This document shows positions 1-64,000 of a DNA stretch of 64,000 nt, one piece after another. Every line of letters starts with the position of its first letter. Position 1 is the stretch's first letter. The stretch spans positions 32,001 to 96,000 of IMG/VR virus record IMGVR_UViG_3300032291_001597; one strand, given 5' to 3'. The stretch comes from a virus. The translations under genes were made by a program, and so were the position numbers. The notes below the pieces were generated by a model. That model ran no database searches. It saw only the letters and a program-made list of their open reading frames with translations, and had not been told where the DNA came from.

Positions 1-47
1 ATGCCCTTGGGAGAGAGGCTTTAATAACTCACTCTTAGGGAGAAAAC

Positions 48-308
48 ATGGAAATCGTAAAAACAATCTTCAAGCGTACGATTGCGCTTGTAATCCTCAA
101 GGTCAGCGCGGTTCTTGCTGCTGGTAGTCTCGGTGGCGTAGAACTTTGGCAGTCAGCCCTTATCGCCGCTTTTGTCGGTGTCATGGAAGTTGCTGAATCT
201 CTAGCCCGTGCCTATGTTGTAGACGGAAACCTGAGCGAAGACGAAATCAACGTTGCGTTCGCATCGTCTGCTGAGGCTGAAGTTGCTAAGAACAAGGGAA
301 CTCGCTAG
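48..308 (+). CDS. small membrane protein, possibly holin-like
   Basis: RBS-like ggaga upstream; two hydrophobic stretches, charged C-terminus. Confidence 0.5.
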   Translation: MEIVKTIFKRTIALVILKVSAVLAAGSLGGVELWQSALIAAFVGVMEVAESLARAYVVDGNLSEDEINVAFASSAEAEVAKNKGTR

Positions 309-317
309 TCATTAAAT

Positions 318-350
318 AAGAAACCCCCTCTTTCGAGGGGGTTTTCTTGT
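318..350. terminator. bidirectional intrinsic terminator
   Basis: aagaaaccccctc-tttc-gagggggttttctt between convergent genes. Confidence 0.85.
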
Positions 351-355
351 TTAAC

Positions 356-814
356 CTACTTCTTGAGTTTGGTTCTAGCAACTCCATAGTAAAGGGGGTT
401 AGAAGAACTTAGCCCCAAGCCTTTGGCAATCTTGGTTAGCGAGATTCCGTTGTCCTCGTACTCGTGGCGAAGTGCTTCGTGATACTCCTCCACGCTCTTG
501 TCCTTGGCAATCTTGATGCGCTCTATTGCTTCCGCTAGTTGCTCTGGAGTTGCCTTGCTACGAATCCTCTTGGTTGCTGGAGCAATGCCTACAGTGGTGA
601 CGCGTCTGCGTACACCAGCGTATGTGACTCCTACAGCGTTAGAGATGGCGATAAGACTTCCACCCTTTGAGTAATACTCAACTAGTAGGCGAGTGTATTC
701 ACGGCTAGCGTCGTGCTGAGGCGATTTGGTGTTGCGTGAGCCGTAAGCCTTGCGAGCCAATGGCAATAGTTCCTTTAGGAGTGGAGCGTAGTGCTCTACT
801 AATTGTTCTGACAT
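356..814 (-). CDS. tandem HTH-like DNA-binding protein (paralog of 40564 and 44390)
   Basis: Two similar units (EYTRLLVEYYSKGGSLIAISNAVGVTYAGVRRR; EALRHEYEDNGISLTKIAKGLGL). Confidence 0.6.
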   Translation of the reverse strand: MSEQLVEHYAPLLKELLPLARKAYGSRNTKSPQHDASREYTRLLVEYYSKGGSLIAISNAVGVTYAGVRRRVTTVGIAPATKRIRSKATPEQLAEAIERIKIAKDKSVEEYHEALRHEYEDNGISLTKIAKGLGLSSSNPLYYGVARTKLKK

Positions 815-930
815 TATGTCCTTTCAAGTCATTTGTCTTTAGGTCGAAACCTTTATACCTGATTATAGACAGAACGTTTATAAAATCGCAAATTAATTGC
901 GTCCGCTGTCAGAGAACTAGTGACTGGCTT

Positions 931-1533
931 TTAGTTAGGGTACTTGCTTTTATCTGAGTGAGTAAACATTGTAAGCGCGTATCTTTCACCTGAAATTACT
1001 TCTTTGACCCCGTGCTGGTATTCCTCGCTACCTGGGTGAATCACAATGCTGTGCTTCTTAGGCTTCATAGATAGGGCTTTTTGAGGATAGTAAATCTCCC
1101 CTCCCGTATAGTCGTCATTCAAATAAATAACGAAGCCGTGAAGGATGTCACTATTTCCTTCGTGTGGACCTCTGTCACTATGCACTGGCATTGAGTCTCC
1201 AGATTTGAATCTATTTATACAGTTAATGTAGGAGTAAGAAACCTGCCCCTTTAGTTCGGGGTATGTCTTTTCGTATAATAGTCTGGCTTTTATTTCTATC
1301 TCTCTTAGAACGTTTCGGTCTAAATCTGGCATTTCTGTTACAAAAAGGCTTTTGCCTTCCCAAAAATTAGAGTGGTCGTCTTTTTCTTTTGGCACTTGTC
1401 CGTCGGTCCACTTGGCTCTAGCCTGAAACTCGGCGGTGGAGATTAGGTAGTCAGCCTGCTCTTCTGTGATGAAATCTTCTTCTATAAGAATTTTGGTGTT
1501 TCCGTAAAAATAAGCCATAGCAAATTTTACCAT
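931..1533 (-). CDS. 2OG-Fe(II) oxygenase, prolyl-4-hydroxylase-like
   Basis: HSD, YLNDDYTGGE, HGV and RY motifs; true start may be the ATG at 1518. Confidence 0.85.
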   Translation of the reverse strand: MVKFAMAYFYGNTKILIEEDFITEEQADYLISTAEFQARAKWTDGQVPKEKDDHSNFWEGKSLFVTEMPDLDRNVLREIEIKARLLYEKTYPELKGQVSYSYINCINRFKSGDSMPVHSDRGPHEGNSDILHGFVIYLNDDYTGGEIYYPQKALSMKPKKHSIVIHPGSEEYQHGVKEVISGERYALTMFTHSDKSKYPN

Positions 1534-1574
1534 TTTGTCTGGAAACTGAATTTGTTTGTGTTATAGTTTCTTCC

Positions 1575-1790
1575 AACAGGTTGTCGACGGAGAACCTGGA
1601 GTATGGCTGAATAATCCTCAAAGTCAAATGGGGAGGATAAGGCAACGTCTGACCTTAGCGGGTCGCCTTAGCGGGCAAAGGGCGGGTGTGCTCAAAAGCG
1701 GTACTGATGAACCGTATTGACTAGGCACTGGTGGTAAAAGGCAATCCACCTACTCACCACCACTCCTCTCATTAATGGGGAGTGGTACCC
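1575..1790 (+). ncRNA. candidate multi-hairpin structured RNA upstream of tRNA-Gly
   Basis: Extended -10 (tgttatagt, ~1559-1567) followed by at least seven stem-loops and no good ORF. Confidence 0.5.
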
Positions 1791-1861
1791 GCGTGTGTAG
1801 TTCAATGGCAGAACTCCAGTTTTCCAAACTGGTAGCGCAGGTTCGATTCCTGCTACACGCT
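1791..1861 (+). tRNA. tRNA-Gly(TCC)
   Basis: Acceptor gcgtgtg/tacacgc; anticodon arm ccagt-tttccaa-actgg; T-loop gttcgattc; no encoded CCA. Confidence 0.95.
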
Positions 1862-1910
1862 CAAGTAAGGCATTGACAAAATGTCAGTGGTGTAGTGTAT
1901 AGTGGGGATT

Positions 1911-2255
1911 ATGGGAAGAAAAAAGAAAGCAACAGAACCAGTGGTGGCTAGACCAAATGCTAACTGGGAGTACATTACCGAGATGCAAATCAATGGTCGA
2001 AATGTGACTAAGGGGACCGAACTCAAAATCTCTGGCGAGCGCGGTCGCTTTGTGTTTGTCAATTACACAAAGACTGACAATGGCAAAGAGTGGCTCACGG
2101 TTTGGGGTGGACCTAAGGGTATGGAGTCTATGCGTAGTTTCTATCTAGACAAAGTCAAGACAGTCCATTCTAAGAACAAGACTGACGCCAACTTGGTCAA
2201 GGCTCTCAAAGAGCGCAAGAAGGCTGAGAAACAAGCCAATCAAGACGAGCAGTAG
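1911..2255 (+). CDS. hypothetical phage protein (leaderless)
   Basis: TATAGT at 1898-1903, ATG 7 nt downstream. Confidence 0.7.
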   Translation: MGRKKKATEPVVARPNANWEYITEMQINGRNVTKGTELKISGERGRFVFVNYTKTDNGKEWLTVWGGPKGMESMRSFYLDKVKTVHSKNKTDANLVKALKERKKAEKQANQDEQ

Positions 2256-2390
2256 ATTCCTTTTTATAAACTTAGGTTTAGGTTTATAAGAGAAGTTCTG
2301 TCCAAAAGTGATACATTATTATACAACTTTGGTTCTGTAGCACGTTTCTGCTAGTGGTAGACTTGATAAAAATAACTAGGAGATGACTCG

Positions 2391-2633
2391 GTGGAAACTA
2401 TTGTTTACCACATTGGACCAGCGTGCGTTCAGTGCAACCAAACCAAGAAAATGATGACCAAACTCGACATTGACTTCAGAGAAGTCGACTTGCGAGAAGA
2501 GCCTGAACTGACTGAGAAGTTCAAGGCAGAAGGTCTTATGAGCGCTCCTATAGTAACTAGCGCCATCGGCACTTGGTCAGGATTCCGACTAGACCTAATT
2601 CAAGACTTGGCTGAGGCTAAGCCCAAGGGTTAG
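2391..2633 (+). CDS. nrdH: NrdH-like glutaredoxin
   Basis: CVQC active site, SAPIV and WSGFR motifs. Confidence 0.9.
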   Translation: METIVYHIGPACVQCNQTKKMMTKLDIDFREVDLREEPELTEKFKAEGLMSAPIVTSAIGTWSGFRLDLIQDLAEAKPKG

Positions 2634-3144
2634 ACTTATTTAGGTGGGTAGGCTCTGGAAACGGAGTCATTGACGTAAGTGGGAATCTCCAACCTCCGAT
2701 GTAGGCGTCCTCGTATTCTGACTTCCCAATCACATCGTCTGCCATAACCCAGCCATAAATCTCCACCTCGGAGAAGAAATCCTCGTCTGGGACATAACAG
2801 CCCACGACTGCCTTACCAGCGTCCTTTTTCCAGATGGGAACTTCTCCACGGGTGCGAACGGTGCGAACCTCCATGTTGCCACCGACGTCAGGAAGGTGCT
2901 TTCTGTATCGGTGCAGGTAGTTGGAGTAGACGGGGTAATTAAGGGAGGTGTTTGTCGCTTTGGCGACAGCCATCTCTGCAATGATGGTTCTAGTGTTTGA
3001 GATTAGGTCGTGCTGTAAAGAGCCGTTCTTCTTGCCTTCGGCATAGTTGGGGCGGTCTTCGCTACCAAACTTCTCTAGCCAAAGTTCAGTCGCCATGTTA
3101 GCGCAACGGCGGATTTCATCTTTTGTCATTTGAACTATAAACAT
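2617..3144 (-). CDS. hypothetical phage protein
   Basis: 175-aa ORF, leaderless TAAGAT-N6-ATG. Confidence 0.7.
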   Translation of the reverse strand: MFIVQMTKDEIRRCANMATELWLEKFGSEDRPNYAEGKKNGSLQHDLISNTRTIIAEMAVAKATNTSLNYPVYSNYLHRYRKHLPDVGGNMEVRTVRTRGEVPIWKKDAGKAVVGCYVPDEDFFSEVEIYGWVMADDVIGKSEYEDAYIGGWRFPLTSMTPFPEPTHLNKSNPWA

Positions 3145-3188
3145 AGAGCCATCTTACAACGTCGACGTCCAGAAGGTAAGATAAGTGT

Positions 3189-3749
3189 ATGTCGCAGAAA
3201 GAACACGAGCCATTCAACTTTAAAAAGTCTGGCTTTTTTGAGGTAGATGGTATAAAAGAACTGGTGGGTAAGTTCAAAGACGAATGGCTAATCGATACTT
3301 CGCGTCAAGAAACTTATGCTGTTCATCAAGACACCGAGTCCTACTTTCTCTATCAGACTGACCTTACTTGGGAGTCTGGTGAGCCTTTTATAGTAACTAA
3401 ACACGACATTGACCCTGAGTTAGAAGACTTGGTAGAGCCGATAATTAGTGAATTAGAGGGACTCCACGACGGTCAGCGCGGGAATGTGTTACTTATCAAG
3501 TTGAAGGCTGGGCGTTCTATAGCCAGCCACCGAGATGGCGGTGAGTATTTAGACTCGGCTAGAAGACATCACATAGCAATTATTACTTCTGACGAGACCA
3601 AGTTTGGTGTGGGCGACGAAGAAATCTCTATGACCGAAGGCGTCTGCTGGGAGATAAACAACTCTCGCGTCCACTATGTAATAAACGATTCTGACACTGA
3701 CAGAGTTCACCTACTTGTGGACATAATGCCAAATTCAAAAACAAAATAG
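3189..3749 (+). CDS. aspartyl/asparaginyl beta-hydroxylase-like 2OG-Fe(II) oxygenase
   Basis: HRD, WEINNSRVHYV and RVHLLVD motifs. Confidence 0.85.
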   Translation: MSQKEHEPFNFKKSGFFEVDGIKELVGKFKDEWLIDTSRQETYAVHQDTESYFLYQTDLTWESGEPFIVTKHDIDPELEDLVEPIISELEGLHDGQRGNVLLIKLKAGRSIASHRDGGEYLDSARRHHIAIITSDETKFGVGDEEISMTEGVCWEINNSRVHYVINDSDTDRVHLLVDIMPNSKTK

Positions 3750-3773
3750 TCGACGTCCATAAGAAAGGAAGAA

Positions 3774-3974
3774 ATGACTGGAAACAAACTAGCAATCTAC
3801 AAAAGCCTAAGTTGGCACGTAGTTCACATCTTTATGTTGACAGTGACCGTTTTTCTGTTTACTGGTAGGCTAGACATTGTGGCTGGAATCGTATCTGTCC
3901 ACGTAATCTCTGAGACGGTGATTTACTACCTACACGAACGGGTTTGGCAAAAGACAAATCGAAAGAAGGACTAA
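3774..3974 (+). CDS. DUF2061-like membrane protein
   Basis: KSLSW and YYLHERVW motifs. Confidence 0.75.
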   Translation: MTGNKLAIYKSLSWHVVHIFMLTVTVFLFTGRLDIVAGIVSVHVISETVIYYLHERVWQKTNRKKD

Positions 3975-3977
3975 GAG

Positions 3978-4151
3978 TTGATAAAAGTTAGCGGGAAAGA
4001 ACTTTTAGTAATTTCAGCAATCGTAGTCTCAATGCTTGGCTCTTTGGCTTATGGGTTCTTTGCCTTAGGCGTAGGCAAGATGCCTGATAACTGTTGGGAC
4101 AAATACTCCACAGAGCAGGAAGCAATTATCAACTGTGAGGGTGAGCAGTAG
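3978..4151 (+). CDS. small membrane protein (57 aa, not in ORF track)
   Basis: TTG start; MIKVSGKELLVISAIVVSMLGSLAYGFFALG...CWDKYSTEQEAIINCEGEQ. Confidence 0.55.
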   Translation: MIKVSGKELLVISAIVVSMLGSLAYGFFALGVGKMPDNCWDKYSTEQEAIINCEGEQ

Positions 4152-4280
4152 TGGCTAAAAGAATTGGTTACCCCTGTCGTAAACATCGCATAAGATTTCG
4201 CGGAAGTTATTGCCCTAAATGCTACAAAGAAAGAAGAGACCTAGAAAGGTCCCGCTAGTTTTAATATCAATTCGTGAAGG

Positions 4281-4928
4281 ATGAAAGTAAAAATGAGTGA
4301 GTATCCAAAAATCATAAGCAACTTCATTTCTGATGAAGAGATAGCAAGAATAGAGTCTTTCTTGGACTCTCTGGCTAAACCTGCTCCTCATATGGATAGC
4401 CTGAGGGTTTGCTTGGGCTACCAGAACTCAAAGATTGCTTCAAAGATTGGGTATGAGCATCCTGTCTTGAATGGTTATCAGTCTGGCGAACATTCTGAAA
4501 CTGTCAAAGACATTGGAGACGTTCTTCTTAGAACTAAGTCAGTATTAGAAGAAGAGTTCGGTCAAGAGATGGATACCGTGAATTTTCTTTACCAGCAACT
4601 GCTGGAGGGTGGATTCAACCAACTTCACTCCGATAGCACCAAACTTGATGGCACCCCGCTTAGCGATGATGGAACTCCAGAAGAGACTGAGTGGTCCGCT
4701 TTACTATACCTAACCTCTGGTGGTGGCGAAGACTTTGAAGGTGGAGAACTGATTTTCCCTAAGCAAGGACTTACCTACGTTCCAGTCAAAGGTGACTTAG
4801 TGTTTTTTATTGGAGACGTTCACCACCCGCACAGGGTTGCCAAAGTCACTAGCGGAGTTAGAAGCACTCTTGTTTCTTTCTTTGCTAGAAAAGGAAACAT
4901 CTCTGAAGTAATCGCATTTCACGATTAG
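4281..4928 (+). CDS. 2OG-Fe(II) oxygenase
   Basis: HSD, DFEGGEL, HRV and R motifs. Confidence 0.85.
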   Translation: MKVKMSEYPKIISNFISDEEIARIESFLDSLAKPAPHMDSLRVCLGYQNSKIASKIGYEHPVLNGYQSGEHSETVKDIGDVLLRTKSVLEEEFGQEMDTVNFLYQQLLEGGFNQLHSDSTKLDGTPLSDDGTPEETEWSALLYLTSGGGEDFEGGELIFPKQGLTYVPVKGDLVFFIGDVHHPHRVAKVTSGVRSTLVSFFARKGNISEVIAFHD

Positions 4929-4933
4929 TAAAA

Positions 4934-5006
4934 CCCCGCGTAACTCAGTGGATAGAGTGAGACCCTTCTAATGTCTAAGTCGCAAGTTCGATTCTTGCCG
5001 CGGGGA
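4934..5006 (+). tRNA. tRNA-Arg(TCT)
   Basis: Acceptor ccccgcg/cgcgggg; anticodon loop cttctaa; T-loop gttcgattc; one mismatch in the anticodon stem. Confidence 0.9.
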
Positions 5007-5021
5007 CTATAGAATAAAGCA

Positions 5022-6320
5022 ATGAGCAAATACATGAAGACGGAGCAGGCGGTTGTGTATCACGGCAACTGTCTAGATGAACTAAAAAACATCCCCGACA
5101 ATTACGTAGATGCCATCGTCACCGACCCTCCTTATGGTCTTGGTGACTCCGACCCTGCCTACATCCTTGACGCTTTGAAGATGTGGATGGATGGTGACCG
5201 CTCGCACATTCCTGCTGGTAAGGGCTTTATGGGAAAGCAGTGGGACGCTTTCGTTCCACCGCCTGCTGTATGGGACGAGTGCTTTAGAGTGCTAAAGCCG
5301 GGTGGATACATTCTAGTTTTTGCGGGAACTCGAACCGTGGACCTTATGGGTCTTTCAGTTCGTATGGCTGGGTTTGAGATTCGTGACTCGCTTACTTGGA
5401 TTTATTCGCAAGGCTTTCCTAAATCGCTCGACGTCCAGAAGGCAATAGAAAAGATAGACGCGTCTGAAGCCAGCAATTGGGCTGGTTGGGGCACTGCTCT
5501 AAAGCCAGCATCTGAGCCAATTGTCATGGCGCGAAAGCCTCTAAGCGAAAAAACCGTAGCAAAGAACGTGTTGGAGTGGGGTACTGGTGGAATCAACATC
5601 GACGGTATTCGCATCGGTGTAGCAGAAGGCGATGAGCCAGTCGCTGGACATCGCACCGCGACATTCGGCACGCAAGAGACTTTCTCTGGCGGAGACGGCT
5701 CTGGAGATTGGGCTTGGTCAGGTAAAGGTCGCTTTCCATCAAACGTAATGTTTAGCCACGACGAAGAGTGTGTTCAAGTAGGAGTTGCTCAAGACTCTTA
5801 CGTAATAAACAGAACTGAAGAGTGGACGGGCTTTGGGCAGAAAGAGCGCCCAGACTACGAAAGCGAATCGCAAACTGTCGACGTCCCTATTTATGAGTGT
5901 GTAGAAGGATGCCCCGTAAAAGAACTTGGAGACGTTAGTCGCTTTTTCTATGTTGCCAAGGCAAACAAGAAAGACCGCAACGAAGGTCTAGATGGGTTTG
6001 CTGAAAAGGGTAAAGTCTTCAACGGAAAGTCTGGGGCAAGTGCTGGCAATGCGCCGGGTTCGGTGGAAGACAAGTTCACTACGGCTCCGCAAAAGAACTT
6101 CCACCCGACCGTGAAGCCGACGTCCCTAATGAGACAATTAGTAAAGATGGTCGCACCTGAAGGGGCGATTGTTCTAGACCCGTTTGCTGGGTCTGGCTCT
6201 ACTGGCAAGGCCACGATTCTTGAGGGTCGCAGATTCATTGGAATTGAGATGACAGACGAGTATCTGCCAATCATTCAAGGTAGACTCGAACACGCAATCA
6301 GAGAAAGAAAAGAAAAATGA
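5022..6320 (+). CDS. DNA amino-methyltransferase (N6-A/N4-C, beta class)
   Basis: DPPY near N-terminus, HPTVKP, DPFAGSGSTG near C-terminus. Confidence 0.9.
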   Translation: MSKYMKTEQAVVYHGNCLDELKNIPDNYVDAIVTDPPYGLGDSDPAYILDALKMWMDGDRSHIPAGKGFMGKQWDAFVPPPAVWDECFRVLKPGGYILVFAGTRTVDLMGLSVRMAGFEIRDSLTWIYSQGFPKSLDVQKAIEKIDASEASNWAGWGTALKPASEPIVMARKPLSEKTVAKNVLEWGTGGINIDGIRIGVAEGDEPVAGHRTATFGTQETFSGGDGSGDWAWSGKGRFPSNVMFSHDEECVQVGVAQDSYVINRTEEWTGFGQKERPDYESESQTVDVPIYECVEGCPVKELGDVSRFFYVAKANKKDRNEGLDGFAEKGKVFNGKSGASAGNAPGSVEDKFTTAPQKNFHPTVKPTSLMRQLVKMVAPEGAIVLDPFAGSGSTGKATILEGRRFIGIEMTDEYLPIIQGRLEHAIRERKEK

Positions 6321-6766
6321 TGATAGTTAGTTACTACGCTGACGACCAAAATCGTATGCCAGCCTATGGCACTAGTGAATCTGCTGGCGCAGACGTAAAG
6401 GCTTCAGAGAGCGTGATGATTCGAGCAGGCGAACGTAAGTTAGTAAAGACTGGTCTGAAACTAGTTATGCCAAAAGGTGTGGTTGGGCTAATTCATCCTC
6501 GCTCTGGACTAGCACTGAGAAACGGAATCACCGTGCTAAACGCGCCTGGAACTATCGACTCGGATTATCGCGGAGAAATTGGCGTAATTCTTTACAACTC
6601 TTCTACAGAAGATTATGTAGTTGAGCAGGGGGACCGCATCGCGCAAATTGTTTTCCAAAGATACATCGGCGTTCAATTCGAATACGGTGGCGTCGACATC
6701 CCTATGGAAGACGAAACCGAACGAGGCGAAGGTGGATTTGGGTCAACTGGAGTTGGTGAAGAGTAG
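6317..6766 (+). CDS. dut: trimeric dUTPase
   Basis: AGAD, PRSG, GTIDSDYRGE, RIAQ, RGEGGFGSTG. Confidence 0.97.
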   Translation: MMIVSYYADDQNRMPAYGTSESAGADVKASESVMIRAGERKLVKTGLKLVMPKGVVGLIHPRSGLALRNGITVLNAPGTIDSDYRGEIGVILYNSSTEDYVVEQGDRIAQIVFQRYIGVQFEYGGVDIPMEDETERGEGGFGSTGVGEE

Positions 6767-7083
6767 TGATTCCAGATATTGACTTTACTTTGCGTGACGC
6801 AAAAATTGAGGCCGTTGCTTTTGATGAGCGCGATGAAGTGGTTGTAGACAAAATTGGTAAAGCAGTTCGGCAGGCGGTGAAAGCCAGAGAAGATGTACAG
6901 AACGCTTTGGCTGAAGCAATTGATAGTTCGTCGACGTTCGGTTATGAATTAGGTGTAATAGACGAGCGCCACAGAATACTGGACCTTATGCGACCAGCGC
7001 TTTGTGATGAAGAAAACTGCGAAAAAGAAGTTTGTAAGCAATACTTGTCCGTATACAGAAAGGTAGAAAGTGGCAAAGAGTAA
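6766..7083 (+). CDS. hypothetical protein
   Basis: Coupled to dut. Confidence 0.6.
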   Translation: MIPDIDFTLRDAKIEAVAFDERDEVVVDKIGKAVRQAVKAREDVQNALAEAIDSSSTFGYELGVIDERHRILDLMRPALCDEENCEKEVCKQYLSVYRKVESGKE

Positions 7084-7201
7084 AGGTGGAGGCGCTCCGC
7101 AGAAGAAGACAGGCGACAACTCGGACCGTAAGAACGGTAAAGCGAGCAAGAAGCGCCCTAAGATTTTCGACGCAATCAAGCGTCGCCTTGTATCTAAGTA
7201 G
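7070..7201 (+). CDS. small basic protein (43 aa, not in ORF track)
   Basis: MAKSKGGGAPQKKTGDNSDRKNGKASKKRPKIFDAIKRRLVSK fills the gap between two genes. Confidence 0.55.
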   Translation: MAKSKGGGAPQKKTGDNSDRKNGKASKKRPKIFDAIKRRLVSK

Positions 7202-7207
7202 TCTCAA

Positions 7208-7465
7208 TTGAGTGAGATAGTCGACGACCCTAACCCTGAAATCAAAGATGCTACGCATCGAATGTCTGTAGACATAGATGAAGCCACGAAACTGATAGTA
7301 AAACTATTCATTCAAGAAGGCATCATTCAAGAACGAGAACGTATCGCAACTTGGATAAAGGCGCACAGGACCGAAGTAACTAACGGAGTATTCAGAGACC
7401 ACTTCAATTCCGAGTATCTACTAAACAATGTAATTCCTTTACCTGAGGTGGAGAGCGAAGACTAA
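7208..7465 (+). CDS. hypothetical protein
   Basis: In operon. Confidence 0.6.
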   Translation: MSEIVDDPNPEIKDATHRMSVDIDEATKLIVKLFIQEGIIQERERIATWIKAHRTEVTNGVFRDHFNSEYLLNNVIPLPEVESED

Positions 7466-7914
7466 TGGGAGATTTTGTAAGTGACAACAGAAAACTATTT
7501 CACTTAGAGATAATCGACACCGACGGCGACCGCTTCGTCGAATGGGAATGGGCAAACTCTAAAGAAGAAATCTTAGGGCGTGACGAAATGGGATATGACA
7601 TTGCTCACATTGAAGTAAGAATCGCTACTGACGATGAATTGGACGCTTGGCTAGAAGGACATAGCGAGGCGATGATGGTCAGTATGGCTGAAGAAAGATT
7701 GGCTAATTGGAACGGTGTCGCCTACAAGGTCGAGTCATTTGTACCAATGGTCACTAAAGAAGTCTTTACTTGTGGCGTCTGCGAGAAGTCATTAGAAATA
7801 GAAACTAAGGCTGCTACCCTCGGCAACTTCTATCTAAGCGTTAGAACTCCAAAAGACAATCAAGCAAACAAAACCATTCTTTGGCACGTTTGTATTGACT
7901 GCTCTATCGAATAG
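7465..7914 (+). CDS. hypothetical protein with C-terminal Cys/His motifs
   Basis: CGVC and HVCIDC; coupled start. Confidence 0.6.
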   Translation: MGDFVSDNRKLFHLEIIDTDGDRFVEWEWANSKEEILGRDEMGYDIAHIEVRIATDDELDAWLEGHSEAMMVSMAEERLANWNGVAYKVESFVPMVTKEVFTCGVCEKSLEIETKAATLGNFYLSVRTPKDNQANKTILWHVCIDCSIE

Positions 7915-7922
7915 GAAAACAA

Positions 7923-8816
7923 TTGAAGATTTACATCGCTGGACCAATGACTGGCTACGACCAGTGGAACTTTCCTGCTTTCTTTAAGTTAGAAGAGTCG
8001 TTACTTAAACTTGGCTATCGAGTCGTTAATCCAGCGCACAATGACGGACCAACTTTAGAGTTAGCACTAGAGTCCGCGGGTGAGCCAGAGAGACCAAACA
8101 ATAGTTGGAACTGGTATATGAAACGCGACTTGCCACACTTACTTGAGTGTGATGCTATTTGTGTTCTACCTAACTGGCAAAAATCAAAGGGCGCTTCTCT
8201 GGAGGTCCAAGTTGCCACCGCGATTGGTGTTCCAGTTTATGTATTAGAAAATGACAAACTAGTTCCTCGCGTCAGAGCGTTAGGCATAAGCGGGTGGGCT
8301 AGGTCTGGCAAAGATTCGGTTGCCGAATACTTGATAGAGAATAACGGCTATGGAAAAGCATCTTTTGCCCAAGCCATAAAAGATGCTCTAATTATTCTGA
8401 ACCCTGTAATCGACGTACACGAAACCCGCGTTGCGCTAAGTTCGTCCCTTGGGCACCTCGACTGGGATTACCTAAAAAGCGCCAGCACCGAAATTCGACC
8501 CCTACTACAACGATTCGGAACCGAGGTTGGAAGGGAGATGTTCGGGGACGACTTCTGGGTTGACTATGCAATAAAACACGTTCCAGACGGTTCTAAAGTC
8601 GTTTTCTCCGACGTCCGATACCCGAACGAGGCTGATGCGATTAGGAAACTAGGCGGTCAAATCTGGCGTGTAGAGCGGGAGGGATACGGACCAGCCAATG
8701 ACCACGCATCTGAGCACGCCTTGAACGGATACAACTTTGACCAGAGAATCTATAATGATAAAGACCTAGAAAGTCTCTGGGACAAAGTTGGAGTGCTCTG
8801 CCGTGAACTGCCCTAA
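7923..8816 (+). CDS. DUF4406/nucleoside 2-deoxyribosyltransferase-like domain fused to dNMP kinase
   Basis: N-term IYIAGPM...SKGASLE; C-term GISGWARSGKD, LQRFGTE, DVRYPNE, HASE. Confidence 0.85.
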   Translation: MKIYIAGPMTGYDQWNFPAFFKLEESLLKLGYRVVNPAHNDGPTLELALESAGEPERPNNSWNWYMKRDLPHLLECDAICVLPNWQKSKGASLEVQVATAIGVPVYVLENDKLVPRVRALGISGWARSGKDSVAEYLIENNGYGKASFAQAIKDALIILNPVIDVHETRVALSSSLGHLDWDYLKSASTEIRPLLQRFGTEVGREMFGDDFWVDYAIKHVPDGSKVVFSDVRYPNEADAIRKLGGQIWRVEREGYGPANDHASEHALNGYNFDQRIYNDKDLESLWDKVGVLCRELP

Positions 8817-9153
8817 AAGTGTGAAAATTGGCACCCACGTCTTTGACATAGTTGAAAGACTAAAAGAAGAAGACGGGATGCTAAATGATTCCACTTTGGG
8901 CTACACCCTTGAAGCAAAAACTCTTATAGTAATCGACAAAGGATTGTCGGACAGTAAAAAGCGCCAGACGTTACTTCACGAAATTATGCACGCTTGCGTT
9001 TATGTATTTGATACCAGCGTCAAGCCTAAGAAGACCGACGAGTTCGACATTTGGGAACATTATTTCATTGGGATTTGGGAAGAGCCACTACTAATGGTGA
9101 TGCAAGATAATCCAAAATTAATAGAATTTTTATTGGCAAAAACTTCAAAATAG
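8788..9153 (+). CDS. small HEXXH metallopeptidase-like phage protein
   Basis: TLLHEIMHA; start probably the GTG at 8803. Confidence 0.7.
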   Translation: MECSAVNCPKSVKIGTHVFDIVERLKEEDGMLNDSTLGYTLEAKTLIVIDKGLSDSKKRQTLLHEIMHACVYVFDTSVKPKKTDEFDIWEHYFIGIWEEPLLMVMQDNPKLIEFLLAKTSK

Positions 9154-9274
9154 TTTGCAATTTTTATCAATCGTGATAATCTAGACAAGCAGTCAAAGGT
9201 CTCTCGAGTTGCCTGAGATTGTGTTTGTGTTGTTGTACATAGTTATTCATCTCCTTTCAATCAATTGGGTAACG

Positions 9275-9309
9275 GAAAAGCCTCCACGAAAGTGGGGGCT
9301 TTTCTTTTA
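9275..9309 (+). terminator. intrinsic terminator / hairpin
   Basis: gaaaagcctccac-gaaa-gtgggggcttttc followed by T run. Confidence 0.8.
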
Positions 9310-9340
9310 TCGGTTTCTGGAGATAATTTATAATAGACGT

Positions 9341-9559
9341 ATGGGTGACGCTTTCGATTCTCAAGACATCAATATGGGCTTGCTAGGCAAGCACGTCACT
9401 TTACATTCCCCGTATTTTCCATCAAGTCAGCCACGCGTTGAGGGTGAAGTTACTTATATCGAGCAGGCTAAAGTTCCAGTCAAGATTGTTGTTAGACAAG
9501 ACAACGACAGAATGATTATGGTGAACGTGGCTCAGTATCGAGTGAAAGAAATCGATTAG
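9341..9559 (+). CDS. hypothetical protein (leaderless)
   Basis: TATAAT at 9329-9334, ATG at 9341. Confidence 0.65.
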   Translation: MGDAFDSQDINMGLLGKHVTLHSPYFPSSQPRVEGEVTYIEQAKVPVKIVVRQDNDRMIMVNVAQYRVKEID

Positions 9560-10842
9560 ACGATTGGTCCGCCAGCAGCCCAAGCATTACAAGTTCTTGA
9601 GGCAGCGCACTTGAAGTCAAGGGCCTCACAAAAGCCCAACTCTGCTTGGTCAATAGCATCCCAAGCGTTCTTCTCGCCCGAGGCTCCCTGCTCGATTCCC
9701 TTAGAGATGCAGTCGAGCATTTCTGGAGTGCGAACAAAGAACACGCAGTTTCCGCAGATGCTCTTGCTTGCCTCGACTGGAGTGGTGTCCCAGCGGTCAG
9801 CCTTCTCTTGCCAAAACTCTGTGTTTGGTTCGTCTGGGTTTAGTGGCCCGTAACCAACATTGTCGATAGCGTTCTGTCTGTTCTCGATATTGAGAACGAT
9901 GTCCTGAGTTGCTGGTGGACAAGAGTTGTCATCCAAAGCAAAAACCATCGACGCCAGTAAGGGAGACATAGTAGATGCCTCTGAGTGTCTTGGGTGCATC
10001 TTAGGTAGCAAGTCATTGTCCTGAACGTACTTAGAGTTGTTAGGTTTGCCTGAGCGAACCAACTTTAGGAAAGCGTTGACTCGAGCCATTGCCCACGAGT
10101 TACGGTTCTGGTCTGGACGGTGAGAAGTTGAGAACGCGCCTGCGCCGCGACGGTAGACAGCCTTGAGTTTTGCTAGAGTGACCTTGCGACCATTCTTTGC
10201 TTTCTCGTTGTGTTCGGCAACTTTCTTCTCTAGAGACTTAGTGATGGCTGCGGTAAAAGTTACACCCTTGCCATCCGAAGCAGAGCCTTTTTTGTTCTTA
10301 TCTGAGCCTTTGATTTGGTCTTTCTTAGGTGCTGGCTTAGAGCCAGCGGTGGCAGTTACAGACGCTTCGTTATCTGGTACGCAGTTGGGGACCATCTTTC
10401 CATCTTTCTTTTTCATACCAACTTGCTTGTAGCCATCCCAGCAGGGACCCTTGTTAGAAAACTCCATGTCTTCAGGATTAATTGCTATTGGCTTAGGCAT
10501 AAGTGGGTCTTGCTTTGAGTCAACGGTTACTAGAATTTTGTGCTCTCCAGCGCTTTTTCCTTCTGGCGACTTGCTTGGGTCAACAGCCCCTTCTGGTAGA
10601 ACTGCAAAACGGCAATAGCCGTCTGGGTGAACAGCATAAGCAATAATCGCGCACTCTTGACCTCCGCGGTATAGGACACAGTTGCCACACTTGACGCCCA
10701 TCTCGGCGTAGGGGTTATCTTCTGGTTCGTGATAGTCAGCCCAGATGCCTGTCTGGTCTTCGTTAAACTTGCCGTACTTGTCGGCAATAGTAATTAGCGC
10801 TTCGGCTAATTCTTTTTCTTCAGGAACCAGATTGTCAGCCAT
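9556..10842 (-). CDS. modular protein with two Cys-rich HiPIP-like units and a central phage head-associated motif
   Basis: CGNC..C..C motifs near both ends; GPCWDGY..VPNCVP; KAVYRRGAGAF..WAMARVNAFL..DLLP.MHP. Confidence 0.6.
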   Translation of the reverse strand: MADNLVPEEKELAEALITIADKYGKFNEDQTGIWADYHEPEDNPYAEMGVKCGNCVLYRGGQECAIIAYAVHPDGYCRFAVLPEGAVDPSKSPEGKSAGEHKILVTVDSKQDPLMPKPIAINPEDMEFSNKGPCWDGYKQVGMKKKDGKMVPNCVPDNEASVTATAGSKPAPKKDQIKGSDKNKKGSASDGKGVTFTAAITKSLEKKVAEHNEKAKNGRKVTLAKLKAVYRRGAGAFSTSHRPDQNRNSWAMARVNAFLKLVRSGKPNNSKYVQDNDLLPKMHPRHSEASTMSPLLASMVFALDDNSCPPATQDIVLNIENRQNAIDNVGYGPLNPDEPNTEFWQEKADRWDTTPVEASKSICGNCVFFVRTPEMLDCISKGIEQGASGEKNAWDAIDQAELGFCEALDFKCAASRTCNAWAAGGPIV

Positions 10843-11717
10843 TATTTAATCTTGCTCCAAGTAAGTGGACCAACAATGCCATCGTCTAGGGTGATGTCAG
10901 CGTGCTTCTTTTGGAGACCGATAACGGCAACGTGAAGTGCTTGGTCAAAAACGCCAGTAACTTCTAGACCGAGAGCCTTCTGAAGATAGGCAACAGTCGC
11001 GCCCTTAGAACCCTTCTTGAGTTCACCCTTCAATGCTGGCTTAGTTGCTGGAACCGCTACTGCTGGCTTTGCTGGGACAGGAGGAGTGGCAGGTGTTGCG
11101 TGTTGCGCTACAGGCTCCACCTTAGCCTGAGCCTTGCTCGCTTCGTACTTAGCCTGAACCTTGTTAGCAAACTCTTCAGTGTGCTCTGGCTCATCGTTAG
11201 TTGGAGCATCTTCTGGAGTTGGCTTTGGTGCCAACGCTAGTTCTGCTTCTTGAGCAATCAAAGCCTTGAAGAACTTGACTGCGTTTACGAAGCCCTTGCC
11301 ATCTGGTGTCCATCCGTGAGTCTTACCAGCCCACATCTCCCAGTGGAGGTGAACGCCAGTGGACATACCAGTGGTGCCCATAATGCCTAGAACAGTTCCA
11401 GCCTCAATCTTCTGACCTGGCTTTACCTTAGTAGAGTCGTCCTTTAGGTGAGCATAAAGAGTGGTGTAGAACTTGCCGTTGATTTTGTGCTGGACGATAA
11501 CGTAGTTACCAAAACCAGCGGGGGACTTTTGTGCCTTTAGAACCTTGCCAGCATAAGGTGCCTCAATATAAAACGGACCCTTGCCAAGACCGATAATGTC
11601 AGCACCATTGTGATGCTTCTTTTCCTTCTTGACTGGGTGCATACGCCAACCCATTTCGCTGGTAATCTTCCAGTCTTTGCCTAGTCTCCCATCAAGTGGG
11701 TATTGTGCCTTTGCCAT
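10842..11717 (-). CDS. endolysin: M23 peptidase plus peptidoglycan-binding domain
   Basis: HNGAD, YAHL, HLHWE; C-term YLQKALG..DGIVGPLTW. Confidence 0.9.
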   Translation of the reverse strand: MAKAQYPLDGRLGKDWKITSEMGWRMHPVKKEKKHHNGADIIGLGKGPFYIEAPYAGKVLKAQKSPAGFGNYVIVQHKINGKFYTTLYAHLKDDSTKVKPGQKIEAGTVLGIMGTTGMSTGVHLHWEMWAGKTHGWTPDGKGFVNAVKFFKALIAQEAELALAPKPTPEDAPTNDEPEHTEEFANKVQAKYEASKAQAKVEPVAQHATPATPPVPAKPAVAVPATKPALKGELKKGSKGATVAYLQKALGLEVTGVFDQALHVAVIGLQKKHADITLDDGIVGPLTWSKIK

Positions 11718-11784
11718 GATTAATCCTTAGTTTTTGTTTACTATAAGTTTATGACAGATACAATTCGCTGATTCTAGAAGAAAC

Positions 11785-12057
11785 TTAAATTTGCGCGTCT
11801 TTCTTTGGCTTCTTTACTGTAGCCTTGCGTTCCTTCTTAGTTCCGTCATAAACGAGACCGTCTCCATCGCCGTCCTTAGGACTTTCCTTAGGCTCGGCTG
11901 GGTTTCTTAGCGGATAGGTCGCCACCCACACTGCTAGGGTTCCGATGATGCAATAACCCACGATGGTCTTTGCTGACCCTTCGAGAACTACCCACGCCAC
12001 GAACATACCTAGCAAAGTCCATACTTGACCGATTAGGTCACTCAGGATTTTCTTCAT
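11785..12057 (-). CDS. holin-like two-TM protein
   Basis: Two hydrophobic segments, basic tail, directly upstream of the lysin. Confidence 0.55.
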   Translation of the reverse strand: MKKILSDLIGQVWTLLGMFVAWVVLEGSAKTIVGYCIIGTLAVWVATYPLRNPAEPKESPKDGDGDGLVYDGTKKERKATVKKPKKDAQI

Positions 12058-12074
12058 TAGTTTTCTTCCTTTTC

Positions 12075-14576
<2,502 letters not shown>

Positions 14577-14634
14577 GAGACATCCTTTAAATAGTGGACT
14601 GTCTCTCCCCCTATAATTTTACCTTATTTTGGGG

Positions 14635-14871
14635 TCAACTATCTTCTGGCGCTGGCTTTAGGTTTTCGTGCCAAACCATTCCCCTGACTGCGTTCATCAA
14701 CTCGAATGAGACGCTTGTGAGGTCTTCTGTGGCTAGTAGCAGGTCTGCTTGACGCTCGGGGTTGAATGGGTCTAATAGGCTCTGTTGGACTTCCTCAAGA
14801 ACGTGAGCGCATAGTTTTATCTTGCGAATGTTGTCACTAACTTGCTGGTCATAGTCATCTAAAAAAGCCAT
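14635..14871 (-). CDS. hypothetical protein (leaderless)
   Basis: TATAAT-N6-ATG on the minus strand. Confidence 0.65.
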   Translation of the reverse strand: MAFLDDYDQQVSDNIRKIKLCAHVLEEVQQSLLDPFNPERQADLLLATEDLTSVSFELMNAVRGMVWHENLKPAPEDS

Positions 14872-15062
14872 GGAATTATTATAAGTGGTTCGGTTCTGGT
14901 TGTATTTTAATGTATCACTTTTTCTGCGACGGTGTTCTTTTGTGGGAGGCGGAGGATTAAAAATGGTCGACGTCGTTATGAAATAAAGGAAGTGTTGGGA
15001 AATGTCAGGAAATCGGGAAAAAGGATACTGAAGGAAAAAGTGAAAAATAATTGATAAAAGTG

Positions 15063-15198
15063 GATAGTATCTCGGAAGGGTGAAAACTGAGATACTATCG
15101 AAAAATAGTAAAAGATAATTATTGTTTTGCGATAGTATCTACAACCTAATACAACCTAAAAATCCAATCAATCGAAGTTCTATTACGCGCATGCGCGT
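15063..15198. repeat. inverted and direct repeat cluster in a divergent intergenic region
   Basis: GATAGTATCT at 15063, 15131 and inverted at 15090; TACAACCTAA x2 at 15140-15159; palindrome ACGCGCATGCGCGT at 15185-15198. Confidence 0.8.
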
Positions 15199-15293
15199 GC
15201 GTGTATAGGTGGCAGAAAACACGGTTGAATGGATAAATAGGTTTATTACTTGATTGGGTCGTAATGGATTGTATTTGGGTGTAGGATTTAGTT

Positions 15294-15755
15294 ATGACTA
15301 ATCCATTCGAATTTTTGGACATTGACGAGAACGAAGCCAAAGAAACTCTGTCCGAAATCAATCGAGTAGGTAATCGAGATAAACGCATTTGTATCTGCGG
15401 ACACTCAATCAATTACCACTCATTTATTTCGACAAGAGGACATCACACTTGTAACGCACAGAAAAATGCTTGTAAGTGTCGAAACCCTAGACCAGTTCTA
15501 GAAACCACTAACGCACGAGTATTCAATCGAAAGACACAAGGCGCTGCTGGACTTCACGCATTGACGCAAGGAATTGCTGGTGCGATGGAAGTTGGGGCAA
15601 CAATAGAGTGGCTCATTGAAATGAAATGCGACAAGTGTGACACTGTTGGACCAGTAGTTCCAGTTCCAGTAACACAACAAGGAGTGATTAGCAGTAGCGG
15701 TCACACTGGCTTTGACAAAATGCTATGTAGAGGATGTCGCACAAATGGACAGTAA
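15294..15755 (+). CDS. Cys/His-rich (zinc-binding) hypothetical protein
   Basis: CICGH..H..C..CKC, CDKC, CRGC. Confidence 0.7.
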   Translation: MTNPFEFLDIDENEAKETLSEINRVGNRDKRICICGHSINYHSFISTRGHHTCNAQKNACKCRNPRPVLETTNARVFNRKTQGAAGLHALTQGIAGAMEVGATIEWLIEMKCDKCDTVGPVVPVPVTQQGVISSSGHTGFDKMLCRGCRTNGQ

Positions 15756-16413
15756 TGCTAAACCGCACTACAACGTAGTGATTGCTACACCGGGCAGACA
15801 GTTTCACGCTGACTATGTGATGTCGCTATTGGAAACAACTAAGTGGCTGAATGAGAATGGGTTGACTTACACGATGCTCAACACCTATTCGTCTTTTGTT
15901 CCAAGTGCCAGAGAAATGACAGCAACTGGAACCTACGTCCACAACTGGGAGACCAAAGAAGTTGGGAGTGGCAAATTCACCTACGACAAAATCTTCTGGA
16001 TTGATTCAGATATCTCTTGGACTAACGAAGACTTTCGAAGAATCTACGAAAGTGAATTAGATGTTGTCAGCGGACTCTACCAAACGGATGTCTACGGAAC
16101 GGTTGCTTGTAACTATCCAGACAACGAAGGCAGACCTACCAAAGTCAACAAGGTTGAGTTCCTATTGTTCGATGAGCCTGTCGAAGTAGGTGGAGTAGGT
16201 TTCGGATTCGTCGCGATGAAGCAGGGCGTCTTCGAGAGTATCCCAAGACCTTGGTTTGGTATCAAGAAAATCAAATGGCCTGAACACGACTTTTTGACTA
16301 ATGTTGGAGAAGACTATTCGTGGTGCTACAACGCGACTGGCGCAGGGTACAAAATTTGGATTGACCCATTGGTCAAAGTAAATCACCACAAGGAGACTGT
16401 CTATGTCGTTTAG
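15745..16413 (+). CDS. GT-A fold glycosyltransferase (family 2-like)
   Basis: VVIATPG, FWIDSD (DxD), GFGFVA, GED..WC, VNHHK; start uncertain. Confidence 0.8.
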   Translation: MDSNAKPHYNVVIATPGRQFHADYVMSLLETTKWLNENGLTYTMLNTYSSFVPSAREMTATGTYVHNWETKEVGSGKFTYDKIFWIDSDISWTNEDFRRIYESELDVVSGLYQTDVYGTVACNYPDNEGRPTKVNKVEFLLFDEPVEVGGVGFGFVAMKQGVFESIPRPWFGIKKIKWPEHDFLTNVGEDYSWCYNATGAGYKIWIDPLVKVNHHKETVYVV

Positions 16414-16702
16414 TGACAACATCAAAGTAATGACCATAAACTACGCCAGCATCAAAGACTGCGATATCTTGTCGTTCGACGAAATCCCAGAAGAGCAAAC
16501 CAAAATTCTTAGAGAACGTCCAGAGAGCGAAGAAGCGTTCCTTGAGAGATTCCAGAAGATTATCCAACTGGCACTAATCGACCCTGCTCGTTGGAGCGAG
16601 TTTGAAGAATTATCTATGGATGAGTTCTTTACGTTCTTTTGGAAATGGGTCCAAGCCAGTAGTATAATAGACGAAGAAGACGTAGAGCACGGAACGATTT
16701 AG
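16403..16702 (+). CDS. hypothetical protein
   Basis: In operon. Confidence 0.6.
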   Translation: MSFSDNIKVMTINYASIKDCDILSFDEIPEEQTKILRERPESEEAFLERFQKIIQLALIDPARWSEFEELSMDEFFTFFWKWVQASSIIDEEDVEHGTI

Positions 16703-16935
16703 TGGCAAACATCTGCGGATGGTGTATGACTGGGTATCACGACACGTGTAAGCCCAAGATTGTTTTCTACGACAAAGTTTGGTATTGTAACTGTGTCCAA
16801 TGTAAAGACAAGCAAACTGAAGGAGTGACGAATGAGGAACCTGTTTCGCAAACTGTTCTACCCGAACCGACCGCTGACACATCAGCACGGTCCGAGGCAC
16901 CTACTACTAAAAAAGTAAAAAGAAAACTGAAATGA
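16702..16935 (+). CDS. small Cys-rich protein
   Basis: CGWCMTGYHDTC..CNCVQC. Confidence 0.6.
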   Translation: MANICGWCMTGYHDTCKPKIVFYDKVWYCNCVQCKDKQTEGVTNEEPVSQTVLPEPTADTSARSEAPTTKKVKRKLK

Positions 16936-17558
16936 TTGACTACACCATAAAGCAGGTGTCTTCCAAAGAATCAAACCAGATGGTCGTGGACAACCACTAC
17001 CTTCATCGCAAGGCATCGAATATGTATGCCTATGGTTTGTTCGATGGCGAAGAAATGATTGGCTGTGTGATTTACGGGAAACCAGCATCACCCAGTTTGT
17101 GTGTGGGAGTTTGTGGTCCAGAGGAATCTAGTCAAGTGCTAGAACTAACCAGACTCTGGATTGCTGACAAAACTCCAAAGAACACAGAGTCATACCTGAT
17201 TGGTCGTAGCCTAAGGATGTTGCCAAAAGACAGAGACATCATCGTGTCCTATGCCGAAATCGGAGCAGGTCACGTTGGTACTGTCTACCAAGCAACCAAC
17301 TGGATTTACACAGGAATGTCCGACCGCCACGTTGAGTGGAGATTGGATGGAGAATCCAGCACACACTCTCGCCACATCTTTGACGAGCACGGCGGAGTAA
17401 ACGGAGCAAAGGCTTTCTTTGGCGACAGACTCGAAAGAGCAGAACGTCCACGAAAGCATCGATACGTTTTCTTCAACACTTCATCAAAGAGAAGGAAACG
17501 AGAACTTCTAGACAAACTAAGATATAAAATCCAACCCTATCCAAAGAAGGAAACCTAA
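16932..17558 (+). CDS. mom: Mom-like GNAT-fold DNA modification protein
   Basis: HYLHR, ELTRLW, NTESYLIGRSL, VSYA..GHVGTVYQATNWIYTG. Confidence 0.8.
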   Translation: MIDYTIKQVSSKESNQMVVDNHYLHRKASNMYAYGLFDGEEMIGCVIYGKPASPSLCVGVCGPEESSQVLELTRLWIADKTPKNTESYLIGRSLRMLPKDRDIIVSYAEIGAGHVGTVYQATNWIYTGMSDRHVEWRLDGESSTHSRHIFDEHGGVNGAKAFFGDRLERAERPRKHRYVFFNTSSKRRKRELLDKLRYKIQPYPKKET

Positions 17559-17966
17559 ATGAAGAAATGGTTCGAAGAGTTCCTAAACAAAATTAGACCA
17601 GCCAAGACAACCAAGGCTGAAACAATCACCCTTATTGAAACCGTAAACAACATCGCCAGAGACAACACAGGCAGATGGGTTTCGGACGATTTGGGAAAGC
17701 CAGTCCTAAAGACTGACGACCCAGCACGAATCGCAAAGTTCACTAAGCGCCAAGAAGATTACTACTTGTCGGTCGCCAAGAAAGTATCCTGCTGCGGCGG
17801 TGGCGCTTCAGGTTGCCAGTGCTCCCTGAAGCCGACGGACAACAAAAAGGTTGAAGAAGTAAAAGCCGAAGCCAAGCGTCAGCAAGAAAAGTATGGAACT
17901 CAAAAGCCAGTTGCTAAGAAAAAGCCAACTGGTGGAGGCACCAAAAAAGAACAAGCAACAGAGTAA
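17559..17966 (+). CDS. hypothetical basic protein
   Basis: Directly follows mom; precedes a terminator. Confidence 0.6.
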   Translation: MKKWFEEFLNKIRPAKTTKAETITLIETVNNIARDNTGRWVSDDLGKPVLKTDDPARIAKFTKRQEDYYLSVAKKVSCCGGGASGCQCSLKPTDNKKVEEVKAEAKRQQEKYGTQKPVAKKKPTGGGTKKEQATE

Positions 17967-17987
17967 TTTCAAAACAGTTTCAAACTA

Positions 17988-18030
17988 AGCCCCGAAAAAA
18001 TCACTAACCCTGATTTTTCGGGGTTTTTTC
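17988..18030 (+). terminator. intrinsic terminator
   Basis: aagcccgaaaaaatca..tgatttttcgggttttt. Confidence 0.75.
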
Positions 18031-18252
18031 TGCCTTTCTAAATGAAAAAGGTAGCGGTCAGGCTCACCTCATCAAAAATTTCGTCCAAATCAAAAATAAA
18101 GATTGACTTTATAGTGATAACTGTCAGGTTGTATAAACCTGTGGGATGAGACACCCTTAGGTTGCCCAAAGCACACGAATGGGTCGGGCGGGAAGCAGTC
18201 TCTCCCCCGACTTCCCGTCCGACTCTTATGAAATAGCAAGGACGTAATTTCA

Positions 18253-19182
18253 ATGTCAGACCCTCGTGCTATAGATTCGGCGGACCCTTTCTCTACTCCT
18301 ATCGCAGAGAAGCCAGACGTTCAGGTCGACACTCCAACTAACCTCCGCCCCGACCTTTCTCAATATGGAATCGAAGAAGTAGACAAGGGCATCTGCGAAG
18401 ACACGTATGAGAACCGCGCTGCCTTACGTCGAGCAAAGATGAACTGGATTCCTGTTTACGCAGTGAACGGCGTTCCTACTGGAACCATCCAAGCCATCTC
18501 TCCTGAGATGCAAACTCAGCAAAGAATGTTGAGCCTCGATGAGAAGGTCGCAATTCTTTCAGACCCTAAAAATAAAAACTCGGATTACTTGACGGGCTTC
18601 GACCTTCTTGCTGAATCCGAGGGCGACTTGATTGCGCCACCTTGGGTTCTCGGCGCGACGCGCGTTTGGGCAAAACTCTATAATGAAGCGAACGGCGATT
18701 TCGAATCGCTTGGAAAAAAGGTACCCCCTTTACCATCACGTTGTAAGGCCATCAAGGACGACGGCATCCGCTGTCAGTTATGGACTGGAGGACGTCCACA
18801 GGATGACGGCTTCTGTCGCGTTCACCTTGGCGCGTTACGCAATAAACCGACGGACTCAGTTGAACGCGCTCGCGCACGTCTGACTCAGGTTGCCCCTGTT
18901 GCTGTCGACACCCTTGAGCAGTTGATGGAGTCAGCCGAGTCTGAGCCAGTGAAACTAAAAGCAGCCACAGAAATTTTGGACCGCGCGGGTGTCAGAGCAG
19001 GCTTTGATATAAATACTGATGTTACTCTAGACGTCAGGCCCGCTGCTTCTATAATCGCCGAACGTCTACAACGGTTAGCCCAAAACACGCTCGATGCTCA
19101 AAGACGTATCGACGAAGCACAGCCACCGACCATTGAAGTAGAAGTAGAAGAAGCAGAGGTAGTTCCAGATGACGCTAAGTGA
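18253..19182 (+). CDS. probable terminase small subunit with CCCH-type zinc finger
   Basis: CKAIKDDGIRC..FCRVH followed by ARARL..APVAV..ESEPVKLKAATEILDRAG. Confidence 0.55.
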   Translation: MSDPRAIDSADPFSTPIAEKPDVQVDTPTNLRPDLSQYGIEEVDKGICEDTYENRAALRRAKMNWIPVYAVNGVPTGTIQAISPEMQTQQRMLSLDEKVAILSDPKNKNSDYLTGFDLLAESEGDLIAPPWVLGATRVWAKLYNEANGDFESLGKKVPPLPSRCKAIKDDGIRCQLWTGGRPQDDGFCRVHLGALRNKPTDSVERARARLTQVAPVAVDTLEQLMESAESEPVKLKAATEILDRAGVRAGFDINTDVTLDVRPAASIIAERLQRLAQNTLDAQRRIDEAQPPTIEVEVEEAEVVPDDAK

Positions 19183-19378
19183 ACTAATTGAGTTAGCGAC
19201 GGAGCACACCTTACGGCTCGCGGAAGACGTCAAACTTGCGTCGACTAGAATGGAACACGTGCGGGTTACGGCTCGCGCTAATGAAGCATCGAACTTACTC
19301 CACGCCCTAATGCACTACACACCCGACGGATTGCCAGCAAACAATGTCTCTATTTCAGAAGCCGAACCCGACGAGTAA
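19169..19378 (+). CDS. hypothetical protein
   Basis: Overlap-coupled to both neighbours. Confidence 0.6.
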   Translation: MTLSELIELATEHTLRLAEDVKLASTRMEHVRVTARANEASNLLHALMHYTPDGLPANNVSISEAEPDE

Positions 19379-20120
19379 CGTCGAGCGTTTTATTGCACAA
19401 GCCCTAAGTTATAACGGATACACCGCGAGCGCGGGCCGTATCAATATCTTCGGCGAGCGCCTTGGTATGAACGGCTTGCCTTGGGACGGTATCTTTATTG
19501 ACGTCGTCGCCCGCGAAGTCGGCGTGCCCCTACCTTCCCACATTTATCCACCCGTCGCGCTCGCGGAATACATGGGGTCGGGACTTTTCCGTGCGAAGCC
19601 TCGACGGGGAGACATTGTGTTCTTTGCGACGTCTGAGGTAATGGACTTCGGCTCGCCTCACGTTGGTATAGTAACGGATGCCTCACGGCACGCGATAGAC
19701 GGAACCTTCACAACGGTGGAGGGTATGGTCGGAAACGGCAAGCCTAAGAGTCCCCAAAATGGAGACGGAGTGCATGTGCGTGTCCGTCACCAAACGGAGG
19801 TCATCGGATATGCCCGTCCACGTTTTATTTCTTTAGCAGAACGGATGACCAAAGCGGGAGATGTTCCGACGGTTGTTCCTGCCCAGTTGCGTAACGGCTT
19901 GCGTCATAAGAACGTCGAGGTGGTTCAACTCGCGCTCGCTGGATTGTTCACGGACGTTCGCGGTTTGCCACGGGGACACTTCGATACACGGACTCGACTT
20001 GCTTACGCCAGATTCCAACGGAGCATCGGATATCCGCCTTCGCGTGCAACGGGTGAGGTTGACCTCGCTTCCCTGCAACGGCTTGCCGAGATGACGGGTT
20101 TGTTCACCGCGAGCGCGTAG
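19344..20120 (+). CDS. CHAP-like domain (catalytic Cys replaced by Asp) plus peptidoglycan-binding domain
   Basis: PWDGIF, GDIVFF, HVGIV, TVEG; C-term GHFDTRTRLAYARFQ..G.VD. Confidence 0.75.
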   Translation: MSLFQKPNPTSNVERFIAQALSYNGYTASAGRINIFGERLGMNGLPWDGIFIDVVAREVGVPLPSHIYPPVALAEYMGSGLFRAKPRRGDIVFFATSEVMDFGSPHVGIVTDASRHAIDGTFTTVEGMVGNGKPKSPQNGDGVHVRVRHQTEVIGYARPRFISLAERMTKAGDVPTVVPAQLRNGLRHKNVEVVQLALAGLFTDVRGLPRGHFDTRTRLAYARFQRSIGYPPSRATGEVDLASLQRLAEMTGLFTASA

Positions 20121-20471
20121 GTAACGAAATGATAACGGCTTATGATTTAATCTTGACAAACCGAGAAAAGTCACTTTAAAATGTCTCCGACATTTTAAAG
20201 CAAATTTCGATACACTTCCCTCTACAGGCCAGTGTTTAGGCGGGGGTCGATTTTCCCCCTTTTATTTCATACGGTAAGCAATGATGAGGCCCGCCTCTCG
20301 AAAAGGGGTCCCCATTTTTCCAAGCGGCGAGCCAGGTTTTGCCAGGCGCTTCAGCACGGTTATTTCATAACGGCCTGCCTTAGCGCGAAGCGGGGAACGT
20401 TGACGGCGAGCGTTTACACGCGCTATGTTTGTTTACACAACGGCAAGCCAATAACGGAAAGTAGGAGACGG

Positions 20472-20699
20472 ATGGACTTTGACGCGTGGTTGAAGATGGG
20501 TTACGAGAACGGGTGGGTAGGACCCGACGTGTGCTTTACGCACGACGGCGTGCCAATGACGGCAAGCGAAGAAGCGGAGTTCGAGACGGGGGACCCTTGC
20601 GTACACATAGTGCGCCTGTACGAGTCAACGGATGCGAAACGTGACGTCGAGGAGAACCACTCACCGAGTTTATGGAGAGCCACTAACAAGGGGTGGTAG
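20472..20699 (+). CDS. hypothetical phage protein
   Basis: RBS aggag, MDFDAWLKMGYENGW..CFTHDG. Confidence 0.7.
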   Translation: MDFDAWLKMGYENGWVGPDVCFTHDGVPMTASEEAEFETGDPCVHIVRLYESTDAKRDVEENHSPSLWRATNKGW

Positions 20700-20764
20700 T
20701 TTTTCCAAGCGGGGGTTGACGGACTCTCGAATCAAGCCTCCGGGTTTGTTTTATGATAAAAGCC

Positions 20765-20977
20765 ATGAGACACATCGAGGTACATTTAGTCGAGAGTAAT
20801 GACGACAGAGAGTCGCTGAACATTGCTGGCTTTGAGTTGTTTGAGGTTGAAACCTGCGAACAATGCTTTGAGGAAGTTGGTTTAGTTGAAGACGCTGAGT
20901 TCGTCGCGTTTGTCGCGTGTCTCGACGAAGATGACGAGTGGATTGTCTGCGCTGAGTGCGCTGAGCCAATTCTTTAA
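20765..20977 (+). CDS. small acidic zinc-finger-like protein
   Basis: CEQC..CAEC; leaderless TATGAT-N7-ATG. Confidence 0.6.
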   Translation: MRHIEVHLVESNDDRESLNIAGFELFEVETCEQCFEEVGLVEDAEFVAFVACLDEDDEWIVCAECAEPIL

Positions 20978-20994
20978 GGGGTAGGGGTTTTTCC

Positions 20995-21534
20995 GTGCTA
21001 AAGCCGAAAATCGCTGTTTATTTAAATTTAGAAATTGAACTTTCAGAAGTTCTAAAACTCGCTGAAGACACAGAGTGGGTAGAAGCCACACTTGGTGGCA
21101 GATTTGTTGGGGTGGACGAGACTCTCATCAAATTAGAACCCAGCATTAGAGACGCTTCGCTAAAGAAATTAAAAGTTTTACAGGAAGCGATATTTCCTGA
21201 ACTAAAAAATTATGTCGAAGATTTTACGCACGACAGCGTAGTGATGGATACCTTTGCTTTGGTCAAATACACAGAGGGTCAGTTTTTTTCCGAGCACTCT
21301 GATGGGGTAGAGAATTTTGGTCGCGCCCTCTCAATTGTTATTTATTTGAATGACGACTACGAAGGCGGGGAGTTGTATTTTCGTAATCAAAACCTGACCC
21401 TGAAGCCAGTAGCCAAATCAATGGTTATGTTCCCTTCGACTGAAGAATTTCTCCACGAGGCTAAGCCAGTGATTTCTGGAACTAAATACGCAATCGTCAG
21501 TTTCTGGCATCAGCAACCTAGCGTGGAAAACTAG
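20995..21534 (+). CDS. 2OG-Fe(II) oxygenase, prolyl-4-hydroxylase-like
   Basis: HSD, YLNDDYEGGE, HEA, KY. Confidence 0.85.
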   Translation: MLKPKIAVYLNLEIELSEVLKLAEDTEWVEATLGGRFVGVDETLIKLEPSIRDASLKKLKVLQEAIFPELKNYVEDFTHDSVVMDTFALVKYTEGQFFSEHSDGVENFGRALSIVIYLNDDYEGGELYFRNQNLTLKPVAKSMVMFPSTEEFLHEAKPVISGTKYAIVSFWHQQPSVEN

Positions 21535-21596
21535 CGACCCCTTTTTCTTTGCCAACCCACTTTCAAAATGTCAGTGGCTGCTCATACACTCTGAGT

Positions 21597-21923
21597 ATGG
21601 ATGAATTTACAAATTACACAGAAGACGACTGGATGAGTTGGTGGACAGAGGTTTTCTATGGCATCGAGAACGATGACATACTTCACATCTGCGACCCACA
21701 CGAAACCAAGCAGTGCGTCGATTGCGCGAAGGTCGACAATTGCTGGAACGAGAATGGTCTCTACATTCTCTGTACAGATTGCCTCGCAGTCGAGAGCACG
21801 TTGGAGATGAACCAAGTTCCCGAACTCGACGAGGACAGCCCCTACGCGCACCTGAGCGAAGAAGAGAAAAAAGAAAAGTTCTTGGAGATGTATCGCGAGA
21901 ATCCAGATATGTTCGACTTCTAA
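21597..21923 (+). CDS. acidic Cys-rich hypothetical protein
   Basis: TACACT-N6-ATG; CVDC..CTDC. Confidence 0.6.
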   Translation: MDEFTNYTEDDWMSWWTEVFYGIENDDILHICDPHETKQCVDCAKVDNCWNENGLYILCTDCLAVESTLEMNQVPELDEDSPYAHLSEEEKKEKFLEMYRENPDMFDF

Positions 21924-21941
21924 AAGTTTTTATAAATAAAC

Positions 21942-21970
21942 TTGACAAAAAGATTTTTATCACTCATACT
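21942..21970 (+). promoter_or_regulatory. sigmaA-like promoter, first of ~17 similar early promoters up to 38.2 kb
   Basis: TTGACA-17-CATACT; similar TTGAC(A/T) promoters at about 22433, 22906, 24568, 26553, 27222, 27716, 28593, 29515, 30143, 30708, 34066, 34905, 35285, 36574, 36895, 38200. Confidence 0.75.
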
Positions 21971-21997
21971 GTTACCAACAACTCTTGAAGGAGAGAA

Positions 21998-22297
21998 ATG
22001 ACAACCAAGATGAAAGACATCACCATCACCACAGCCACGATTGACTTTGGCGATTGGAACCTAACTGCCACTGGTCAACTAGGTGAGTTCTGGGACTGGC
22101 GCATTGAGCAGACCACTCCAGCGATTCACTACACGAACGACTGGAAGACTCGCGAATACTTCAGCGACCAAGAAGAACTTGAAGAGTGGATGTGGGCTGA
22201 GGTTCAGCGAATCAACCAAAAGTATTCAGTCTGCGTGTTCGAGGAAACTATCGAGCAGGTCGAAGACGAGGACTACTTCGAGGAAGAGGACAACTAA
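21998..22297 (+). CDS. hypothetical acidic protein
   Basis: Promoter and gaaggag RBS. Confidence 0.75.
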   Translation: MTTKMKDITITTATIDFGDWNLTATGQLGEFWDWRIEQTTPAIHYTNDWKTREYFSDQEELEEWMWAEVQRINQKYSVCVFEETIEQVEDEDYFEEEDN

Positions 22298-22493
22298 TGT
22301 CAGAGCGCGAGTGTTCAGAACTACTCTGCGAGCGCCTAGCAGATGTCTACGCAGGTGGACCATATGCTAACGACTGGGCAGACTACTATTGCCACGACCA
22401 CATCCCAGCAGGTTTTCGGGTCTGGGATAGACTTGACAAACAGAAATAAATCTGCTTTACTAGCAGAGTCATAAAAAACAAGAAGGAGACAAA

Positions 22494-22886
22494 ATGACAG
22501 AACGAGTAACTTGGGTGGACTACCAGTGGAAAGACGAAGCAATGTCTGGAGACAAGATGGCAATGGTGGTAATTCTCAACGACAAAGACCTTTACGAGAA
22601 GTTGTCTACAGACGACGAGTTCGACCAGCGTGTCTGGTTTTACTTTCAAGACGAGGCAGAGTTCAAGCGTGCGTTCAATAAGGACAACGACGAACACGAG
22701 TTCTACTTGGTCGCACAGTATGACGAAGAGGACAACCCAATCTGTCCATCGTGCGATGGATTCATCCCAAGCAACGAGAACCCAGGCGCATACCCAGGGG
22801 CTATCTCTCGCAAGGACAACAGCACAGAGATTTGCTCTGCCTGTGGGATGGCTGAGGCGCTCGCGGACTTTTATTCAAACACGTAA
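22494..22886 (+). CDS. hypothetical protein with C-terminal zinc ribbon
   Basis: CPSC..YPGAISRKDN..ICSACG. Confidence 0.75.
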   Translation: MTERVTWVDYQWKDEAMSGDKMAMVVILNDKDLYEKLSTDDEFDQRVWFYFQDEAEFKRAFNKDNDEHEFYLVAQYDEEDNPICPSCDGFIPSNENPGAYPGAISRKDNSTEICSACGMAEALADFYSNT

Positions 22887-22974
22887 AAAAAGTTTCGCGA
22901 CACGCTTGACAAATAAAAATAAATCTGTTTTACTATTCAAGTAAACAAAACCACTCGTTAGGAAGGAAAAACAA

Positions 22975-23469
22975 ATGAGTGTAAAAAACAAAAAGGACAG
23001 CGCAGGTAAGGCGCTGTATGTGGAGTTCCGCAAGGCAGGCTACACATATCAGTTCATCCTCACCCCTGAGGCTATCTTCAATGGTCAGTTCTATCCTGTC
23101 CACTTTATGCGTAGAAATATGAACGCTTTCCAGTCTCGCAAGAACTGGGCTATCGATGCGACTCGTCACCTCCCAAGCCCACCTCTCGACGAGGCAGGGG
23201 GCTTTGCTCAGGCATCAGATGTCGAGGCAAAGCAAATGGCAGAACTCAAGTTACAGTTTGTGAAAAGCACGCTGAGCGACTTGTTCTACAAAGAGTGGGT
23301 CGTCTTCAAAAACCCAATCGCTGTCGAAGTCACTTACGAGGACCTAGACCTGATTGCTCAGAAGAAAACCCCTCAAGCGCTGATTCGCCGAATCCAGCGT
23401 TCACGAATCGAGTTCGGTTTTGGAGAAGACCTAGTGCCTTCCACTGAGCCAGCGATTCCAGTAGCGTAA
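22975..23469 (+). CDS. hypothetical protein
   Basis: Promoter and ggaagga RBS; co-transcribed with the AAA+ gene. Confidence 0.75.
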   Translation: MSVKNKKDSAGKALYVEFRKAGYTYQFILTPEAIFNGQFYPVHFMRRNMNAFQSRKNWAIDATRHLPSPPLDEAGGFAQASDVEAKQMAELKLQFVKSTLSDLFYKEWVVFKNPIAVEVTYEDLDLIAQKKTPQALIRRIQRSRIEFGFGEDLVPSTEPAIPVA

Positions 23470-23494
23470 TTCTCAGATAGGAAGGAAATACAAA

Positions 23495-24499
23495 ATGACT
23501 GAGACTACAACAACCTTTATCGAGAAGGCAGAACGCCTTCACGCAGATTTGCCAGCAGTTCTTTATGGACTTGCTGGACAAGCGATAAACTCAGAGTTGG
23601 GAAAAACTCTCGACTCTTACTACGACGACAAAGTAGGTCGCGCTGTTATTCGCAATCGTGGATTAGTGAAAGGCAAAATCATTAGCGCAGATGCTCTTGT
23701 AGGAGAAGACTCTTACGCAAGACCTAATGGCGACAAATACTTTGCTCGCAACTGGGGTTCTAGCGCACACAAGGATGTCGAAGTTCTTCGCAAGAGTCGC
23801 GATGTCAATCAGTTCGTGTTGCTTTATGGCGCACCTGGTTGTGGAAAAACCGCGCTCGCGGAAGCCGCGTTTGGTTCAGACCTTTACACAGTTCTAGGTT
23901 CTGGCGACACAGAAGTTTCTGACTTGGTAGGTGGCTATGTCCAAACTCCAAGTGGTTCGTTCGAGTGGATTGATGGTCCTCTCCTTCGCGCAGCAGAAGA
24001 AGGCAAAGTTCTTCTGATTGACGAAGTGGGTCTTATCGACTCGAAGGTCCTGACTGTTGTCTATGGACTTATGGATGGTCGTCGCGAGTACACAGTTACT
24101 GCTAACCCAGAGCGTGGCACAGTCAAGGCGCAAGAAGGATTCTTCGTAATCGCCGCGACTAACCCAAACGCACCGGGCGTAGTTCTGTCAGAGGCTTTGC
24201 TATCGCGATTCACAGTTCAGGCAGAAATGACTACTGACTGGTCGCTCGCGAAGAAGTTGGGCGTTCCAATGCAAATGGTTACTGCGGCGCAGAACCTTGC
24301 TAAGAAGTTCACCAGCGACGAAGTTTCGTGGGTCCCTCAGATGCGCGAGTTGCTCGCGTTCCGAGACCTGTCGAAAGTGTTTGGCACCTCGTGGGCTATC
24401 GAGAATCTGATAGCCGCCTGCCCTGAGTTAGACAGACCAACTGTGGTCGATGTGCTGACTCGTGTGTATGGCGAAGAGTGCCGCTCAGCCAGAATCTAG
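23495..24499 (+). CDS. MoxR/CbbQ/CobS-like AAA+ ATPase
   Basis: Walker A GAPGCGKT, Walker B LLIDE, ATNP, ALLSRF. Confidence 0.92.
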   Translation: MTETTTTFIEKAERLHADLPAVLYGLAGQAINSELGKTLDSYYDDKVGRAVIRNRGLVKGKIISADALVGEDSYARPNGDKYFARNWGSSAHKDVEVLRKSRDVNQFVLLYGAPGCGKTALAEAAFGSDLYTVLGSGDTEVSDLVGGYVQTPSGSFEWIDGPLLRAAEEGKVLLIDEVGLIDSKVLTVVYGLMDGRREYTVTANPERGTVKAQEGFFVIAATNPNAPGVVLSEALLSRFTVQAEMTTDWSLAKKLGVPMQMVTAAQNLAKKFTSDEVSWVPQMRELLAFRDLSKVFGTSWAIENLIAACPELDRPTVVDVLTRVYGEECRSARI

Positions 24500-24561
24500 G
24501 CTCCTTCCCCTAGATTCTCCAGCGAGGGGGTGGGTTAGTTCCCCCACTAACTCACCCTCTC
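24491..24561 (+). other. two strong hairpins with C-rich loops between the AAA+ and VWA genes
   Basis: agaatctagg-ctccttcc-cctagattct, then a 16-bp stem with loop tccccc. Confidence 0.75.
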
Positions 24562-24633
24562 TTCAACTTGACAATCAATAAAAAAACCTTTACCATTACA
24601 GAGTAGCAATTAGATGAAAGGACACAAAGACTA

Positions 24634-26496
24634 ATGGCTCATTACTCACCTAGTATCGAAACTAGAAAATCCACTCCAACTGAGTGGCTACGAATTGGCG
24701 CACAGATTGGTCAAATCGTAAACAACTGGTCTTACAGAGACGACCTCGTGGTCTATCTAGGAGAAGAGATGTCTGCGCCTTACGCAGCGCTCTTCAATCC
24801 TGCGAGCGCCGAGGTCGAGGTCAACGTGGTTCGAGCATTTGGCTCGTTCGCAAATCCTGCTTTGATTGGCGACCTCACCAAGCGCAAGAACCAACTCGAG
24901 CACGCATCAGGTTGTGGCTCTGTCTATCACGAGGCTTGCCACGCGCGATTCACTCGTTGGTCTCTCGCAGACGCTGCTCGTGTTTTGACTAAGCGCGAGC
25001 ACGATGCTCTGATGCTTTTGGAAGAAGGTCGCATCGAATCTTTTGGAGTCGCCTCAATCCCGGGCAACAAAATTCTTCTTCGCTCTTCTGGTATGGAAAT
25101 CGCGATTGGCGACTTCGACAAAGTTAAGGAGAACCTCACCAGCATCGATAGCGTCGTTCAGTTGTGTGGGCTAATGCTTGCTCGCGTTGATGCTGGCGTT
25201 TTCACAGAAGAAGATGTCGAGCCTTTGGCAGAAGTCGTTGACTTAGCGATTGGCGCAGACAACGTTGCCAAGTTGCGTTCTATCTGGATTGCGTTCCAAG
25301 CGCACGACCAGCACACCAACGCTCTGCCTCTTTACGACCTTGCTCGCGAGTGGGTCAAGATTGTAGACGAGATTAAATCAGAGAAGGGCGAAGAGTCTAA
25401 CGATGGTGGATGCTCTTACCCCGGAGCATCAGGTGAGCCGGGCGCATCAGGTGAGCCGGGCGAGCCAAGCGAATCAGGTGAGCCAAGCGAGAACCCAATT
25501 TGGAAAGCAGTCAACAAGGCTCTTGAAGATGCTATCGAAGAAATAAAAGACAACATCCAGATTGACAACCAAACTATTATTGATAACGCAATCGAAGACG
25601 AAGAGATGCGCGAAGAAGTTCAGGCTCGCAACTCTGAGGCAGAACGTCGTCAAGAAGAGAAGAAGGTTTCTGATGAAGTCTTTGGTCGTGGCACTGGTCC
25701 TAGCGCAGACACTAAGACTCGCTCGAGACTAATCGAGAGTCGCAAGCCAACTAGTTCAGAGCGAGCCTCTGCTGTTCGAGTTGCTCGACTACTCGACAAA
25801 GCGAAATACCGCGAGCGCGAGCAAACTCGTATCAAGAGCGTAGTTCCACCGGGTCGCCTTCGCACGCGAGCAATCGTTCAGGGTCAGGCTCTCAAGTCGA
25901 AGGGTATCAACCAAGAGACAGAGGCGTGGCGTAGAACCCAGCGCAAGCACACAGAAGACCCAACTCTTCACGTGGGCGTGCTGGTAGACATCTCAGGCTC
26001 GATGCGTAGCGCGATGAACCCAATGGCGACAACTGCTTGGGTTCTGTCAGAGGCTGGTCGTAGGATTCAGGCTCAGACTTCGATGGTCTACTTCGGCAAT
26101 GGCGTGTTCCCGACTCTCAAGCCGGGACAGCACCTAGACGAAGTGAAGGTCTACTCGGCTACTGACAACACCGAGCGATTCGAGAAGGCGTTCAAGGCGT
26201 TGAACGGTCAGATGAATCTGACTCGCAGTTCGGGCGCTCGTCTGCTCGTGATTGTGTCTGACGGATACTACGACTACGACCAGCGCGAGGCTGCTAGCAA
26301 AGCGGTAGCGGAGTGCGACAAGGCAGGCGTGGCAGTTATCTGGCTCACCTACGACGAAGGCTCGACGGCTAAGGCGATTCTCCAAAACACCAAGAACGCC
26401 CGACTGATTCTCGCGAACGGCAAGACATCGGAAGAGGTCGCCCAACTAATCGGTAGCGAGTCTGCCGATGCGCTGACCAAGGTCGGCAGGAGATAA
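24634..26496 (+). CDS. VWA (MIDAS) protein with N-terminal HEXXH domain, CobT-like
   Basis: YHEACHA..LEEGRIE; LVDISGSM; IVSDG. Confidence 0.88.
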   Translation: MAHYSPSIETRKSTPTEWLRIGAQIGQIVNNWSYRDDLVVYLGEEMSAPYAALFNPASAEVEVNVVRAFGSFANPALIGDLTKRKNQLEHASGCGSVYHEACHARFTRWSLADAARVLTKREHDALMLLEEGRIESFGVASIPGNKILLRSSGMEIAIGDFDKVKENLTSIDSVVQLCGLMLARVDAGVFTEEDVEPLAEVVDLAIGADNVAKLRSIWIAFQAHDQHTNALPLYDLAREWVKIVDEIKSEKGEESNDGGCSYPGASGEPGASGEPGEPSESGEPSENPIWKAVNKALEDAIEEIKDNIQIDNQTIIDNAIEDEEMREEVQARNSEAERRQEEKKVSDEVFGRGTGPSADTKTRSRLIESRKPTSSERASAVRVARLLDKAKYREREQTRIKSVVPPGRLRTRAIVQGQALKSKGINQETEAWRRTQRKHTEDPTLHVGVLVDISGSMRSAMNPMATTAWVLSEAGRRIQAQTSMVYFGNGVFPTLKPGQHLDEVKVYSATDNTERFEKAFKALNGQMNLTRSSGARLLVIVSDGYYDYDQREAASKAVAECDKAGVAVIWLTYDEGSTAKAILQNTKNARLILANGKTSEEVAQLIGSESADALTKVGRR

Positions 26497-26622
26497 CGGC
26501 TTGGGGGTAGGGATTGTGTCCCCCTACCCCCGACACGCCGATACAATAAAACTTGACACGGCAAGCGAATAGCGCAATAATTAGATACACGAGCCAACGG
26601 CTCGCCTAACGGAAGGACAGAA

Positions 26623-27048
26623 ATGGGACAGTATCATCGGCTCGTCAATCTAGACAAGCAGGAGTGGGTAGACCCACACGGCTTGGGATTGGGTAGCAAA
26701 CAATTAGAGCACACGGGTGCGTTCAACGGGTCGCTCTCTGACGCAATGTATTTACTCGTAATGAGTAGCCCGAGACGCGGTGGCGGAGACTGGGCAGAGA
26801 CCGAGGTCTCTGGGCGCTGGGTTGGAGATAGGGTCGTTCTACTGGGCGACTACACAGAAGACGCAGACATTCCCGGTATCGAGAACGCAGGGAAACTCTA
26901 CGCTCAGGTCGAGCAAGAGTTTCTGGACATCACGCCTCAGGTGCGAGACGCTTTCAAACTCGTGTTCAAATTGGACTACGAGATGAAGGTCAGCGATTGG
27001 GACTCTGAGTATTCGTATTGGATAGTCAAGGACCCTGAGCGAGTCTAA
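26623..27048 (+). CDS. hypothetical phage protein
   Basis: ggaagga RBS; MGQYH.LVNLDK. Confidence 0.75.
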   Translation: MGQYHRLVNLDKQEWVDPHGLGLGSKQLEHTGAFNGSLSDAMYLLVMSSPRRGGGDWAETEVSGRWVGDRVVLLGDYTEDADIPGIENAGKLYAQVEQEFLDITPQVRDAFKLVFKLDYEMKVSDWDSEYSYWIVKDPERV

Positions 27049-27055
27049 AAACTGA

Positions 27056-27095
27056 CGAAAGCCACGAGCCTCGAAAGGGGTTCGTGGTTTTTTCG
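27056..27095 (+). terminator. intrinsic terminator
   Basis: gccacgagcctc-gaaa-ggggttcgtggt followed by T run. Confidence 0.8.
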
Positions 27096-27291
27096 TATCT
27101 TGAAAAAGGGGTAGCCCTTTTTCCAAGCGAGGTTTTGACTCGCTCGCTCACTCGCTGTGAAATAAAAATCTGAGTCGTGCTTCTCCTGAACGACACGCCA
27201 AAAAAAAGTTCTATAAATAACTTGACTTAATGTCAGGGCTATGTTTTACTATACCTACATCAAAGTTCTTTGGAAGGAGAACAAACAAAAA

Positions 27292-27696
27292 ATGGCAAAT
27301 TACTACGAGTCAGCAAGAAGCAATTATTTCTTTGTCAAGGACATTGAAGCGTTCGAGGAAGAACTAAATGGTTCTGGTCTCGAAATCAGCACCAAGAAGA
27401 TTGACGACCTAACTCAGGTGTGTCTTCTCGCAAGCGAGGAAAATGGTTTCCCCTTCGAGAAATACGACCTAGACACTTTCGACTCAGAAGAGTTGGATTG
27501 GTCAGACATCTTCAAGCGACACCTAGTTGATAACCAAGTGGCAATCATTATGGGGTCTGGTGCTGAGAAACTCCGCTACATCACAGGCTGGGCTATGGCG
27601 TTCAACAACAAGGGCGAGAGCAAGTCAATCAACCTCGACGCAATCTACGACCTAGCCAAAGAACTTGGCTCAGAAATCACCACAGCAACATACTAA
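27292..27696 (+). CDS. hypothetical phage protein
   Basis: ggaaggag RBS, MANYYESARSNYF. Confidence 0.75.
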   Translation: MANYYESARSNYFFVKDIEAFEEELNGSGLEISTKKIDDLTQVCLLASEENGFPFEKYDLDTFDSEELDWSDIFKRHLVDNQVAIIMGSGAEKLRYITGWAMAFNNKGESKSINLDAIYDLAKELGSEITTATY

Positions 27697-27774
27697 AAAT
27701 AGTTGGGCGTGGTGCTTGACAAATGTCAGGCACTACGCTTATACTGAAAACATAAGTTCTTGGAAGGAGAACAA

Positions 27775-27894
27775 ATGGACATCACAACCCAAGTCTGTAT
27801 TTGCGACATCTGCGAATCACCAGACAAGCACAACATCTACGCAGAAGGTTTCTGCCAAGAGTGCTACGAAGAGTGTCGAGAGGAAAACAACTAA
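27775..27894 (+). CDS. 39-aa Cys-rich protein (not in ORF track)
   Basis: ggaaggag RBS; CICDIC..CQECYEEC. Confidence 0.65.
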   Translation: MDITTQVCICDICESPDKHNIYAEGFCQECYEECREENN

Positions 27895-28040
27895 TGACAG
27901 AAATCAACAAGTGCGACTTGTGCCTAGAGGTCTCAACTGAGGCTCTAGTCAAGTTCGTGAAATTAGACATCTGCGCTGAGTGCGCCGAGAAAATTGACGA
28001 ACAGCACGAGCGTCTTATGCGCTATCTAGACCAACTCTAA
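27894..28040 (+). CDS. 48-aa Cys-rich protein
   Basis: TAATG overlap; CDLC..CAEC. Confidence 0.6.
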   Translation: MTEINKCDLCLEVSTEALVKFVKLDICAECAEKIDEQHERLMRYLDQL

Positions 28041-28057
28041 AAAAGGAAAATAAGCAA

Positions 28058-28327
28058 ATGGAAAAAATCACAGTAAATCTAAAAAGCGAGGCGTTCGCCT
28101 CAATAGACCAACTCATTTCGACTTGGGACAACACCTTCTTGTATCGCCTAACTTGGACAGACAATGTGGCAAACACTTGGGAAGAGTATTACCCAACTTT
28201 GCCAATCGCTCTCGTTCGACTTTCGGCGCTCGCAGAGTGCGTGGATTTCCCAGACAAGTCGTTCAGGGCAGAGCCAGCGAAGTTCATTACTTCTGCTCAG
28301 GAGTTCCTAGACGAGCAGGTGGCATAA
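28058..28327 (+). CDS. hypothetical protein
   Basis: aaagga RBS. Confidence 0.65.
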   Translation: MEKITVNLKSEAFASIDQLISTWDNTFLYRLTWTDNVANTWEEYYPTLPIALVRLSALAECVDFPDKSFRAEPAKFITSAQEFLDEQVA

Positions 28328-28386
28328 AGAACGCTACCTAGGCGTTGATGTAAAATGAAAACATACAAAAGAAAGTTGAGGCTCTT

Positions 28387-28605
28387 ATGACTCAGTATCA
28401 GGTAGTAGTGCCTGTCTCGTTTATGCTCGAAGCAAATAGCGAGGCAGAGGCAAAGCGAATTGCCACAGGGCTAATTCACGAACACATTAATGGAAACAAG
28501 TTAGAGGCAGAGTTTATTGAGGAAACTTTTGGCAAGCAAGAAAAGCCAAACTTCTCTGTTCAAGACTTGGAAGCCATTGAGTGTTCCGCACTTGACAACG
28601 AATAA
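28387..28605 (+). CDS. hypothetical protein
   Basis: ORF track; gagg RBS. Confidence 0.55.
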   Translation: MTQYQVVVPVSFMLEANSEAEAKRIATGLIHEHINGNKLEAEFIEETFGKQEKPNFSVQDLEAIECSALDNE

Positions 28606-28652
28606 ATAAATCATTACCATTGAGGTAATGTCAAAAAACAAAAAAGGACAAA

Positions 28653-29042
28653 ATGACAACTATGACAAAGGTTCTACAAGACTCAGCGTTCTACACGAAC
28701 GAAGCAGGCACAGAGGTTGTATGGGACAACGACCCTAACAAGCGCTTCTATGTCGTGCGTAATGGCGAAATGCGTATCCACGCAACCAAAGATGGAGAAC
28801 ACATTGAGGTTATTCGCTACACAGACCAACTCCGAGACTTTGGCATTACAGATGATTCCGCGCTCGCGGTCTGGTCTGCTAAAGATGAAGAAGTATTTTC
28901 TTGGGTAAACAACTCTTGGTTTGAGGTCTATGACACAAACGACAGCGAGTGGTATTCAGACCCAATCCACGCTTTCGACGAGGCAGTAGAGTTCGCTCTA
29001 GCCATCTCAGATAAGTTCGGCAAGGACAAGGTGGTGAAGTAA
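28653..29042 (+). CDS. hypothetical protein
   Basis: Promoter and aaagga RBS. Confidence 0.7.
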   Translation: MTTMTKVLQDSAFYTNEAGTEVVWDNDPNKRFYVVRNGEMRIHATKDGEHIEVIRYTDQLRDFGITDDSALAVWSAKDEEVFSWVNNSWFEVYDTNDSEWYSDPIHAFDEAVEFALAISDKFGKDKVVK

Positions 29043-29317
29043 TGAAGGTGCGTCAAGCAGTTGGCGAGGTAATCCGTGAGGCACGCCTCGAACGCAAGAT
29101 GACTCTTCGAGACCTGTCTTCAGTTTCTAGCGTCGCCCTCGGATACCTGAGCGAACTAGAGCGTGGACAGAAAGAGGCTTCATCAGAAATCCTCGACAGC
29201 GTGGCACTCGGCTTGGGTATTTCACTTTCCGAATTGGTGGTTCAGACGGGTTATAGAATAATGTTGAACGAACCCGTCAACGAGCCTGAGAGACTCTTAG
29301 AGTTCGCACGGGTCTAA
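29042..29317 (+). CDS. clgR: XRE-family HTH regulator resembling actinobacterial ClgR
   Basis: GEVIREARL..TLRDLS..VALGYLSELERGQKEASSEIL..LGISLSEL. Confidence 0.7.
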   Translation: MKVRQAVGEVIREARLERKMTLRDLSSVSSVALGYLSELERGQKEASSEILDSVALGLGISLSELVVQTGYRIMLNEPVNEPERLLEFARV

Positions 29318-29550
29318 ATAGTTAGGAACACAATGGGTGCTTTAGAGACGCTCTGGAAACTTGCTGACGATTTTGAAATCAAACCCGAACGGCTCGCCGA
29401 GAGTGCGGAACTGTCCGCTCTGATTTCGAAGAACACCGCCTACGCCGAGTTATCGGCTTGGGTAAAGAAGAACCTTGGTGGTTTCAAGACCGCCAAGAAA
29501 TCTTCTAAATAAACTTGACACGGCTAGGCTTATCGGCTAGCCTTGAAGAA

Positions 29551-29668
29551 CAACGGGCGTAGGTTCACCCCCCCTCGAACCTACGGCTCGTGCGTGATGA
29601 GTTTTATTGCTTTCTCATCACGGCTCGCCCCCTAACTGCTTCCCCCAGCGGTTAGGGGGTTTTCTTTT
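29551..29668 (+). ncRNA. candidate ~120-nt three-hairpin sRNA with its own promoter and terminator
   Basis: TTGACA at 29515; 9-bp, 9-bp and 14-bp stems; T run at end; no ORF. Confidence 0.55.
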
Positions 29669-29776
29669 GACGGCTCGCCCTTACACGCTATGCGTGTCGC
29701 CCGTAGCCCTTGACGGATAGCCCTGAGCGTGTATAATGGTAGGACAGCCAACGGAGACGCAACGGAAGGAGTTGTA

Positions 29777-30004
29777 ATGGCAAGGAAGAAGAAGCCAGCA
29801 CTCGACCAAGCGAACGAAGCAAGACGCAAGGCTGAGGCGAAAGCCTTGGCAGAGATACTGCGAGAGCGAGCGAGGTCGAACGCAAGTGGCGTTCACGAGG
29901 ACAAGCGAACAAAGCGTTTGCGAACTCGTGAGGCGAAGACGAGGGAAGCCCTGAGAGATTTTGACTCAGGGCTTTTTTCGTATCGAGCGAAGCGAGGGGT
30001 CTAG
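29777..30004 (+). CDS. small basic protein
   Basis: ggaaggag RBS; RSNASGVHEDKRTKRLRTR. Confidence 0.65.
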   Translation: MARKKKPALDQANEARRKAEAKALAEILRERARSNASGVHEDKRTKRLRTREAKTREALRDFDSGLFSYRAKRGV

Positions 30005-30222
30005 GTTTTCGCTTGGAAAAAGAGAGACCCCTTTACGCTTGACCGGGCTTCGAGTCTCGCCGCTGAGATTTTTATTTCGTAATCTCAAATCCTTTGACTC
30101 ATCAACTCAGCGACACGCCAAAAAACTTTTTTGAAAATGTGCTTGACAAATGTCGCAGGTGTCCCCTATCCTGACAGAGTGAAGTTAGATTGGCTTCACG
30201 AAAAAAGCAAAAGGAGTTTCAA

Positions 30223-30669
30223 ATGACCAACCCAGCAAGCGAGCGACAGGTCGCATACATCAACACGCTAATCGCAGAGCGTGGCTACCCAGAGCCTATT
30301 GACCTAAAAACCTTGACATCAAGAACTGCCAGCGAACTCATCTCCAAGTTGATGGCTATGCCAAAACTTGGGCGTGGGATTGACAAGGCTTTGTCTCAGG
30401 GTATGTATCACCTAGCAGGCGACATCTATCGCTTGAAGGAGAGTCGTGAGACAGGTCGTCTTTACGCCAAGCGTCTCACCATTGACCACAAGTTCGAGTA
30501 TGCTCCGGGGATTGCCTATCGCCTAACCAGCGAGAACAAAATGACCTTAGAGCAGGCAAAGGCTTATGGGGTCGAGACAGGGTTCTGCTGTGTCTGTGGG
30601 GCGTTCCTAACTGACGAGCGTTCTGTTCGTGATGGCATTGGCCCGGTCTGCGCCAAAAAGTATTTTTAG
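30223..30669 (+). CDS. DUF6011-like zinc-finger protein
   Basis: ASERQVAYI..; CCVCGAFLTDERSVRDGIGPVCA. Confidence 0.75.
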   Translation: MTNPASERQVAYINTLIAERGYPEPIDLKTLTSRTASELISKLMAMPKLGRGIDKALSQGMYHLAGDIYRLKESRETGRLYAKRLTIDHKFEYAPGIAYRLTSENKMTLEQAKAYGVETGFCCVCGAFLTDERSVRDGIGPVCAKKYF

Positions 30670-30801
30670 GCGTTATAAATCTGTTATAAAAAAGTTTATA
30701 AATGAACTTGACAAGACAGACAATAGCGACAATACTTAGACCATAACTGAATAACAACTGAATACAAAAAACTCAATCATCAAAAATCCAAGAAGGACAT
30801 A

Positions 30802-31101
30802 ATGAAAGAAATCAAGAAAGTTGAACTCGGTTTCAACGCAGACGCACGACAGGCACTCGCAGAGTTGCTTGAAGCCAAGGCAGTTATCGCTCAGGCTACC
30901 GCCAAGAAGGAAGCCGCCCAGAAGGTTCTGTTTGACCTAATCGGCGACAACAACCAAGCAACCTTCGGTGGCGTTCTATCGTTCAAGGTAATTGACGGCA
31001 AGAACCGCCACGCTGACCTGACAATTCTCGAAGAGAAGTATCCCGAGATTTTCGCCGAAGTAATCCGCACAACTGAATACAAGCAAATCCGAACCGCCTA
31101 A
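30802..31101 (+). CDS. hypothetical phage protein
   Basis: Promoter, aagga RBS, followed by a terminator. Confidence 0.75.
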   Translation: MKEIKKVELGFNADARQALAELLEAKAVIAQATAKKEAAQKVLFDLIGDNNQATFGGVLSFKVIDGKNRHADLTILEEKYPEIFAEVIRTTEYKQIRTA

Positions 31102-31158
31102 TCCCCCAACGGCGTTCGGTCGGCAAGCCCCCAGAGCAATCTGGGGGTTTTGTCTTTA

Positions 31159-31600
31159 ACGGCTTGCCCTTGACGGCTCGCCCCTATGACCGCCAACGGA
31201 TAAGACCAACGGCTCGCCCTTGACGGCTCGCCTGATACGGATTGACGGCTCGCCCTATGCCAACGGCTAGCCCTTGACGGATAGCACGCCAGCGGGTCGC
31301 TGACGGCTCGCCCTTGACGGCTCGCCCTTGACGGACAGACGGACACAGACGGCTCGCCCTATGACCGCTGACGGCTTGCCCGTAGGAAGTCCAACGGCTT
31401 GCCCTAAGAGACCCTGACGGGTCGCTAACGGCTTGCCTATGACGGCTTGCCCTAAACGCCCAACGGGTGAGCGTGTAGAGCCTGACGGGTCGTGTTTTGA
31501 CGGGTGGGTAGTGGGAGTCGGGAGAGCCTGACGGATAGGTAAAAGGGGGGTGAAGCGATTGACGGGTGGGAAGGGGAAGTCGCCGGGGATTGACGGGTGG
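31159..31600 (+). repeat. degenerate tandem array of ACGGCTYGCC(CTTG)
   Basis: 13 copies at 31159-31451, decaying into GACGGGT units up to ~31600. Confidence 0.9.
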
Positions 31601-31770
31601 GTAAAGGGGTAGTGGATTTTCCAGACTAGACGCAGAGGCTGAGTCATGTGAAGGCACTCGAAGAAGGGGGTCGAAGGTGGGGGGACTCATGAAGGGGGGT
31701 TGGGAGTCATGGGGGGGAAGTGGGAAGAAGGGGGGAAGTTCAGGGGGGAAGGGGAAGCCGGGGGAGTTTT
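31502..31770 (+). other. G-rich tract with G-quadruplex potential
   Basis: GGG-T-GGG-TAGT-GGG-AGTC-GGG at 31502-31522; about ten further G3-G7 runs at 31660-31770. Confidence 0.7.
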
Positions 31771-31811
31771 GGAAAAGGGGTAAGGGATTTTCCAAGCGAG
31801 TTTTTAGGTCT

Positions 31812-31880
31812 AAAAAACACAAGATACACAAAAAGTCAAGTTGAGTCGAAAAAACATAAGATACACAAAAAGTCAAGTTG
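31812..31880 (+). repeat. 32-bp A-rich direct repeat x2
   Basis: aaaaaacaYaagatacacaaaaagtcaagttg at 31812 and 31849 (1 mismatch); partial third copy at ~32078. Confidence 0.9.
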
Positions 31881-32385
31881 TGGTGAGTCGAAGTTCAGCA
31901 AGAAGCACGCAAGATGAGCAAGATAAGCAATAAAACAGGAGAAGTTCGAGAAAGTTGGGTCGAGAACAGCCTGGAGAAAAAGGGGTATAGGTTTTTCCAA
32001 GCGAGCCGCTGGTCTTGGGATTTCGCAAACCAAGTTGCGTCGAGCAAAGTTATTTCACAAAAACACACGAAGTGAAGCAAAAGTCAAGTTTGGGTGGACA
32101 AAAACTTGAAAGAAGTTCAGGAAGTTCAACAAAAAATAAGAAAACAAGAAGAAATTAAGAAAAATAAGAAGAAAGAAGCGAAGCGAAGGAGAAGTTCAGC
32201 AAATTACCCTGGAAGGTATTTTCGCGTGGAAAACCAATGACCCTTTTTTTTTTAGTTTCTATCCCTGGCAGGAAACTTTTTGGGACTCAGCGAAAAAGAT
32301 GGCAAATGCGATTGACTTATGTCTGGGGTGGGGGCTATACTTTTCGTATCTTGTAAATCTAGTTGGGGGAGATGGGGTGATAAAA

Positions 32386-32604
32386 ATGGCAACTAACAAT
32401 GTTTGGGAAATCGTGGACAACGATTTCGTTGATGTGGCTTGTGCGAAGTGCGCTCACGACTTTCTCGTCGAGCGTGGCGTCAAGGACCACGCAGTAGGCG
32501 AGAACTACTACAACGCAGACGCTGGTCTCTTTGCTCAGGAAGATGTGTTTGGCGAACACGCTGGTCAAGAACACAGATGTAATTGTGGCGTCGATTTGGT
32601 CTAA
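32386..32604 (+). CDS. small zinc-binding protein
   Basis: CAKC..HRCNCG; followed by a terminator at ~32620-32655. Confidence 0.65.
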   Translation: MATNNVWEIVDNDFVDVACAKCAHDFLVERGVKDHAVGENYYNADAGLFAQEDVFGEHAGQEHRCNCGVDLV

Positions 32605-32914
32605 TCGCTAATCGCAAGGAACGCTCCACCAGAAATGGCGGGGCGTTTTTTTTTGTATTTTGAATCAAATCCCGCCGTGCGCCAGAGTCAGAAAAAGGGG
32701 TCGTTGGTTTTCCGAGCGCGTCGTCATGGCTGCGCTGCGCTCGCGTCATGGTTCGGCGCTCGCTGATGGGTGGAGTTGGGCTTCGCGCTCGCGGGGTTGC
32801 GCCGAAAAAATAATTTGAGAAACGCAAGAAATAACTTGCGCGATGTCGCAGGTGTATGTATAATAAAAATGTGCTGATAGCACGAAAAGACAAAAAGAAA
32901 GCAGGACACAAAAA

Positions 32915-33121
32915 ATGGCAAAGCAAGTTTATTTCGTAGTCGCAGTTGAGTTCGACGAAGACAACAAGCCAGAGTTCATTATTGACGAAGGTCGCGCAGA
33001 TGCCGTATTCGGCGACGAATCAGTCTGGGACAACGACAACAGCGAGTGGCAGTCAATCGCCGACAACCAAGACATCTTCGACCAAGCAACTAAGGTTCTC
33101 AACGAAAAGTTCGGAGCGTAA
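32915..33121 (+). CDS. hypothetical acidic protein
   Basis: TTGCGC..TATAAT promoter, agga RBS. Confidence 0.7.
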   Translation: MAKQVYFVVAVEFDEDNKPEFIIDEGRADAVFGDESVWDNDNSEWQSIADNQDIFDQATKVLNEKFGA

Positions 33122-33342
33122 TGATGGCAGTAAAAGTTGGAGAGCAATACTTTATCGAAAACCTTGCCGACCATTTTGGACACAAGGTCGAGATTGCGCG
33201 ATACACAGATTGGAGTTCGGGAGAAGTTAGCGACTACCGCCTACATTGTGCCGAGCCAGATTGTGAATCGCCTGTTGGTATCGCCGTAGAAGTTGTAAGC
33301 CTTCCAGAAGAAGTTGCTTACATCGCAACAAAGCAAATCTAA
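33121..33342 (+). CDS. hypothetical protein
   Basis: TAATG coupling. Confidence 0.65.
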   Translation: MMAVKVGEQYFIENLADHFGHKVEIARYTDWSSGEVSDYRLHCAEPDCESPVGIAVEVVSLPEEVAYIATKQI

Positions 33343-33361
33343 GTAGAAAAGGAAAAGCAAA

Positions 33362-33616
33362 ATGACTGAACAAAAAGTAGTGGGCGGAGTTCCACAAGAC
33401 CAAATGACTGCGGGAGACATCGTAGATTTCTGGGGCGCGATTGTTGGAAGTAATTCCGATGGAGACCTAATCGCTTGGCAACAGGGGTCGAACGAGTTGA
33501 ACATTTTCGGTGCGGACTACAAGAGCGGTCTCTACCGATACGAGAGCAGTATCGAAGAAGATTTCACAGCGCGGGATTTAGATTTCGTGATGGAATACTG
33601 CGATTTCAATTTCTAG
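33362..33616 (+). CDS. hypothetical protein
   Basis: aaagga RBS. Confidence 0.65.
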   Translation: MTEQKVVGGVPQDQMTAGDIVDFWGAIVGSNSDGDLIAWQQGSNELNIFGADYKSGLYRYESSIEEDFTARDLDFVMEYCDFNF

Positions 33617-33627
33617 GAGAAGACAGA

Positions 33628-33849
33628 ATGAAAAATAGAGAGTTCGGATACGCCGACATCGACAAGGGCACAATTCTTGTGTATCAGGATTTAGGTGGCA
33701 CAGAGCGCCGAGTCTTGGTATCAGAAGCCTTCGAGAATGTGAAGAACGAACGCGCGGGTTTCGTGGGCGAGTGGCTGAATGGCGAGTTTCAAGATGGTAG
33801 CAAAGAAGTTTGGGGCTACTGCGAGCAGATAATCAAGGTCGAGCACTAA
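33628..33849 (+). CDS. hypothetical protein
   Basis: aggag RBS; terminator at ~33860-33898. Confidence 0.65.
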   Translation: MKNREFGYADIDKGTILVYQDLGGTERRVLVSEAFENVKNERAGFVGEWLNGEFQDGSKEVWGYCEQIIKVEH

Positions 33850-34190
33850 ATAAAAAGAAGCGCGGGGCTGAGCGAGAGTTCAGTCCCGTTTTTCTTTTAA
33901 CACGCAAATAATTAGATAATAAAACTCAAATTTCGAGACAAAAAGTATTTTTTAGCAATTTTTATTCACGCGCCGTGATTTTTTAGTGTTCCGCGTCATC
34001 GCAGGTGGTGCGGGGCTGCCGATTTGAAGGGGTAGTTGGTTTTCCGAGCGCCGTCGCCGCCGAACTTGACTTTTTTTACCACTGGTGAGATAAAATAGTC
34101 GAACAACTGAATACCGATTTGGGAGAACCAAGACAAAACACGACCAAGAAAAGATAAGAGCCGAAAGGTTCTGGAAAGGTAGGTCGCCTT

Positions 34191-34844
34191 ATGAAATGGT
34201 TGCTAGCAATAGGACTCGTTTTAGTATCTATGATGGTGGGAAGTTTCCCGTATGGAGAAAATTCGAGCGCAAGCGACAGGGCAACACTAATCGCCGAAAA
34301 GCAGATTGATGTTGTTCCACAGCAAAAATCAGAAACAAGAGTTCTTGACTTTCTTCTTTCAGACCCGAGCAGGGAACCTGGAATTATGGAAGTTCTATAT
34401 CAAGCACAGCAAGACAAACTACTTGCGAAGTTGGAGATAGAAAAAGAACTACAACTAAATAGCGTCAAAATCCAAGCAGTGGTTGGGGAACTGAAAAGTC
34501 GTATCGGAAAAACTTGGTATGTATTTTCAGGTTCAACACCGCGGGGTTGGGATTGTTCAGGTATGGTCCGCTGGGCTTACGAACAATTAGGAGTGTCAGT
34601 AGAGCACTCCGCTACCAAGCAAGGCAATTCGGGAACAAAGGTGAGAACCCCGAAGATTGGCGACATAGTGGTATTCGGCTATAAAGGGTCGAAGTCTTAC
34701 TATCACTCGTCTATCTACATTGGCGATGACAAGGTTATTCACGCGGGATTCAAAAAAGGAACTACCACTTCCATAATCGCGCTTGATGACCCTTCATTCA
34801 AAAACAGCACCATTACATTCGTTCGGCTTATTGAATCGAATTAA
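34191..34844 (+). CDS. secreted NlpC/P60 peptidoglycan endopeptidase
   Basis: Signal-like N-terminus; GWDCSG, GDIVVF, HSSIY, IHA. Confidence 0.9.
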   Translation: MKWLLAIGLVLVSMMVGSFPYGENSSASDRATLIAEKQIDVVPQQKSETRVLDFLLSDPSREPGIMEVLYQAQQDKLLAKLEIEKELQLNSVKIQAVVGELKSRIGKTWYVFSGSTPRGWDCSGMVRWAYEQLGVSVEHSATKQGNSGTKVRTPKIGDIVVFGYKGSKSYYHSSIYIGDDKVIHAGFKKGTTTSIIALDDPSFKNSTITFVRLIESN

Positions 34845-34857
34845 AAGAATAAGCAAG

Positions 34858-34896
34858 AGAGAACCCTTCGCGCTCGCGGGGGGTTTTCTTTTTTCT
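34858..34896 (+). terminator. intrinsic terminator containing CGCGCTCGCG
   Basis: gagaaccc..ggggttttc followed by T run. Confidence 0.75.
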
Positions 34897-34937
34897 CAAA
34901 TGGGCTTGACAGCGAGCGCCGATGTTGTATTATTTAC

Positions 34938-35219
34938 TTGTCACCCGAAATAAAAAAGGAGAACAGGGAGATGAGCAAACTAAATTACTCGCCAAACAAA
35001 GCAGATGCCGTGCTGATTGCTAGCGCATTAGAGCACTACGCAAAGGTAGCGCGTGAGAAGAGCACCGAGAGTTATTCAGGAGTAGACAAACTAATCTACG
35101 ACTCAATGGCAATCAATGCCGAGACCATTCACGCCGAGATTCAGAAGGAACTCGACGAGATTGAGCGTCAGGCTTACGAAGACTACAAGGCACTAGTTGG
35201 TTCATCGCCAGAAGCCTAA
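34938..35219 (+). CDS. hypothetical protein
   Basis: Start could be the ATG at 34971; terminator at ~35231-35265. Confidence 0.65.
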   Translation: MSPEIKKENREMSKLNYSPNKADAVLIASALEHYAKVAREKSTESYSGVDKLIYDSMAINAETIHAEIQKELDEIERQAYEDYKALVGSSPEA

Positions 35220-35365
35220 GCAATAGTCAGGAAGACCCCCGTAGAGATGCGGGGGTTTTCTTTTTCGACACGATAAAAAAGGACTTGACTTTACGATTCA
35301 GTTTCCATAGACTTGTGGCTATCAGGTCAGAAAGACTTGTGGAAACTAACTAAGGAGAAGTAGTT

Positions 35366-35629
35366 ATGGAAACTACCGAAATCAAACAGCGCATCATCGA
35401 GATTAGCGAACGACTAGTCGAAATAAACAGAGAGCAGTCTGCTTCTGGATTCGAACTTGCTCGCGCACAAGGCACAGATGCCGACCTAGGTATTCACATA
35501 GACCCACTCACCAAATGGGCTAGGCGTATGCGCGAACTCAATACCGAGTCTCAGGAACTTGTGGCAGAGCGTCGCCGACTAAGAGACATCAAGCGCGAAC
35601 AGCGTGTATGCGATTGCGCGTGCCACTAA
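35366..35629 (+). CDS. coiled-coil hypothetical protein
   Basis: aaggag RBS; ends CDCACH. Confidence 0.7.
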   Translation: METTEIKQRIIEISERLVEINREQSASGFELARAQGTDADLGIHIDPLTKWARRMRELNTESQELVAERRRLRDIKREQRVCDCACH

Positions 35630-36417
35630 TGAAACTCACAACCCCGATTGAGATTGACACCGCGCTCGCGGAACTCTACGACAAGAAGTATGAATTGCGA
35701 TTGTCAGTTGAGCGTGCCGAGCAGGAAGTGATTTTTGTCGAGAAGTATTACCCAAGCAACCAAGTTCGCAAGGAGCAAGCCGAGACTCGTGTAATCGCAG
35801 TCAAGAATAAACTTGCTGAACTGAGTACCAAGATTGCCGAAGTCGAGAAACTCTACACAGGTTGGACTCGCGCGTTTCTAGTTAGCAACGCTAATGGACA
35901 CATTCACTCAACTATGTCTTGCGCCACTTGTTTCGATACCACTCGATTCATTTGGCTACCGAACTTGTCTGGTGAAGACAGATTGAAGATTGCCGAGTTA
36001 GCAGGTGAAGGTGCTTGTACTATTTGCTACCCAGATGCGCCGAGCGAATACTTTTTGCGTAAGTGTCAGTTGGAAGACCCAAAGAAGGTTCAAGCACGCG
36101 AAGAGCGCGAAGCAAAGAAGAAGGAGCGCGACGCAAAGAAGTTGCTAACTGGAATTACTAACCCAGATGGGACAGACCTAGTAATACGCGAGCGCCGATA
36201 CAACAACACCATCAAGACAGAGCGCACAGCACAGATTTGGGCAGTAGACAACCTTTACTGGATTGGTCAGTATGCCGACAAGGACTGGCTGGTTGAGCAG
36301 GTCGAAGAGCGTAAGCAGAACCACGAAATCGTCTTGGCGGCGCTCGCGCACAAGCGCGGAACATCGGTTGAAGAGCAACGCGAGTTGATTGCTAAGAAAT
36401 TGAAGGCAAAGTTCTAA
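35629..36417 (+). CDS. conserved actinophage-type hypothetical protein
   Basis: GWTRAFLV..GHIHSTMSCATC..CTICYPDAP. Confidence 0.75.
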   Translation: MKLTTPIEIDTALAELYDKKYELRLSVERAEQEVIFVEKYYPSNQVRKEQAETRVIAVKNKLAELSTKIAEVEKLYTGWTRAFLVSNANGHIHSTMSCATCFDTTRFIWLPNLSGEDRLKIAELAGEGACTICYPDAPSEYFLRKCQLEDPKKVQAREEREAKKKERDAKKLLTGITNPDGTDLVIRERRYNNTIKTERTAQIWAVDNLYWIGQYADKDWLVEQVEERKQNHEIVLAALAHKRGTSVEEQRELIAKKLKAKF

Positions 36418-36641
36418 AAACAAAGAAAAAGTTGATGCGGGAAGCCATGTATTCGCTCGGAAAACCGAAACCCCCTTTCTACTACATGGCCTCCCGCTCA
36501 GCCTCGAAGTTTCGCCTCAGAAAATCAGGACTCAGGCTCGAAGACACGCCGACACAAATAAAAAGACAAATACTTGACAGATTGTAAATAAACCTATAAT
36601 CTTGATACATAGGGAAATTCCCTAAGGAAAAAGGAGTTGAA

Positions 36642-36875
36642 ATGCCTGAGAACAAATCAAAGTGCTACTACTGCGATGCCGAAGACTTTAACGACAAAGA
36701 GTTGTGTGCCGAGACTTACAAGGGCGAGTTAAATCACGCCGAGCAGAAGTGGTGTGAGTATTGCGAAGAGCAACCTGTCGACAATCAAGACGGGGACAAC
36801 GACCACTGCGCTCAGTGCTACTACGAGTGGAAAGCCGAAGAGCGTGGTCGCAACTGGGATTACTACCACGCCTAA
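36642..36875 (+). CDS. Cys-rich small protein
   Basis: CYYC..C, CEYC..CAQC; aaggag RBS. Confidence 0.7.
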   Translation: MPENKSKCYYCDAEDFNDKELCAETYKGELNHAEQKWCEYCEEQPVDNQDGDNDHCAQCYYEWKAEERGRNWDYYHA

Positions 36876-36958
36876 AAAATCTTTTACGACACGCTTGACA
36901 AATGTCAATTAGTTCATAATAATAGTTATGTAGTCAAACAAACTACAAAGGAGAAGAA

Positions 36959-37177
36959 ATGAAGTATGTAATCCGCCGAGCAATCGCGTCAGTAGTTCTA
37001 TCACCTGTGGTGGTAATCGCTTATGTAATTTTCTATGCCGTTCTAGTTGGGCTTGGCGCTCAGCCGGGAAACAATGTCGAAGGCGTTATTGCTAATGGTT
37101 GGCTCATCGCTCTCGGAGTTGGAGTGGTATTCACTTTCTGGACTCAGATACAGAAACTAGTTAGCGGGGTGAAGTAG
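36959..37177 (+). CDS. small two-TM membrane protein
   Basis: Promoter, aaggag RBS, hydrophobic. Confidence 0.7.
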   Translation: MKYVIRRAIASVVLSPVVVIAYVIFYAVLVGLGAQPGNNVEGVIANGWLIALGVGVVFTFWTQIQKLVSGVK

Positions 37178-37280
37178 TGCGGGAGATTATCATCGCGCTC
37201 GCGGTCTTCAATGTAATCGCTGGTGCCTACCTATTCGCTTGGTCAATCAAGCAAATCAAGAAATAGGATAGAATAAAACT

Positions 37281-37535
37281 ATGACAAAGCCAATTTTTGA
37301 AATGGAATCTGACGAAGAAATCGTTCAGTATCTCACCGAATCTCAGACAGATTGGGAAAATGGTCTTACCGACCTACAAAATCTCAACGAGTATCCAGAC
37401 GATGAACTGCTAAACATCTATTCAGCAATGGAGTATGTGCGAGAAGCAAAACTTGGTTCTGAAATCAATGGAGATTTTGAAAAGTCAATTCTTGGTGAAG
37501 CAAGTCGCCGACTTGGGTTTATCCCGTTTAAATAG
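37281..37535 (+). CDS. acidic hypothetical protein
   Basis: TAGAAT-N6-ATG. Confidence 0.65.
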   Translation: MTKPIFEMESDEEIVQYLTESQTDWENGLTDLQNLNEYPDDELLNIYSAMEYVREAKLGSEINGDFEKSILGEASRRLGFIPFK

Positions 37536-37563
37536 AAACAAAAAGAAAAGGACAAAAGACAAA

Positions 37564-37782
37564 ATGAAACTTACAAAATCAGACTGGTCTGCTATTAGCG
37601 CCACGATTTATGCCTTAGTTGGGGTGTTCGCAATGCTCGCGCTAGGCAACATTCTTGGCACGCTCAATCCGCTCAATGTGTTTCTGTGCTTAGGCGCAAT
37701 CATTATCTGTCTAGCACTGGCTAGTTTGGCAAAAGAAAAGTCACTAATTGAAGCCGAGTGGGAGTCAGAAGATGAAGTCTAA
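37564..37782 (+). CDS. small membrane protein
   Basis: aagga RBS; two TM segments. Confidence 0.65.
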   Translation: MKLTKSDWSAISATIYALVGVFAMLALGNILGTLNPLNVFLCLGAIIICLALASLAKEKSLIEAEWESEDEV

Positions 37783-37975
37783 GTGGTTCAAGTTCTGGTA
37801 TAGAACTTTCAAAACTTGGAGCAACTATCACTACCGAATGTTCCACGCTTTCTCTTGGCTGTCCTATAATGCTTATGATAAAGTCAAGCGAGACTTGCGG
37901 AGACACGAACGAGTCCGTGATGGGTTGCTTACAATATTCGCGCGATGGGTGCGGAAACTAGTCAGGAGAAGGTAA
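37772..37975 (+). CDS. basic aromatic-rich hypothetical protein
   Basis: Overlap-coupled. Confidence 0.5.
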   Translation: MKSKWFKFWYRTFKTWSNYHYRMFHAFSWLSYNAYDKVKRDLRRHERVRDGLLTIFARWVRKLVRRR

Positions 37976-38263
37976 GTTGGAAATCTTTTTTATAGTCTTA
38001 GGGGCAATAGCACTTACGCTGGGTATTTTTGTCGTCGCCACGCTTGCGCTTGGTCTATCAATCATTAGAAATGCGCCGAAATGGTTCGAAAACGCAGAAT
38101 ATGGCGACGAAGACTAAAAATTAGATGCCGATGGTCCCAGGGTAAAGGGGTAGTCGGTTATCCGAGCGAAATCGTCGATTCGCGCTCGCAAAACTCGACT
38201 TGACAACACAATGGCTATTTGATACAGTTATCAGGTAATCAGAAGACGAAAGGACAAAAACTT

Positions 38264-39253
38264 ATGACTACTCACCAACTAAAGGTCGCATATAGCCCCG
38301 ACTACCTGAACTGGCAACTTGGCTCAGGCGATGGCAACCACCCTACTCAGCCGATTCGTGCGCGTATCGCGCTGGAGTGGCTGAAGGAAGACCTAGGCTC
38401 AGAAGTTGATGTTATCGACCCTGATATCAAGCGAGCAGACAGACGCGAGTTGGAGACTATCCACCACCCTGCCTTTGTCAGTGAAGTTCTAGACCTTGGA
38501 GAGTGTGCCGACTGGACAGACTCAAAACCACAGATGGGACAGACTGCGCTAAAGATGTTTTCTGGAACTGCGCGACTAGTCGAGATGATTATTCGTAATC
38601 AGACAAAGATTGGCTTCAACCCACAGGGAGCAAAGCACCACGCGCAATACCGAACTTCAGAAGGTTTCTGCGTGTTCAATGACTTCGCTTGGGCTGCCAA
38701 AGCCTTCAAGCGTGCTGGACTCAAGGTTGTTTACATCGACTGGGATGTAAACGCTGGTGATGGTGTTCAGAACTTGCTTGCCGATACAGACATTCCAACC
38801 TTCAGTATTCACGGGCACGGGATTTACCCAACTCATTCCGACACTTGGAATGGTGACTACGAAAACAAGAAGACCAAAGGAAACTACACTTGGCACAACG
38901 AAGAGAAGCACTGGTATAACTGGTGCTTGGTTCGTGGCGAAGGCGATGCTGGATTCAAGTGGGCTATCGACGAGATTGCCGAGAAGGTCGCCGAGTATCA
39001 GCCTGATGTGATTCTGCTTGCTACTGGAGCAGATGGTCACGAAGGTGAGCGCTGGGGACTGAAATATACCTTCGATGGCTACGCCTATGCGTCAAAGGTC
39101 ATCGCTGAACTAGCAAACAAGTATGCCGATGGTCGCGTGTTGATTGGTGGCGCTGGTGGTTATCAGCCTTACACCCACACCCCGCGTATCTGGGCAAATG
39201 TCGTAAGGGACATCTATACTCAAACTAATGAAGGAGATACTAATGCCAACTAA
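38264..39253 (+). CDS. histone-deacetylase-like (AcuC/HdaH family) protein
   Basis: GAKHHA, GFCVFND, YIDWDVNAGDGVQ, SIH, GADGH, GAGGY. Confidence 0.88.
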   Translation: MTTHQLKVAYSPDYLNWQLGSGDGNHPTQPIRARIALEWLKEDLGSEVDVIDPDIKRADRRELETIHHPAFVSEVLDLGECADWTDSKPQMGQTALKMFSGTARLVEMIIRNQTKIGFNPQGAKHHAQYRTSEGFCVFNDFAWAAKAFKRAGLKVVYIDWDVNAGDGVQNLLADTDIPTFSIHGHGIYPTHSDTWNGDYENKKTKGNYTWHNEEKHWYNWCLVRGEGDAGFKWAIDEIAEKVAEYQPDVILLATGADGHEGERWGLKYTFDGYAYASKVIAELANKYADGRVLIGGAGGYQPYTHTPRIWANVVRDIYTQTNEGDTNAN

Positions 39254-39575
39254 TCAAGAGATTCGCGAACAAGGTATTGGGAGTAACTTCTCAGTGCTGA
39301 ACCCCGAAGATGGTTACCGAAAGGATAACTCTCTATGGTTTGGTAAGTGTAGCGAGTGCGGAGAGAAAGTAAGTCAGTCTCTACACCACAACTACTGGCA
39401 ACACACCAAATTCTTGGAGAAGGGCTATGGCTCTAAGCAACAGTGGGAAGAGAACAGGTGGCACTCACAGGCCACTTCCACTGGCTTGGACTACTGCCCC
39501 GTCGCTAAGGGAGACCCCGACACCTGCGTAGTTTGGTACTATGACGAAAACAATGAGAAGGTTTTTGTATCATAG
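39243..39575 (+). CDS. hypothetical protein
   Basis: gaaggag RBS; CSECG. Confidence 0.65.
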   Translation: MPTNQEIREQGIGSNFSVLNPEDGYRKDNSLWFGKCSECGEKVSQSLHHNYWQHTKFLEKGYGSKQQWEENRWHSQATSTGLDYCPVAKGDPDTCVVWYYDENNEKVFVS

Positions 39576-39729
39576 AATAGAACTATGACCACAGAGTTAC
39601 TGCCGATTCTAATATCAGTCCTAGTGCTGATATTAGTTTGGGCAGTTTTCTTTTTCAGCATTATGTATCTAATCACAGTTGTATTCGAAAAACTTGAAGA
39701 GCATAGAAATCAAAATAAGGAGCGATGAA

Positions 39730-39897
39730 ATGGGAGAAGTATTTTTTGTTCTAGTTATTGGACTAGCAGTTGTTGCCTCGATTACTTGGCTGCTCGATGG
39801 CTACAAGAAAGAACTAAGAGACCAACAGAATAAGAGAGATGTATCCCCTATGCTGGGAGTCGTCTTACCGAACAAGAAGGACAAGAAAGATGAATAG
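39730..39897 (+). CDS. small membrane protein
   Basis: aaggag RBS; one TM segment. Confidence 0.55.
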   Translation: MGEVFFVLVIGLAVVASITWLLDGYKKELRDQQNKRDVSPMLGVVLPNKKDKKDE

Positions 39898-40066
39898 TTG
39901 GATTGTTAGATTGAAAGATGTAGTTTGGACTGCTGTGTTTGCTGTCGCGCTCGCGGTAGTGGCTATTCTCGTATCACTGGTTGTGCCGAGTGCTATTTCG
40001 CTAGTGCTCGCGCTTGGGTTAGCCTCAGTTTCACTCGCCCTACTATCTTGGAGAGTCGCTAGATAG
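39890..40066 (+). CDS. small two-TM protein
   Basis: Hydrophobic, coupled. Confidence 0.55.
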   Translation: MNSWIVRLKDVVWTAVFAVALAVVAILVSLVVPSAISLVLALGLASVSLALLSWRVAR

Positions 40067-40068
40067 TT

Positions 40069-40443
40069 ATGAGTGATAAGAGATACAAGGTTCCGATTCC
40101 CGTAAAGCCTGAAGACCTTTATGCCGTAAGGGAAAAGGTCAAGCCTGCTGGAGCGTTCGTCGTAGGCGGGGGAGTGGTTGATGAAGTCAGACTATCTGCT
40201 GTTGTGTATCGCAATTTGATGTCGCGCAAGTCTCTCACCATTCACCACTTACAACGCCGATTGAATGAACTTGGCTTCACTTCCGCCTATCTAGACAAAG
40301 ATGGCTGGTTCGATGAAGGAACTAAGTCAGCAATTAGGTTATTTCAAGAAGCAAATGGACTAGCACCAACTGGGATGGTAGATGCCGATACTATAACTAA
40401 AATCTTCGATGGAGACCCGAACGTAGTAGTTGTTTTAGACTAA
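40069..40443 (+). CDS. stand-alone peptidoglycan-binding domain protein
   Basis: LQRRLNELGF..DGWFDEGTKSAIRLFQ..NGLAPTGMVD. Confidence 0.8.
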   Translation: MSDKRYKVPIPVKPEDLYAVREKVKPAGAFVVGGGVVDEVRLSAVVYRNLMSRKSLTIHHLQRRLNELGFTSAYLDKDGWFDEGTKSAIRLFQEANGLAPTGMVDADTITKIFDGDPNVVVVLD

Positions 40444-40563
40444 AAATAAAAGGGGTGCCAGATTCTCTGTGCGATGTTTCCCACTCGCGAACACCTATTG
40501 CTTTTACCCCCGGCCTGAGTTATCTTTATTGACAGAAAGACTTACTAACAGAAAGAAGAAGAA

Positions 40564-41109
40564 ATGACAGAATTTCTCAAAAGAAATCAAAAATTACCAC
40601 CGAACCTGATTGAAATAGTAGCAACCATCTCGGATATGGAACTTCGCGATACCTACGTTCGTGCGCTTAGAAACAAGGGCTGGACCCTACAAAGTATTGC
40701 CGAAGCCTGCGATGTATCCCGCGAGCGCGTTCGCCAAATCTGCGAGATGCCTGAGTCCAAGTTGTTTGACTCAGTGGTAGTTCCTAGTCCGCCACTGAAG
40801 CAGATACGCGAGAAGGTTGTATACGCAGAGCCAACAAAGGAAACTTTAGACAGGTTGCTGGAACTAAAGCCACTTGCTCAACAGGTGCGCTCTCACGCAA
40901 CTCGTTATCGTGCCGAAGCAGAAGAATACACTCGCCTGCTGAACCACGCTCACAAGGTAGAAGGAGTATCGCTATACAACCTAGCCAGACATCTAGGAGT
41001 TACCTATCCCGCTATTCGATTCCGATTGACTCGATACGGATATCTAGACGCTGGTAATGGAACTAGCAAGGTATACAACCCAATCCTTACTAAGAACCGT
41101 GCTCTCTAA
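40564..41109 (+). CDS. tandem HTH DNA-binding protein
   Basis: GWTLQSIAEACDVSRERVRQI; GVSLYNLARHLGVTYPAIRFRL. Confidence 0.75.
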   Translation: MTEFLKRNQKLPPNLIEIVATISDMELRDTYVRALRNKGWTLQSIAEACDVSRERVRQICEMPESKLFDSVVVPSPPLKQIREKVVYAEPTKETLDRLLELKPLAQQVRSHATRYRAEAEEYTRLLNHAHKVEGVSLYNLARHLGVTYPAIRFRLTRYGYLDAGNGTSKVYNPILTKNRAL

Positions 41110-41118
41110 ATCAGAGCA

Positions 41119-41158
41119 AAAAGAAAACCCCTAGACCAAAATCTAGGGGTTTCTTTTT
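41119..41158. terminator. bidirectional terminator
   Basis: aaaagaaaacccctaga..tctaggggtttctttt. Confidence 0.85.
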
Positions 41159-41171
41159 AGTTTGCGGATAC

Positions 41172-41522
41172 TTACTTCAGAACCGAGAGCAGTTTGTCTT
41201 CCTGCTCTTTAGTTAGACCTAGAGTCTCGCCTTCGTCGTCTGCTCCACCAGTGATTACTATGTCGCCCATTATTAGGTCAGTCTTGCCGTAAGACAACTC
41301 CCACAAATATGTAGCAACAAAGTTGAATGGCAGACCATCGAGTTTGCCTTCTTCGTTACACCACATAGTTAGGTCATCTACTGGCTTCTCCAGTGGGACA
41401 GCCTGAATGTAGCCACCAACCGATGACTTCAGGTATTGGTATTCTGCTTTGTCAGAACCTTCTGGTATCGTCTCAATAATTATTTCGCTATTAGTTGTAA
41501 TGCGGATAGCCGTCTTTGACAT
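41172..41522 (-). CDS. DUF3846-like protein
   Basis: VGGYIQAV..MWCNEEGKL..LP.N..AT..GDIVITG. Confidence 0.75.
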   Translation of the reverse strand: MSKTAIRITTNSEIIIETIPEGSDKAEYQYLKSSVGGYIQAVPLEKPVDDLTMWCNEEGKLDGLPFNFVATYLWELSYGKTDLIMGDIVITGGADDEGETLGLTKEQEDKLLSVLK

Positions 41523-41616
41523 CTTGTCTCCTTGTTCAATAAGCGATGATGCTTATGGAATAAGTAAACCATAATCTATCGCTCTTGTCAAGCGTGTCTT
41601 ATGTAATAATAGACCT

Positions 41617-43014
41617 ATGGCTAAATCTATTATGGAACAAATTGCGATGCTCCCCGATGATGAGCGAGCAGTCGTTCTTGCTGGAATGGATGCGGACACC
41701 CTTATGTGGGACTGGTCAGTTTGGGGAAGACCAGAGCAACAGGCTCCACAGGGGGACTGGAACATCTGGATGTATATGGCTGGTCGTGGTGCTGGTAAGA
41801 CTAGGACTGCTGCTGAGTGGGTTAGAGAAGAAGCCAAATACACCAATACGGGTCAGAGAAGATTCGGACTAGTTGCTAGAACTGCTGCCGATGTTCGTGA
41901 CGTTATCGTTGAAGGTGAGTCAGGAATTATGAATGTGTCTGCTCCAAGTGAGAAGCCACTCTATGAACCATCAAAGCGAAGACTCACTTGGCCCAATGGC
42001 AACACTGCCACTCTCTTCACAGCCGATGAACCAGACTCACTTCGTGGACCCCAGTTCACTCACGCTTGGGGAGATGAGATTGCTTCTTGGAGACAGACCC
42101 CAGATGGCGCTGGTATGACAGCCTTCGACAACCTTCGTGTTGGAACTCGTCTAGGCGCACACCCAAAGATTATGATTACCACTACGCCTAAGCGCGTGCC
42201 AGTTCTATATCAGTTGTTGGCTGAGAATACCAAAGACCCTAGCCGTGTAGTTATCACTCGCGGTTCAACACTCGACAACTCAGGTAACTTGTCTAACGCA
42301 TACCTTGACGCAATCACTGGAGTGTATGCGGGCACTCGTCTTGCCCAACAGGAACTCTATGGTGAGATGCTGGACAATGTTGAAGGCGCACTATGGACCG
42401 ATGAGTTACTGAGTAGGTATCGCGAAAACGTAATGCCACTTAGTGCTCCACTTCGCATCATAGGTGTAGACCCTTCAGTAGCAGAGAACCCAAGGGATGA
42501 ATGTGGAATTGTTGTGTGTGCTTCAACTGCCGAGCGTGACTTGTATAAGCGCAATGCTTGGGTGTTAGAAGACGCAACCATCCACGGTTCACCTGAAGTG
42601 TGGGCGAACAAAGTAGTTCAGATGGCACGCAAGTGGGGTTGCCCAGTCGTAGCCGAAATCAACCAAGGTGGTGCCTTAGTTCGTAATGCCATCAATGCGA
42701 TTGACCCGAACATCAAGGTGCTGGAAGTTCACTCTAAATATGGCAAAGCCCTACGTGCCGAGCCAGTAGTTCTTGGATATGAACAAGGTCGCGTTCACCA
42801 CTTGGGATACCACGCAGACCTAGAGAGTCAGATGCTTGCTTGGATTCCAGGAGAAGGCAAATCACCAGACCGTGTAGACGCGTTAGTTCACGCGCTAACA
42901 GCACTGATGATTAAGCCACCTGCTGGATTCGTTGGGGGAAAACTTACTGCTAGGTCATTCGCATCTCGGAGAATTCCAGAAGCGAAGAGCACCTTCTTCA
43001 GACTTAGTAAGTAA
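41617..43014 (+). CDS. terL: terminase large subunit
   Basis: AGRGAGKT, LRG, AWGDE, TTTP; nuclease IGVDP..D, SPDRVDA. Confidence 0.95.
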   Translation: MAKSIMEQIAMLPDDERAVVLAGMDADTLMWDWSVWGRPEQQAPQGDWNIWMYMAGRGAGKTRTAAEWVREEAKYTNTGQRRFGLVARTAADVRDVIVEGESGIMNVSAPSEKPLYEPSKRRLTWPNGNTATLFTADEPDSLRGPQFTHAWGDEIASWRQTPDGAGMTAFDNLRVGTRLGAHPKIMITTTPKRVPVLYQLLAENTKDPSRVVITRGSTLDNSGNLSNAYLDAITGVYAGTRLAQQELYGEMLDNVEGALWTDELLSRYRENVMPLSAPLRIIGVDPSVAENPRDECGIVVCASTAERDLYKRNAWVLEDATIHGSPEVWANKVVQMARKWGCPVVAEINQGGALVRNAINAIDPNIKVLEVHSKYGKALRAEPVVLGYEQGRVHHLGYHADLESQMLAWIPGEGKSPDRVDALVHALTALMIKPPAGFVGGKLTARSFASRRIPEAKSTFFRLSK

Positions 43015-43575
43015 TTACTTACGCCAGTCCTGCGGGTCGATAGATAGCAACCACTCGTTAAAGTTTTCGTTAGTTAGGGATGCGCTTCCGCGATTGTCCT
43101 TCACCAACTGGATTGCTTCTTCTGCCGAGTAGCCTTCGCGAATTAGAACCAATGCGGTTACTATCCCTGAGCGGTTCAGTCCTGCTTGGCATCTAACTAG
43201 GACTCGTTTACCACGCTTCCAATTAGAGTGCGCTACTAGAACTATGTCCCGTAGGTCTTCGACATCGAAGTCAGTCATATCGCCGTCATAGATGCCGAAC
43301 CTAATCTCCTTCACCCACCAGTCCACAGGTTGTGCCGATGAATACATCGTCACTACTAAGTCGAAGTCTTCAGGGGTAATGAAAGCACCAGAGCCGAACC
43401 TTTGTGTGCGGACAGTGTCAGTTGAGTCAGTGCCACCTTGCCACAGACCCGGAGCAATCTCATCCCAGAGTCTCATAGGCATACGGTGACCCTTGTAGGT
43501 CTCGTTAGTCAATGCCGATAGGCTTGTGTTAGTTAGGTTAGTTGTCAATTCAGATTTCCTTTCGTAATTTCTCAT
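43015..43575 (-). CDS. dual-specificity (Cx5R) protein phosphatase
   Basis: VLVRCQAGLNRSG; true start probably ~43482. Confidence 0.88.
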   Translation of the reverse strand: MRNYERKSELTTNLTNTSLSALTNETYKGHRMPMRLWDEIAPGLWQGGTDSTDTVRTQRFGSGAFITPEDFDLVVTMYSSAQPVDWWVKEIRFGIYDGDMTDFDVEDLRDIVLVAHSNWKRGKRVLVRCQAGLNRSGIVTALVLIREGYSAEEAIQLVKDNRGSASLTNENFNEWLLSIDPQDWRK

Positions 43576-43960
43576 AACCCAATGTTATCGAGTCATATCT
43601 CGTCTGTCAAGTCAATGCCGATACTTATTTTGGCTTCGGCACGTCTTATGCCGATAGCCCCTTCTTATGCCGTTGATGATTTTCAATACTTGTCTCCCAA
43701 CCAATTCGCAAGCAGAGTTGATGACTGGCCCGATGACTTTGTTATTTCATAAGCAATAAACAACCAGTTGGAAGCCCTTGCTTCTCCCCCAAAACTTGTA
43801 GACATCCTAGGAACCAGTTATCTACTAGCAATCACATAGCAATAAGCCCAGTTGTCTTCTAGTTTCAGCCCATAACCAGAGAACCAGAAGCCAAAAAGAA
43901 AGGTCGAGCGCGAACGACGGGTGGTTACTGGAAAACCATAGACCCCTTTTTATCTCACCT

Positions 43961-44022
43961 GAGGCAGCCAGGGAGGCAGCCAGGGAGGCGGCCAGGAGGC
44001 TATTTTTAGGCTATTTTTAGGC
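43961..44022 (+). repeat. short tandem repeats
   Basis: GAGGCAGCCAGG x2 plus a variant, then TATTTTTAGGC x2. Confidence 0.8.
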
Positions 44023-44067
44023 TTGTTTTGGGCTTCTTCTAGTCTTCTTAGGCTAGTCAAGGGCTAC

Positions 44068-44096
44068 TTGACTTGTTTTTTGGCTACTTTTATGAT
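44068..44096 (+). promoter_or_regulatory. sigmaA-like promoter ~290 nt upstream of the head operon
   Basis: TTGACT-17-TATGAT. Confidence 0.6.
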
Positions 44097-44389
44097 AGAT
44101 TAGACATCTCAAAAGGCTCACTCGAAGCCCAAACCAGCCAAAACCCAACAAAACAATCCAAAACGACCATTTTTGGAGTCAAAATCGGCACTCAAAACGG
44201 CATTTTGACGGCATTTTTATGGCATTAGGAAACAATTTCGGTTTGGCTTAAACCCCACGATACCCAACTCGCACGCCAAAGCCAAAATACGATAATGTAT
44301 CATTTTTCTAATCAGTCCCATTATGAAAAACGCCCCTCCCGGATTTTTAGAAAAATTCGTCCCAATACAGATGCTAAAATAGATACATT

Positions 44390-44899
44390 ATGGACCGCCA
44401 ATACGCACGTGAGCAAAAACTACCTCCCGAAGAGGCAAAAACTCTCCAAGAGATGAGCAAGAAGCAACGAGCCGAGCGTGCTAAGCAGTTGTTCGAGCGT
44501 GGATGGACCCTCCAAGCGATTGGGGATGCCTTCACTCCTCCGATTCGACGCTCCACCATTCAGTATTGGGTCAAAAATGCAAAATCGTCGACGCCCCTAT
44601 TTCCAGTGCCATCACCTTGGGGTGACGAACCAGATTCTGAGGCTAGACCTCGTGGTTATTTACGTAAAACCGCTATTTCGCCTGGTATCTCGCCTGAAAA
44701 CCAAGAACGTCTAGCACATTTGGCTCCGCTCGCACGTTTGTATCGAAGTGGGATGTCGTCGACGTCCCTATCGGCTCAAGCAAACGAGGAATTCAACCAA
44801 TTGATACAGGACCTATACAATGAGGATGTAAAGATTGCTGAAATCGCAAAAGCATCGAACGTTACGAACCGAGCGATTGCTCGCAGATTGGGAAAATAG
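44390..44899 (+). CDS. tandem HTH DNA-binding protein
   Basis: GWTLQAIGDAF..RRSTIQYWV; VKIAEIAKASNVTNRAIARRL. Confidence 0.7.
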   Translation: MDRQYAREQKLPPEEAKTLQEMSKKQRAERAKQLFERGWTLQAIGDAFTPPIRRSTIQYWVKNAKSSTPLFPVPSPWGDEPDSEARPRGYLRKTAISPGISPENQERLAHLAPLARLYRSGMSSTSLSAQANEEFNQLIQDLYNEDVKIAEIAKASNVTNRAIARRLGK

Positions 44900-44902
44900 C
44901 AA

Positions 44903-45265
44903 ATGAAGATAGAACACGACATATTTCCTGCCCACGCTTCGGTTGCTTCCGCCTCTTACGTCGGTGAACTCAAAGCGCATCCGCCAGTTGACGGAACTGC
45001 CTACATTCAGACGTCCAGAGTTATAGTTTTCGCAACAGAGGACGCTCAGGTTCTGATGATTGCCCAAGACACGCCCGATGGTGCTCAGGTTGTTTTCCAA
45101 GAACGTATTGCCGAGTTTGATATCGACGACGTCCAGTATTTTGGAACTACCGATTCTGGCAAACGCTTTGCTTTCAAGAAGGACACGAACTGCGGTTGTG
45201 GTTCACGTTTACGTTCTTGGAATCCCTACAAAACTCTTTCATCTATTAAGGACCCGACTTTCTAA
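44903..45265 (+). CDS. hypothetical protein
   Basis: CGCGSRLRSW; in head operon. Confidence 0.7.
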   Translation: MKIEHDIFPAHASVASASYVGELKAHPPVDGTAYIQTSRVIVFATEDAQVLMIAQDTPDGAQVVFQERIAEFDIDDVQYFGTTDSGKRFAFKKDTNCGCGSRLRSWNPYKTLSSIKDPTF

Positions 45266-45555
45266 TGCCTATTGACTTATTTACGTTTACGATTCTTGCT
45301 CTGGCGACGTTCAGAATCTCGCGCCTGTTCACTACCGACGTCATTTTTGAGGGATTGCGTGAGCGGGTGTGGAAGAAGTATCCACCAAGCACGAAACTCG
45401 GTTACTTGTTTACCTGTAACTGGTGCATGAGCATTTGGGTGGCATCACTGCTCACTATTTGCTATACAATAATAACTACAGCAACTGTGGTCGTTGCCAT
45501 ACCTTTCGCATTATCCGCGGTTGCTGGCCTCATAGCCGCACGTTTAGACCACTAA
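45265..45555 (+). CDS. DUF1360-like membrane protein
   Basis: LATFRISRL..D..GYLFTCNWCMSIW. Confidence 0.8.
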   Translation: MPIDLFTFTILALATFRISRLFTTDVIFEGLRERVWKKYPPSTKLGYLFTCNWCMSIWVASLLTICYTIITTATVVVAIPFALSAVAGLIAARLDH

Positions 45556-45583
45556 CGTTCCGTTAGACGACAGGAGACCCACG

Positions 45584-47347
45584 TTGGGCATCTTTAGGCG
45601 AGAAGACCAGTCTTCTTCAAATCCGAAGCCTTCTCAAGGTATTCGCGCATCTGCCCCGAAGTCTTCGAGCGCACCCAGTTCTTCTACTCCAGTTTTTCTT
45701 CCTGCCAACGTCAACGCGGCTTCGCCTGTTGCGTATAACGCTCCCCGACCTATCACCGCTGCTGCTACTCAGGTAAAGATGGGCGACCGCGCTGAAGCGG
45801 ATATGTTCAAGCAACGTCGCAACGCTGGCTCTTCTATGTGGCAGAGCGAGGCGTGGGAGTATTACGACGCAATCGGTGAAATCAAATACGCTTTCAACCT
45901 TGTAGCGTCTGTTGTTTCGCGTATTCGTCTTTATCCAGCGGTTGTCTCTGACCCTTCCGAGGCTCCTAGTCCTATTCGTAACGTTGAAGAGTATGACCAG
46001 CGTTTAGTTGCCGCAGCCGAGCGTGCGATTGCTCGTTTGGACAGCGCGTATGGTGGTCAGGCAGGTCTGCTCAAGGACGCTGCTCTGAACCTTCAGGTTA
46101 CTGGCGAGTGCTATTTGACTCAGGTGCCTGAGCGTATCGGCTCTGGACTTCCAGAGTCTTGGGACATCCGTTCGGTTGATGAAATCAACACTGACGCTAA
46201 GGGTAACTACATCATCACTCCACGTCGCGAGTTAAAGATTGGTGCTGCTACTTCGGGTAAGCCTGGAGTTATCGGTCTACCTAAGGGCGCTTTCATTGGT
46301 CGCATTTGGCGTGCCCACCCACGCTTTTCTGAAGAGGCGGATTCGTCACTACGTGGTGTTCTCGACCTCTGCTCTGAGTTGCTACTTCTAAACCGCACTT
46401 TCCGTGCTACCGCACGTTCACGTCTAAACGCTGGTGCTCTTTACTTGCCAGATGGTTTGTCTGTTGCTGCGACGCCTGACCCAGACTATCCGTATGATGA
46501 CGCCGATGGCATCTATTCGGAACCTACTCCAGAGGAAGTAGAAGACGAGTTTGAGGACCAACTAATCGACGCGATGACTACTCCTATCAAGGATGAGGAT
46601 TCTGCGAGCGCCGTTGTTCCACTTATCATTCGTGGTCCTGCCGAACTTGGTGACAAGATTAAGCAGTTCAAGTTTGAGCGTTCATTCGACCCTGCCCTTG
46701 CCGCGCGTTCTGACCGTGTGCTTGAGCGCATTATGCAGGGCATCGACGTCCCTAAGGACATCGTTACTGGTTTGGCTAACGTCAAGTATTCGAACGCACT
46801 TCAGATTGACGAGTCGCTTTACAAGGCACACATCGAGCCAATGATGTTGCTAATTGCTGACGCTCTTACTGTTGTTTACTTGCGCCCTTACCTTTTGGCT
46901 AATGGCTTCACCGAGGCAGACGTCGACCGCATTGTTGTTTGGTATGACCCGTCTCTAGTTGCTACTCGTAACGACCGCGCAGCAGATGCTGACTCTGGTT
47001 TCGAGAAGATGGCTATTTCGTTCGAGACTTGGAGACGTGCTCACGGCTTTGCCGAGGCAGAGGCTCCTAGCCCGACCGAAGTTGCTCTACGTCTGCTCGT
47101 AGAGAAGGGAATGATTACCCCAGAACTAACTGAGGCAATGCTTGGCGTTGTTGCCCCAGATGTTATGGAGAAGATTCGTAGCGCTGCTCAGGCTGCGAAT
47201 CCCGCTCCGCTTCCTGAAGGTCTAGACCAGATGCTTCAGGGTGCTCCAGTAGGTGGCGAGGCCCCAGCCCCAGCACCAGAAGCGCCAGTTGAAGAGGCTC
47301 CTCCAGTATTGGCAGAGCCAACCCCGCCAACCGAGACTGAAATCTAA
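45584..47347 (+). CDS. portal protein
   Basis: 587 aa downstream of terL; WQ.EAWEYYD.IGE, VTGECYL, LNAGALYLP; Pro/Ala-rich tail. Confidence 0.8.
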   Translation: MGIFRREDQSSSNPKPSQGIRASAPKSSSAPSSSTPVFLPANVNAASPVAYNAPRPITAAATQVKMGDRAEADMFKQRRNAGSSMWQSEAWEYYDAIGEIKYAFNLVASVVSRIRLYPAVVSDPSEAPSPIRNVEEYDQRLVAAAERAIARLDSAYGGQAGLLKDAALNLQVTGECYLTQVPERIGSGLPESWDIRSVDEINTDAKGNYIITPRRELKIGAATSGKPGVIGLPKGAFIGRIWRAHPRFSEEADSSLRGVLDLCSELLLLNRTFRATARSRLNAGALYLPDGLSVAATPDPDYPYDDADGIYSEPTPEEVEDEFEDQLIDAMTTPIKDEDSASAVVPLIIRGPAELGDKIKQFKFERSFDPALAARSDRVLERIMQGIDVPKDIVTGLANVKYSNALQIDESLYKAHIEPMMLLIADALTVVYLRPYLLANGFTEADVDRIVVWYDPSLVATRNDRAADADSGFEKMAISFETWRRAHGFAEAEAPSPTEVALRLLVEKGMITPELTEAMLGVVAPDVMEKIRSAAQAANPAPLPEGLDQMLQGAPVGGEAPAPAPEAPVEEAPPVLAEPTPPTETEI

Positions 47348-47355
47348 GGAAGAAA

Positions 47356-47853
47356 ATGTATAATCACTCACACGGCACCTCTGGAAAGCAGGAACTGGCA
47401 ATGAAGTTGTCAGTTATTTTGGCTGACGTTGTTGCTTATCGCGCACTGGCTCACGGATTCCACTGGAACGTCAAAGGACCTGAGTTTATTCAGTTCCACG
47501 AGTTCTTTGCGACTCTTTATGAAGATGCTGACTCAAGCATTGACCCGCTAGCGGAGAACATTCGCAAGTTGGGCTACGACGCTCCAGTTACTCTTGAAGA
47601 CTTCGTAAGTCTGTCTTGCGTTCAGGGCAAAACTTCTACTGGTAGCCCTATGGAGATGTCTACCATTCTTTACGAAGTCAATCAGCACATCCGTGGCTGC
47701 TTGCTAGACGGTTTCCGTTTGGCAGACGAGTGTGACCAGCAGGGTATCGCTGATTTCCTAGCAGGTCGTATTGACATGCACGACAAGTGGATTTGGCAGT
47801 TGGGCACCACCATTGGAGCAGACGCCACCACTATTCAAACTCTGATTCAGTAG
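47356..47853 (+). CDS. dps: Dps-family ferritin-like protein
   Basis: HWNVKG..HEFF..D..AENIR..HDKWIW. Confidence 0.9.
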   Translation: MYNHSHGTSGKQELAMKLSVILADVVAYRALAHGFHWNVKGPEFIQFHEFFATLYEDADSSIDPLAENIRKLGYDAPVTLEDFVSLSCVQGKTSTGSPMEMSTILYEVNQHIRGCLLDGFRLADECDQQGIADFLAGRIDMHDKWIWQLGTTIGADATTIQTLIQ

Positions 47854-47860
47854 GAGCATC

Positions 47861-48445
47861 ATGGAACACCAAGAGCCTAGGGAGTTCATTAACGAGATGA
47901 TTGAGTCTGGTAATGAACCAGCCATTCCATCTATTTACACTGACAAGCCTACTTTCTCTATTGGTGACGAGATTCAGTCGCTAGTTGCTTCTGTCAACAG
48001 GACTATTCCTATTCGACGTCAGGTCCCTATTTACGATGCTCTAGCCGTTGCTGGGCGCTCGCTGGCTAGGACCGTTAGGGAATTCACTAACCCCAGCAAG
48101 CGTGCTTTCGCTGCTCTGCGCGAGGTCTCGGACTTTGTGAACACCGCTGTCAGTGGCAAACCTACTCGCATCGGCATCGAGCACTATGACTTGTTGCCTA
48201 TCGGTCACCCACTCTCTACTAAAGAGGTAGAGATTTCTGCTCAGGATAGGCGAGAGTTTGAGGCAGATTGGTTTGCTGCTGACCCTAGAATTTCTGAAGA
48301 ATACAGACCTGTTGTTGCTTCGGCTTATTTATCCGCACCAGATAGCGTAGAAAGAAAATACGCATTGGCTCACTTAGAGGCTTTAGGCTATGAAGACATT
48401 CCTATGGAAGTAGTTGTGGCATTACTCGACGACAATGAAATCTAA
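47861..48445 (+). CDS. head-module hypothetical protein
   Basis: DLLPIGHP.ST motif shared with 9556..10842. Confidence 0.7.
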   Translation: MEHQEPREFINEMIESGNEPAIPSIYTDKPTFSIGDEIQSLVASVNRTIPIRRQVPIYDALAVAGRSLARTVREFTNPSKRAFAALREVSDFVNTAVSGKPTRIGIEHYDLLPIGHPLSTKEVEISAQDRREFEADWFAADPRISEEYRPVVASAYLSAPDSVERKYALAHLEALGYEDIPMEVVVALLDDNEI

Positions 48446-48448
48446 TAT

Positions 48449-51400
48449 ATGGCAATCAATCCGTACGCAGGAGAGAACTCGTTTCTTGCTCGTTCTGCAA
48501 GAGCGAAACGTCAGCGACGCGACCGCAAGGGTCGCTTTGCTTGGATGGGTGGCGCTGCCCGCTTCTTTCTAGCGGTCGAGGGTGTTGGCAAGGGTTTATC
48601 TATTCCAAGTCGCTTTGCTGGCTATGACAAAAAATCTGACTCTTTTGATTTGGAACTTCAGGATGCTGAAGATATTGCCAAGTACGGAAAACTTGTCCGC
48701 GTTCCTGCCTCCAAGGTAGAGGGTCTCAAGGCTTATCTAAATCTTCCTAGCCTCGGCAAGCGAACCCCCACTAACGTTGAGAGCGACGTTCTTGTTAGCC
48801 CAGATGAAATAAAAAAGATTGATGCCCCTTCTGGTTGGAACCTTACTAAGACCGAAAATGGCGTCGAGTTTTATGAGTCTGAAGATGGTTGGATAGCAGA
48901 AAAGTATTCGAATTTAGATGCTTACAAAAAGTCTGGAAAGTCCCCCAACAAGTTCAAGGGTTCTGGCGTAAACGGCGTTCCGCAATCTAGTCAGCCCGTT
49001 TATCACGTTTATCGCAATCCTAAGGCAGATGCCTTGATGTATGACGATTCTGTAAGGTTCGGAGACGTTTCTGTCGCTGCTCAGACTTGGGGCGACACTC
49101 AAGCCGTTGTCGAGAAGTTGGCTAGAAGAAAGTCCGACTCTTTCAAGTCTAATTTGTCTTCTCTGCGTGCTTTGCCTTCGGCTTGGACTGACTATGACCC
49201 CTCTAGTCGTGGCTTGTTTAGTGACACTAAGTGGACGCTGTACAAGTATGAGTCTGGTAAGACCCCGACCCCCGCAAGAATTATGAAGATGTCTTCAATT
49301 CAGCGTAATAATTTATATAAGAAACTTAGCGAAAACCTTCGCAATCCCGAAGCGACCGCTAATTGGTATAAAGATGACCGAACCCTGAGAACCTCTTTCC
49401 AAGTACGTCAGATGCCCGTGAATAGCGCAGATGCTAGGACGGCTTTGAACAAGGCTCGCGTTGAAGGCAAGAAAATACAGACTTTTGATGGGACCAGTAA
49501 GTTGGACCCGAAGGAAGACGTTCTAGAACTTAGTTACTACAAGACAGATGGCAGTGAACCGATTGCTTACTTCCAAGACTGGGAAGATTTAGAGGATTGG
49601 ATTGAGGAAGAACGCTTTTCCGCTAAGGAAAAACTTAAAAAAGAGCAAGAAGCCGCTAAAAATCTAGAGCCTATGCCCAGAAGGGCTATGGAACTCCCAG
49701 ATAGAAGCGATAGCGACATAATTCAGGACTTGGAGCCTGTTTCTACGCCTGCTATCTCTAAATCTTCTTTCTTCAAGACTGAAAATTCAGATTTTGAAGG
49801 CGTTGCCAGTGAAAAAGCAGATAATCCTCGCTCTAGTAAATACATTGACGGTCCAGATGTTGTAAACGAGATAATGAATGAGGCTGCCAAGGTTGCTTTT
49901 GAGCAGGGCAGGTTCCCGATTCCTAGAAAAGGAGGTATCTCCACCTCCGCAGACGGCAAGTTTTTGGCTCCCGACGTCAAGATTGCGTTACAACGCCAAT
50001 ACAAGCGTGTTTTTGACTATTTGAAGGAGTCAAATCCAGACTTTATGGCGAACTATGACACTTTTGATAAGTTTTGGGCTGATGTAGATAAAAATAGCGT
50101 TAGTACGTCTACTCCTTTTGGCGATGGACCAGAAAGTGAGTTCCGTCAGACTGTAAATAAGGCATACGCTAAAGAAATACTTGGGCTAGATGAAGACGGA
50201 TTCATTGAAGTTTATCGAAACTCGATTCGTGGTGGTAGTAGAGAAGGTCAGTCTGAAGTAGACGCGGCCGCAGGATACTCGTCGCTCGACAAAAATATGG
50301 CTTGGGACTACCAAAGCCAAGCCACTGGAGATGGCCCGTTCTCTGGACGTTACTCAATCAAGGTAAAGCCTGAAGAGTATGGCGGAATGATTGGTCATAG
50401 CGGTGGTTTGGATGAATTTGGCGTAGTTCTAGGTAAAAACGTGACCAGTATCGATGGTCGCATAGAAAAGCACGGAAAATTAGAGACTTTACCGATTTTA
50501 GATGGAGTAACTTTCGGTGCTAGGGGCACTGGCGGCGGCCCATACAGATTTTTCAATGAAGGTTTTAGGTTTATTAAGCCAGCGGGCGAGTTTGATTACA
50601 CAAGTTTTGACGACCTTATTGCCCGCGCTGGTGGAAAAGACAAAGTTAGAGCCAAGATTTCTGAATTCTGGCCTAATACCACTTTTGACAGAGTAGAAAA
50701 AGATTCTTTTGGTTTGAATGGCAGTTCTTTCGAGAAATACATAACAAAACTTCCTAACGGCAAGGCTATTTTTAATCCAGCATCCTTGACTTTGACCGAG
50801 TCTGGTTTCGGCGCTGAAGGTATTGACCAGAGGGGTGACCGAATGGACAACGTTCTAAAGGGAGCGTTGGCTTTCCAAGAATTAACTGGTCAAAAAATTA
50901 TTGAGTGGCGTCGCGGTGGGAATCCATTTACCGATAAGAAGGCTTCTACAGCCCCAGAGACGACTGCAACTACCGAGAGGGCAGGAATTAGAGACCTATC
51001 TGGTTTCAAGCCCACAGGAGGTCCTCTAGGGTCTAATGAAGGTGGCACCTACGAAGATGCTAACGGCAACAAAATCTATGTCAAGAAGCCGAGAACAAAA
51101 CTTCACGGAGAGAACGAAGTTCTTGCTTCGATGCTTTATGAACGCTTAGGTGTCAACACAGCGAAAATTCGTTTTGGACGTTTAGAAGATGGCACTGAGG
51201 TAACTTACTCAGAGTGGATTGACTCTAAGAAAGATTTGCGACAAAGGCTGAGCGACCCAGAGTATGTCCAGAAGATTCAAGAAGGCTTCGGTGTGGATGC
51301 TTGGCTTGCCAACTGGGACGTCGCTGGTGGCGCGTTAGACAACATCGTCACTGACAATAACGGTGACCCTGTTCGCGTTGACCCAGGTGGTGCTCTTTGG

Positions 51401-54400
51401 TTCCGCGCTCGCGGTGAAGCGAAGGGTGATGCTTTCGGCGAAAAGGTTGGAGAACTAGACACTCTTACTGACGGAAGCAATCCTCAGTCGAAGTTAGTTT
51501 TTGGAAGTATGACTAACGACGAGAAGCGCGACGCTGTCTCGGACCTTATAAATATTTCTCCTGACGAAATCGAGAGACTAGTAAATCAAAATATCTCTGA
51601 CCGTGGCGTTGCCCAGAAAATGTCAGAGACTCTTATTGCTAGAAGAAAGAACGCTCTAGATAGATTTGGTATATCTGATTCAGTTCCTTTGGCTACCCCT
51701 AGACAAGCACCTTTGTTTGGTCCGAGAAGAGAGCCGAGACATCGCAAGCGTAGAATCAGTGGATACAAATACTTAGTTGACCGCCGTGGCGTCCACTACC
51801 CAAGCAAGCCTCTAAGTGCTCAGGACTATTCTGACCTTAGGGCAGGTAGAGCGATGCCTAAGCATCTGCCTTTTGCTTTTGCTCCTACTAAAAATGGAAA
51901 CGTTCACTACCTAGATAGCAACGGCAAACTCCACTGGGGGCAGTACGGCGCTGCTGGCGCTTTGCTACGTCGCAAGAACCCTGAAGGTGACTACGAGTAT
52001 CTGATGATTCAGAGAGGTAGAACTTCTACTGGACCTGGTAGGTGGTCATCGCCCGGCGGAGCACACGACAGTTTTGACGATTCTCAGAACCCAGAAATTA
52101 CGGCGAAGCGAGAATTGCAAGAGGAAGTCGGGTTGAACCTCGAAGACAGAATTCCTTCTTTTGTTTTGAGAAAAGAAGACGCCCCCGACTGGGCCTACAA
52201 CATGATTGTTTATGACGTTGAGTTTGGAGAGTTTGACAGAATTGCGTTGGAGCGCGACAAAAAAGGCAGGTTAGTTGGAGATGCCATCGACGCTACTTGG
52301 CTAGACATTGATGAAATCAGATACATGAAAGACCGCGGGATGCTTCACGATGGCTTCTCTTCTGACTTGATAGAACAAATCAACGAAGACAACGTCGGGG
52401 CTGGAACGATTGAGTTGATTTCTCCTATTCGTTATGCAAGAAGTAGAGTTCCTCAAGATTTGGGCGTTGAGTTAGTTCCAGCAACTATGGACAACAACAG
52501 AGTAAAAGCGCCTTCTAAGCCTTTTACTGGTTCTGTAGAGCGCGAGTTGGACGGGCTTACTAAGCAGGAAGCCATCGAAAAACTTAGAGGTATGGAAATA
52601 TCTTTCATCGACTTCGAAACCAACGGTATCGACGACTTCGATGGTGACTTGAATGGAAACAGACCAGTTCAGGTAGGTATAGTAAAAGTCAAAGACGGCA
52701 AAGTCATAGACAGACTAAACGTTTATATGAATCCAGGTGCTCCGCTTGGAGAGTGGTCTAGTAAAAACTTGCAGAGAGATGTAGTTGCCCCTGATGGCAG
52801 TAGAACTCCCACTTTAGTTACTGACGCATGGTTGAAGAAACAAATTAGCCAAGATGATGCTCTAAAGCAGATAACTGATTTTATGGGCGAGAACCCTATC
52901 GTTGGCGGTCAAAACGTTTTGTTTGACTTAGAGATTCTTGACCGAATGGCTGGCAACGCTGGTTCCGATTACAAGGTTTCTGGAACTGTTGATTCAATGA
53001 CTTTGGCTGAATATTTATTGCCTAGATACGACTCGACTAAGGGAGTGGACGGACCTAAAAAGAAGAACGCCGACGGCACTTTTACTCCAAGTTATAGTTT
53101 GGGCACAATCACTCAGTTCCTAGGATTTGAACCAACTAAATGGCACAGCGCAGACGGCGACGCCGAAGACTCGGCTTCTATGCTTTCTAAGATGCTCGAG
53201 CGAGCCGAGAATGACGACTCGATTGGTAATGACGCTTTCAACTCGGATTTGAATACAGAACGTTATCGCGATGGACTAGAGAAATATAAAGCCGCCACTG
53301 ACCCAGCCAGTCCTTCTACTATAAAGCAGAACGAGGGTTTGGAAAAGATTTTGGCTAAGTACCCAGCCTCTCCAGAAAAAACAGAAGCACTTAGAGCAGA
53401 CGTAGGGATTGCCACTAGAGGTGGCGCTACTGAAATTATGCAGGAGTATGTAGAGGCTGAAGAGGCAAAGAGAAGGCGCTACGATAACGACCCAGAACTA
53501 GACCAGATTAAGAGGGAAGTGTTTGGCTTGGCTGTAGGTCTGCCGACTGACACCAATGACTCGTCTAATCCTTATCTGCAGGGTCCTATACGTGACTTAG
53601 GTATTGAACTCTTTCCTAACCTAAGCCCATCAGAGAGACCAGAACTAGTTCAGGCAACACCCGAGTGGAAAGAACTGAATAAAAAAGTCACGGCTGCTGG
53701 CGCTGTACTAGGCAAAAAAGTCAGGGATGCTGTAACTGCCGAGCACAAAGAAAACTACGGAACTGACCCGTATCAAGAACTCGAGTCGTTAGATAAAAAA
53801 GTTTTAGATGCTAAAGACTTTTACTATAAGAAACTAAAAAACTCTAAAGCAATCTTTGCTAGATGGCGTAGTGGCTGGTTGGCTAGAAATCGCAATAACG
53901 TTGAAACCGTGTCTGCCCAACTGCTTGCTGAAATGAATAGAAACGAAACACCAAACGACACTAATGCATTGGGACGTTCACCTGAAATTTATGATGAACT
54001 ACTAAACATCAAGGCTAGTTCTGCCAATGACCAAGAGGCGTTAGCCAAAATTTTTGAAGTTTTTGTTCAGAGCAAGGTCTCTGATGAAAAAATATTTCTT
54101 TCGCTAAGGCAGGGGGCTAGAAGTGGAGGTATTAGACCTGGAACCCCAGACCACAACGATTGGCTGGCTCTTTCTGAGGTCTCTATGGCTAGGAACAAAC
54201 TGGATGGACTAAAAACAAAGCAGTCAGATTTGGCAACTAGGGTATCGACTTTACAGGCTATAGAGACTAGAAGACTACTGAGCGCGTTGGGCGTGGAGTT
54301 CAATCACGGTGTCCAGATAGAAGCCCAGTTCGGAAGACCCGGTCAGGTTTTGGCTACTTTCAATCCAGCCACTGAAAAGTGGGAAAAAACATTTTCTCCA

Positions 54401-55219
54401 CTGGATGAAGATAGACAAGAGATGCTTGTCGAAGAATATGGTTTTGAAATACTTGAAGAAAAAAGTGCTAGGGATGCTTTGAATTTTGGAACCGATTCTC
54501 TTCCTAAATCTTTGGTCTCTTTGATTAGTAGGAGAGTATCTAAAAATGGAAACAAACTTCAGTTAAGTGTAAATTCAAGAGGCGGAACTGTAGTTATTAG
54601 AAACGACAGTTCTACTGGAAAAGCCTCTAGAAACCCTTTTCTGGAAGAAATTAGTGCTGACTCGGTTGTTTCTCTGTCGGTAAGTCCTAGTTCGACTGGT
54701 ATGCCTAATGCTGGAGAGATGGGTGGGGCCGCTCTGCACGAACTAACGCACTTGATGGCAGAGACTGTAAAAATGGCTTCTTTCCTAGAGTGGGCAAAAT
54801 TAAGCGAATTAGGTTTAGAGAAAACGAAGCCAGATGGCTCACCTGATGTCCCCCTGATTAGGGCAGACTCGGTTGACAAGTCGGAGGCTGGCTCTTCTAT
54901 TCCTGCCGAATTGATGGACAGAGCAAAAATTATGGCACTAGAAGCGGGCATACCGCTCAGCACTATTCTGAGATACGCTGGAAAGTTCAATACCGACTCC
55001 ACAGGAATGAGGGTTGGCTTTGGGCCTAACAGCAACGGAGAACTTTTGACGACAGTTTTGGAGAGCCTATTGAGTGGTACTACTGGAAACTTGATTAGGA
55101 ACCACGAAACAGAGAGGTTCGAGAGAGACTCGAATTCTCCAGTAGTAGACACTGGCCTAATGGACTGGGGCTTGGCTTCGCTACTATTATTAGACGCATA
55201 CGCTAAGGGACAACTCTAG
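48449..55219 (+). CDS. giant multi-domain protein 1: ART-like, PI3/4K-HipA-like kinase, NUDIX, DEDDh exonuclease, HEXXH
   Basis: VYR..YSS..DEFG; YVKK..E..NWDV..DNI..DPGG; PGG..KRELQEEVG; FIDFET..FD..HSADGD; HELTH. Confidence 0.85.
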   Translation: MAINPYAGENSFLARSARAKRQRRDRKGRFAWMGGAARFFLAVEGVGKGLSIPSRFAGYDKKSDSFDLELQDAEDIAKYGKLVRVPASKVEGLKAYLNLPSLGKRTPTNVESDVLVSPDEIKKIDAPSGWNLTKTENGVEFYESEDGWIAEKYSNLDAYKKSGKSPNKFKGSGVNGVPQSSQPVYHVYRNPKADALMYDDSVRFGDVSVAAQTWGDTQAVVEKLARRKSDSFKSNLSSLRALPSAWTDYDPSSRGLFSDTKWTLYKYESGKTPTPARIMKMSSIQRNNLYKKLSENLRNPEATANWYKDDRTLRTSFQVRQMPVNSADARTALNKARVEGKKIQTFDGTSKLDPKEDVLELSYYKTDGSEPIAYFQDWEDLEDWIEEERFSAKEKLKKEQEAAKNLEPMPRRAMELPDRSDSDIIQDLEPVSTPAISKSSFFKTENSDFEGVASEKADNPRSSKYIDGPDVVNEIMNEAAKVAFEQGRFPIPRKGGISTSADGKFLAPDVKIALQRQYKRVFDYLKESNPDFMANYDTFDKFWADVDKNSVSTSTPFGDGPESEFRQTVNKAYAKEILGLDEDGFIEVYRNSIRGGSREGQSEVDAAAGYSSLDKNMAWDYQSQATGDGPFSGRYSIKVKPEEYGGMIGHSGGLDEFGVVLGKNVTSIDGRIEKHGKLETLPILDGVTFGARGTGGGPYRFFNEGFRFIKPAGEFDYTSFDDLIARAGGKDKVRAKISEFWPNTTFDRVEKDSFGLNGSSFEKYITKLPNGKAIFNPASLTLTESGFGAEGIDQRGDRMDNVLKGALAFQELTGQKIIEWRRGGNPFTDKKASTAPETTATTERAGIRDLSGFKPTGGPLGSNEGGTYEDANGNKIYVKKPRTKLHGENEVLASMLYERLGVNTAKIRFGRLEDGTEVTYSEWIDSKKDLRQRLSDPEYVQKIQEGFGVDAWLANWDVAGGALDNIVTDNNGDPVRVDPGGALWFRARGEAKGDAFGEKVGELDTLTDGSNPQSKLVFGSMTNDEKRDAVSDLINISPDEIERLVNQNISDRGVAQKMSETLIARRKNALDRFGISDSVPLATPRQAPLFGPRREPRHRKRRISGYKYLVDRRGVHYPSKPLSAQDYSDLRAGRAMPKHLPFAFAPTKNGNVHYLDSNGKLHWGQYGAAGALLRRKNPEGDYEYLMIQRGRTSTGPGRWSSPGGAHDSFDDSQNPEITAKRELQEEVGLNLEDRIPSFVLRKEDAPDWAYNMIVYDVEFGEFDRIALERDKKGRLVGDAIDATWLDIDEIRYMKDRGMLHDGFSSDLIEQINEDNVGAGTIELISPIRYARSRVPQDLGVELVPATMDNNRVKAPSKPFTGSVERELDGLTKQEAIEKLRGMEISFIDFETNGIDDFDGDLNGNRPVQVGIVKVKDGKVIDRLNVYMNPGAPLGEWSSKNLQRDVVAPDGSRTPTLVTDAWLKKQISQDDALKQITDFMGENPIVGGQNVLFDLEILDRMAGNAGSDYKVSGTVDSMTLAEYLLPRYDSTKGVDGPKKKNADGTFTPSYSLGTITQFLGFEPTKWHSADGDAEDSASMLSKMLERAENDDSIGNDAFNSDLNTERYRDGLEKYKAATDPASPSTIKQNEGLEKILAKYPASPEKTEALRADVGIATRGGATEIMQEYVEAEEAKRRRYDNDPELDQIKREVFGLAVGLPTDTNDSSNPYLQGPIRDLGIELFPNLSPSERPELVQATPEWKELNKKVTAAGAVLGKKVRDAVTAEHKENYGTDPYQELESLDKKVLDAKDFYYKKLKNSKAIFARWRSGWLARNRNNVETVSAQLLAEMNRNETPNDTNALGRSPEIYDELLNIKASSANDQEALAKIFEVFVQSKVSDEKIFLSLRQGARSGGIRPGTPDHNDWLALSEVSMARNKLDGLKTKQSDLATRVSTLQAIETRRLLSALGVEFNHGVQIEAQFGRPGQVLATFNPATEKWEKTFSPLDEDRQEMLVEEYGFEILEEKSARDALNFGTDSLPKSLVSLISRRVSKNGNKLQLSVNSRGGTVVIRNDSSTGKASRNPFLEEISADSVVSLSVSPSSTGMPNAGEMGGAALHELTHLMAETVKMASFLEWAKLSELGLEKTKPDGSPDVPLIRADSVDKSEAGSSIPAELMDRAKIMALEAGIPLSTILRYAGKFNTDSTGMRVGFGPNSNGELLTTVLESLLSGTTGNLIRNHETERFERDSNSPVVDTGLMDWGLASLLLLDAYAKGQL

Positions 55220-55227
55220 GGAAAATA

Positions 55228-55566
55228 ATGAATGAAATCGCTTATTACAGCATCACTTTGAAAGACGGTAGTGAACTCTACTGGACTAAATCATTTGGGC
55301 TAAACGTCTTCGTAAACTACTTGGAAAATAAGGAGTTAGACGAAACTAGCGACGCTTTTCAGTTGGCGCTTGATGTCGAGGTCTTTATGACATCTGGTGG
55401 GGACTCTTTTTCATTCAAGTATCTTGACGCTAGTATAAAGAAAGACATAAAAGACCCCGTAGCAGTGAAATTAGCAATTCTAAAGTTTTACCCTGACGCA
55501 GTGTTTTCTAGCACCGCGCCTAACACAGATGGTTTCACTAAAAAATCAGGAAACGTAGTCAACTAA
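55228..55566 (+). CDS. small protein between the two giant genes
   Basis: ggga RBS, 112 aa. Confidence 0.7.
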   Translation: MNEIAYYSITLKDGSELYWTKSFGLNVFVNYLENKELDETSDAFQLALDVEVFMTSGGDSFSFKYLDASIKKDIKDPVAVKLAILKFYPDAVFSSTAPNTDGFTKKSGNVVN

Positions 55567-55658
55567 AGGCAAGCAGTCAATAGCAATACAATAAAGTTGC
55601 TATACTGTTTTTTATACAGATTGACGCTGACTGTAGTCGTTTTAGGAGAAATTTTCAT

Positions 55659-58600
55659 ATGACTGACGCTTTCGGGCTGTCCCACCCTGACGACTCGCCA
55701 ATTGTCGCAGCAAGCAATGCTTACTCTGGTAAGAACTCGGCAGCAGCGAGACGTCTTAGAGTAAAACTTCAGCGCCGTGACCGTTATGGCCGCTGGGTCG
55801 AGATGGGTGGCGTACTCAGTTTCAAGGTGCGCGTCAATGGCGAAGTTCAGACCAAGATTGGTCGAGCAGTTGGTGGCTCCCAGCGTGACGGATATATTCG
55901 CGTCGTAATTCCAGAAGGTCAGGGCATTAGACCCGGCACTTACCACATCTCTGAAAAGGTATCCCGCACTGCTAAGGCGATGCTTGGCGAAGAATACCTA
56001 GAAGAAAAGGGCGTCAAGGTCGATGCTAACGGAAACAGTATTGGCGAAGTACTTGACCGTGATATTGAAGATGTTAAGGACCTGTTTAGAGAAGACACTT
56101 CTGACCTAGACCGCGCGCTGCTTGACGGAGTTCTGAGCGAGGACGAAAAGTCTGCCCTAGAAAAGTCACGCAAGACTGCCCCTACCCACAAGTCTTACAA
56201 CGTTGTGGACGAATCTGGTAAGCGCGTCGACGAGGACGAGGTCGGTGGACTGGACTTCACTGACATCGCAGACTCTAGGAACTGGCGTCTACGTAAAAAC
56301 AGGGATGGCTCAATCAAGTCTGGTAAGTACCTTTCTCCAGACAAGAAACTAAGAGCAGAAATCTACCAGACCGAGTCTGGCAAGACCTACATGAAGGTGT
56401 CTTACCCTTCAGATAAGAACCTAATTGAGAACGAAGAGGTTGGTGCTCTTACCGAGGACGACCTACTTGGTGACTCTCGCAACCTAAGCACTGGCTACGG
56501 ACGTTCGCTAGATAGCGTCGACAAGACCGTGAAGGGCGCTAAAGCCGTTCTACCTGCTCCAGATAAAGAAGAGCAGAAGAAGATTGACGCAGAGCGCAAG
56601 GCTATGGAGGACTTGGTAAAGGCTTCGCCAGTGCGCGAGTCTTACGCTATGCCAGAACTTTACATGGCTGAAGCAACTGACGACGAACTCTTTGCTCGAC
56701 TAAAGTCCTTGGAAGAACGAGACACCAACAATGACTCGCTATTTATTAAGGATGGAGAAATCCGCAACCTTAGGGCCGAGCGCGAGAGCGTAATTATTGA
56801 CGACATCCGTCGTGAACTAAAGGGCCGTGGCTTGGCTATTCCTAAGTCAGTAAAGCCTGCTAAGCGTCCACTAAAGAAGCCAGCAAAACCTTCGGAGCAA
56901 CCAGACAACTGGCTAAGCGCCCCTAGCCTCCGCGTTGGAGACCAGATTGTTGACGCTGACGGCAAGCGTAAGAAGATTGCTTCCATCACCCCTGAGCCAG
57001 AAGGCGACCGCGCACTAATCAAGTTCGCTGATGGTAGCGAAAGAATGTACGAGGGTGAAGAACTTGTACAGATTGCTAGCAAGAGCCTAATCAAGGAAGA
57101 CGTTCCAGTAGAGCCAGTTGCACCTAAGTTCCCTGACGCTAACCGCTCTAACGTTTACGACAACGCTGCCAAGGCTCTTGGCATTACGCCAGAAGAACTC
57201 AAGGCTGACGAAAGAATCTTTGACGCTGTAGAGCACACTTCGGACCTTATCGACAAGCGCCAAGAAGACGCTTTGCCAGAGTTTATGGGCGAAGACGGGA
57301 CCACCAGACTCTACAGTTCTTTGACTGATGCTATTGCTAAGCACTACGCACTGACTAAAAACGGCGAACTTTATGAGCCAGAGCCTTTGGGCAGAGATAA
57401 CAAGGATTTGCTGGAGAAGGCTCGCGCTGGCGGGGCAACCATCAATCCGCTCAGCCGACGCAACAGGCTTCAGGGCTGGGCCGTCGCTGTTAGAGGCAAC
57501 AACGACGAGATTATTGACACCGTGGCTCTTGAGGACGGTATCGGCGACCTACTTATGAATGACTATGTCAATAGAAACATTGACAAGTTTGGCGGAAACA
57601 AGTATCTTGGTCTTTGGCACGATAAAAAGAACCACGAATTGGTATTTGACGTCAGCGAAGTTTTCAAGGAGACTGATGTTGAGGCAGCAACCAAGGCTGG
57701 GCAAGATAGAAACCAAAAAGCCATCTTCAACCTAAGAACTTGGGATGAGATTGAAACAGGAGGAACTGGAGACAATGGAAGAGCAAGAGAAGAGCGTGAA
57801 TCAGCGCGTCTGGGCGGAGATAAGCCCAGAGGAGTGGAAGAACCTGAGCCAGCGAGAGCAGATTCTGCGGATGAAGAGCGCACGCCTGTCTCTGATTCAG
57901 GAGTCGACGGAGCAAGAGCCGAGGACGAGCAAGGACTAAGCGATAATCTTCGCGAACTTCCTTCTTATCTTCGAGACAACCTATTAGAACTCTTACCTAC
58001 TGGCATTTATGAGTCAGACAAGAAATCTATTGGGGAGAACATTGACAGGCTAGAGAACTCTCTTGATAAGGGTAGTTCTGCAATTACTCAGGCTTTGAAG
58101 GCACTAAGCCGTTCTTTGGCTAAAGCAGAGAAAAAGCAAAACGAAAAAGACGCCGACAACCGAGAGGTCGCTGACCTACTCGACGAAACTATTATGCAGG
58201 TCTCTCTTGCACACAACTACGCTAAGTCAATTACCGTAGCACCTTCGGCACCTGGTCAACCAGAAGGTAAACTAACTCAACCGGGTAGCGCAAGTAGCAG
58301 AAGGATTAGCCCTTCTAGCGACGGTAGCGAATTCATAGCAGTTCCTAGGATGGCTAGGGATTCTGGTGGAGGCACTGACGACTCGATTTCTGATTTGTCA
58401 GATATCGTTGACGACACTGACCCAGAGATTGTTCGCCAACTTAGGGCGATGGATTTGGCTGTTGATTATGACAGTCTTAGTGATTCTCAAAAAAATACTT
58501 ACAACAACCTAAAAACTTTCCAAGAGAAGGCGGTTAGGGCTTTAACTATTTCTGCCGTCTCAGACAATATGGAAAAGTACAAGCGCCAGCGCACGATTGC

Positions 58601-61600
58601 CCTGAGTGTTACTAGGGCACTTAATGGATTTATTACTGCCATCAACACTGGTAATCCAAGAGAAGATTATATTTCTAGCGGTTCTCTGGAAAACAGAACT
58701 AGAAACCTGACTTTTATCGAAGACTCGATAACTACTAAAACTGGTAGAGACACTAGAACTACGATTATTAATAAAGCAAAGGCAATTTTTGTTGCTCGCG
58801 ATGGCGGGGTATATGAAATTAGCATAGACAGTCACAACGCTGACATTGTGGCAAGACAACTTGATGCTAGCGGAAATTATGTGACTCTTCGCAGTGGTAC
58901 GGAACGAGCAGCATTCTTAAATCAATACGGCGGTAGTGGAGACGGGTTCCACTCCGAGGACGATGGATATTTAGACCCGTATAGCCCTAATTCCGATAAA
59001 ATTAGGCCCGTTACTCCAGGAATGATTAGAACAGACGACTCTGTTCAATCAAGTGGATTGGGAGGAGCGCTTTACGCTTTCCTAGGCTATCTACACGACC
59101 AAAATGGTCGTGGATTTATGCACAGTGCTCATTTGCTAGGACCTGGCAATATGGCAAGCAAACTTGTAAATAAAAACCTAAAGTATCACAACCCATCCCA
59201 GAGGGAAAAAGCCCTTACAGTAATAAATCCTAATTCCGACATTATTCAGTCAATGAGTGACGCTGGCTGGTTTGGTCGCAGTTACAATGCTTTCACTACT
59301 TTGACTCTGTATCCTGGTAGCCACAGTTCGCTGGACATTGCTGGAAAGATGACGTTCCAAAACTTCCTAAAGCCTTTGGACGGTAGCCTCGGCGGTGGGA
59401 ACAACATCGGTCCACTTTGGAATATGGACAAATCTATCCACGAACTTGCAGACCTGCTTCACGACTCGATTTCTATGGAGTCACCTGACGTGGCTGACTA
59501 CTTTAAAGAGTATTTCGATGGCAACAGGGAAGACTGGGAACTAATAAGCATCCAAGGCACTCTTCTTGACACTGCCTTCTTGGGCGGAGCGACCAAAGAA
59601 GATGCTCTTACTAAGTTACGTAACCTAAAAAAGGTTACAGATTCACTCTTGTCCCCCGATGCTCGCATACCTGCTAGGGGGAACGTCAAGAAGATTGCTA
59701 CTGGTCTATCTGAGGCTCTAAATCAACTAATTCCTGCTATCGATGCTAGAAGTTTTGATGACAGCACTAGGGTAGAGCGTCCTAAAGACATGGACTTCAA
59801 GTCGTTTAGCAAGGTCTTCGCTGACCCGTTTGAATCTAAGAATGGCTATGAGCCGTTTAGAACCGACTTTATTATGCCAGAGGGCGTTCCTCCTATTGAC
59901 TCTTCTGATTCATATATGCCAAAGAGAAATTACCCTAGTGAGTGGATAAACTCAGACGTTCCTGCCCCTAGTTCTTGGAGCGACGAAGGCGGAACCCTAG
60001 AACTACAGTCAGAGGAAAGATTGGTTGGTGCTTTAAGAAAGAGCATACAAAATAAATCTGACTTGGCAGTTATGGATTTTGATGGCGTAGACCGAAACAT
60101 CCAAGCACGCTCTATTTATGATGCGCTACGTCGCAAGAGCCTAGACCACAATATGATTCTCGCCAAACTTTACGACGAGGTTTTGGGCGGGAACGAGAAC
60201 CAAACAAGACTAGAAGAGTTTAGAAGAACCGCCCCGTCTCTTAAGAGCGAGGCTGCCGAACTAATCGAGTCCGTTGGAATCGTAGTTCCGCCAGCAGACT
60301 TTGAGTTTGGTGGTATGTACGACGAGGATGCCCATAAACTTTCCGCTGGCTCCGCAGTCTATGATGATGAAGTCACTGGAGAGGGTTTCGGTCTCCAACT
60401 AACCAAACTTTCGGAGAACGAGAACCTACGTACACCTAACTACGCGACGTTGGACCGTAAGCCCTACGTTAGCGTAGATGAAGCGGACAACTGGTCCCGC
60501 TTGGGAACAAGTGACAATCCTAGAATTATTGCTAGAAACTTCTCTCGCTCTGGGCTGTCTCAGGGGCTTGTTAGTGCTCTAAAGAGAAACAGTAGTTATG
60601 TGAACCTACAGTTTGCTAATGGCACAGAGAGAAGAATCTCAATTCTTGCAATTAGAGATGCGCTTCAGCACCAAGGCGTAGACACTAACGCGCTTCTAAA
60701 GTCCGCTGGGGCGACTAGGGTTCGCGAGTACATCAGGTCTGTGAACGTGGCAGATAACGGTGAAAGAGTGACCAACACTTTCAAGGTCGGAGAAAAGCCA
60801 GGCTTTATAAGAACTAACACTTACGCTAACCCAGAGGCAGAGTCTAACGGGCGAGCAACTGTTCTTATCGATGACCCTAATGCAACTTCTTATGATTCTT
60901 TGGGTTCTGGTTCTAAGGTTATCGGTCTCACTCGTTTAGACACTACGGCAGACCCGTTGCGACCTTACGCTGTAGTTTGGTTCGGTAAAAAAGATGCTGT
61001 CGCACTAAGCAGATTCAATGTTGAGGACCACGGCAGTAGAGTTGTAGAGCGCTATGAGACAAGAGCAGAGGCAGACGCCGTGCTTGGCGATTTGGCTAGA
61101 GACGATATGTTCTTTGTCGACCAGATTATGCAGGACTCGGCAATCCTGCCTCCACTAAAAGTTACAAAGAGACTTCCTTCTACTTTGCCTATGACGGAGA
61201 GACTTCTGGGTTCTAGGACAATCAGCCACCAAATTGGAATTATTGACCCTAGAGTTGTCCACTTTTCCGACAACAGCGGGGTGCCTGGGGAAGGCGGTAA
61301 GGACGACCTGTTCCGTGATGACAATGGCAACATACTTGCAACCGTAACTGCTAACGAAGACGGACAGTTCCAAGCCAAAGTAGACTCGCTCACCGAAACT
61401 TTTACTGACAGACAAATTGCTCAGCGGTGGGCTGGCGAAGAGTTGGCAAGAAAATTAGAAGCAAATCTAAACCTTGCTGATAGTAGTAAAGTCCCTGCGG
61501 AACGACCTAAGAGAGTTTTGTCTGGCTACGAAGAGTCAGAAACTCTAAAGACTGACCTAACTCTTTCTACTTATGGAGTTCTTTACTACAACGAAGGCTC

Positions 61601-64000
61601 TGTAGTAAGAGCCATTAAGGTTACTGGTCAGCGGGCTAAGGCTTCTCCTTACAGAAGAGCCGAACCTGATTACCGACTTTTGTCTGTTAGCGTCACTGAC
61701 CCGTCCAATCCTACTGTTAGTAAGTTTAACTTAGGGATTAGTAGAACTGGTAGAAGCGAATGGTACCTAACTGCTAGTGGTGGTGAAGTAGCGGTCGGCG
61801 AGCCTATGAATGTATCTAAAGTCTTTACCTCGCCAGAGGCAGCGATAAAGCAGGCAAGAAAACTTTCCGAGGACCGTCTAGGAAAAGACATGGTCCCTGA
61901 CTTTGGTCCTATTGGATACAAGTCTTTGCCAGATGAAGTAATTCCTAGCCTCCCTAACGCCAAGGACTTGGATGAAGTGCTTACCCACGCTTCAACCGTT
62001 ATTGACTCGACAGATGCGGTCGAATTATCTAGTTTGAGTGGCGTGAATGGTGCCAAAAAAATTCAACTACCAGACGGAAGAATATTTAAGCGTAAAGGTG
62101 GTGGCATTACTTCTGGTCCTGCGGGCATTAGAAACGCAGAGAACAAGAGAAGAGTAGATGCTGAAGTATTTGCTCACGCTGTCTATAACTTTGCTGGAAT
62201 CCAAGCAACTAACGCACAAAAGGGTAAAAACGGCTCCGCTCCTGTAGTCATGGACCCTTGGGTGGATGTTGACGGTAGCAAAAATTGGATGAAAATCACC
62301 GAACGTTCTGGGTCTGGCACCCAAATTGGTGAAGACGTTCAGCGCGGTTTTGTGCTCGATGCTCTATTTGACAATCGTGATGTTGCTACTAACTCTGGAA
62401 ACATTATTGTCGGAACCGATGGTCGCGCTCGCCGTTGCGACATGGGTGGTGCTGGTCTGTTTAAGGCTGGTGGAGACCGCGGTGTTAGGGCAACTACCTT
62501 CCAGGCTGATAGAGGAGAATCTTCTGTAGATTTTTATATGGGCAACTATATGGACTGGAGCCGTTCTACTGTCTACAAAGGTTTTAGTGAAGAGAAGCGT
62601 AAGCAATACGCTATCGACCACCTAGCCCCTCTTACTGACGAGGCGCTAGACAAACTTGGTGCTCTTATCGAAAACGAAGAAGACAGGAAGAAAACTCTTG
62701 ACACTCTAAAGGCTCGCAGAGACGGTATTCTCCGCAAGTTGGGAATTGACATCGAGGAAGAACGAAGAAAGCGTGCTGGTTCATCTGCCGCCGAGCCTGA
62801 GTCTGAAGATGTTGTAGAAGTTCCAGACACTTCAGAAGAAACCATCGATGAGCCATTATTGTTGGAAGAACCCGTACGCGTACCCGTACCTTCTGGTCCT
62901 AAGAGGGTAAGTATGGCTGACCGTCTGCCTTTGAAGAGAACTCCTGATGGAGTTTATTACCCAGAACGTCACTCAGACCTATTCCCCTACACTCAGAAGA
63001 TAAGAAACGGCGAGATTGTTCCTGAAGAACTTCCTTTCGCTTTCAAGCAACCTATACCTGTCATAGACGCTGGTGGATTCTATATGAGTACCCCACCGAG
63101 TTACGTTGACGCTAACGGAATCTACAGAACTTCTGCTTTCGGAACTTTCAATACTTTTATTAGAAGAAAGAACGCTGACGGAAGTTACTCAATCCTTGGA
63201 TTTGGCAGAGGCATAGGCGACAGAGAAGTTCTCGGTGGATTGATTGAAGATAGAGGTGCTTACAGCCACGACGCTGACGCTGAACACCTACGTCAAGTTT
63301 TGGATTCTAAAACTCACGGACTTGAGGGCAAAACTCCTGTGACGCACGAAGTGGAGTTGGCTCCTGGTTACAAGTCACGAGTTTCTATCTACGACTTGTC
63401 AGAAGATGAGGCTAGAGACTTGAACTTAGCCAATGAACGACTCCTCCCTACCGACGATGGTGGAAAATACAGAAACAGGGAGTGGATGCCCCTGAACGAT
63501 TTCTTAGAACGAATCTCTGACCCTGAGTGGATTGCCAACCCAGACAACCTTCAAGGACTTAGAGGCATCTTCTCTATGCCTACAATGCCACACCCACGGT
63601 CAAAGCCTCTAGGCGTGCCTCGTTCTGAAGATGAAGACATTGAAGTTGGAACTATCGAGTGGTCAAGAACCTCTGAGGTACTAGGTAAGTCTTATACAGT
63701 ATCTAAACTAACCAACGGAACTTACTCTATTAATGATTCGTCTGGTAAGACAATTGCTGAAGTGAGACCTGCTAAGGGGCTTTACAAGTTTGAAGCGTAT
63801 ATTCTTCCAAACAACATTGGCACTCCGGGCAACCCTGGAGCAAGACTAGCGTTCTTTGACAATGACAGACAAGCCACCGCTTGGGCTGGAGACTTAGCCA
63901 CAGAAATGATTGGCGGAGACAAAAACCTATTCAACGAATTAGGTGTTGGCGAAGTTGACTTAGGTCCTATTAGCCCAGTAGTTCACAAGGGCGGACACCT
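55659..64000 (+). CDS. giant multi-domain protein 2 (at least 2780 aa, truncated by window end): SAM-lyase-like, GNAT-like, kinase, degenerate NUDIX
   Basis: aggag RBS and ATG at 55659; no stop in the stretches I translated (incl. the window end), and its absence from the ORF track fits an unclosed frame; N-terminus paralogous to giant 1 (QRRDRYGRWVEMGG vs QRRDRKGRFAWMGG). Confidence 0.9.
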   Translation, partial: MTDAFGLSHPDDSPIVAASNAYSGKNSAAARRLRVKLQRRDRYGRWVEMGGVLSFKVRVNGEVQTKIGRAVGGSQRDGYIRVVIPEGQGIRPGTYHISEKVSRTAKAMLGEEYLEEKGVKVDANGNSIGEVLDRDIEDVKDLFREDTSDLDRALLDGVLSEDEKSALEKSRKTAPTHKSYNVVDESGKRVDEDEVGGLDFTDIADSRNWRLRKNRDGSIKSGKYLSPDKKLRAEIYQTESGKTYMKVSYPSDKNLIENEEVGALTEDDLLGDSRNLSTGYGRSLDSVDKTVKGAKAVLPAPDKEEQKKIDAERKAMEDLVKASPVRESYAMPELYMAEATDDELFARLKSLEERDTNNDSLFIKDGEIRNLRAERESVIIDDIRRELKGRGLAIPKSVKPAKRPLKKPAKPSEQPDNWLSAPSLRVGDQIVDADGKRKKIASITPEPEGDRALIKFADGSERMYEGEELVQIASKSLIKEDVPVEPVAPKFPDANRSNVYDNAAKALGITPEELKADERIFDAVEHTSDLIDKRQEDALPEFMGEDGTTRLYSSLTDAIAKHYALTKNGELYEPEPLGRDNKDLLEKARAGGATINPLSRRNRLQGWAVAVRGNNDEIIDTVALEDGIGDLLMNDYVNRNIDKFGGNKYLGLWHDKKNHELVFDVSEVFKETDVEAATKAGQDRNQKAIFNLRTWDEIETGGTGDNGRAREERESARLGGDKPRGVEEPEPARADSADEERTPVSDSGVDGARAEDEQGLSDNLRELPSYLRDNLLELLPTGIYESDKKSIGENIDRLENSLDKGSSAITQALKALSRSLAKAEKKQNEKDADNREVADLLDETIMQVSLAHNYAKSITVAPSAPGQPEGKLTQPGSASSRRISPSSDGSEFIAVPRMARDSGGGTDDSISDLSDIVDDTDPEIVRQLRAMDLAVDYDSLSDSQKNTYNNLKTFQEKAVRALTISAVSDNMEKYKRQRTIALSVTRALNGFITAINTGNPREDYISSGSLENRTRNLTFIEDSITTKTGRDTRTTIINKAKAIFVARDGGVYEISIDSHNADIVARQLDASGNYVTLRSGTERAAFLNQYGGSGDGFHSEDDGYLDPYSPNSDKIRPVTPGMIRTDDSVQSSGLGGALYAFLGYLHDQNGRGFMHSAHLLGPGNMASKLVNKNLKYHNPSQREKALTVINPNSDIIQSMSDAGWFGRSYNAFTTLTLYPGSHSSLDIAGKMTFQNFLKPLDGSLGGGNNIGPLWNMDKSIHELADLLHDSISMESPDVADYFKEYFDGNREDWELISIQGTLLDTAFLGGATKEDALTKLRNLKKVTDSLLSPDARIPARGNVKKIATGLSEALNQLIPAIDARSFDDSTRVERPKDMDFKSFSKVFADPFESKNGYEPFRTDFIMPEGVPPIDSSDSYMPKRNYPSEWINSDVPAPSSWSDEGGTLELQSEERLVGALRKSIQNKSDLAVMDFDGVDRNIQARSIYDALRRKSLDHNMILAKLYDEVLGGNENQTRLEEFRRTAPSLKSEAAELIESVGIVVPPADFEFGGMYDEDAHKLSAGSAVYDDEVTGEGFGLQLTKLSENENLRTPNYATLDRKPYVSVDEADNWSRLGTSDNPRIIARNFSRSGLSQGLVSALKRNSSYVNLQFANGTERRISILAIRDALQHQGVDTNALLKSAGATRVREYIRSVNVADNGERVTNTFKVGEKPGFIRTNTYANPEAESNGRATVLIDDPNATSYDSLGSGSKVIGLTRLDTTADPLRPYAVVWFGKKDAVALSRFNVEDHGSRVVERYETRAEADAVLGDLARDDMFFVDQIMQDSAILPPLKVTKRLPSTLPMTERLLGSRTISHQIGIIDPRVVHFSDNSGVPGEGGKDDLFRDDNGNILATVTANEDGQFQAKVDSLTETFTDRQIAQRWAGEELARKLEANLNLADSSKVPAERPKRVLSGYEESETLKTDLTLSTYGVLYYNEGSVVRAIKVTGQRAKASPYRRAEPDYRLLSVSVTDPSNPTVSKFNLGISRTGRSEWYLTASGGEVAVGEPMNVSKVFTSPEAAIKQARKLSEDRLGKDMVPDFGPIGYKSLPDEVIPSLPNAKDLDEVLTHASTVIDSTDAVELSSLSGVNGAKKIQLPDGRIFKRKGGGITSGPAGIRNAENKRRVDAEVFAHAVYNFAGIQATNAQKGKNGSAPVVMDPWVDVDGSKNWMKITERSGSGTQIGEDVQRGFVLDALFDNRDVATNSGNIIVGTDGRARRCDMGGAGLFKAGGDRGVRATTFQADRGESSVDFYMGNYMDWSRSTVYKGFSEEKRKQYAIDHLAPLTDEALDKLGALIENEEDRKKTLDTLKARRDGILRKLGIDIEEERRKRAGSSAAEPESEDVVEVPDTSEETIDEPLLLEEPVRVPVPSGPKRVSMADRLPLKRTPDGVYYPERHSDLFPYTQKIRNGEIVPEELPFAFKQPIPVIDAGGFYMSTPPSYVDANGIYRTSAFGTFNTFIRRKNADGSYSILGFGRGIGDREVLGGLIEDRGAYSHDADAEHLRQVLDSKTHGLEGKTPVTHEVELAPGYKSRVSIYDLSEDEARDLNLANERLLPTDDGGKYRNREWMPLNDFLERISDPEWIANPDNLQGLRGIFSMPTMPHPRSKPLGVPRSEDEDIEVGTIEWSRTSEVLGKSYTVSKLTNGTYSINDSSGKTIAEVRPAKGLYKFEAYILPNNIGTPGNPGARLAFFDNDRQATAWAGDLATEMIGGDKNLFNELGVGEVDLGPISPVVHKGGH

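Follow-up and report, generated by a model that had tools for sequence, protein, structure and literature searches.

A repeated bipartite word with putative protein-binding function in one region of a freshwater actinobacterial phage genome

The genome of an uncultured freshwater actinobacterial phage (132,624 bp) carries a 26-bp bipartite word, AAAGGGGT-N6-TTTTCC(-RAGCG), at 18 distinct sites which are confined to 25 kb. The word consists of a G-box, a spacer, and a T-box with its 3′ extension. It is best explained as a cis-acting binding site for a candidate sequence-specific DNA-binding factor encoded by the phage clade, and we give this reading a probability of roughly 45%.

Allowing ≤ 2 mismatches, we found 20 matches in the window, i.e., the whole stretch of 64,000 nucleotides analyzed here, versus 0.49 ± 0.61 expected; none of 100 shuffles exceeded 2 matches. 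In the whole genome, all 16 matches with ≤ 1 mismatch are located at 50.7–76 kb, which corresponds to 18.7–44 kb of the window. At 3 mismatches, just six scattered matches lie outside this segment, and the reversed pattern gave no match in the 132,624 bp. The repeat of at least 15 copies described in the initial annotation is therefore real, and instead of being spread evenly over the 132.6 kb, it occupies 25 kb. The proposed confinement to 19.5–44 kb holds except at its left end, as a good copy at 18712–18731 (minus strand) lies inside the gene of a 309-aa protein; the claim that the first 19 kb have none is incorrect. Two matches were not counted as sites. The match at 27074 is an ordinary terminator hairpin which merely resembles the word, and the match at 27101 (minus strand) is the partly palindromic site at 27105 read backwards.

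As had been noted before, copies occur on both strands: 12 sites are on the plus strand and 6 on the minus strand, the latter being reversed within a block of rightward genes. The spacer was thought to be always exactly 6 bp. This is the case for the copies with ≤ 1 mismatch except for two AAAGGGGGT copies (18712 and 36459), which can be read either with a 5-bp spacer or with a mismatch in the G-box. The 3′ extension [AG][ACT]GCG is found in most copies. As read from the consensus, no base pairs can form between G-box and T-box; hence, the conservation is one of sequence and not of structure. Nor can an RNA hairpin join the two blocks, since AAAGGGG is not the reverse complement of TTTTCC.

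Twelve of the 18 sites are fully intergenic, three overlap a stop codon, and three are inside predicted ORFs or overlap them (18712, 19571, and 20687). Site 1 (18707–18731, minus strand; AAAGGGGG-N6-TTTTCC-AAGCG, 1 mismatch) is antisense inside the 309-aa gene (18253–19182). The related genomes G001 and G002 also have a site at this position and in this orientation, with their respective extensions. Site 2 (19571–19595, plus) is a weak copy with 2 mismatches and, in agreement with the first description, lies inside the CHAP/PG-binding gene (19344–20120). Site 3 (20302–20326, plus) has a perfect core and is located 35 nt past a terminator (20242–20267) and 78 nt ahead of TTGACG at 20400. Site 4 (20687–20711, plus, 1 mismatch) overlaps the end of the ORF 20472–20699, and TTGACG follows 9 nt downstream. 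Site 5 (20975–20999, plus, 1 mismatch) spans the gap from the stop of 20753–20977 to the GTG start of a 2OG-Fe(II) oxygenase gene, whose stop is overlapped by site 6 (21520–21544, minus, perfect core). The two sites are convergent and form the left and right borders of a divergent oxygenase cassette.

Site 7 (27105–27129, plus, perfect core) lies 12 nt past the terminator T-tract downstream of a 141-aa gene, and the orthologues of this gene in G010, G001, and G002 are each followed by a site. Site 8 (30010–30034, minus, perfect core) is located about 30 nt past a terminator and upstream of the promoter of a DUF6011 gene (30223–30669), which is preceded by a site in all four lineages. The next four sites are those previously seen in the non-coding block at 31.6–32.3 kb, and their presence there is confirmed. 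Site 9 (31603–31627, plus) lies in this 1.2-kb block and has a perfect core without the RAGCG extension. Site 10 (31774–31798, plus), past a G-rich tract, and site 11 (31979–32003, plus) are perfect, and site 12 (32223–32247, minus, 1 mismatch) is at the right edge of the block.

Site 13 (32694–32718, plus) is perfect and lies 40 nt past a terminator; its extension GAGCGC begins a long hairpin. Site 14 (34026–34050, plus, 1 mismatch) is located past two terminators and 20 nt ahead of the TTGACT promoter of an NlpC/P60 gene. Site 15 (36454–36478, minus) is a AAAGGGGG variant 41 nt past the stop of a 262-aa gene, and site 16 (38144–38168, plus) is a TTATCC variant 36 nt ahead of the TTGACA promoter of a deacetylase-family gene. 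Site 17 (40449–40473, plus), a weak copy with 2 mismatches, begins 5 nt past the stop of 40069–40443. Site 18 (43925–43949, minus) has a perfect core without extension and lies in a 0.8-kb gap from the terminase/phosphatase genes to the head module.

The suggested placement between a terminator and the next promoter is borne out. Sites follow the end of a gene or a terminator and precede the next sigma70-like promoter, in both orientations and at variable promoter distance. A run of at least five T is present ≤ 50 nt upstream in 29 of 69 sites from four lineages, versus 5–9% of random positions. The distance to the next gene ranges from 0 to about 200 nt, and neither a fixed spacing nor a helical phase was found between site and promoter. 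The word itself is not a sigma70 promoter, as stated at the outset, and no copy consistently overlaps a promoter. A promoter for a phage-specific polymerase or sigma factor is ruled out by both orientations, the convergent pairs in relatives, and the variable gene distance. The word is not a terminator either, as the T-run precedes and does not follow the adjacent hairpin on both strands. For a Type I restriction target, the conserved stretch is too long, and the word is enriched, not avoided; this reading was rejected.

We compared the 18 orthologous sites with those of the close relative G008. The T-box TTTTCC shows no change in 108 positions (0%), and the G-box and the extension changed in 4 of 144 (2.8%) and 3 of 90 (3.3%) positions, respectively. 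In the spacer, 11 of 108 positions (10%) differ, and in the flanks 143 of 936 (13–18%). Judged by these counts, both half-sites are under purifying selection, while spacer and flanks drift, which fits the putative protein-recognized bipartite site proposed earlier.

The motif is kept in more distant relatives. In G010, the version is AAAGGGT-N6-TTTTCC-ACGCA (14 copies), and in G001 and G002, it is GGGT-N7-TTTTCC-ATGC (20 and 16 copies, respectively). All these copies map to the corresponding region, upstream of the terminase gene, and the versions of the relatives are built around an invariant TTTTCC. In G001 and G002, sites often form convergent palindromic pairs, in which the arms T5CCATGC and GCATGGA5 give long palindromes directly past terminators. 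Other contigs have the further variants ATGT and ATTC; in four other lineages examined, the motif is absent. Syntenic places are kept inside the 309-aa gene, after the 141-aa gene, after a 74-aa gene, and before the DUF6011 gene, in lineages whose proteins are only 50–75% identical. These syntenic sites carry the typical extension of their own lineage, even within coding sequence. Such concerted, lineage-specific change could also be explained by gene conversion among copies.

Beyond these relatives, the own-type word does not exceed chance in bacteria (8 single matches in 185,579 species genomes), and among viral contigs, it occurs only in three near-identical ones, which argues against a host regulon. 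A nucleotide search against deposited phages gave no match. DNA matching part of 26.5–33.5 kb is present in runs of 14 metagenome studies, mostly from lake or fresh water, and may stem from relatives; no RNA dataset is listed among the public runs with matching DNA.

Next to the sites, we considered the proteins which might bind them. The tandem-HTH and ClgR-like proteins had been named as binders, and we aligned two of the former (40636–41109 and 44390–44899) and the Xre/ClgR-like protein (29042–29317). They do not track the motif because they occur in lineages with and without it and their recognition helices are largely conserved. Every Pfam-recognizable HTH protein of the region is also present in motif-less lineages. 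The presence of the 141-, 129-, 148-, 262-, 78-, and 114-aa proteins matches that of the motif; searches of Pfam, PHROGs, and PDB sequences gave no DNA-binding domain in them. The AlphaFold model of the 141-aa protein (pLDDT 87.6) has no fold match (Foldseek, VIA). The model of the 262-aa protein (pLDDT 93.8) gave merely weak coiled-coil matches to Gfh1 and HelD and no DNA-binding fold. The DUF6011 protein was rejected. Its nearest Atlas cluster is auto-named “HTH DNA binding,” but its 750 homologues in phages are listed as hypothetical proteins, and the family extends far beyond the clade. An Atlas search with a DUF7246 protein gave nothing informative, and re-screening of shadow ORFs gave no new binder candidate.

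We propose that a factor, probably encoded by the phage clade, reads two blocks about one helical turn apart, i.e., the G-box and the T-box with its extension (TTTTCC-RAGCG). It would occupy about 18 sites between early transcription units, in either orientation, ahead of the next host-type promoter. The bound factor may mark or insulate unit boundaries and could alter the time course of early transcription, be it through shut-off, a roadblock, or distal control. Each lineage would have its own site version because site and factor co-evolved. In a fuller version, which we consider doubtful as a whole, the sites would be orientation-independent, terminator-coupled boundary elements of a lytic-type actinophage. 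A clade-specific protein with no known DNA-binding fold would insulate early units from the untranscribed DNA that separates them; secondarily, the sites would serve as joints for cassette exchange. Together with the strand-specific ACGGCNNGCC arrays, which are confined to the same lineages, they would form a two-word system.

An unlikely alternative is a REP/BIME-like extragenic element, in which the word serves as recognition flank to a hairpin, and the whole unit acts via DNA or RNA structure at gene ends (transcript 3′-end protection, insulation, or as target of a structure-specific enzyme). About half of the own copies have a hairpin whose 5′ arm is the RAGCG extension, and the palindromes of G001 and G002 past terminators fit as well. 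However, many copies have no hairpin, e.g., most of those in G010, the two boxes cannot pair, and three own copies lie in or overlap coding sequence. Moreover, no Y1/HUH (RAYT-type) transposase was found; the complete genome gave no match to PF01797, for which control genomes were positive.

Rather improbable is a DNA-level function of the first-expressed region, in which the sites are bound by an origin initiator in the manner of iterons or serve anchoring or entry control. Besides four copies of the word, the 1.2-kb gene-free block holds 13 strand-specific ACGGCTYGCC units with a 14-bp period, G-runs, and A-rich repeats, and the ACGGCNNGCC word shares the lineage distribution of the bipartite word. 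A mark for early entry had been suggested at the outset, and the only related observation is that 4-bp palindromes are unusually scarce in the region, more so than elsewhere in the genome. Yet 14 of the 18 sites are single and scattered over 25 kb without regular phase, and no Rep-like initiator was recognized. The 119-bp terminal repeat looks, from its length, like an assembly overlap and not like physical genome ends.

Similarly improbable are recombination joints, i.e., 26-bp words at unit borders which provide micro-homology or recombinase targets for cassette swaps. This idea draws on the oxygenase gene (20995–21534), which is 35–74% identical per 100 bp to its G008 counterpart. Convergent copies bound this cassette exactly on both sides, and the flanks are 92–99% identical. 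One indel begins 13 bp away from site 8, and the encoded proteins include a small serine recombinase. The other mosaic borders (27.3, 32.3, 33.6, and 34.2 kb), however, are at gene starts and not at sites; G001 and G002, at about 75% identity, are too diverged for mapping such borders. Homology-driven exchange needs no selection on two blocks with a free spacer, and a homologue of the recombinase is also present in the motif-less DSL-LC01. A serine-recombinase crossover site is ruled out because single sites are not dyads and the spacing of pairs varies from 9 to 23 bp.

A host protein exploited by the phages, with site versions that differ because the lineages infect different hosts, is highly improbable. 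The DnaA-box consensus is TTWTNCACA, and the T-box with extension of G010, TTTTCCACG, fits 8 of 9 positions; the motif lineages also share a host-like restriction-avoidance signature (no GATC, no AGCT). The own and G001/G002 versions (CCAAG and CCATG) break the CACA core, own copies being mostly TTTTCCAAG or TTTTCCGAG, the G-box has no counterpart in the DnaA box, and the own-type word does not exceed chance in the bacterial species genomes searched.

A few temperate actinophages are known to carry dispersed operator-like words. In the large uncultured freshwater phage described here, the word is longer, bipartite, and independent of orientation, and it is linked to unit boundaries. Its lineage-specific versions at syntenic places offer a natural series for the joint change in specificity of a site and its reader, and the 26-bp probe is a direct handle for fishing a putative regulator from a mostly uncharacterized proteome. 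If the sites do insulate units or join cassettes, this would bear on how early regions stay modular.

Several known systems resemble the sites in part. Iterons of plasmid and phage origins are typically asymmetric, measure about 20 bp, and have two conserved blocks that are contacted in two successive grooves; they recall the cluster in the gene-free block. However, iterons are tandem and phased at one locus, whereas the copies here are mostly solitary; the four in the block are 171–249 bp apart and unphased, with 14 copies elsewhere. REP/BIME elements share the extragenic position at gene ends, both orientations, inverted pairs, species-specific sequence, and the link to hairpins, but a REP is itself an imperfect palindrome and has a cognate RAYT. 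Here, the conserved blocks cannot pair, and no RAYT is encoded.

In T4-type phages, small early genes are separated by PeSL cassettes, repeated regulatory words which can flank swapped cassettes, as the word may do. A PeSL is an early promoter plus stem-loop in one orientation, whereas the word here is neither promoter nor terminator and lies between them. In the Streptomyces phage phiC31, CIRs are bound by the repressor and occur in many copies across the early region near early promoters and terminators; the likeness lies in many operator-like copies scattered in an actinophage early region. In contrast to the asymmetric word and its putative binder, CIRs are 17-bp palindromes with a known repressor in a temperate phage.

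The stoperators of cluster A mycobacteriophages (L5; TipsytheTRex repressor) are asymmetric, number > 20 copies in short intergenic spaces, and are bound by two DNA-binding domains of one protein (PMC9283540). The asymmetric site and the many copies in short intergenic spaces, 18 here, are shared. Stoperators belong to a temperate immunity system with a cognate two-domain repressor; searches of this genome gave one small serine recombinase, no Phage_integrase (tyrosine integrase) match, and no recognizable repressor. They are 13-mers without a free spacer, while the word here has 8 + 6 + 5 bp and a free 6-bp spacer. To function, stoperators must be oriented along the direction of transcription; with a third of the copies reversed (6 of 18) and convergent pairs in G001 and G002, the earlier label “stoperator-like” fails on orientation. 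Finally, stoperators are found genome-wide, including late genes, whereas the sites described here keep to a single region.

The bipartite word, a G-box AAAGGGGT and a T-box TTTTCC separated by six nucleotides, gave 20 matches with up to two mismatches in the window, against 0.49 expected. In the whole genome, all 16 matches with at most one mismatch lie between 18.7 and 44 kb of the window, the reversed control pattern had no match in the complete genome, and a search with three mismatches added just six scattered matches outside 18.7–44 kb. Leaving out a terminator look-alike at 27074 and the back-reading of the site at 27105, we count 18 distinct sites, 12 on the plus and 6 on the minus strand, in which the conserved word continues 3' into an extension [AG][ACT]GCG. 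The initial annotation had described at least 15 copies, on both strands and only between 19.5 and 44 kb. Repetition, use of both strands and regional rather than genome-wide occurrence are borne out, and the range has to be widened slightly for a good copy at 18712.

The viral record comprises 132,624 bp, of which the window covers bases 32001–96000, and has a 119-bp repeat at its ends, which is short enough that it may be an assembly overlap. The large terminase (41617–43014) shares 78% identity with its counterpart in DSL-LC01, a metagenome-assembled Actinomycetia phage, approximately 60% with those of Microbacterium phages and 48% with that of Gordonia phage GodonK. DSL-LC01 was described merely as a predicted actinophage and its repeats were not analysed (PMC10611076). 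Freshwater metagenomes are rich in contigs related to the present phage. Between 15 and 44 kb, it carries about 50 small rightward genes, many with a sigma70-like promoter and an intrinsic terminator of their own. Recognisable products are a Mom-family protein, an AAA_5 ATPase with a VWA protein, a CHAP/PG-binding and an NlpC/P60 hydrolase, a 2OG-Fe(II) oxygenase, a deacetylase-family protein, an Xre-type HTH protein, and two paralogous tandem-HTH proteins, one on each side of the terminase. The early promoters at 22883–22918, 27693–27728, 30120–30155 and 36872–36907 share a −35 region GCTTGACAAATGTCA that is extended and almost a palindrome. Several intergenic regions, e.g., those preceding the −35 hexamers near 27221 and 30143, additionally have a GACACGCC box some 30 nt upstream and, after it, an A/T-rich stretch; the TTGACAAATGTCAGGGG form recurs in G010, a more distant motif-bearing lineage. 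A likely DNA-modification/nucleotide gene cluster (931–8816 and 17022–17558) encodes a Mom-family protein, an N6/N4 DNA methylase, a dUTPase/dCTP-deaminase-like protein, a deoxynucleotide monophosphate kinase-DUF4406 fusion and three oxygenases of the 2OG-Fe(II) or Asp/Arg-hydroxylase type; this gene content suggests that the phage DNA is modified. Outside the window, a small serine recombinase is encoded on the minus strand (genome 12565–13005; Resolvase domain, E 5e-35, in a 244-aa frame), and no tyrosine integrase was found in the genome.

Twelve sites are wholly intergenic, three (20687, 20975 and 21525) overlap a stop codon, and two (18712 and 19571) lie inside genes, the latter in the CHAP-like gene as initially annotated; the site at 20687 also overlaps the end of a predicted ORF. 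No intergenic site is more than about 40 nt from the gene end or terminator tail upstream of it, and the next TTGAC hexamer is 4 to 108 nt away, without a common phase. The coupling to terminators is far tighter in relatives than in this genome. In G010, the site begins 4–6 nt past the T-run if forward and 13–14 nt if reversed, and among 69 sites in four lineages, 29 have a run of at least five T within 50 nt upstream, compared with 5–9% of random positions.

We compared the 18 orthologous sites with the close relative G008 (about 93–95% identity over long stretches). Changes affect 4 of 144 G-box positions (2.8%), none of 108 in the T-box (0%) and 3 of 90 in the extension (3.3%), versus 11/108 in the spacer (10.2%), 61/486 in the 5' flank (12.6%) and 82/450 in the 3' flank (18.2%). 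Constraint is thus confined to the two blocks and the extension. As the G-box and the T-box are unable to pair with each other, it is the sequence and not a structure that is conserved.

Five complete or long genomes at greater distance had no match to the word at one mismatch; a gapped-word search found lineage-own versions there. The version of this phage and of G006–G008 is AAAGGGGT-N6-TTTTCC-RAGCG (18 copies here); G010 has AAAGGGT-N6-TTTTCC-ACGCA (14 copies), and G001 and G002 have GGGT-N7-TTTTCC-ATGC (20 and 16 copies). Further contigs contain the extension variants ATGT and ATTC. In every motif-bearing lineage, all copies lie in the region that precedes the terminase gene. Convergent pairs are common in G001 and G002, where T5CCATGC and GCATGGA5 arms form long palindromes directly after terminators. 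Several places are syntenic: a site lies 3' of the 141-aa gene in four of four lineages, and across lineages a site or pair lies 3' of the 74-aa gene and a site 5' of the DUF6011 gene. This genome, G001 and G002 all keep an antisense site inside the 309-aa gene (18253–19182); there the protein has a variable linker, and codon differences give each lineage its own extension. The word is kept in related phages in lineage-specific versions, and its old positions together with a concerted lineage-wide change argue against a recent spread of mobile repeats and for cis sites that change with a putative reader. A four-cysteine DUF5763-like motif is found in the 309-aa protein, which all lineages conserve; the C-terminal stretch of this protein shows weak likeness to small-terminase sequences (PDB 7joq, E 0.32).

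The motif family is absent from G003, G005, G009, G004 and DSL-LC01, each of which has other repeats. In place of the bipartite word, G003 and G005 have the palindrome GTTAGG-N7-CCTAAC in about 12 copies (in G003 upstream of the terminase gene, L094/L095), and the terminase gene of G009 is immediately followed by dense tandem repeats of GATCA-N7-TGATC and GAGCT. In DSL-LC01 (L089 23590–43303), TTCTAAAG-NN-GTTATAAT occurs 27 times, always on the same strand, ahead of small early genes and is followed by a common AACGACGAAAGGA ribosome-site leader; it is apparently a promoter that has an extended −10 region but no −35 hexamer.

Other words were observed as well. ACGGC-NN-GCC occurs 23 times on the coding strand only (19471–20545, 26597, 29389–29670 and 31159–31451), 13 copies forming an array with a 14-bp period. 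It has similar counts in G008, G001, G002 and G010, is nearly missing in G003, G005, G004, G009 and DSL-LC01, and stands 5' of the 141-aa gene in four of four lineages. The 8-mer GCGAGCGC (18.8–40.8 kb; both strands, genic and intergenic) is 9.5-fold denser in the early region, with 25 copies versus 10 elsewhere. It has GAGCGC in common with the extension of some sites; GAGCGC is missing from G001 (135 kb). GATC and AGCT have no occurrence in this genome, G008, G001 and G002, and G010 has no GATC and one AGCT. The motif-less lineages have many copies of both, except for a low number of GATC in G004. CATG, GTAC, TGCA, ACGT and TTAA are more depleted in the early region (18–44.5 kb) than in the remainder in this genome and G010. 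Outside the early region, G001 and G002 show a roughly five-fold depletion of CATG; many of their early-region copies belong to the CCATGC of the motif.

A role in replication or DNA organisation is suggested by the cluster of four copies, already annotated initially, in the gene-free block at 31.1–32.3 kb next to the ACGGCTYGCC array, and likewise by the lineage distribution that this second word has in common with the bipartite one. A role as recombination joints has one clear case in its favour, the 2OG-Fe(II) oxygenase gene (20995–21534), a divergent cassette bordering exactly on two convergent sites (55% protein identity to G008, with both flanks 92–99% identical). Other mosaic borders are off the sites. 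A hairpin-linked REP-like element would fit the convergent pairs and the frequent hairpin starting at the extension, but the hairpin is missing from many copies and no RAYT-type gene was found in the genome. Reading by a host factor such as DnaA is improbable, as the G010 version alone fits.

Among one genome for each of 185,579 prokaryote species, the word of this phage occurs at chance level (8 single matches), and among viral contigs in just three, which are near-identical. These counts tentatively favour a phage-encoded reader over a host regulon. We profiled all predicted proteins of this genome across eight related genomes. The Xre/ClgR-like protein is present in eight of eight relatives, the tandem-HTH protein at 44390–44899 in all, and that at 40636–41109 is missing from G003 and G005 alone; their HTH and recognition-helix regions are largely conserved. 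As they also occur in motif-less lineages, these three proteins, which are of the kinds initially proposed as binders, do not track the word and were rejected as readers. Restricted to the motif lineages are proteins of 141, 129, 148 (DUF6011), 262, 78 and 114 aa (DUF7246), a deacetylase-family protein and a glutaredoxin, and in none of these was a DNA-binding domain recognised. The model of the 141-aa protein did not match known folds. The high-confidence model of the 262-aa protein (35629–36417) consists of a long helical hairpin at the N-terminus and a four-cysteine globular part, with weak matches to RNA-polymerase secondary-channel factors, namely to Gfh1 and HelD in complex with RNA polymerase (E 0.15–0.7). 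The family of the basic DUF6011 protein is found in 750 deposited phages, far beyond the motif-bearing clade. An uncalled Lys/Arg-rich ORF (29777–30004; 75 aa, pI 11) ends at the terminator immediately before the minus-strand site at 30010–30034 and has partial matches in G010 and G009.

Among known systems, the closest is the stoperator array of Cluster A mycobacteriophages, in which a monomeric two-domain repressor binds an asymmetric 13-mer (PMC9283540). The suggestion of a stoperator-like site holds for asymmetry, high copy number and intergenic habit. Neither the orientation rule nor the genome-wide spread is shared, and no lysogeny module was recognised in this phage. Given these likenesses and differences, we place the sites among the dispersed operator-like sites in phage early regions, as a variant of this known class with a putative reader.

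Follow-up and report, generated by a model that had tools for sequence, protein, structure and literature searches.

A repeat-packed non-coding block in an uncultured freshwater actinophage resembles the module that closes the terminal repeat of cultured relatives and probably marks a genome end

The genome of an uncultured 132-kb (132.6-kb) freshwater actinobacterial phage carries a gene-free stretch of 1.28 kb that is packed with short repeats. The phage is represented by a metagenome assembly of the circular type with an overlap of 119 bp (IMG/VR record IMGVR_UViG_3300032291_001597), and all positions given here, unless called genome positions, refer to the window, the 64,000-nt stretch of that record (positions 32,001 to 96,000) that was analysed. 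An original prediction, made from the sequence, had placed a non-coding block of about 1.2 kb at 31100-32370 and suggested a replication origin, a genome terminus or packaging region, or a transfer-stop-like signal. The block itself was borne out, being the largest non-coding stretch of the whole genome, and its resemblance to the module closing a 15-20-kb terminal repeat in cultured relatives indicates that it is probably a genome end.

Extent and conservation of the block

The repeat block is real and far exceeds what chance would produce. From left to right it consists of a two-hairpin terminator, an array of ACGG-containing sites, a zone of G-quadruplex (G4) motifs and G runs, A-rich repeats together with an element found across the early region, and a purine-rich tail. 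Coding within it was considered and rejected, as a 230-aa minus-strand open reading frame and several small plus-strand frames gave no family matches and are disrupted by indels of 1, 12 and 37 nt among close relatives. An assembly artefact, which the original prediction had named as one way in which it could fail, is not the explanation, the block being present in two other IMG/VR contigs from other samples and spanned by a contig from an independent lake run. The 20 sequencing runs listed as containing the sequence were all contig sets of lake or freshwater metagenomes, none of them an RNA run, and contigs from lake runs showed both the presence of the block and variants in repeat number. 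An exact-pattern scan of IMG/VR with a pair of the repeat units matched two close relatives only. Protein-guided scans yielded three usable comparator contigs; a metagenome scan for such contigs found none, and DNA searches of the phage collection, near and distant, with the block or its terminator returned nothing useful.

Absence from close relatives had likewise been named as part of a possible refutation, and two close relatives carry the block. The linkage of the upstream 99-aa gene, the terminator and the ACGG array was retained in contigs L003, L004 and L014, the last of which, although distant, also keeps the A-rich tract. These comparisons bear on the possibility that the block has no function and is an overgrown intergenic region built from decayed genes and slipped or duplicated regulatory cassettes. 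Consistent with such decay, its cassettes are those of ordinary early intergenic regions, repeat copy numbers differ among close relatives, and the right third (32006-32227) is only 66% identical to L004. However, the left 500 nt are 98% identical to L004, equalling the best-conserved flanking genes, and within the array four of the five differences from L004 fall at the one degenerate position (H) of the repeat word. As the array also persists in the distant L014 and the G-run signature is common to the cultured relatives described below, a loss of function appears improbable.

Repeat families within the block

The gene that always precedes the block (30802-31101, plus strand) encodes a 99-aa protein resembling the C-terminal tail of RecE-like exonucleases (phrog_434, E 4e-8), with further relatives at 69-82% identity. 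This protein was tried as a binder of the array and rejected, since it matched no DNA-binding family, had no match in Pfam or PDB and gave a poor AlphaFold model (pLDDT 56); an hhalign comparison with gp52 of Microbacterium phage Pumpernickel showed no homology either. The 3' end of the gene merges into a two-hairpin element (31089-31158, plus strand), in which a first hairpin with a C-rich loop (31089-31121) spans the stop codon and is followed by an intrinsic terminator (31125-31150 plus a T tract). The terminator originally seen at the start of the block is thus present, with a second hairpin ahead of it, and the pair folds with an energy of -36 kcal/mol (z -4.4).

An Rfam scan of the block gave no family at the gathering score, the sub-threshold matches being BjrC68, at the two-hairpin element (32.7 bits, where 39 is the gathering score), and CrcZ. 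That the block specifies a long non-coding or protein-sponge RNA is very improbable. Its sense strand is the purine-rich one and the CrcZ-like match, weak as it is (E 0.22; 15 bits, with a gathering score of 95), would suit a sponge, but a strong terminator stands upstream and no promoter was detected inside the block.

The array that follows (31159-31456, plus strand) comprises 13 sites of the form RACGGCTHGCC(C), with ACGGA variants, all in one orientation. The 13 copies of ACGGCTHGCC initially counted at 31159-31451 are all exact and all on the plus strand; 14 bp, given as their period, is the commonest spacing, but the steps are uneven and vary from 8 to 50 nt. Across the window this word has 19 copies, a total that none of 100 shuffles reached, where 0.24 would be expected. 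At 31100-31620 the ACGG core occurs 26 times on the plus strand and once on the minus strand, the genome mean being 3.3 per kb. Variant sites of the form TGACGGGT(G/C)GG continue on the plus strand at 31457-31600, where the last four ACGG cores stand at 31-nt steps, and the GACGGGT units previously noted were recovered as seven copies of GACGGGT or GACGGAT. Altogether the array fills 440 nt between the terminator and the G runs. Its word is also found singly next to other early terminators and promoters: it flanks the terminator at 29627-29660, and the block contains TAGCCCTTGACGGATAGC, which exactly matches the -35 region of a real promoter at 29710 but is not accompanied by a -10 there.

Next comes the G-run zone (31502-31764, plus strand), with four canonical G4 motifs (defined as four tracts of at least three G separated by loops of 1-7 nt), eight runs of at least G5, four copies of AGGGGGG and three GA(G/C)TCATG units. 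The single canonical G4 of the original prediction (31502-31522) is accompanied by three further motifs up to 31764, so that four of the five predicted from sequence in the 132.6-kb genome sit in the block, as do all four plus-strand copies of AGGGGGG in that genome.

Two A-rich repeats lie beyond (31808-31880); they are 94% alike and 36-37 nt long rather than the 32 bp first reported, and a third, degenerate copy is found at 32056-32091. They are bracketed, together with GAAGTTC units, by three plus-strand copies (31602-31629, 31773-31800 and 31978-32005) of the early-region element AAAGGGGT-N6-TTTTCC(AAGCGAG). The core of this element, GGGGT-N6-TTTTCC, had been counted four times in the block; three copies are exact (31606, 31777 and 31982), whereas the fourth (32228-32249) is an imperfect inverted copy on the minus strand, in a segment (32228-32256) where a T10 run follows it. 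Fourteen exact copies exist genome-wide, nearly all at 19.5-34 kb of the window. The remaining plus-strand tail (32006-32227) is variable, A-rich and purine-rich and contains GAAATTAAGAA and two copies of AAAAATAAGAA. To call it purine-only at about 32100-32190 was an overstatement: 32100-32199 is 80% purine and 58% A, and unbroken purine runs in the block reach no more than 16-17 nt. The extreme purine skew attributed to the whole top strand likewise applies to 31500-32199 (purine fraction 0.59-0.80) but not to the array, which is C-rich (0.44-0.50). Inverted repeats in the block are few and weak. On the right, a sigma-70-like promoter (TTGACT-18-TATACT) and a 72-aa gene (32312-32604, plus strand) were found; as this unit is located elsewhere in L014 and is half deleted in L004, it was placed outside the block.

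Direct repeats, a G4-prone non-template strand and an A-rich region together recall the anatomy of a replication origin, in which an initiator would bind the ACGG sites as iterons and melt the A-rich tract, or an R-loop primer would form upon transcription of the block, whose non-template strand is G-rich. Beyond anatomy, the evidence points the other way. The units are of 10-12 bp at irregular spacing of 8-50 nt, unlike phased iterons of about 17-22 bp, the A-rich tract is about 650 nt away from the array, and the repeat word is also scattered singly beside other early terminators and promoters. No DnaA box was present in the block at up to one mismatch except for a single minus-strand site. 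Neighbouring genes gave no initiator, Rep or helicase-loader matches; the primase-helicase (genome 8.9-11.5 kb) and exonuclease genes are about 50 kb off. A promoter from which a primer could start was not detected in the block, downstream of its strong terminator. The proposed cumulative GC-skew check showed no reversal at the block, although this is a weak test because skew follows transcription in this genome. The origin that had been suggested is thus not supported and must be considered unlikely. Nor did the neighbouring genes scanned include ParA/ParM/TubZ or ParB/ParR-like matches, as would accompany a centromere of the parS, parC or tubC type.

Likeness to the terminal modules of cultured phages

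TerL type tracks DNA-end type, and the TerL of the lake phage is 60% identical to that of Pumpernickel, TerL and portal together being 60-65% identical to those of cultured relatives. These relatives have linear virion DNA with an exact repeat of the early gene block, of 15.5-20 kb, at both ends. The exact direct terminal repeats (DTRs) in GenBank records measure 19,963 bp in Pumpernickel, 18,079 bp in Cece, 15,503 bp in A3Wally and 19,868 bp in Mimi; the Microbacterium phages Pumpernickel (NC_073468.1), Cece (OP068343.1) and A3Wally (MZ150783.1) were used for comparison. A literature search on the ends of these actinophages and on the function of their DTR-end module found no description.

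The relatives' repeat begins about 60 nt upstream of a small-terminase-like gene. A homologue of this gene, which is gene 1 and stands first from the physical left end in both Pumpernickel and Cece, was found in the window at 18253-19182 (plus strand), 13 kb upstream of the block. It is 37% identical to Pumpernickel gp1 (E 2e-61), its Cece homologue is annotated as terminase small subunit, and its family profile matches the PDB small terminases 7JOQ_I (E 1e-3) and 6W7T_I. Judged by this homology, it is probable that the gene marks the left boundary of a terminal repeat at about 18.0-18.2 kb.

The last 570-650 bp of the DTR in Pumpernickel, Cece and A3Wally form a non-coding module of common layout, in which a terminator is followed by top-strand A-G6+ runs, families of short repeats, a tail rich in purines and the physical end. 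In all three, the first G6 run lies 111-118 nt past the last gene and the terminus 411-490 nt beyond the last G6 run. Top-strand AGGGGGG was confined to the terminal module in the sequence stretches examined (3 of 3 copies in Pumpernickel, 3 of 3 in Cece and 2 of 2 in A3Wally). When the terminator element of the lake phage was compared with both strands of 59 kb of Pumpernickel, the single significant match fell at 19300, the start of the DTR-terminal module (score 43, about 40 bits, against 27 for the next best). Beyond the terminator, the likeness to the relatives' module is one of architecture and motifs, with no alignable sequence.

The spacing rule of 411-490 nt predicts the end of the lake phage at 32158-32238, where GAAATTAAGAA sits; this is one of only four plus-strand genome matches, loose in its fit, to a pattern drawn from the three known termini. 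All 19 window copies of ACGGCTHGCC fall at 19.4-31.5 kb, inside the predicted DTR, which was counted in favour of a terminus. Counted against it were the absence of the G runs from L014, in which the ACGG array is kept, and the syntenic region of DSL-LC01, the closest named relative (a metagenome assembly), which has no comparable gap. A profile scan with the conserved cut junction of the three Microbacterium phages, AAGGRY followed across the cut by TTTC..GCCAAACGA, gave no match above background anywhere in the genome. Words of the type G[GC]CGAAA[AT], which occur at the relatives' DTR boundaries, were rejected as end markers, as they are common promoter-upstream words in this phage and cannot locate ends. 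Similarity between the left boundary and the block was marginal (p about 0.04), and depths on the two sides of 32.4 kb, taken from contigs only, were ambiguous. The terminus or packaging region of the original prediction is thus favoured by comparison, through the homologous terminator and the exclusive top-strand G runs, but not by the cut junction.

It is suggested, with a probability of roughly 45%, that the block is the module at the end of the DTR and of the genome, with the end predicted near 32.16-32.24 kb. The DTR of the lake phage would then run from about 18.1 kb to about 32.2 kb of the window, about 14 kb and corresponding to genome positions 50.1-64.2 kb, and the block would hold its right-hand boundary, at which the terminase would recognise and cut the concatemer to finish packaging. 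The oriented repeat arrays are candidate protein-binding sites for that step, although, as the array word also occurs beside other early terminators and promoters, the ACGG array may serve an early-region regulator and not terminase.

However, the gene order downstream of the block leaves room for another placement of the end, in which the block would be an internal cis-acting part of the early region and the DTR would either reach about 41.2 kb or be absent. Homologues of the Pumpernickel DTR genes gp41 and gp49 are located at 40.07-41.11 kb. As gp49 is an HTH gene that stands just ahead of the terminal module in Cece (three small genes intervene in Pumpernickel), its synteny would set the DTR end near 41.16 kb, next to TerL and a lone minus-strand gene; HTH proteins are encoded at 40636-41109 and 44390-44899. 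Both sides of the block also bear early promoters and copies of the early-region element, the sigma-70-like promoters and GGGGT-N6-TTTTCC continuing downstream to about 38 kb. Such a block could act as a pause of DNA entry, by analogy with the iss region of phage T5, whose repeat regions occur within the long terminal repeat as well as at its end (10.1101/866236). It could instead be a barrier or sink that lies between two early transcription units and would titrate a regulator or RNA polymerase through its 26 ACGG sites, which resemble the -35 context CCCTTGACGG, and its three early-region elements. The -35 word without a -10, and the array word at the 29627-29660 terminator, were counted in favour of an internal placement. 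Against an internal placement, its G runs and homologous terminator link the block to a module found at the terminus in each of the cultured relatives examined, the DTRs of Pumpernickel and Cece contain no internal block of such a kind, and the DnaA boxes of T5 are lacking. An internal block is accordingly the less likely placement, if one to be taken seriously.

The strong orientation of the array raises a further possibility, that it protects the end by attenuating, in the manner of Chi, a RecBCD/AdnAB-type nuclease entering from the right, while the 3'-ending G-rich strand would fold into telomere-like G4s. The 26:1 orientation, the unphased spacing and the position of the array, on the strand that has its 3' end at the predicted right terminus and 0.7-1.0 kb inward from it, would all suit such a role, and both lambdoid phage LLS and Pseudomonas phage MD8 are described as having terminal co-oriented Chi clusters (PMC12315714). 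The word was not, however, over-represented in the four to five candidate-host freshwater Microbacteriaceae MAGs, in which each strand carried 2-7 copies of ACGGCTYGCC, much like the control, and GACGGCT reached about 0.4 times the control level. Moreover, the host is a guess from RNR similarity and the terminus is itself predicted, and we regard end protection by the array as a long shot.

If the genome-end reading is true, this abundant lineage of uncultured freshwater actinophages would have a linear physical map of about 147 kb, with an early-gene DTR of about 14 kb. Terminator, top-strand G runs and a purine-rich tail about 0.4-0.5 kb on would form a signature by which such phage ends could be found in metagenome assemblies, and a conserved cis module would be present at the DTR edge across a family of large actinophages, from Microbacterium phages to lake phages. 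Since cultured members exist, terminase recognition, entry control and end protection would become testable against each other in a second system, unrelated to T5.

Comparison with known systems

The closest counterpart is the terminal module of Pumpernickel, Cece and A3Wally. Like it, the lake-phage block comes after the last early gene on the plus strand and its terminator (homologous in sequence for Pumpernickel), has A-G6+ runs exclusive to the module, short repeats including CATG-containing units and a purine-rich tail, and has a small-terminase-like first gene 13-20 kb upstream. It differs in being twice as long, in having the 440-nt ACGG array, which is a lineage-specific addition by comparison with these modules, and the three early-region elements, and in preceding more plus-strand early-type genes rather than a minus-strand gene block.

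Other systems share single features. Lambda ori, P1 oriR/incA and plasmid iterons also have many direct repeats near an A-rich, strand-asymmetric tract, but the units of the block are shorter and irregular, an initiator gene and DnaA boxes are lacking, and the repeat word recurs at other early intergenic sites. The block probably marks a genome end, judging by its likeness to the relatives' module, rather than an origin. The stoperators of cluster A mycobacteriophages are asymmetric words of 10-13 bp, in one orientation relative to transcription, dispersed singly in short intergenic regions of one genome part. The lake-phage word is similarly asymmetric, one-oriented and intergenic within one part of the genome; unlike stoperators, it is crowded, with 13 of its 19 copies inside 300 nt, and no repressor was identified. 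The terminal, co-oriented Chi sites of phages LLS and MD8 (PMC12315714) resemble the array in using one short word in many copies and one orientation toward one genome end (here a predicted one), yet the array is tight, within 500 nt, not spread over kilobases, and its word is not enriched in candidate hosts.

Phage T5 has a large repeat-rich non-coding region with an injection stop signal at the right edge of its left, long terminal repeat (Davison, bioRxiv 10.1101/866236), and DnaA boxes are reported as conserved in its iss region, paired in large inverted repeats (bioRxiv 10.1101/866236). The transfer-stop-like signal of the original prediction gains a fair positional analogy from T5 but not the DnaA boxes. 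The differences are that T5 also has many palindromes, whereas the lake-phage block has almost only direct, co-oriented repeats together with G4 motifs, and that the phages and their hosts are unrelated. What the two share is a gene-free block of more than 1 kb with many direct-repeat families, at the right end of an early-gene DTR (a place predicted for the lake phage and shown for the cultured relatives) and about 10% into the genome, which is conserved where the adjoining genes are not. It is conceivable by this analogy, though rather unlikely, that large actinobacterial siphophages with DTRs of 15-20 kb use a T5-like logic, their right-edge gene-free module serving both as terminase boundary and for entry stop or end protection. 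Co-oriented binding arrays and a G4-forming purine-rich strand, with its 3' end at the terminus, would then let only the early-gene repeat be exposed first. We know of no case of two-step entry among actinophages; such a phage would be the first system of this kind outside the T5 group, and in Gram-positive hosts.

Anatomy and conservation of the block

The largest non-coding stretch of the genome extends from the stop codon of a 99-aa gene (31101) to a sigma-70-like promoter (32312-32341), with no credible genes between them. A minus-strand ORF of 230 aa was rejected as spurious, having no family matches and being broken by 1-nt indels in close relatives. The block opens with a two-hairpin 3' element that includes an intrinsic terminator (31089-31158). 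The first hairpin (31089-31121) lies over the stop codon and carries a loop, CUAAUCCCCCAAC, common to this phage and the Microbacterium phage Pumpernickel; if it belonged to a stable 3' RNA end, this loop, being rich in C, might base-pair with G runs or with Shine-Dalgarno-like sequences. All 13 top-strand ACGGCTHGCC copies of the original prediction (31159-31451) proved exact, and the array keeps a strict single orientation: when variants are counted, the top strand of the block has 26 ACGG cores and the bottom strand one. TGACGGGTGGG variants come next, and the final four cores are spaced at 31 nt. The canonical G-quadruplex (G4) and many G runs noticed earlier were likewise recovered as a top-strand zone (31502-31764). 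Of the five canonical G4 motifs in the genome, four fall in this zone, as does every one of the four AGGGGGG words that the genome carries on its top strand. The remaining parts are GA(G/C)TCATG units and the early-region N6 element (AAAGGGGT-N6-TTTTCCAAGCGAG), three of each, along with two A-rich repeats, six GAAGTTC units, an A-rich tract and, last, an imperfect inverted N6 element followed by T10. Here the original prediction needed correction in detail: the fourth of its GGGGT-N6-TTTTCC copies is the inverted one, its two A-rich repeats measure 36-37 nt rather than 32 bp, and the tract described as purine-only is 80% purine. The block is real, non-coding and strongly non-random, and its combination of a G4 cluster with 26 co-oriented ACGG sites is unusual. 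That it encodes a non-coding RNA is opposed by the strong terminator upstream, by the lack of a detectable internal promoter and by the lack of any Rfam family matching the block. A replication origin, also proposed originally, is unlikely, as the repeats are short and lack phasing, genes for an initiator were not found nearby, the replication genes are ~50 kb distant, DnaA boxes are absent from the block, and the skew showed no reversal.

Several block motifs recur elsewhere. Six further ACGGCTHGCC copies, all on the top strand, were found at 19.4-29.7 kb; two copies flank a terminator at 29627-29660 and another lies in a 5' leader. The block's TAGCCCTTGACGGATAGC also forms the -35 region of a real promoter at 29710, the block copy having no -10. 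The N6 element is found, in exact form, at 14 sites, nearly all at 19.5-34 kb and mostly 5' of early promoters, with a variant at 38.15 kb, and plus-strand sigma-70-like promoters are restricted to ~20-38 kb. As motifs and promoters are spread over this region, the block lies within an early-type region and is partly made of its intergenic cassettes.

The presence of the block in close relatives was borne out by two IMG/VR contigs from other samples, and in an independent lake run one contig extends across it; many lake metagenomes contain the phage DNA. A junk expansion would be consistent with the variable right third, only 66% identical to the close relative L004, but the left part is conserved, with the terminator, ACGG array and GACGGG part 98-100% identical to L004 and so matching the best flanking genes; in addition, the array is still present in the more distant L014, and the G-run signature is shared with cultured relatives. 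Four of the five array substitutions relative to L004 fall on H, the one degenerate position, so that the nine remaining positions must be under constraint or else subject to homogenisation across the repeats. Relatives differ in repeat number: an extra GACTCATGAAGG unit occurs, and the 37-nt unit is present once, twice or three times. L014 retains the 99-aa gene, a terminator, ~9 TGACGGC(T/A)(C/T)GCC sites and an A-rich tract; the G runs are absent and the gene downstream differs. Compared with window 32309-32485, L004 (7490-7520) is missing the promoter along with the 5' half of a 72-aa gene right of the block, the deletion beginning directly after the conserved ..GCAAATGC.

Probable correspondence with the terminal module of cultured relatives

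The full virus record, of which the window covers 32,001-96,000, is 132,624 bp long, and the 119-bp overlap of its ends comes from a circular-type join in the assembly and does not mark a physical end. Judged by portal and large terminase (TerL), the phage belongs among large actinobacterial siphophages: its portal is 72% identical to that of the lake MAG phage DSL-LC01, 59-65% to those of the Microbacterium phages Pumpernickel, Cece and A3Wally and 50% to that of Arthrobacter phage Mimi, and its TerL is 60% identical to that of Pumpernickel. A ribonucleotide reductase 80-81% identical to enzymes of freshwater Microbacteriaceae MAGs, e.g. Aquiluna, weakly suggests this group as host. The window also contains a manA RNA motif (RF01745; 1579-1760, plus strand), whose 66 bits exceed the gathering score, directly 5' of a tRNA-Gly (1791-1862), and a second tRNA, for Arg (4934-5007).

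The GenBank records of the four cultured phages are linear with exact long direct terminal repeats (DTRs), of 19,963 bp in Pumpernickel, 19,868 bp in Mimi, 18,079 bp in Cece and 15,503 bp in A3Wally. In Pumpernickel and Cece the DTR starts 61-62 nt 5' of gene 1, annotated in Cece as the small terminase. In Pumpernickel, Cece and A3Wally the final 570-650 bp of the DTR is gene-free and follows one plan: a terminator, top-strand A-G6+ runs whose start lies 111-118 nt past the last gene, repeats of the GGCCTAGG and CATG types, a purine-rich tail including a second G cluster, and the physical end, 411-490 nt beyond the last G6 run. The right cut junction is kept on both sides in these three phages, with ..AAT(A)TAAGGRY before the cut and TTTC..CAGCNGCCAAACGA(A/C)A(A)TTT..TAAGGT(T/A)CAC after it. 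A related word, CGAAAT(G/A)T(T)AAG(A/G)A, is restricted to the two DTR boundaries in Pumpernickel (59 kb examined). Pumpernickel also has a 1.16-kb non-coding region (157476-158635; 17477-18636 of L022) ~8 kb before the right DTR, with many CGCAG(A/T)CTGCG palindromes, two copies of ACTCATGT and G-rich runs, next to a homologue of window 15294-15755.

The original prediction's option of a genome terminus or packaging region gained support from three links that tie the block to this terminal module. The block terminator has a single outstanding match in Pumpernickel (59 kb, two strands), at 19300 in the module's first bases (score 43, next-best 27; computed ~40 bits, E about 1e-5). Top-strand AGGGGGG is confined to the block in this genome and, over the stretches examined, to the module in Pumpernickel, Cece and A3Wally. 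Part order and overall position are also common to both: 13 kb separate the block from a small-terminase-like gene (18253-19182) upstream of it, and the block closes a series of small genes on the plus strand that have host-type promoters. The small-terminase-like gene is a homologue of the relatives' gene 1 (E 2e-61), and its family profile matches solved small terminases (7JOQ_I, E 1e-3). Its 5' leader (18177-18222) contains a hairpin with a 13-bp stem, and the leader's minus strand reads GGGAAGTCGGGGGAG, similar to the block's GGGAAGCCGGGGGAG (31752-31766; p about 0.04). On these comparisons the block most likely represents the edge module of the long DTR in this family of actinophages, and its homology to the terminal module is given a probability of roughly 0.7.

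Predicted position of the DTR end

The 411-490-nt rule predicts an end at 32158-32238, where the A-rich tract closes. GAAATTAAGAA (32151) falls at this predicted end and is one of four plus-strand genome matches to a pattern built from three known termini before the distance prediction was made. An end here would make the DTR ~14 kb, slightly below the family's 15.5-20 kb. Early promoters and the N6 element, however, persist downstream, and two genes at 40.07-41.11 kb are homologous to gp41 and gp49 of the Pumpernickel DTR. The sigma-region-4-like HTH gene gp49 immediately precedes the terminal module in Cece, with three small genes intervening in Pumpernickel. Its homologue here (40636-41109) encodes a 157-aa protein with two sigma-70 region-4-like HTH motifs, a candidate regulator or terminus-binding protein. 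Whereas the relatives have the order HTH gene, module, minus-strand genes and TerL, the similar order at 41.1 kb (HTH gene, terminator, one minus-strand gene, TerL) is without the module; this would allow a DTR that reaches to near 41.16 kb, leaving the block internal. No match to the cut junction that the three Microbacterium phages share (AAGGRY, then TTTC..CAGCNGCCAAACGAAATTT) could be detected anywhere in this genome, where the GCGAAA-type words of the relatives' boundaries are ordinary promoter-upstream words. That the block is the actual DTR end in this phage is accordingly put at slightly less than an even chance.

Two other non-coding stretches were observed. The first, of 841 bp (43549-44389), is repeat-rich and is bounded by a minus-strand dual-specificity-phosphatase-like gene adjoining TerL and by an HTH gene that precedes the portal; it contains ATGCCGATA (~4 copies), AACCAG(T/A) units, GGCAGCCAGGGAG (three), GGCTATTTTTAG (two) and an inverted N6 element (43930-43946), and is a possible pac or regulatory site. 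The second, of 422 bp (14872-15293), is a purine-rich divergent region between a minus-strand tail-fibre-like block and plus-strand genes, with inverted repeats GAGATACTATC / GATAGTATCT and two copies of TACAACCTAA.

Possible function and comparison with T5

Phages of the T7 and T5 types make terminal repeats by end formation and repeat duplication during concatemer packaging. As a DTR edge module, the block may hold the signals for right-end formation, namely those by which terminase recognises and cuts the DNA and by which the repeat is duplicated as concatemers are packaged. The ACGG array is lineage-specific and its word recurs at other early terminator/promoter junctions, so that its binding partner may be RNA polymerase or a regulator of the early region, and not terminase. 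It was also considered that the co-oriented array might give Chi-like end protection, for which terminal co-oriented Chi clusters are a good precedent (PMC12315714), but candidate-host genomes show no excess of the word.

The left terminal repeat of T5, of 10,139 bp, closes with a 1,662-bp non-coding region (bioRxiv 10.1101/866236) that resembles the block in general look and in the block's predicted position. The T5 iss region, however, is reported to have conserved DnaA boxes (Davison preprint, bioRxiv 10.1101/866236) and large inverted repeats, both absent from the block, and the two phages are unrelated; by this comparison, the block would be an analogue of the T5 region and not a member of its family.
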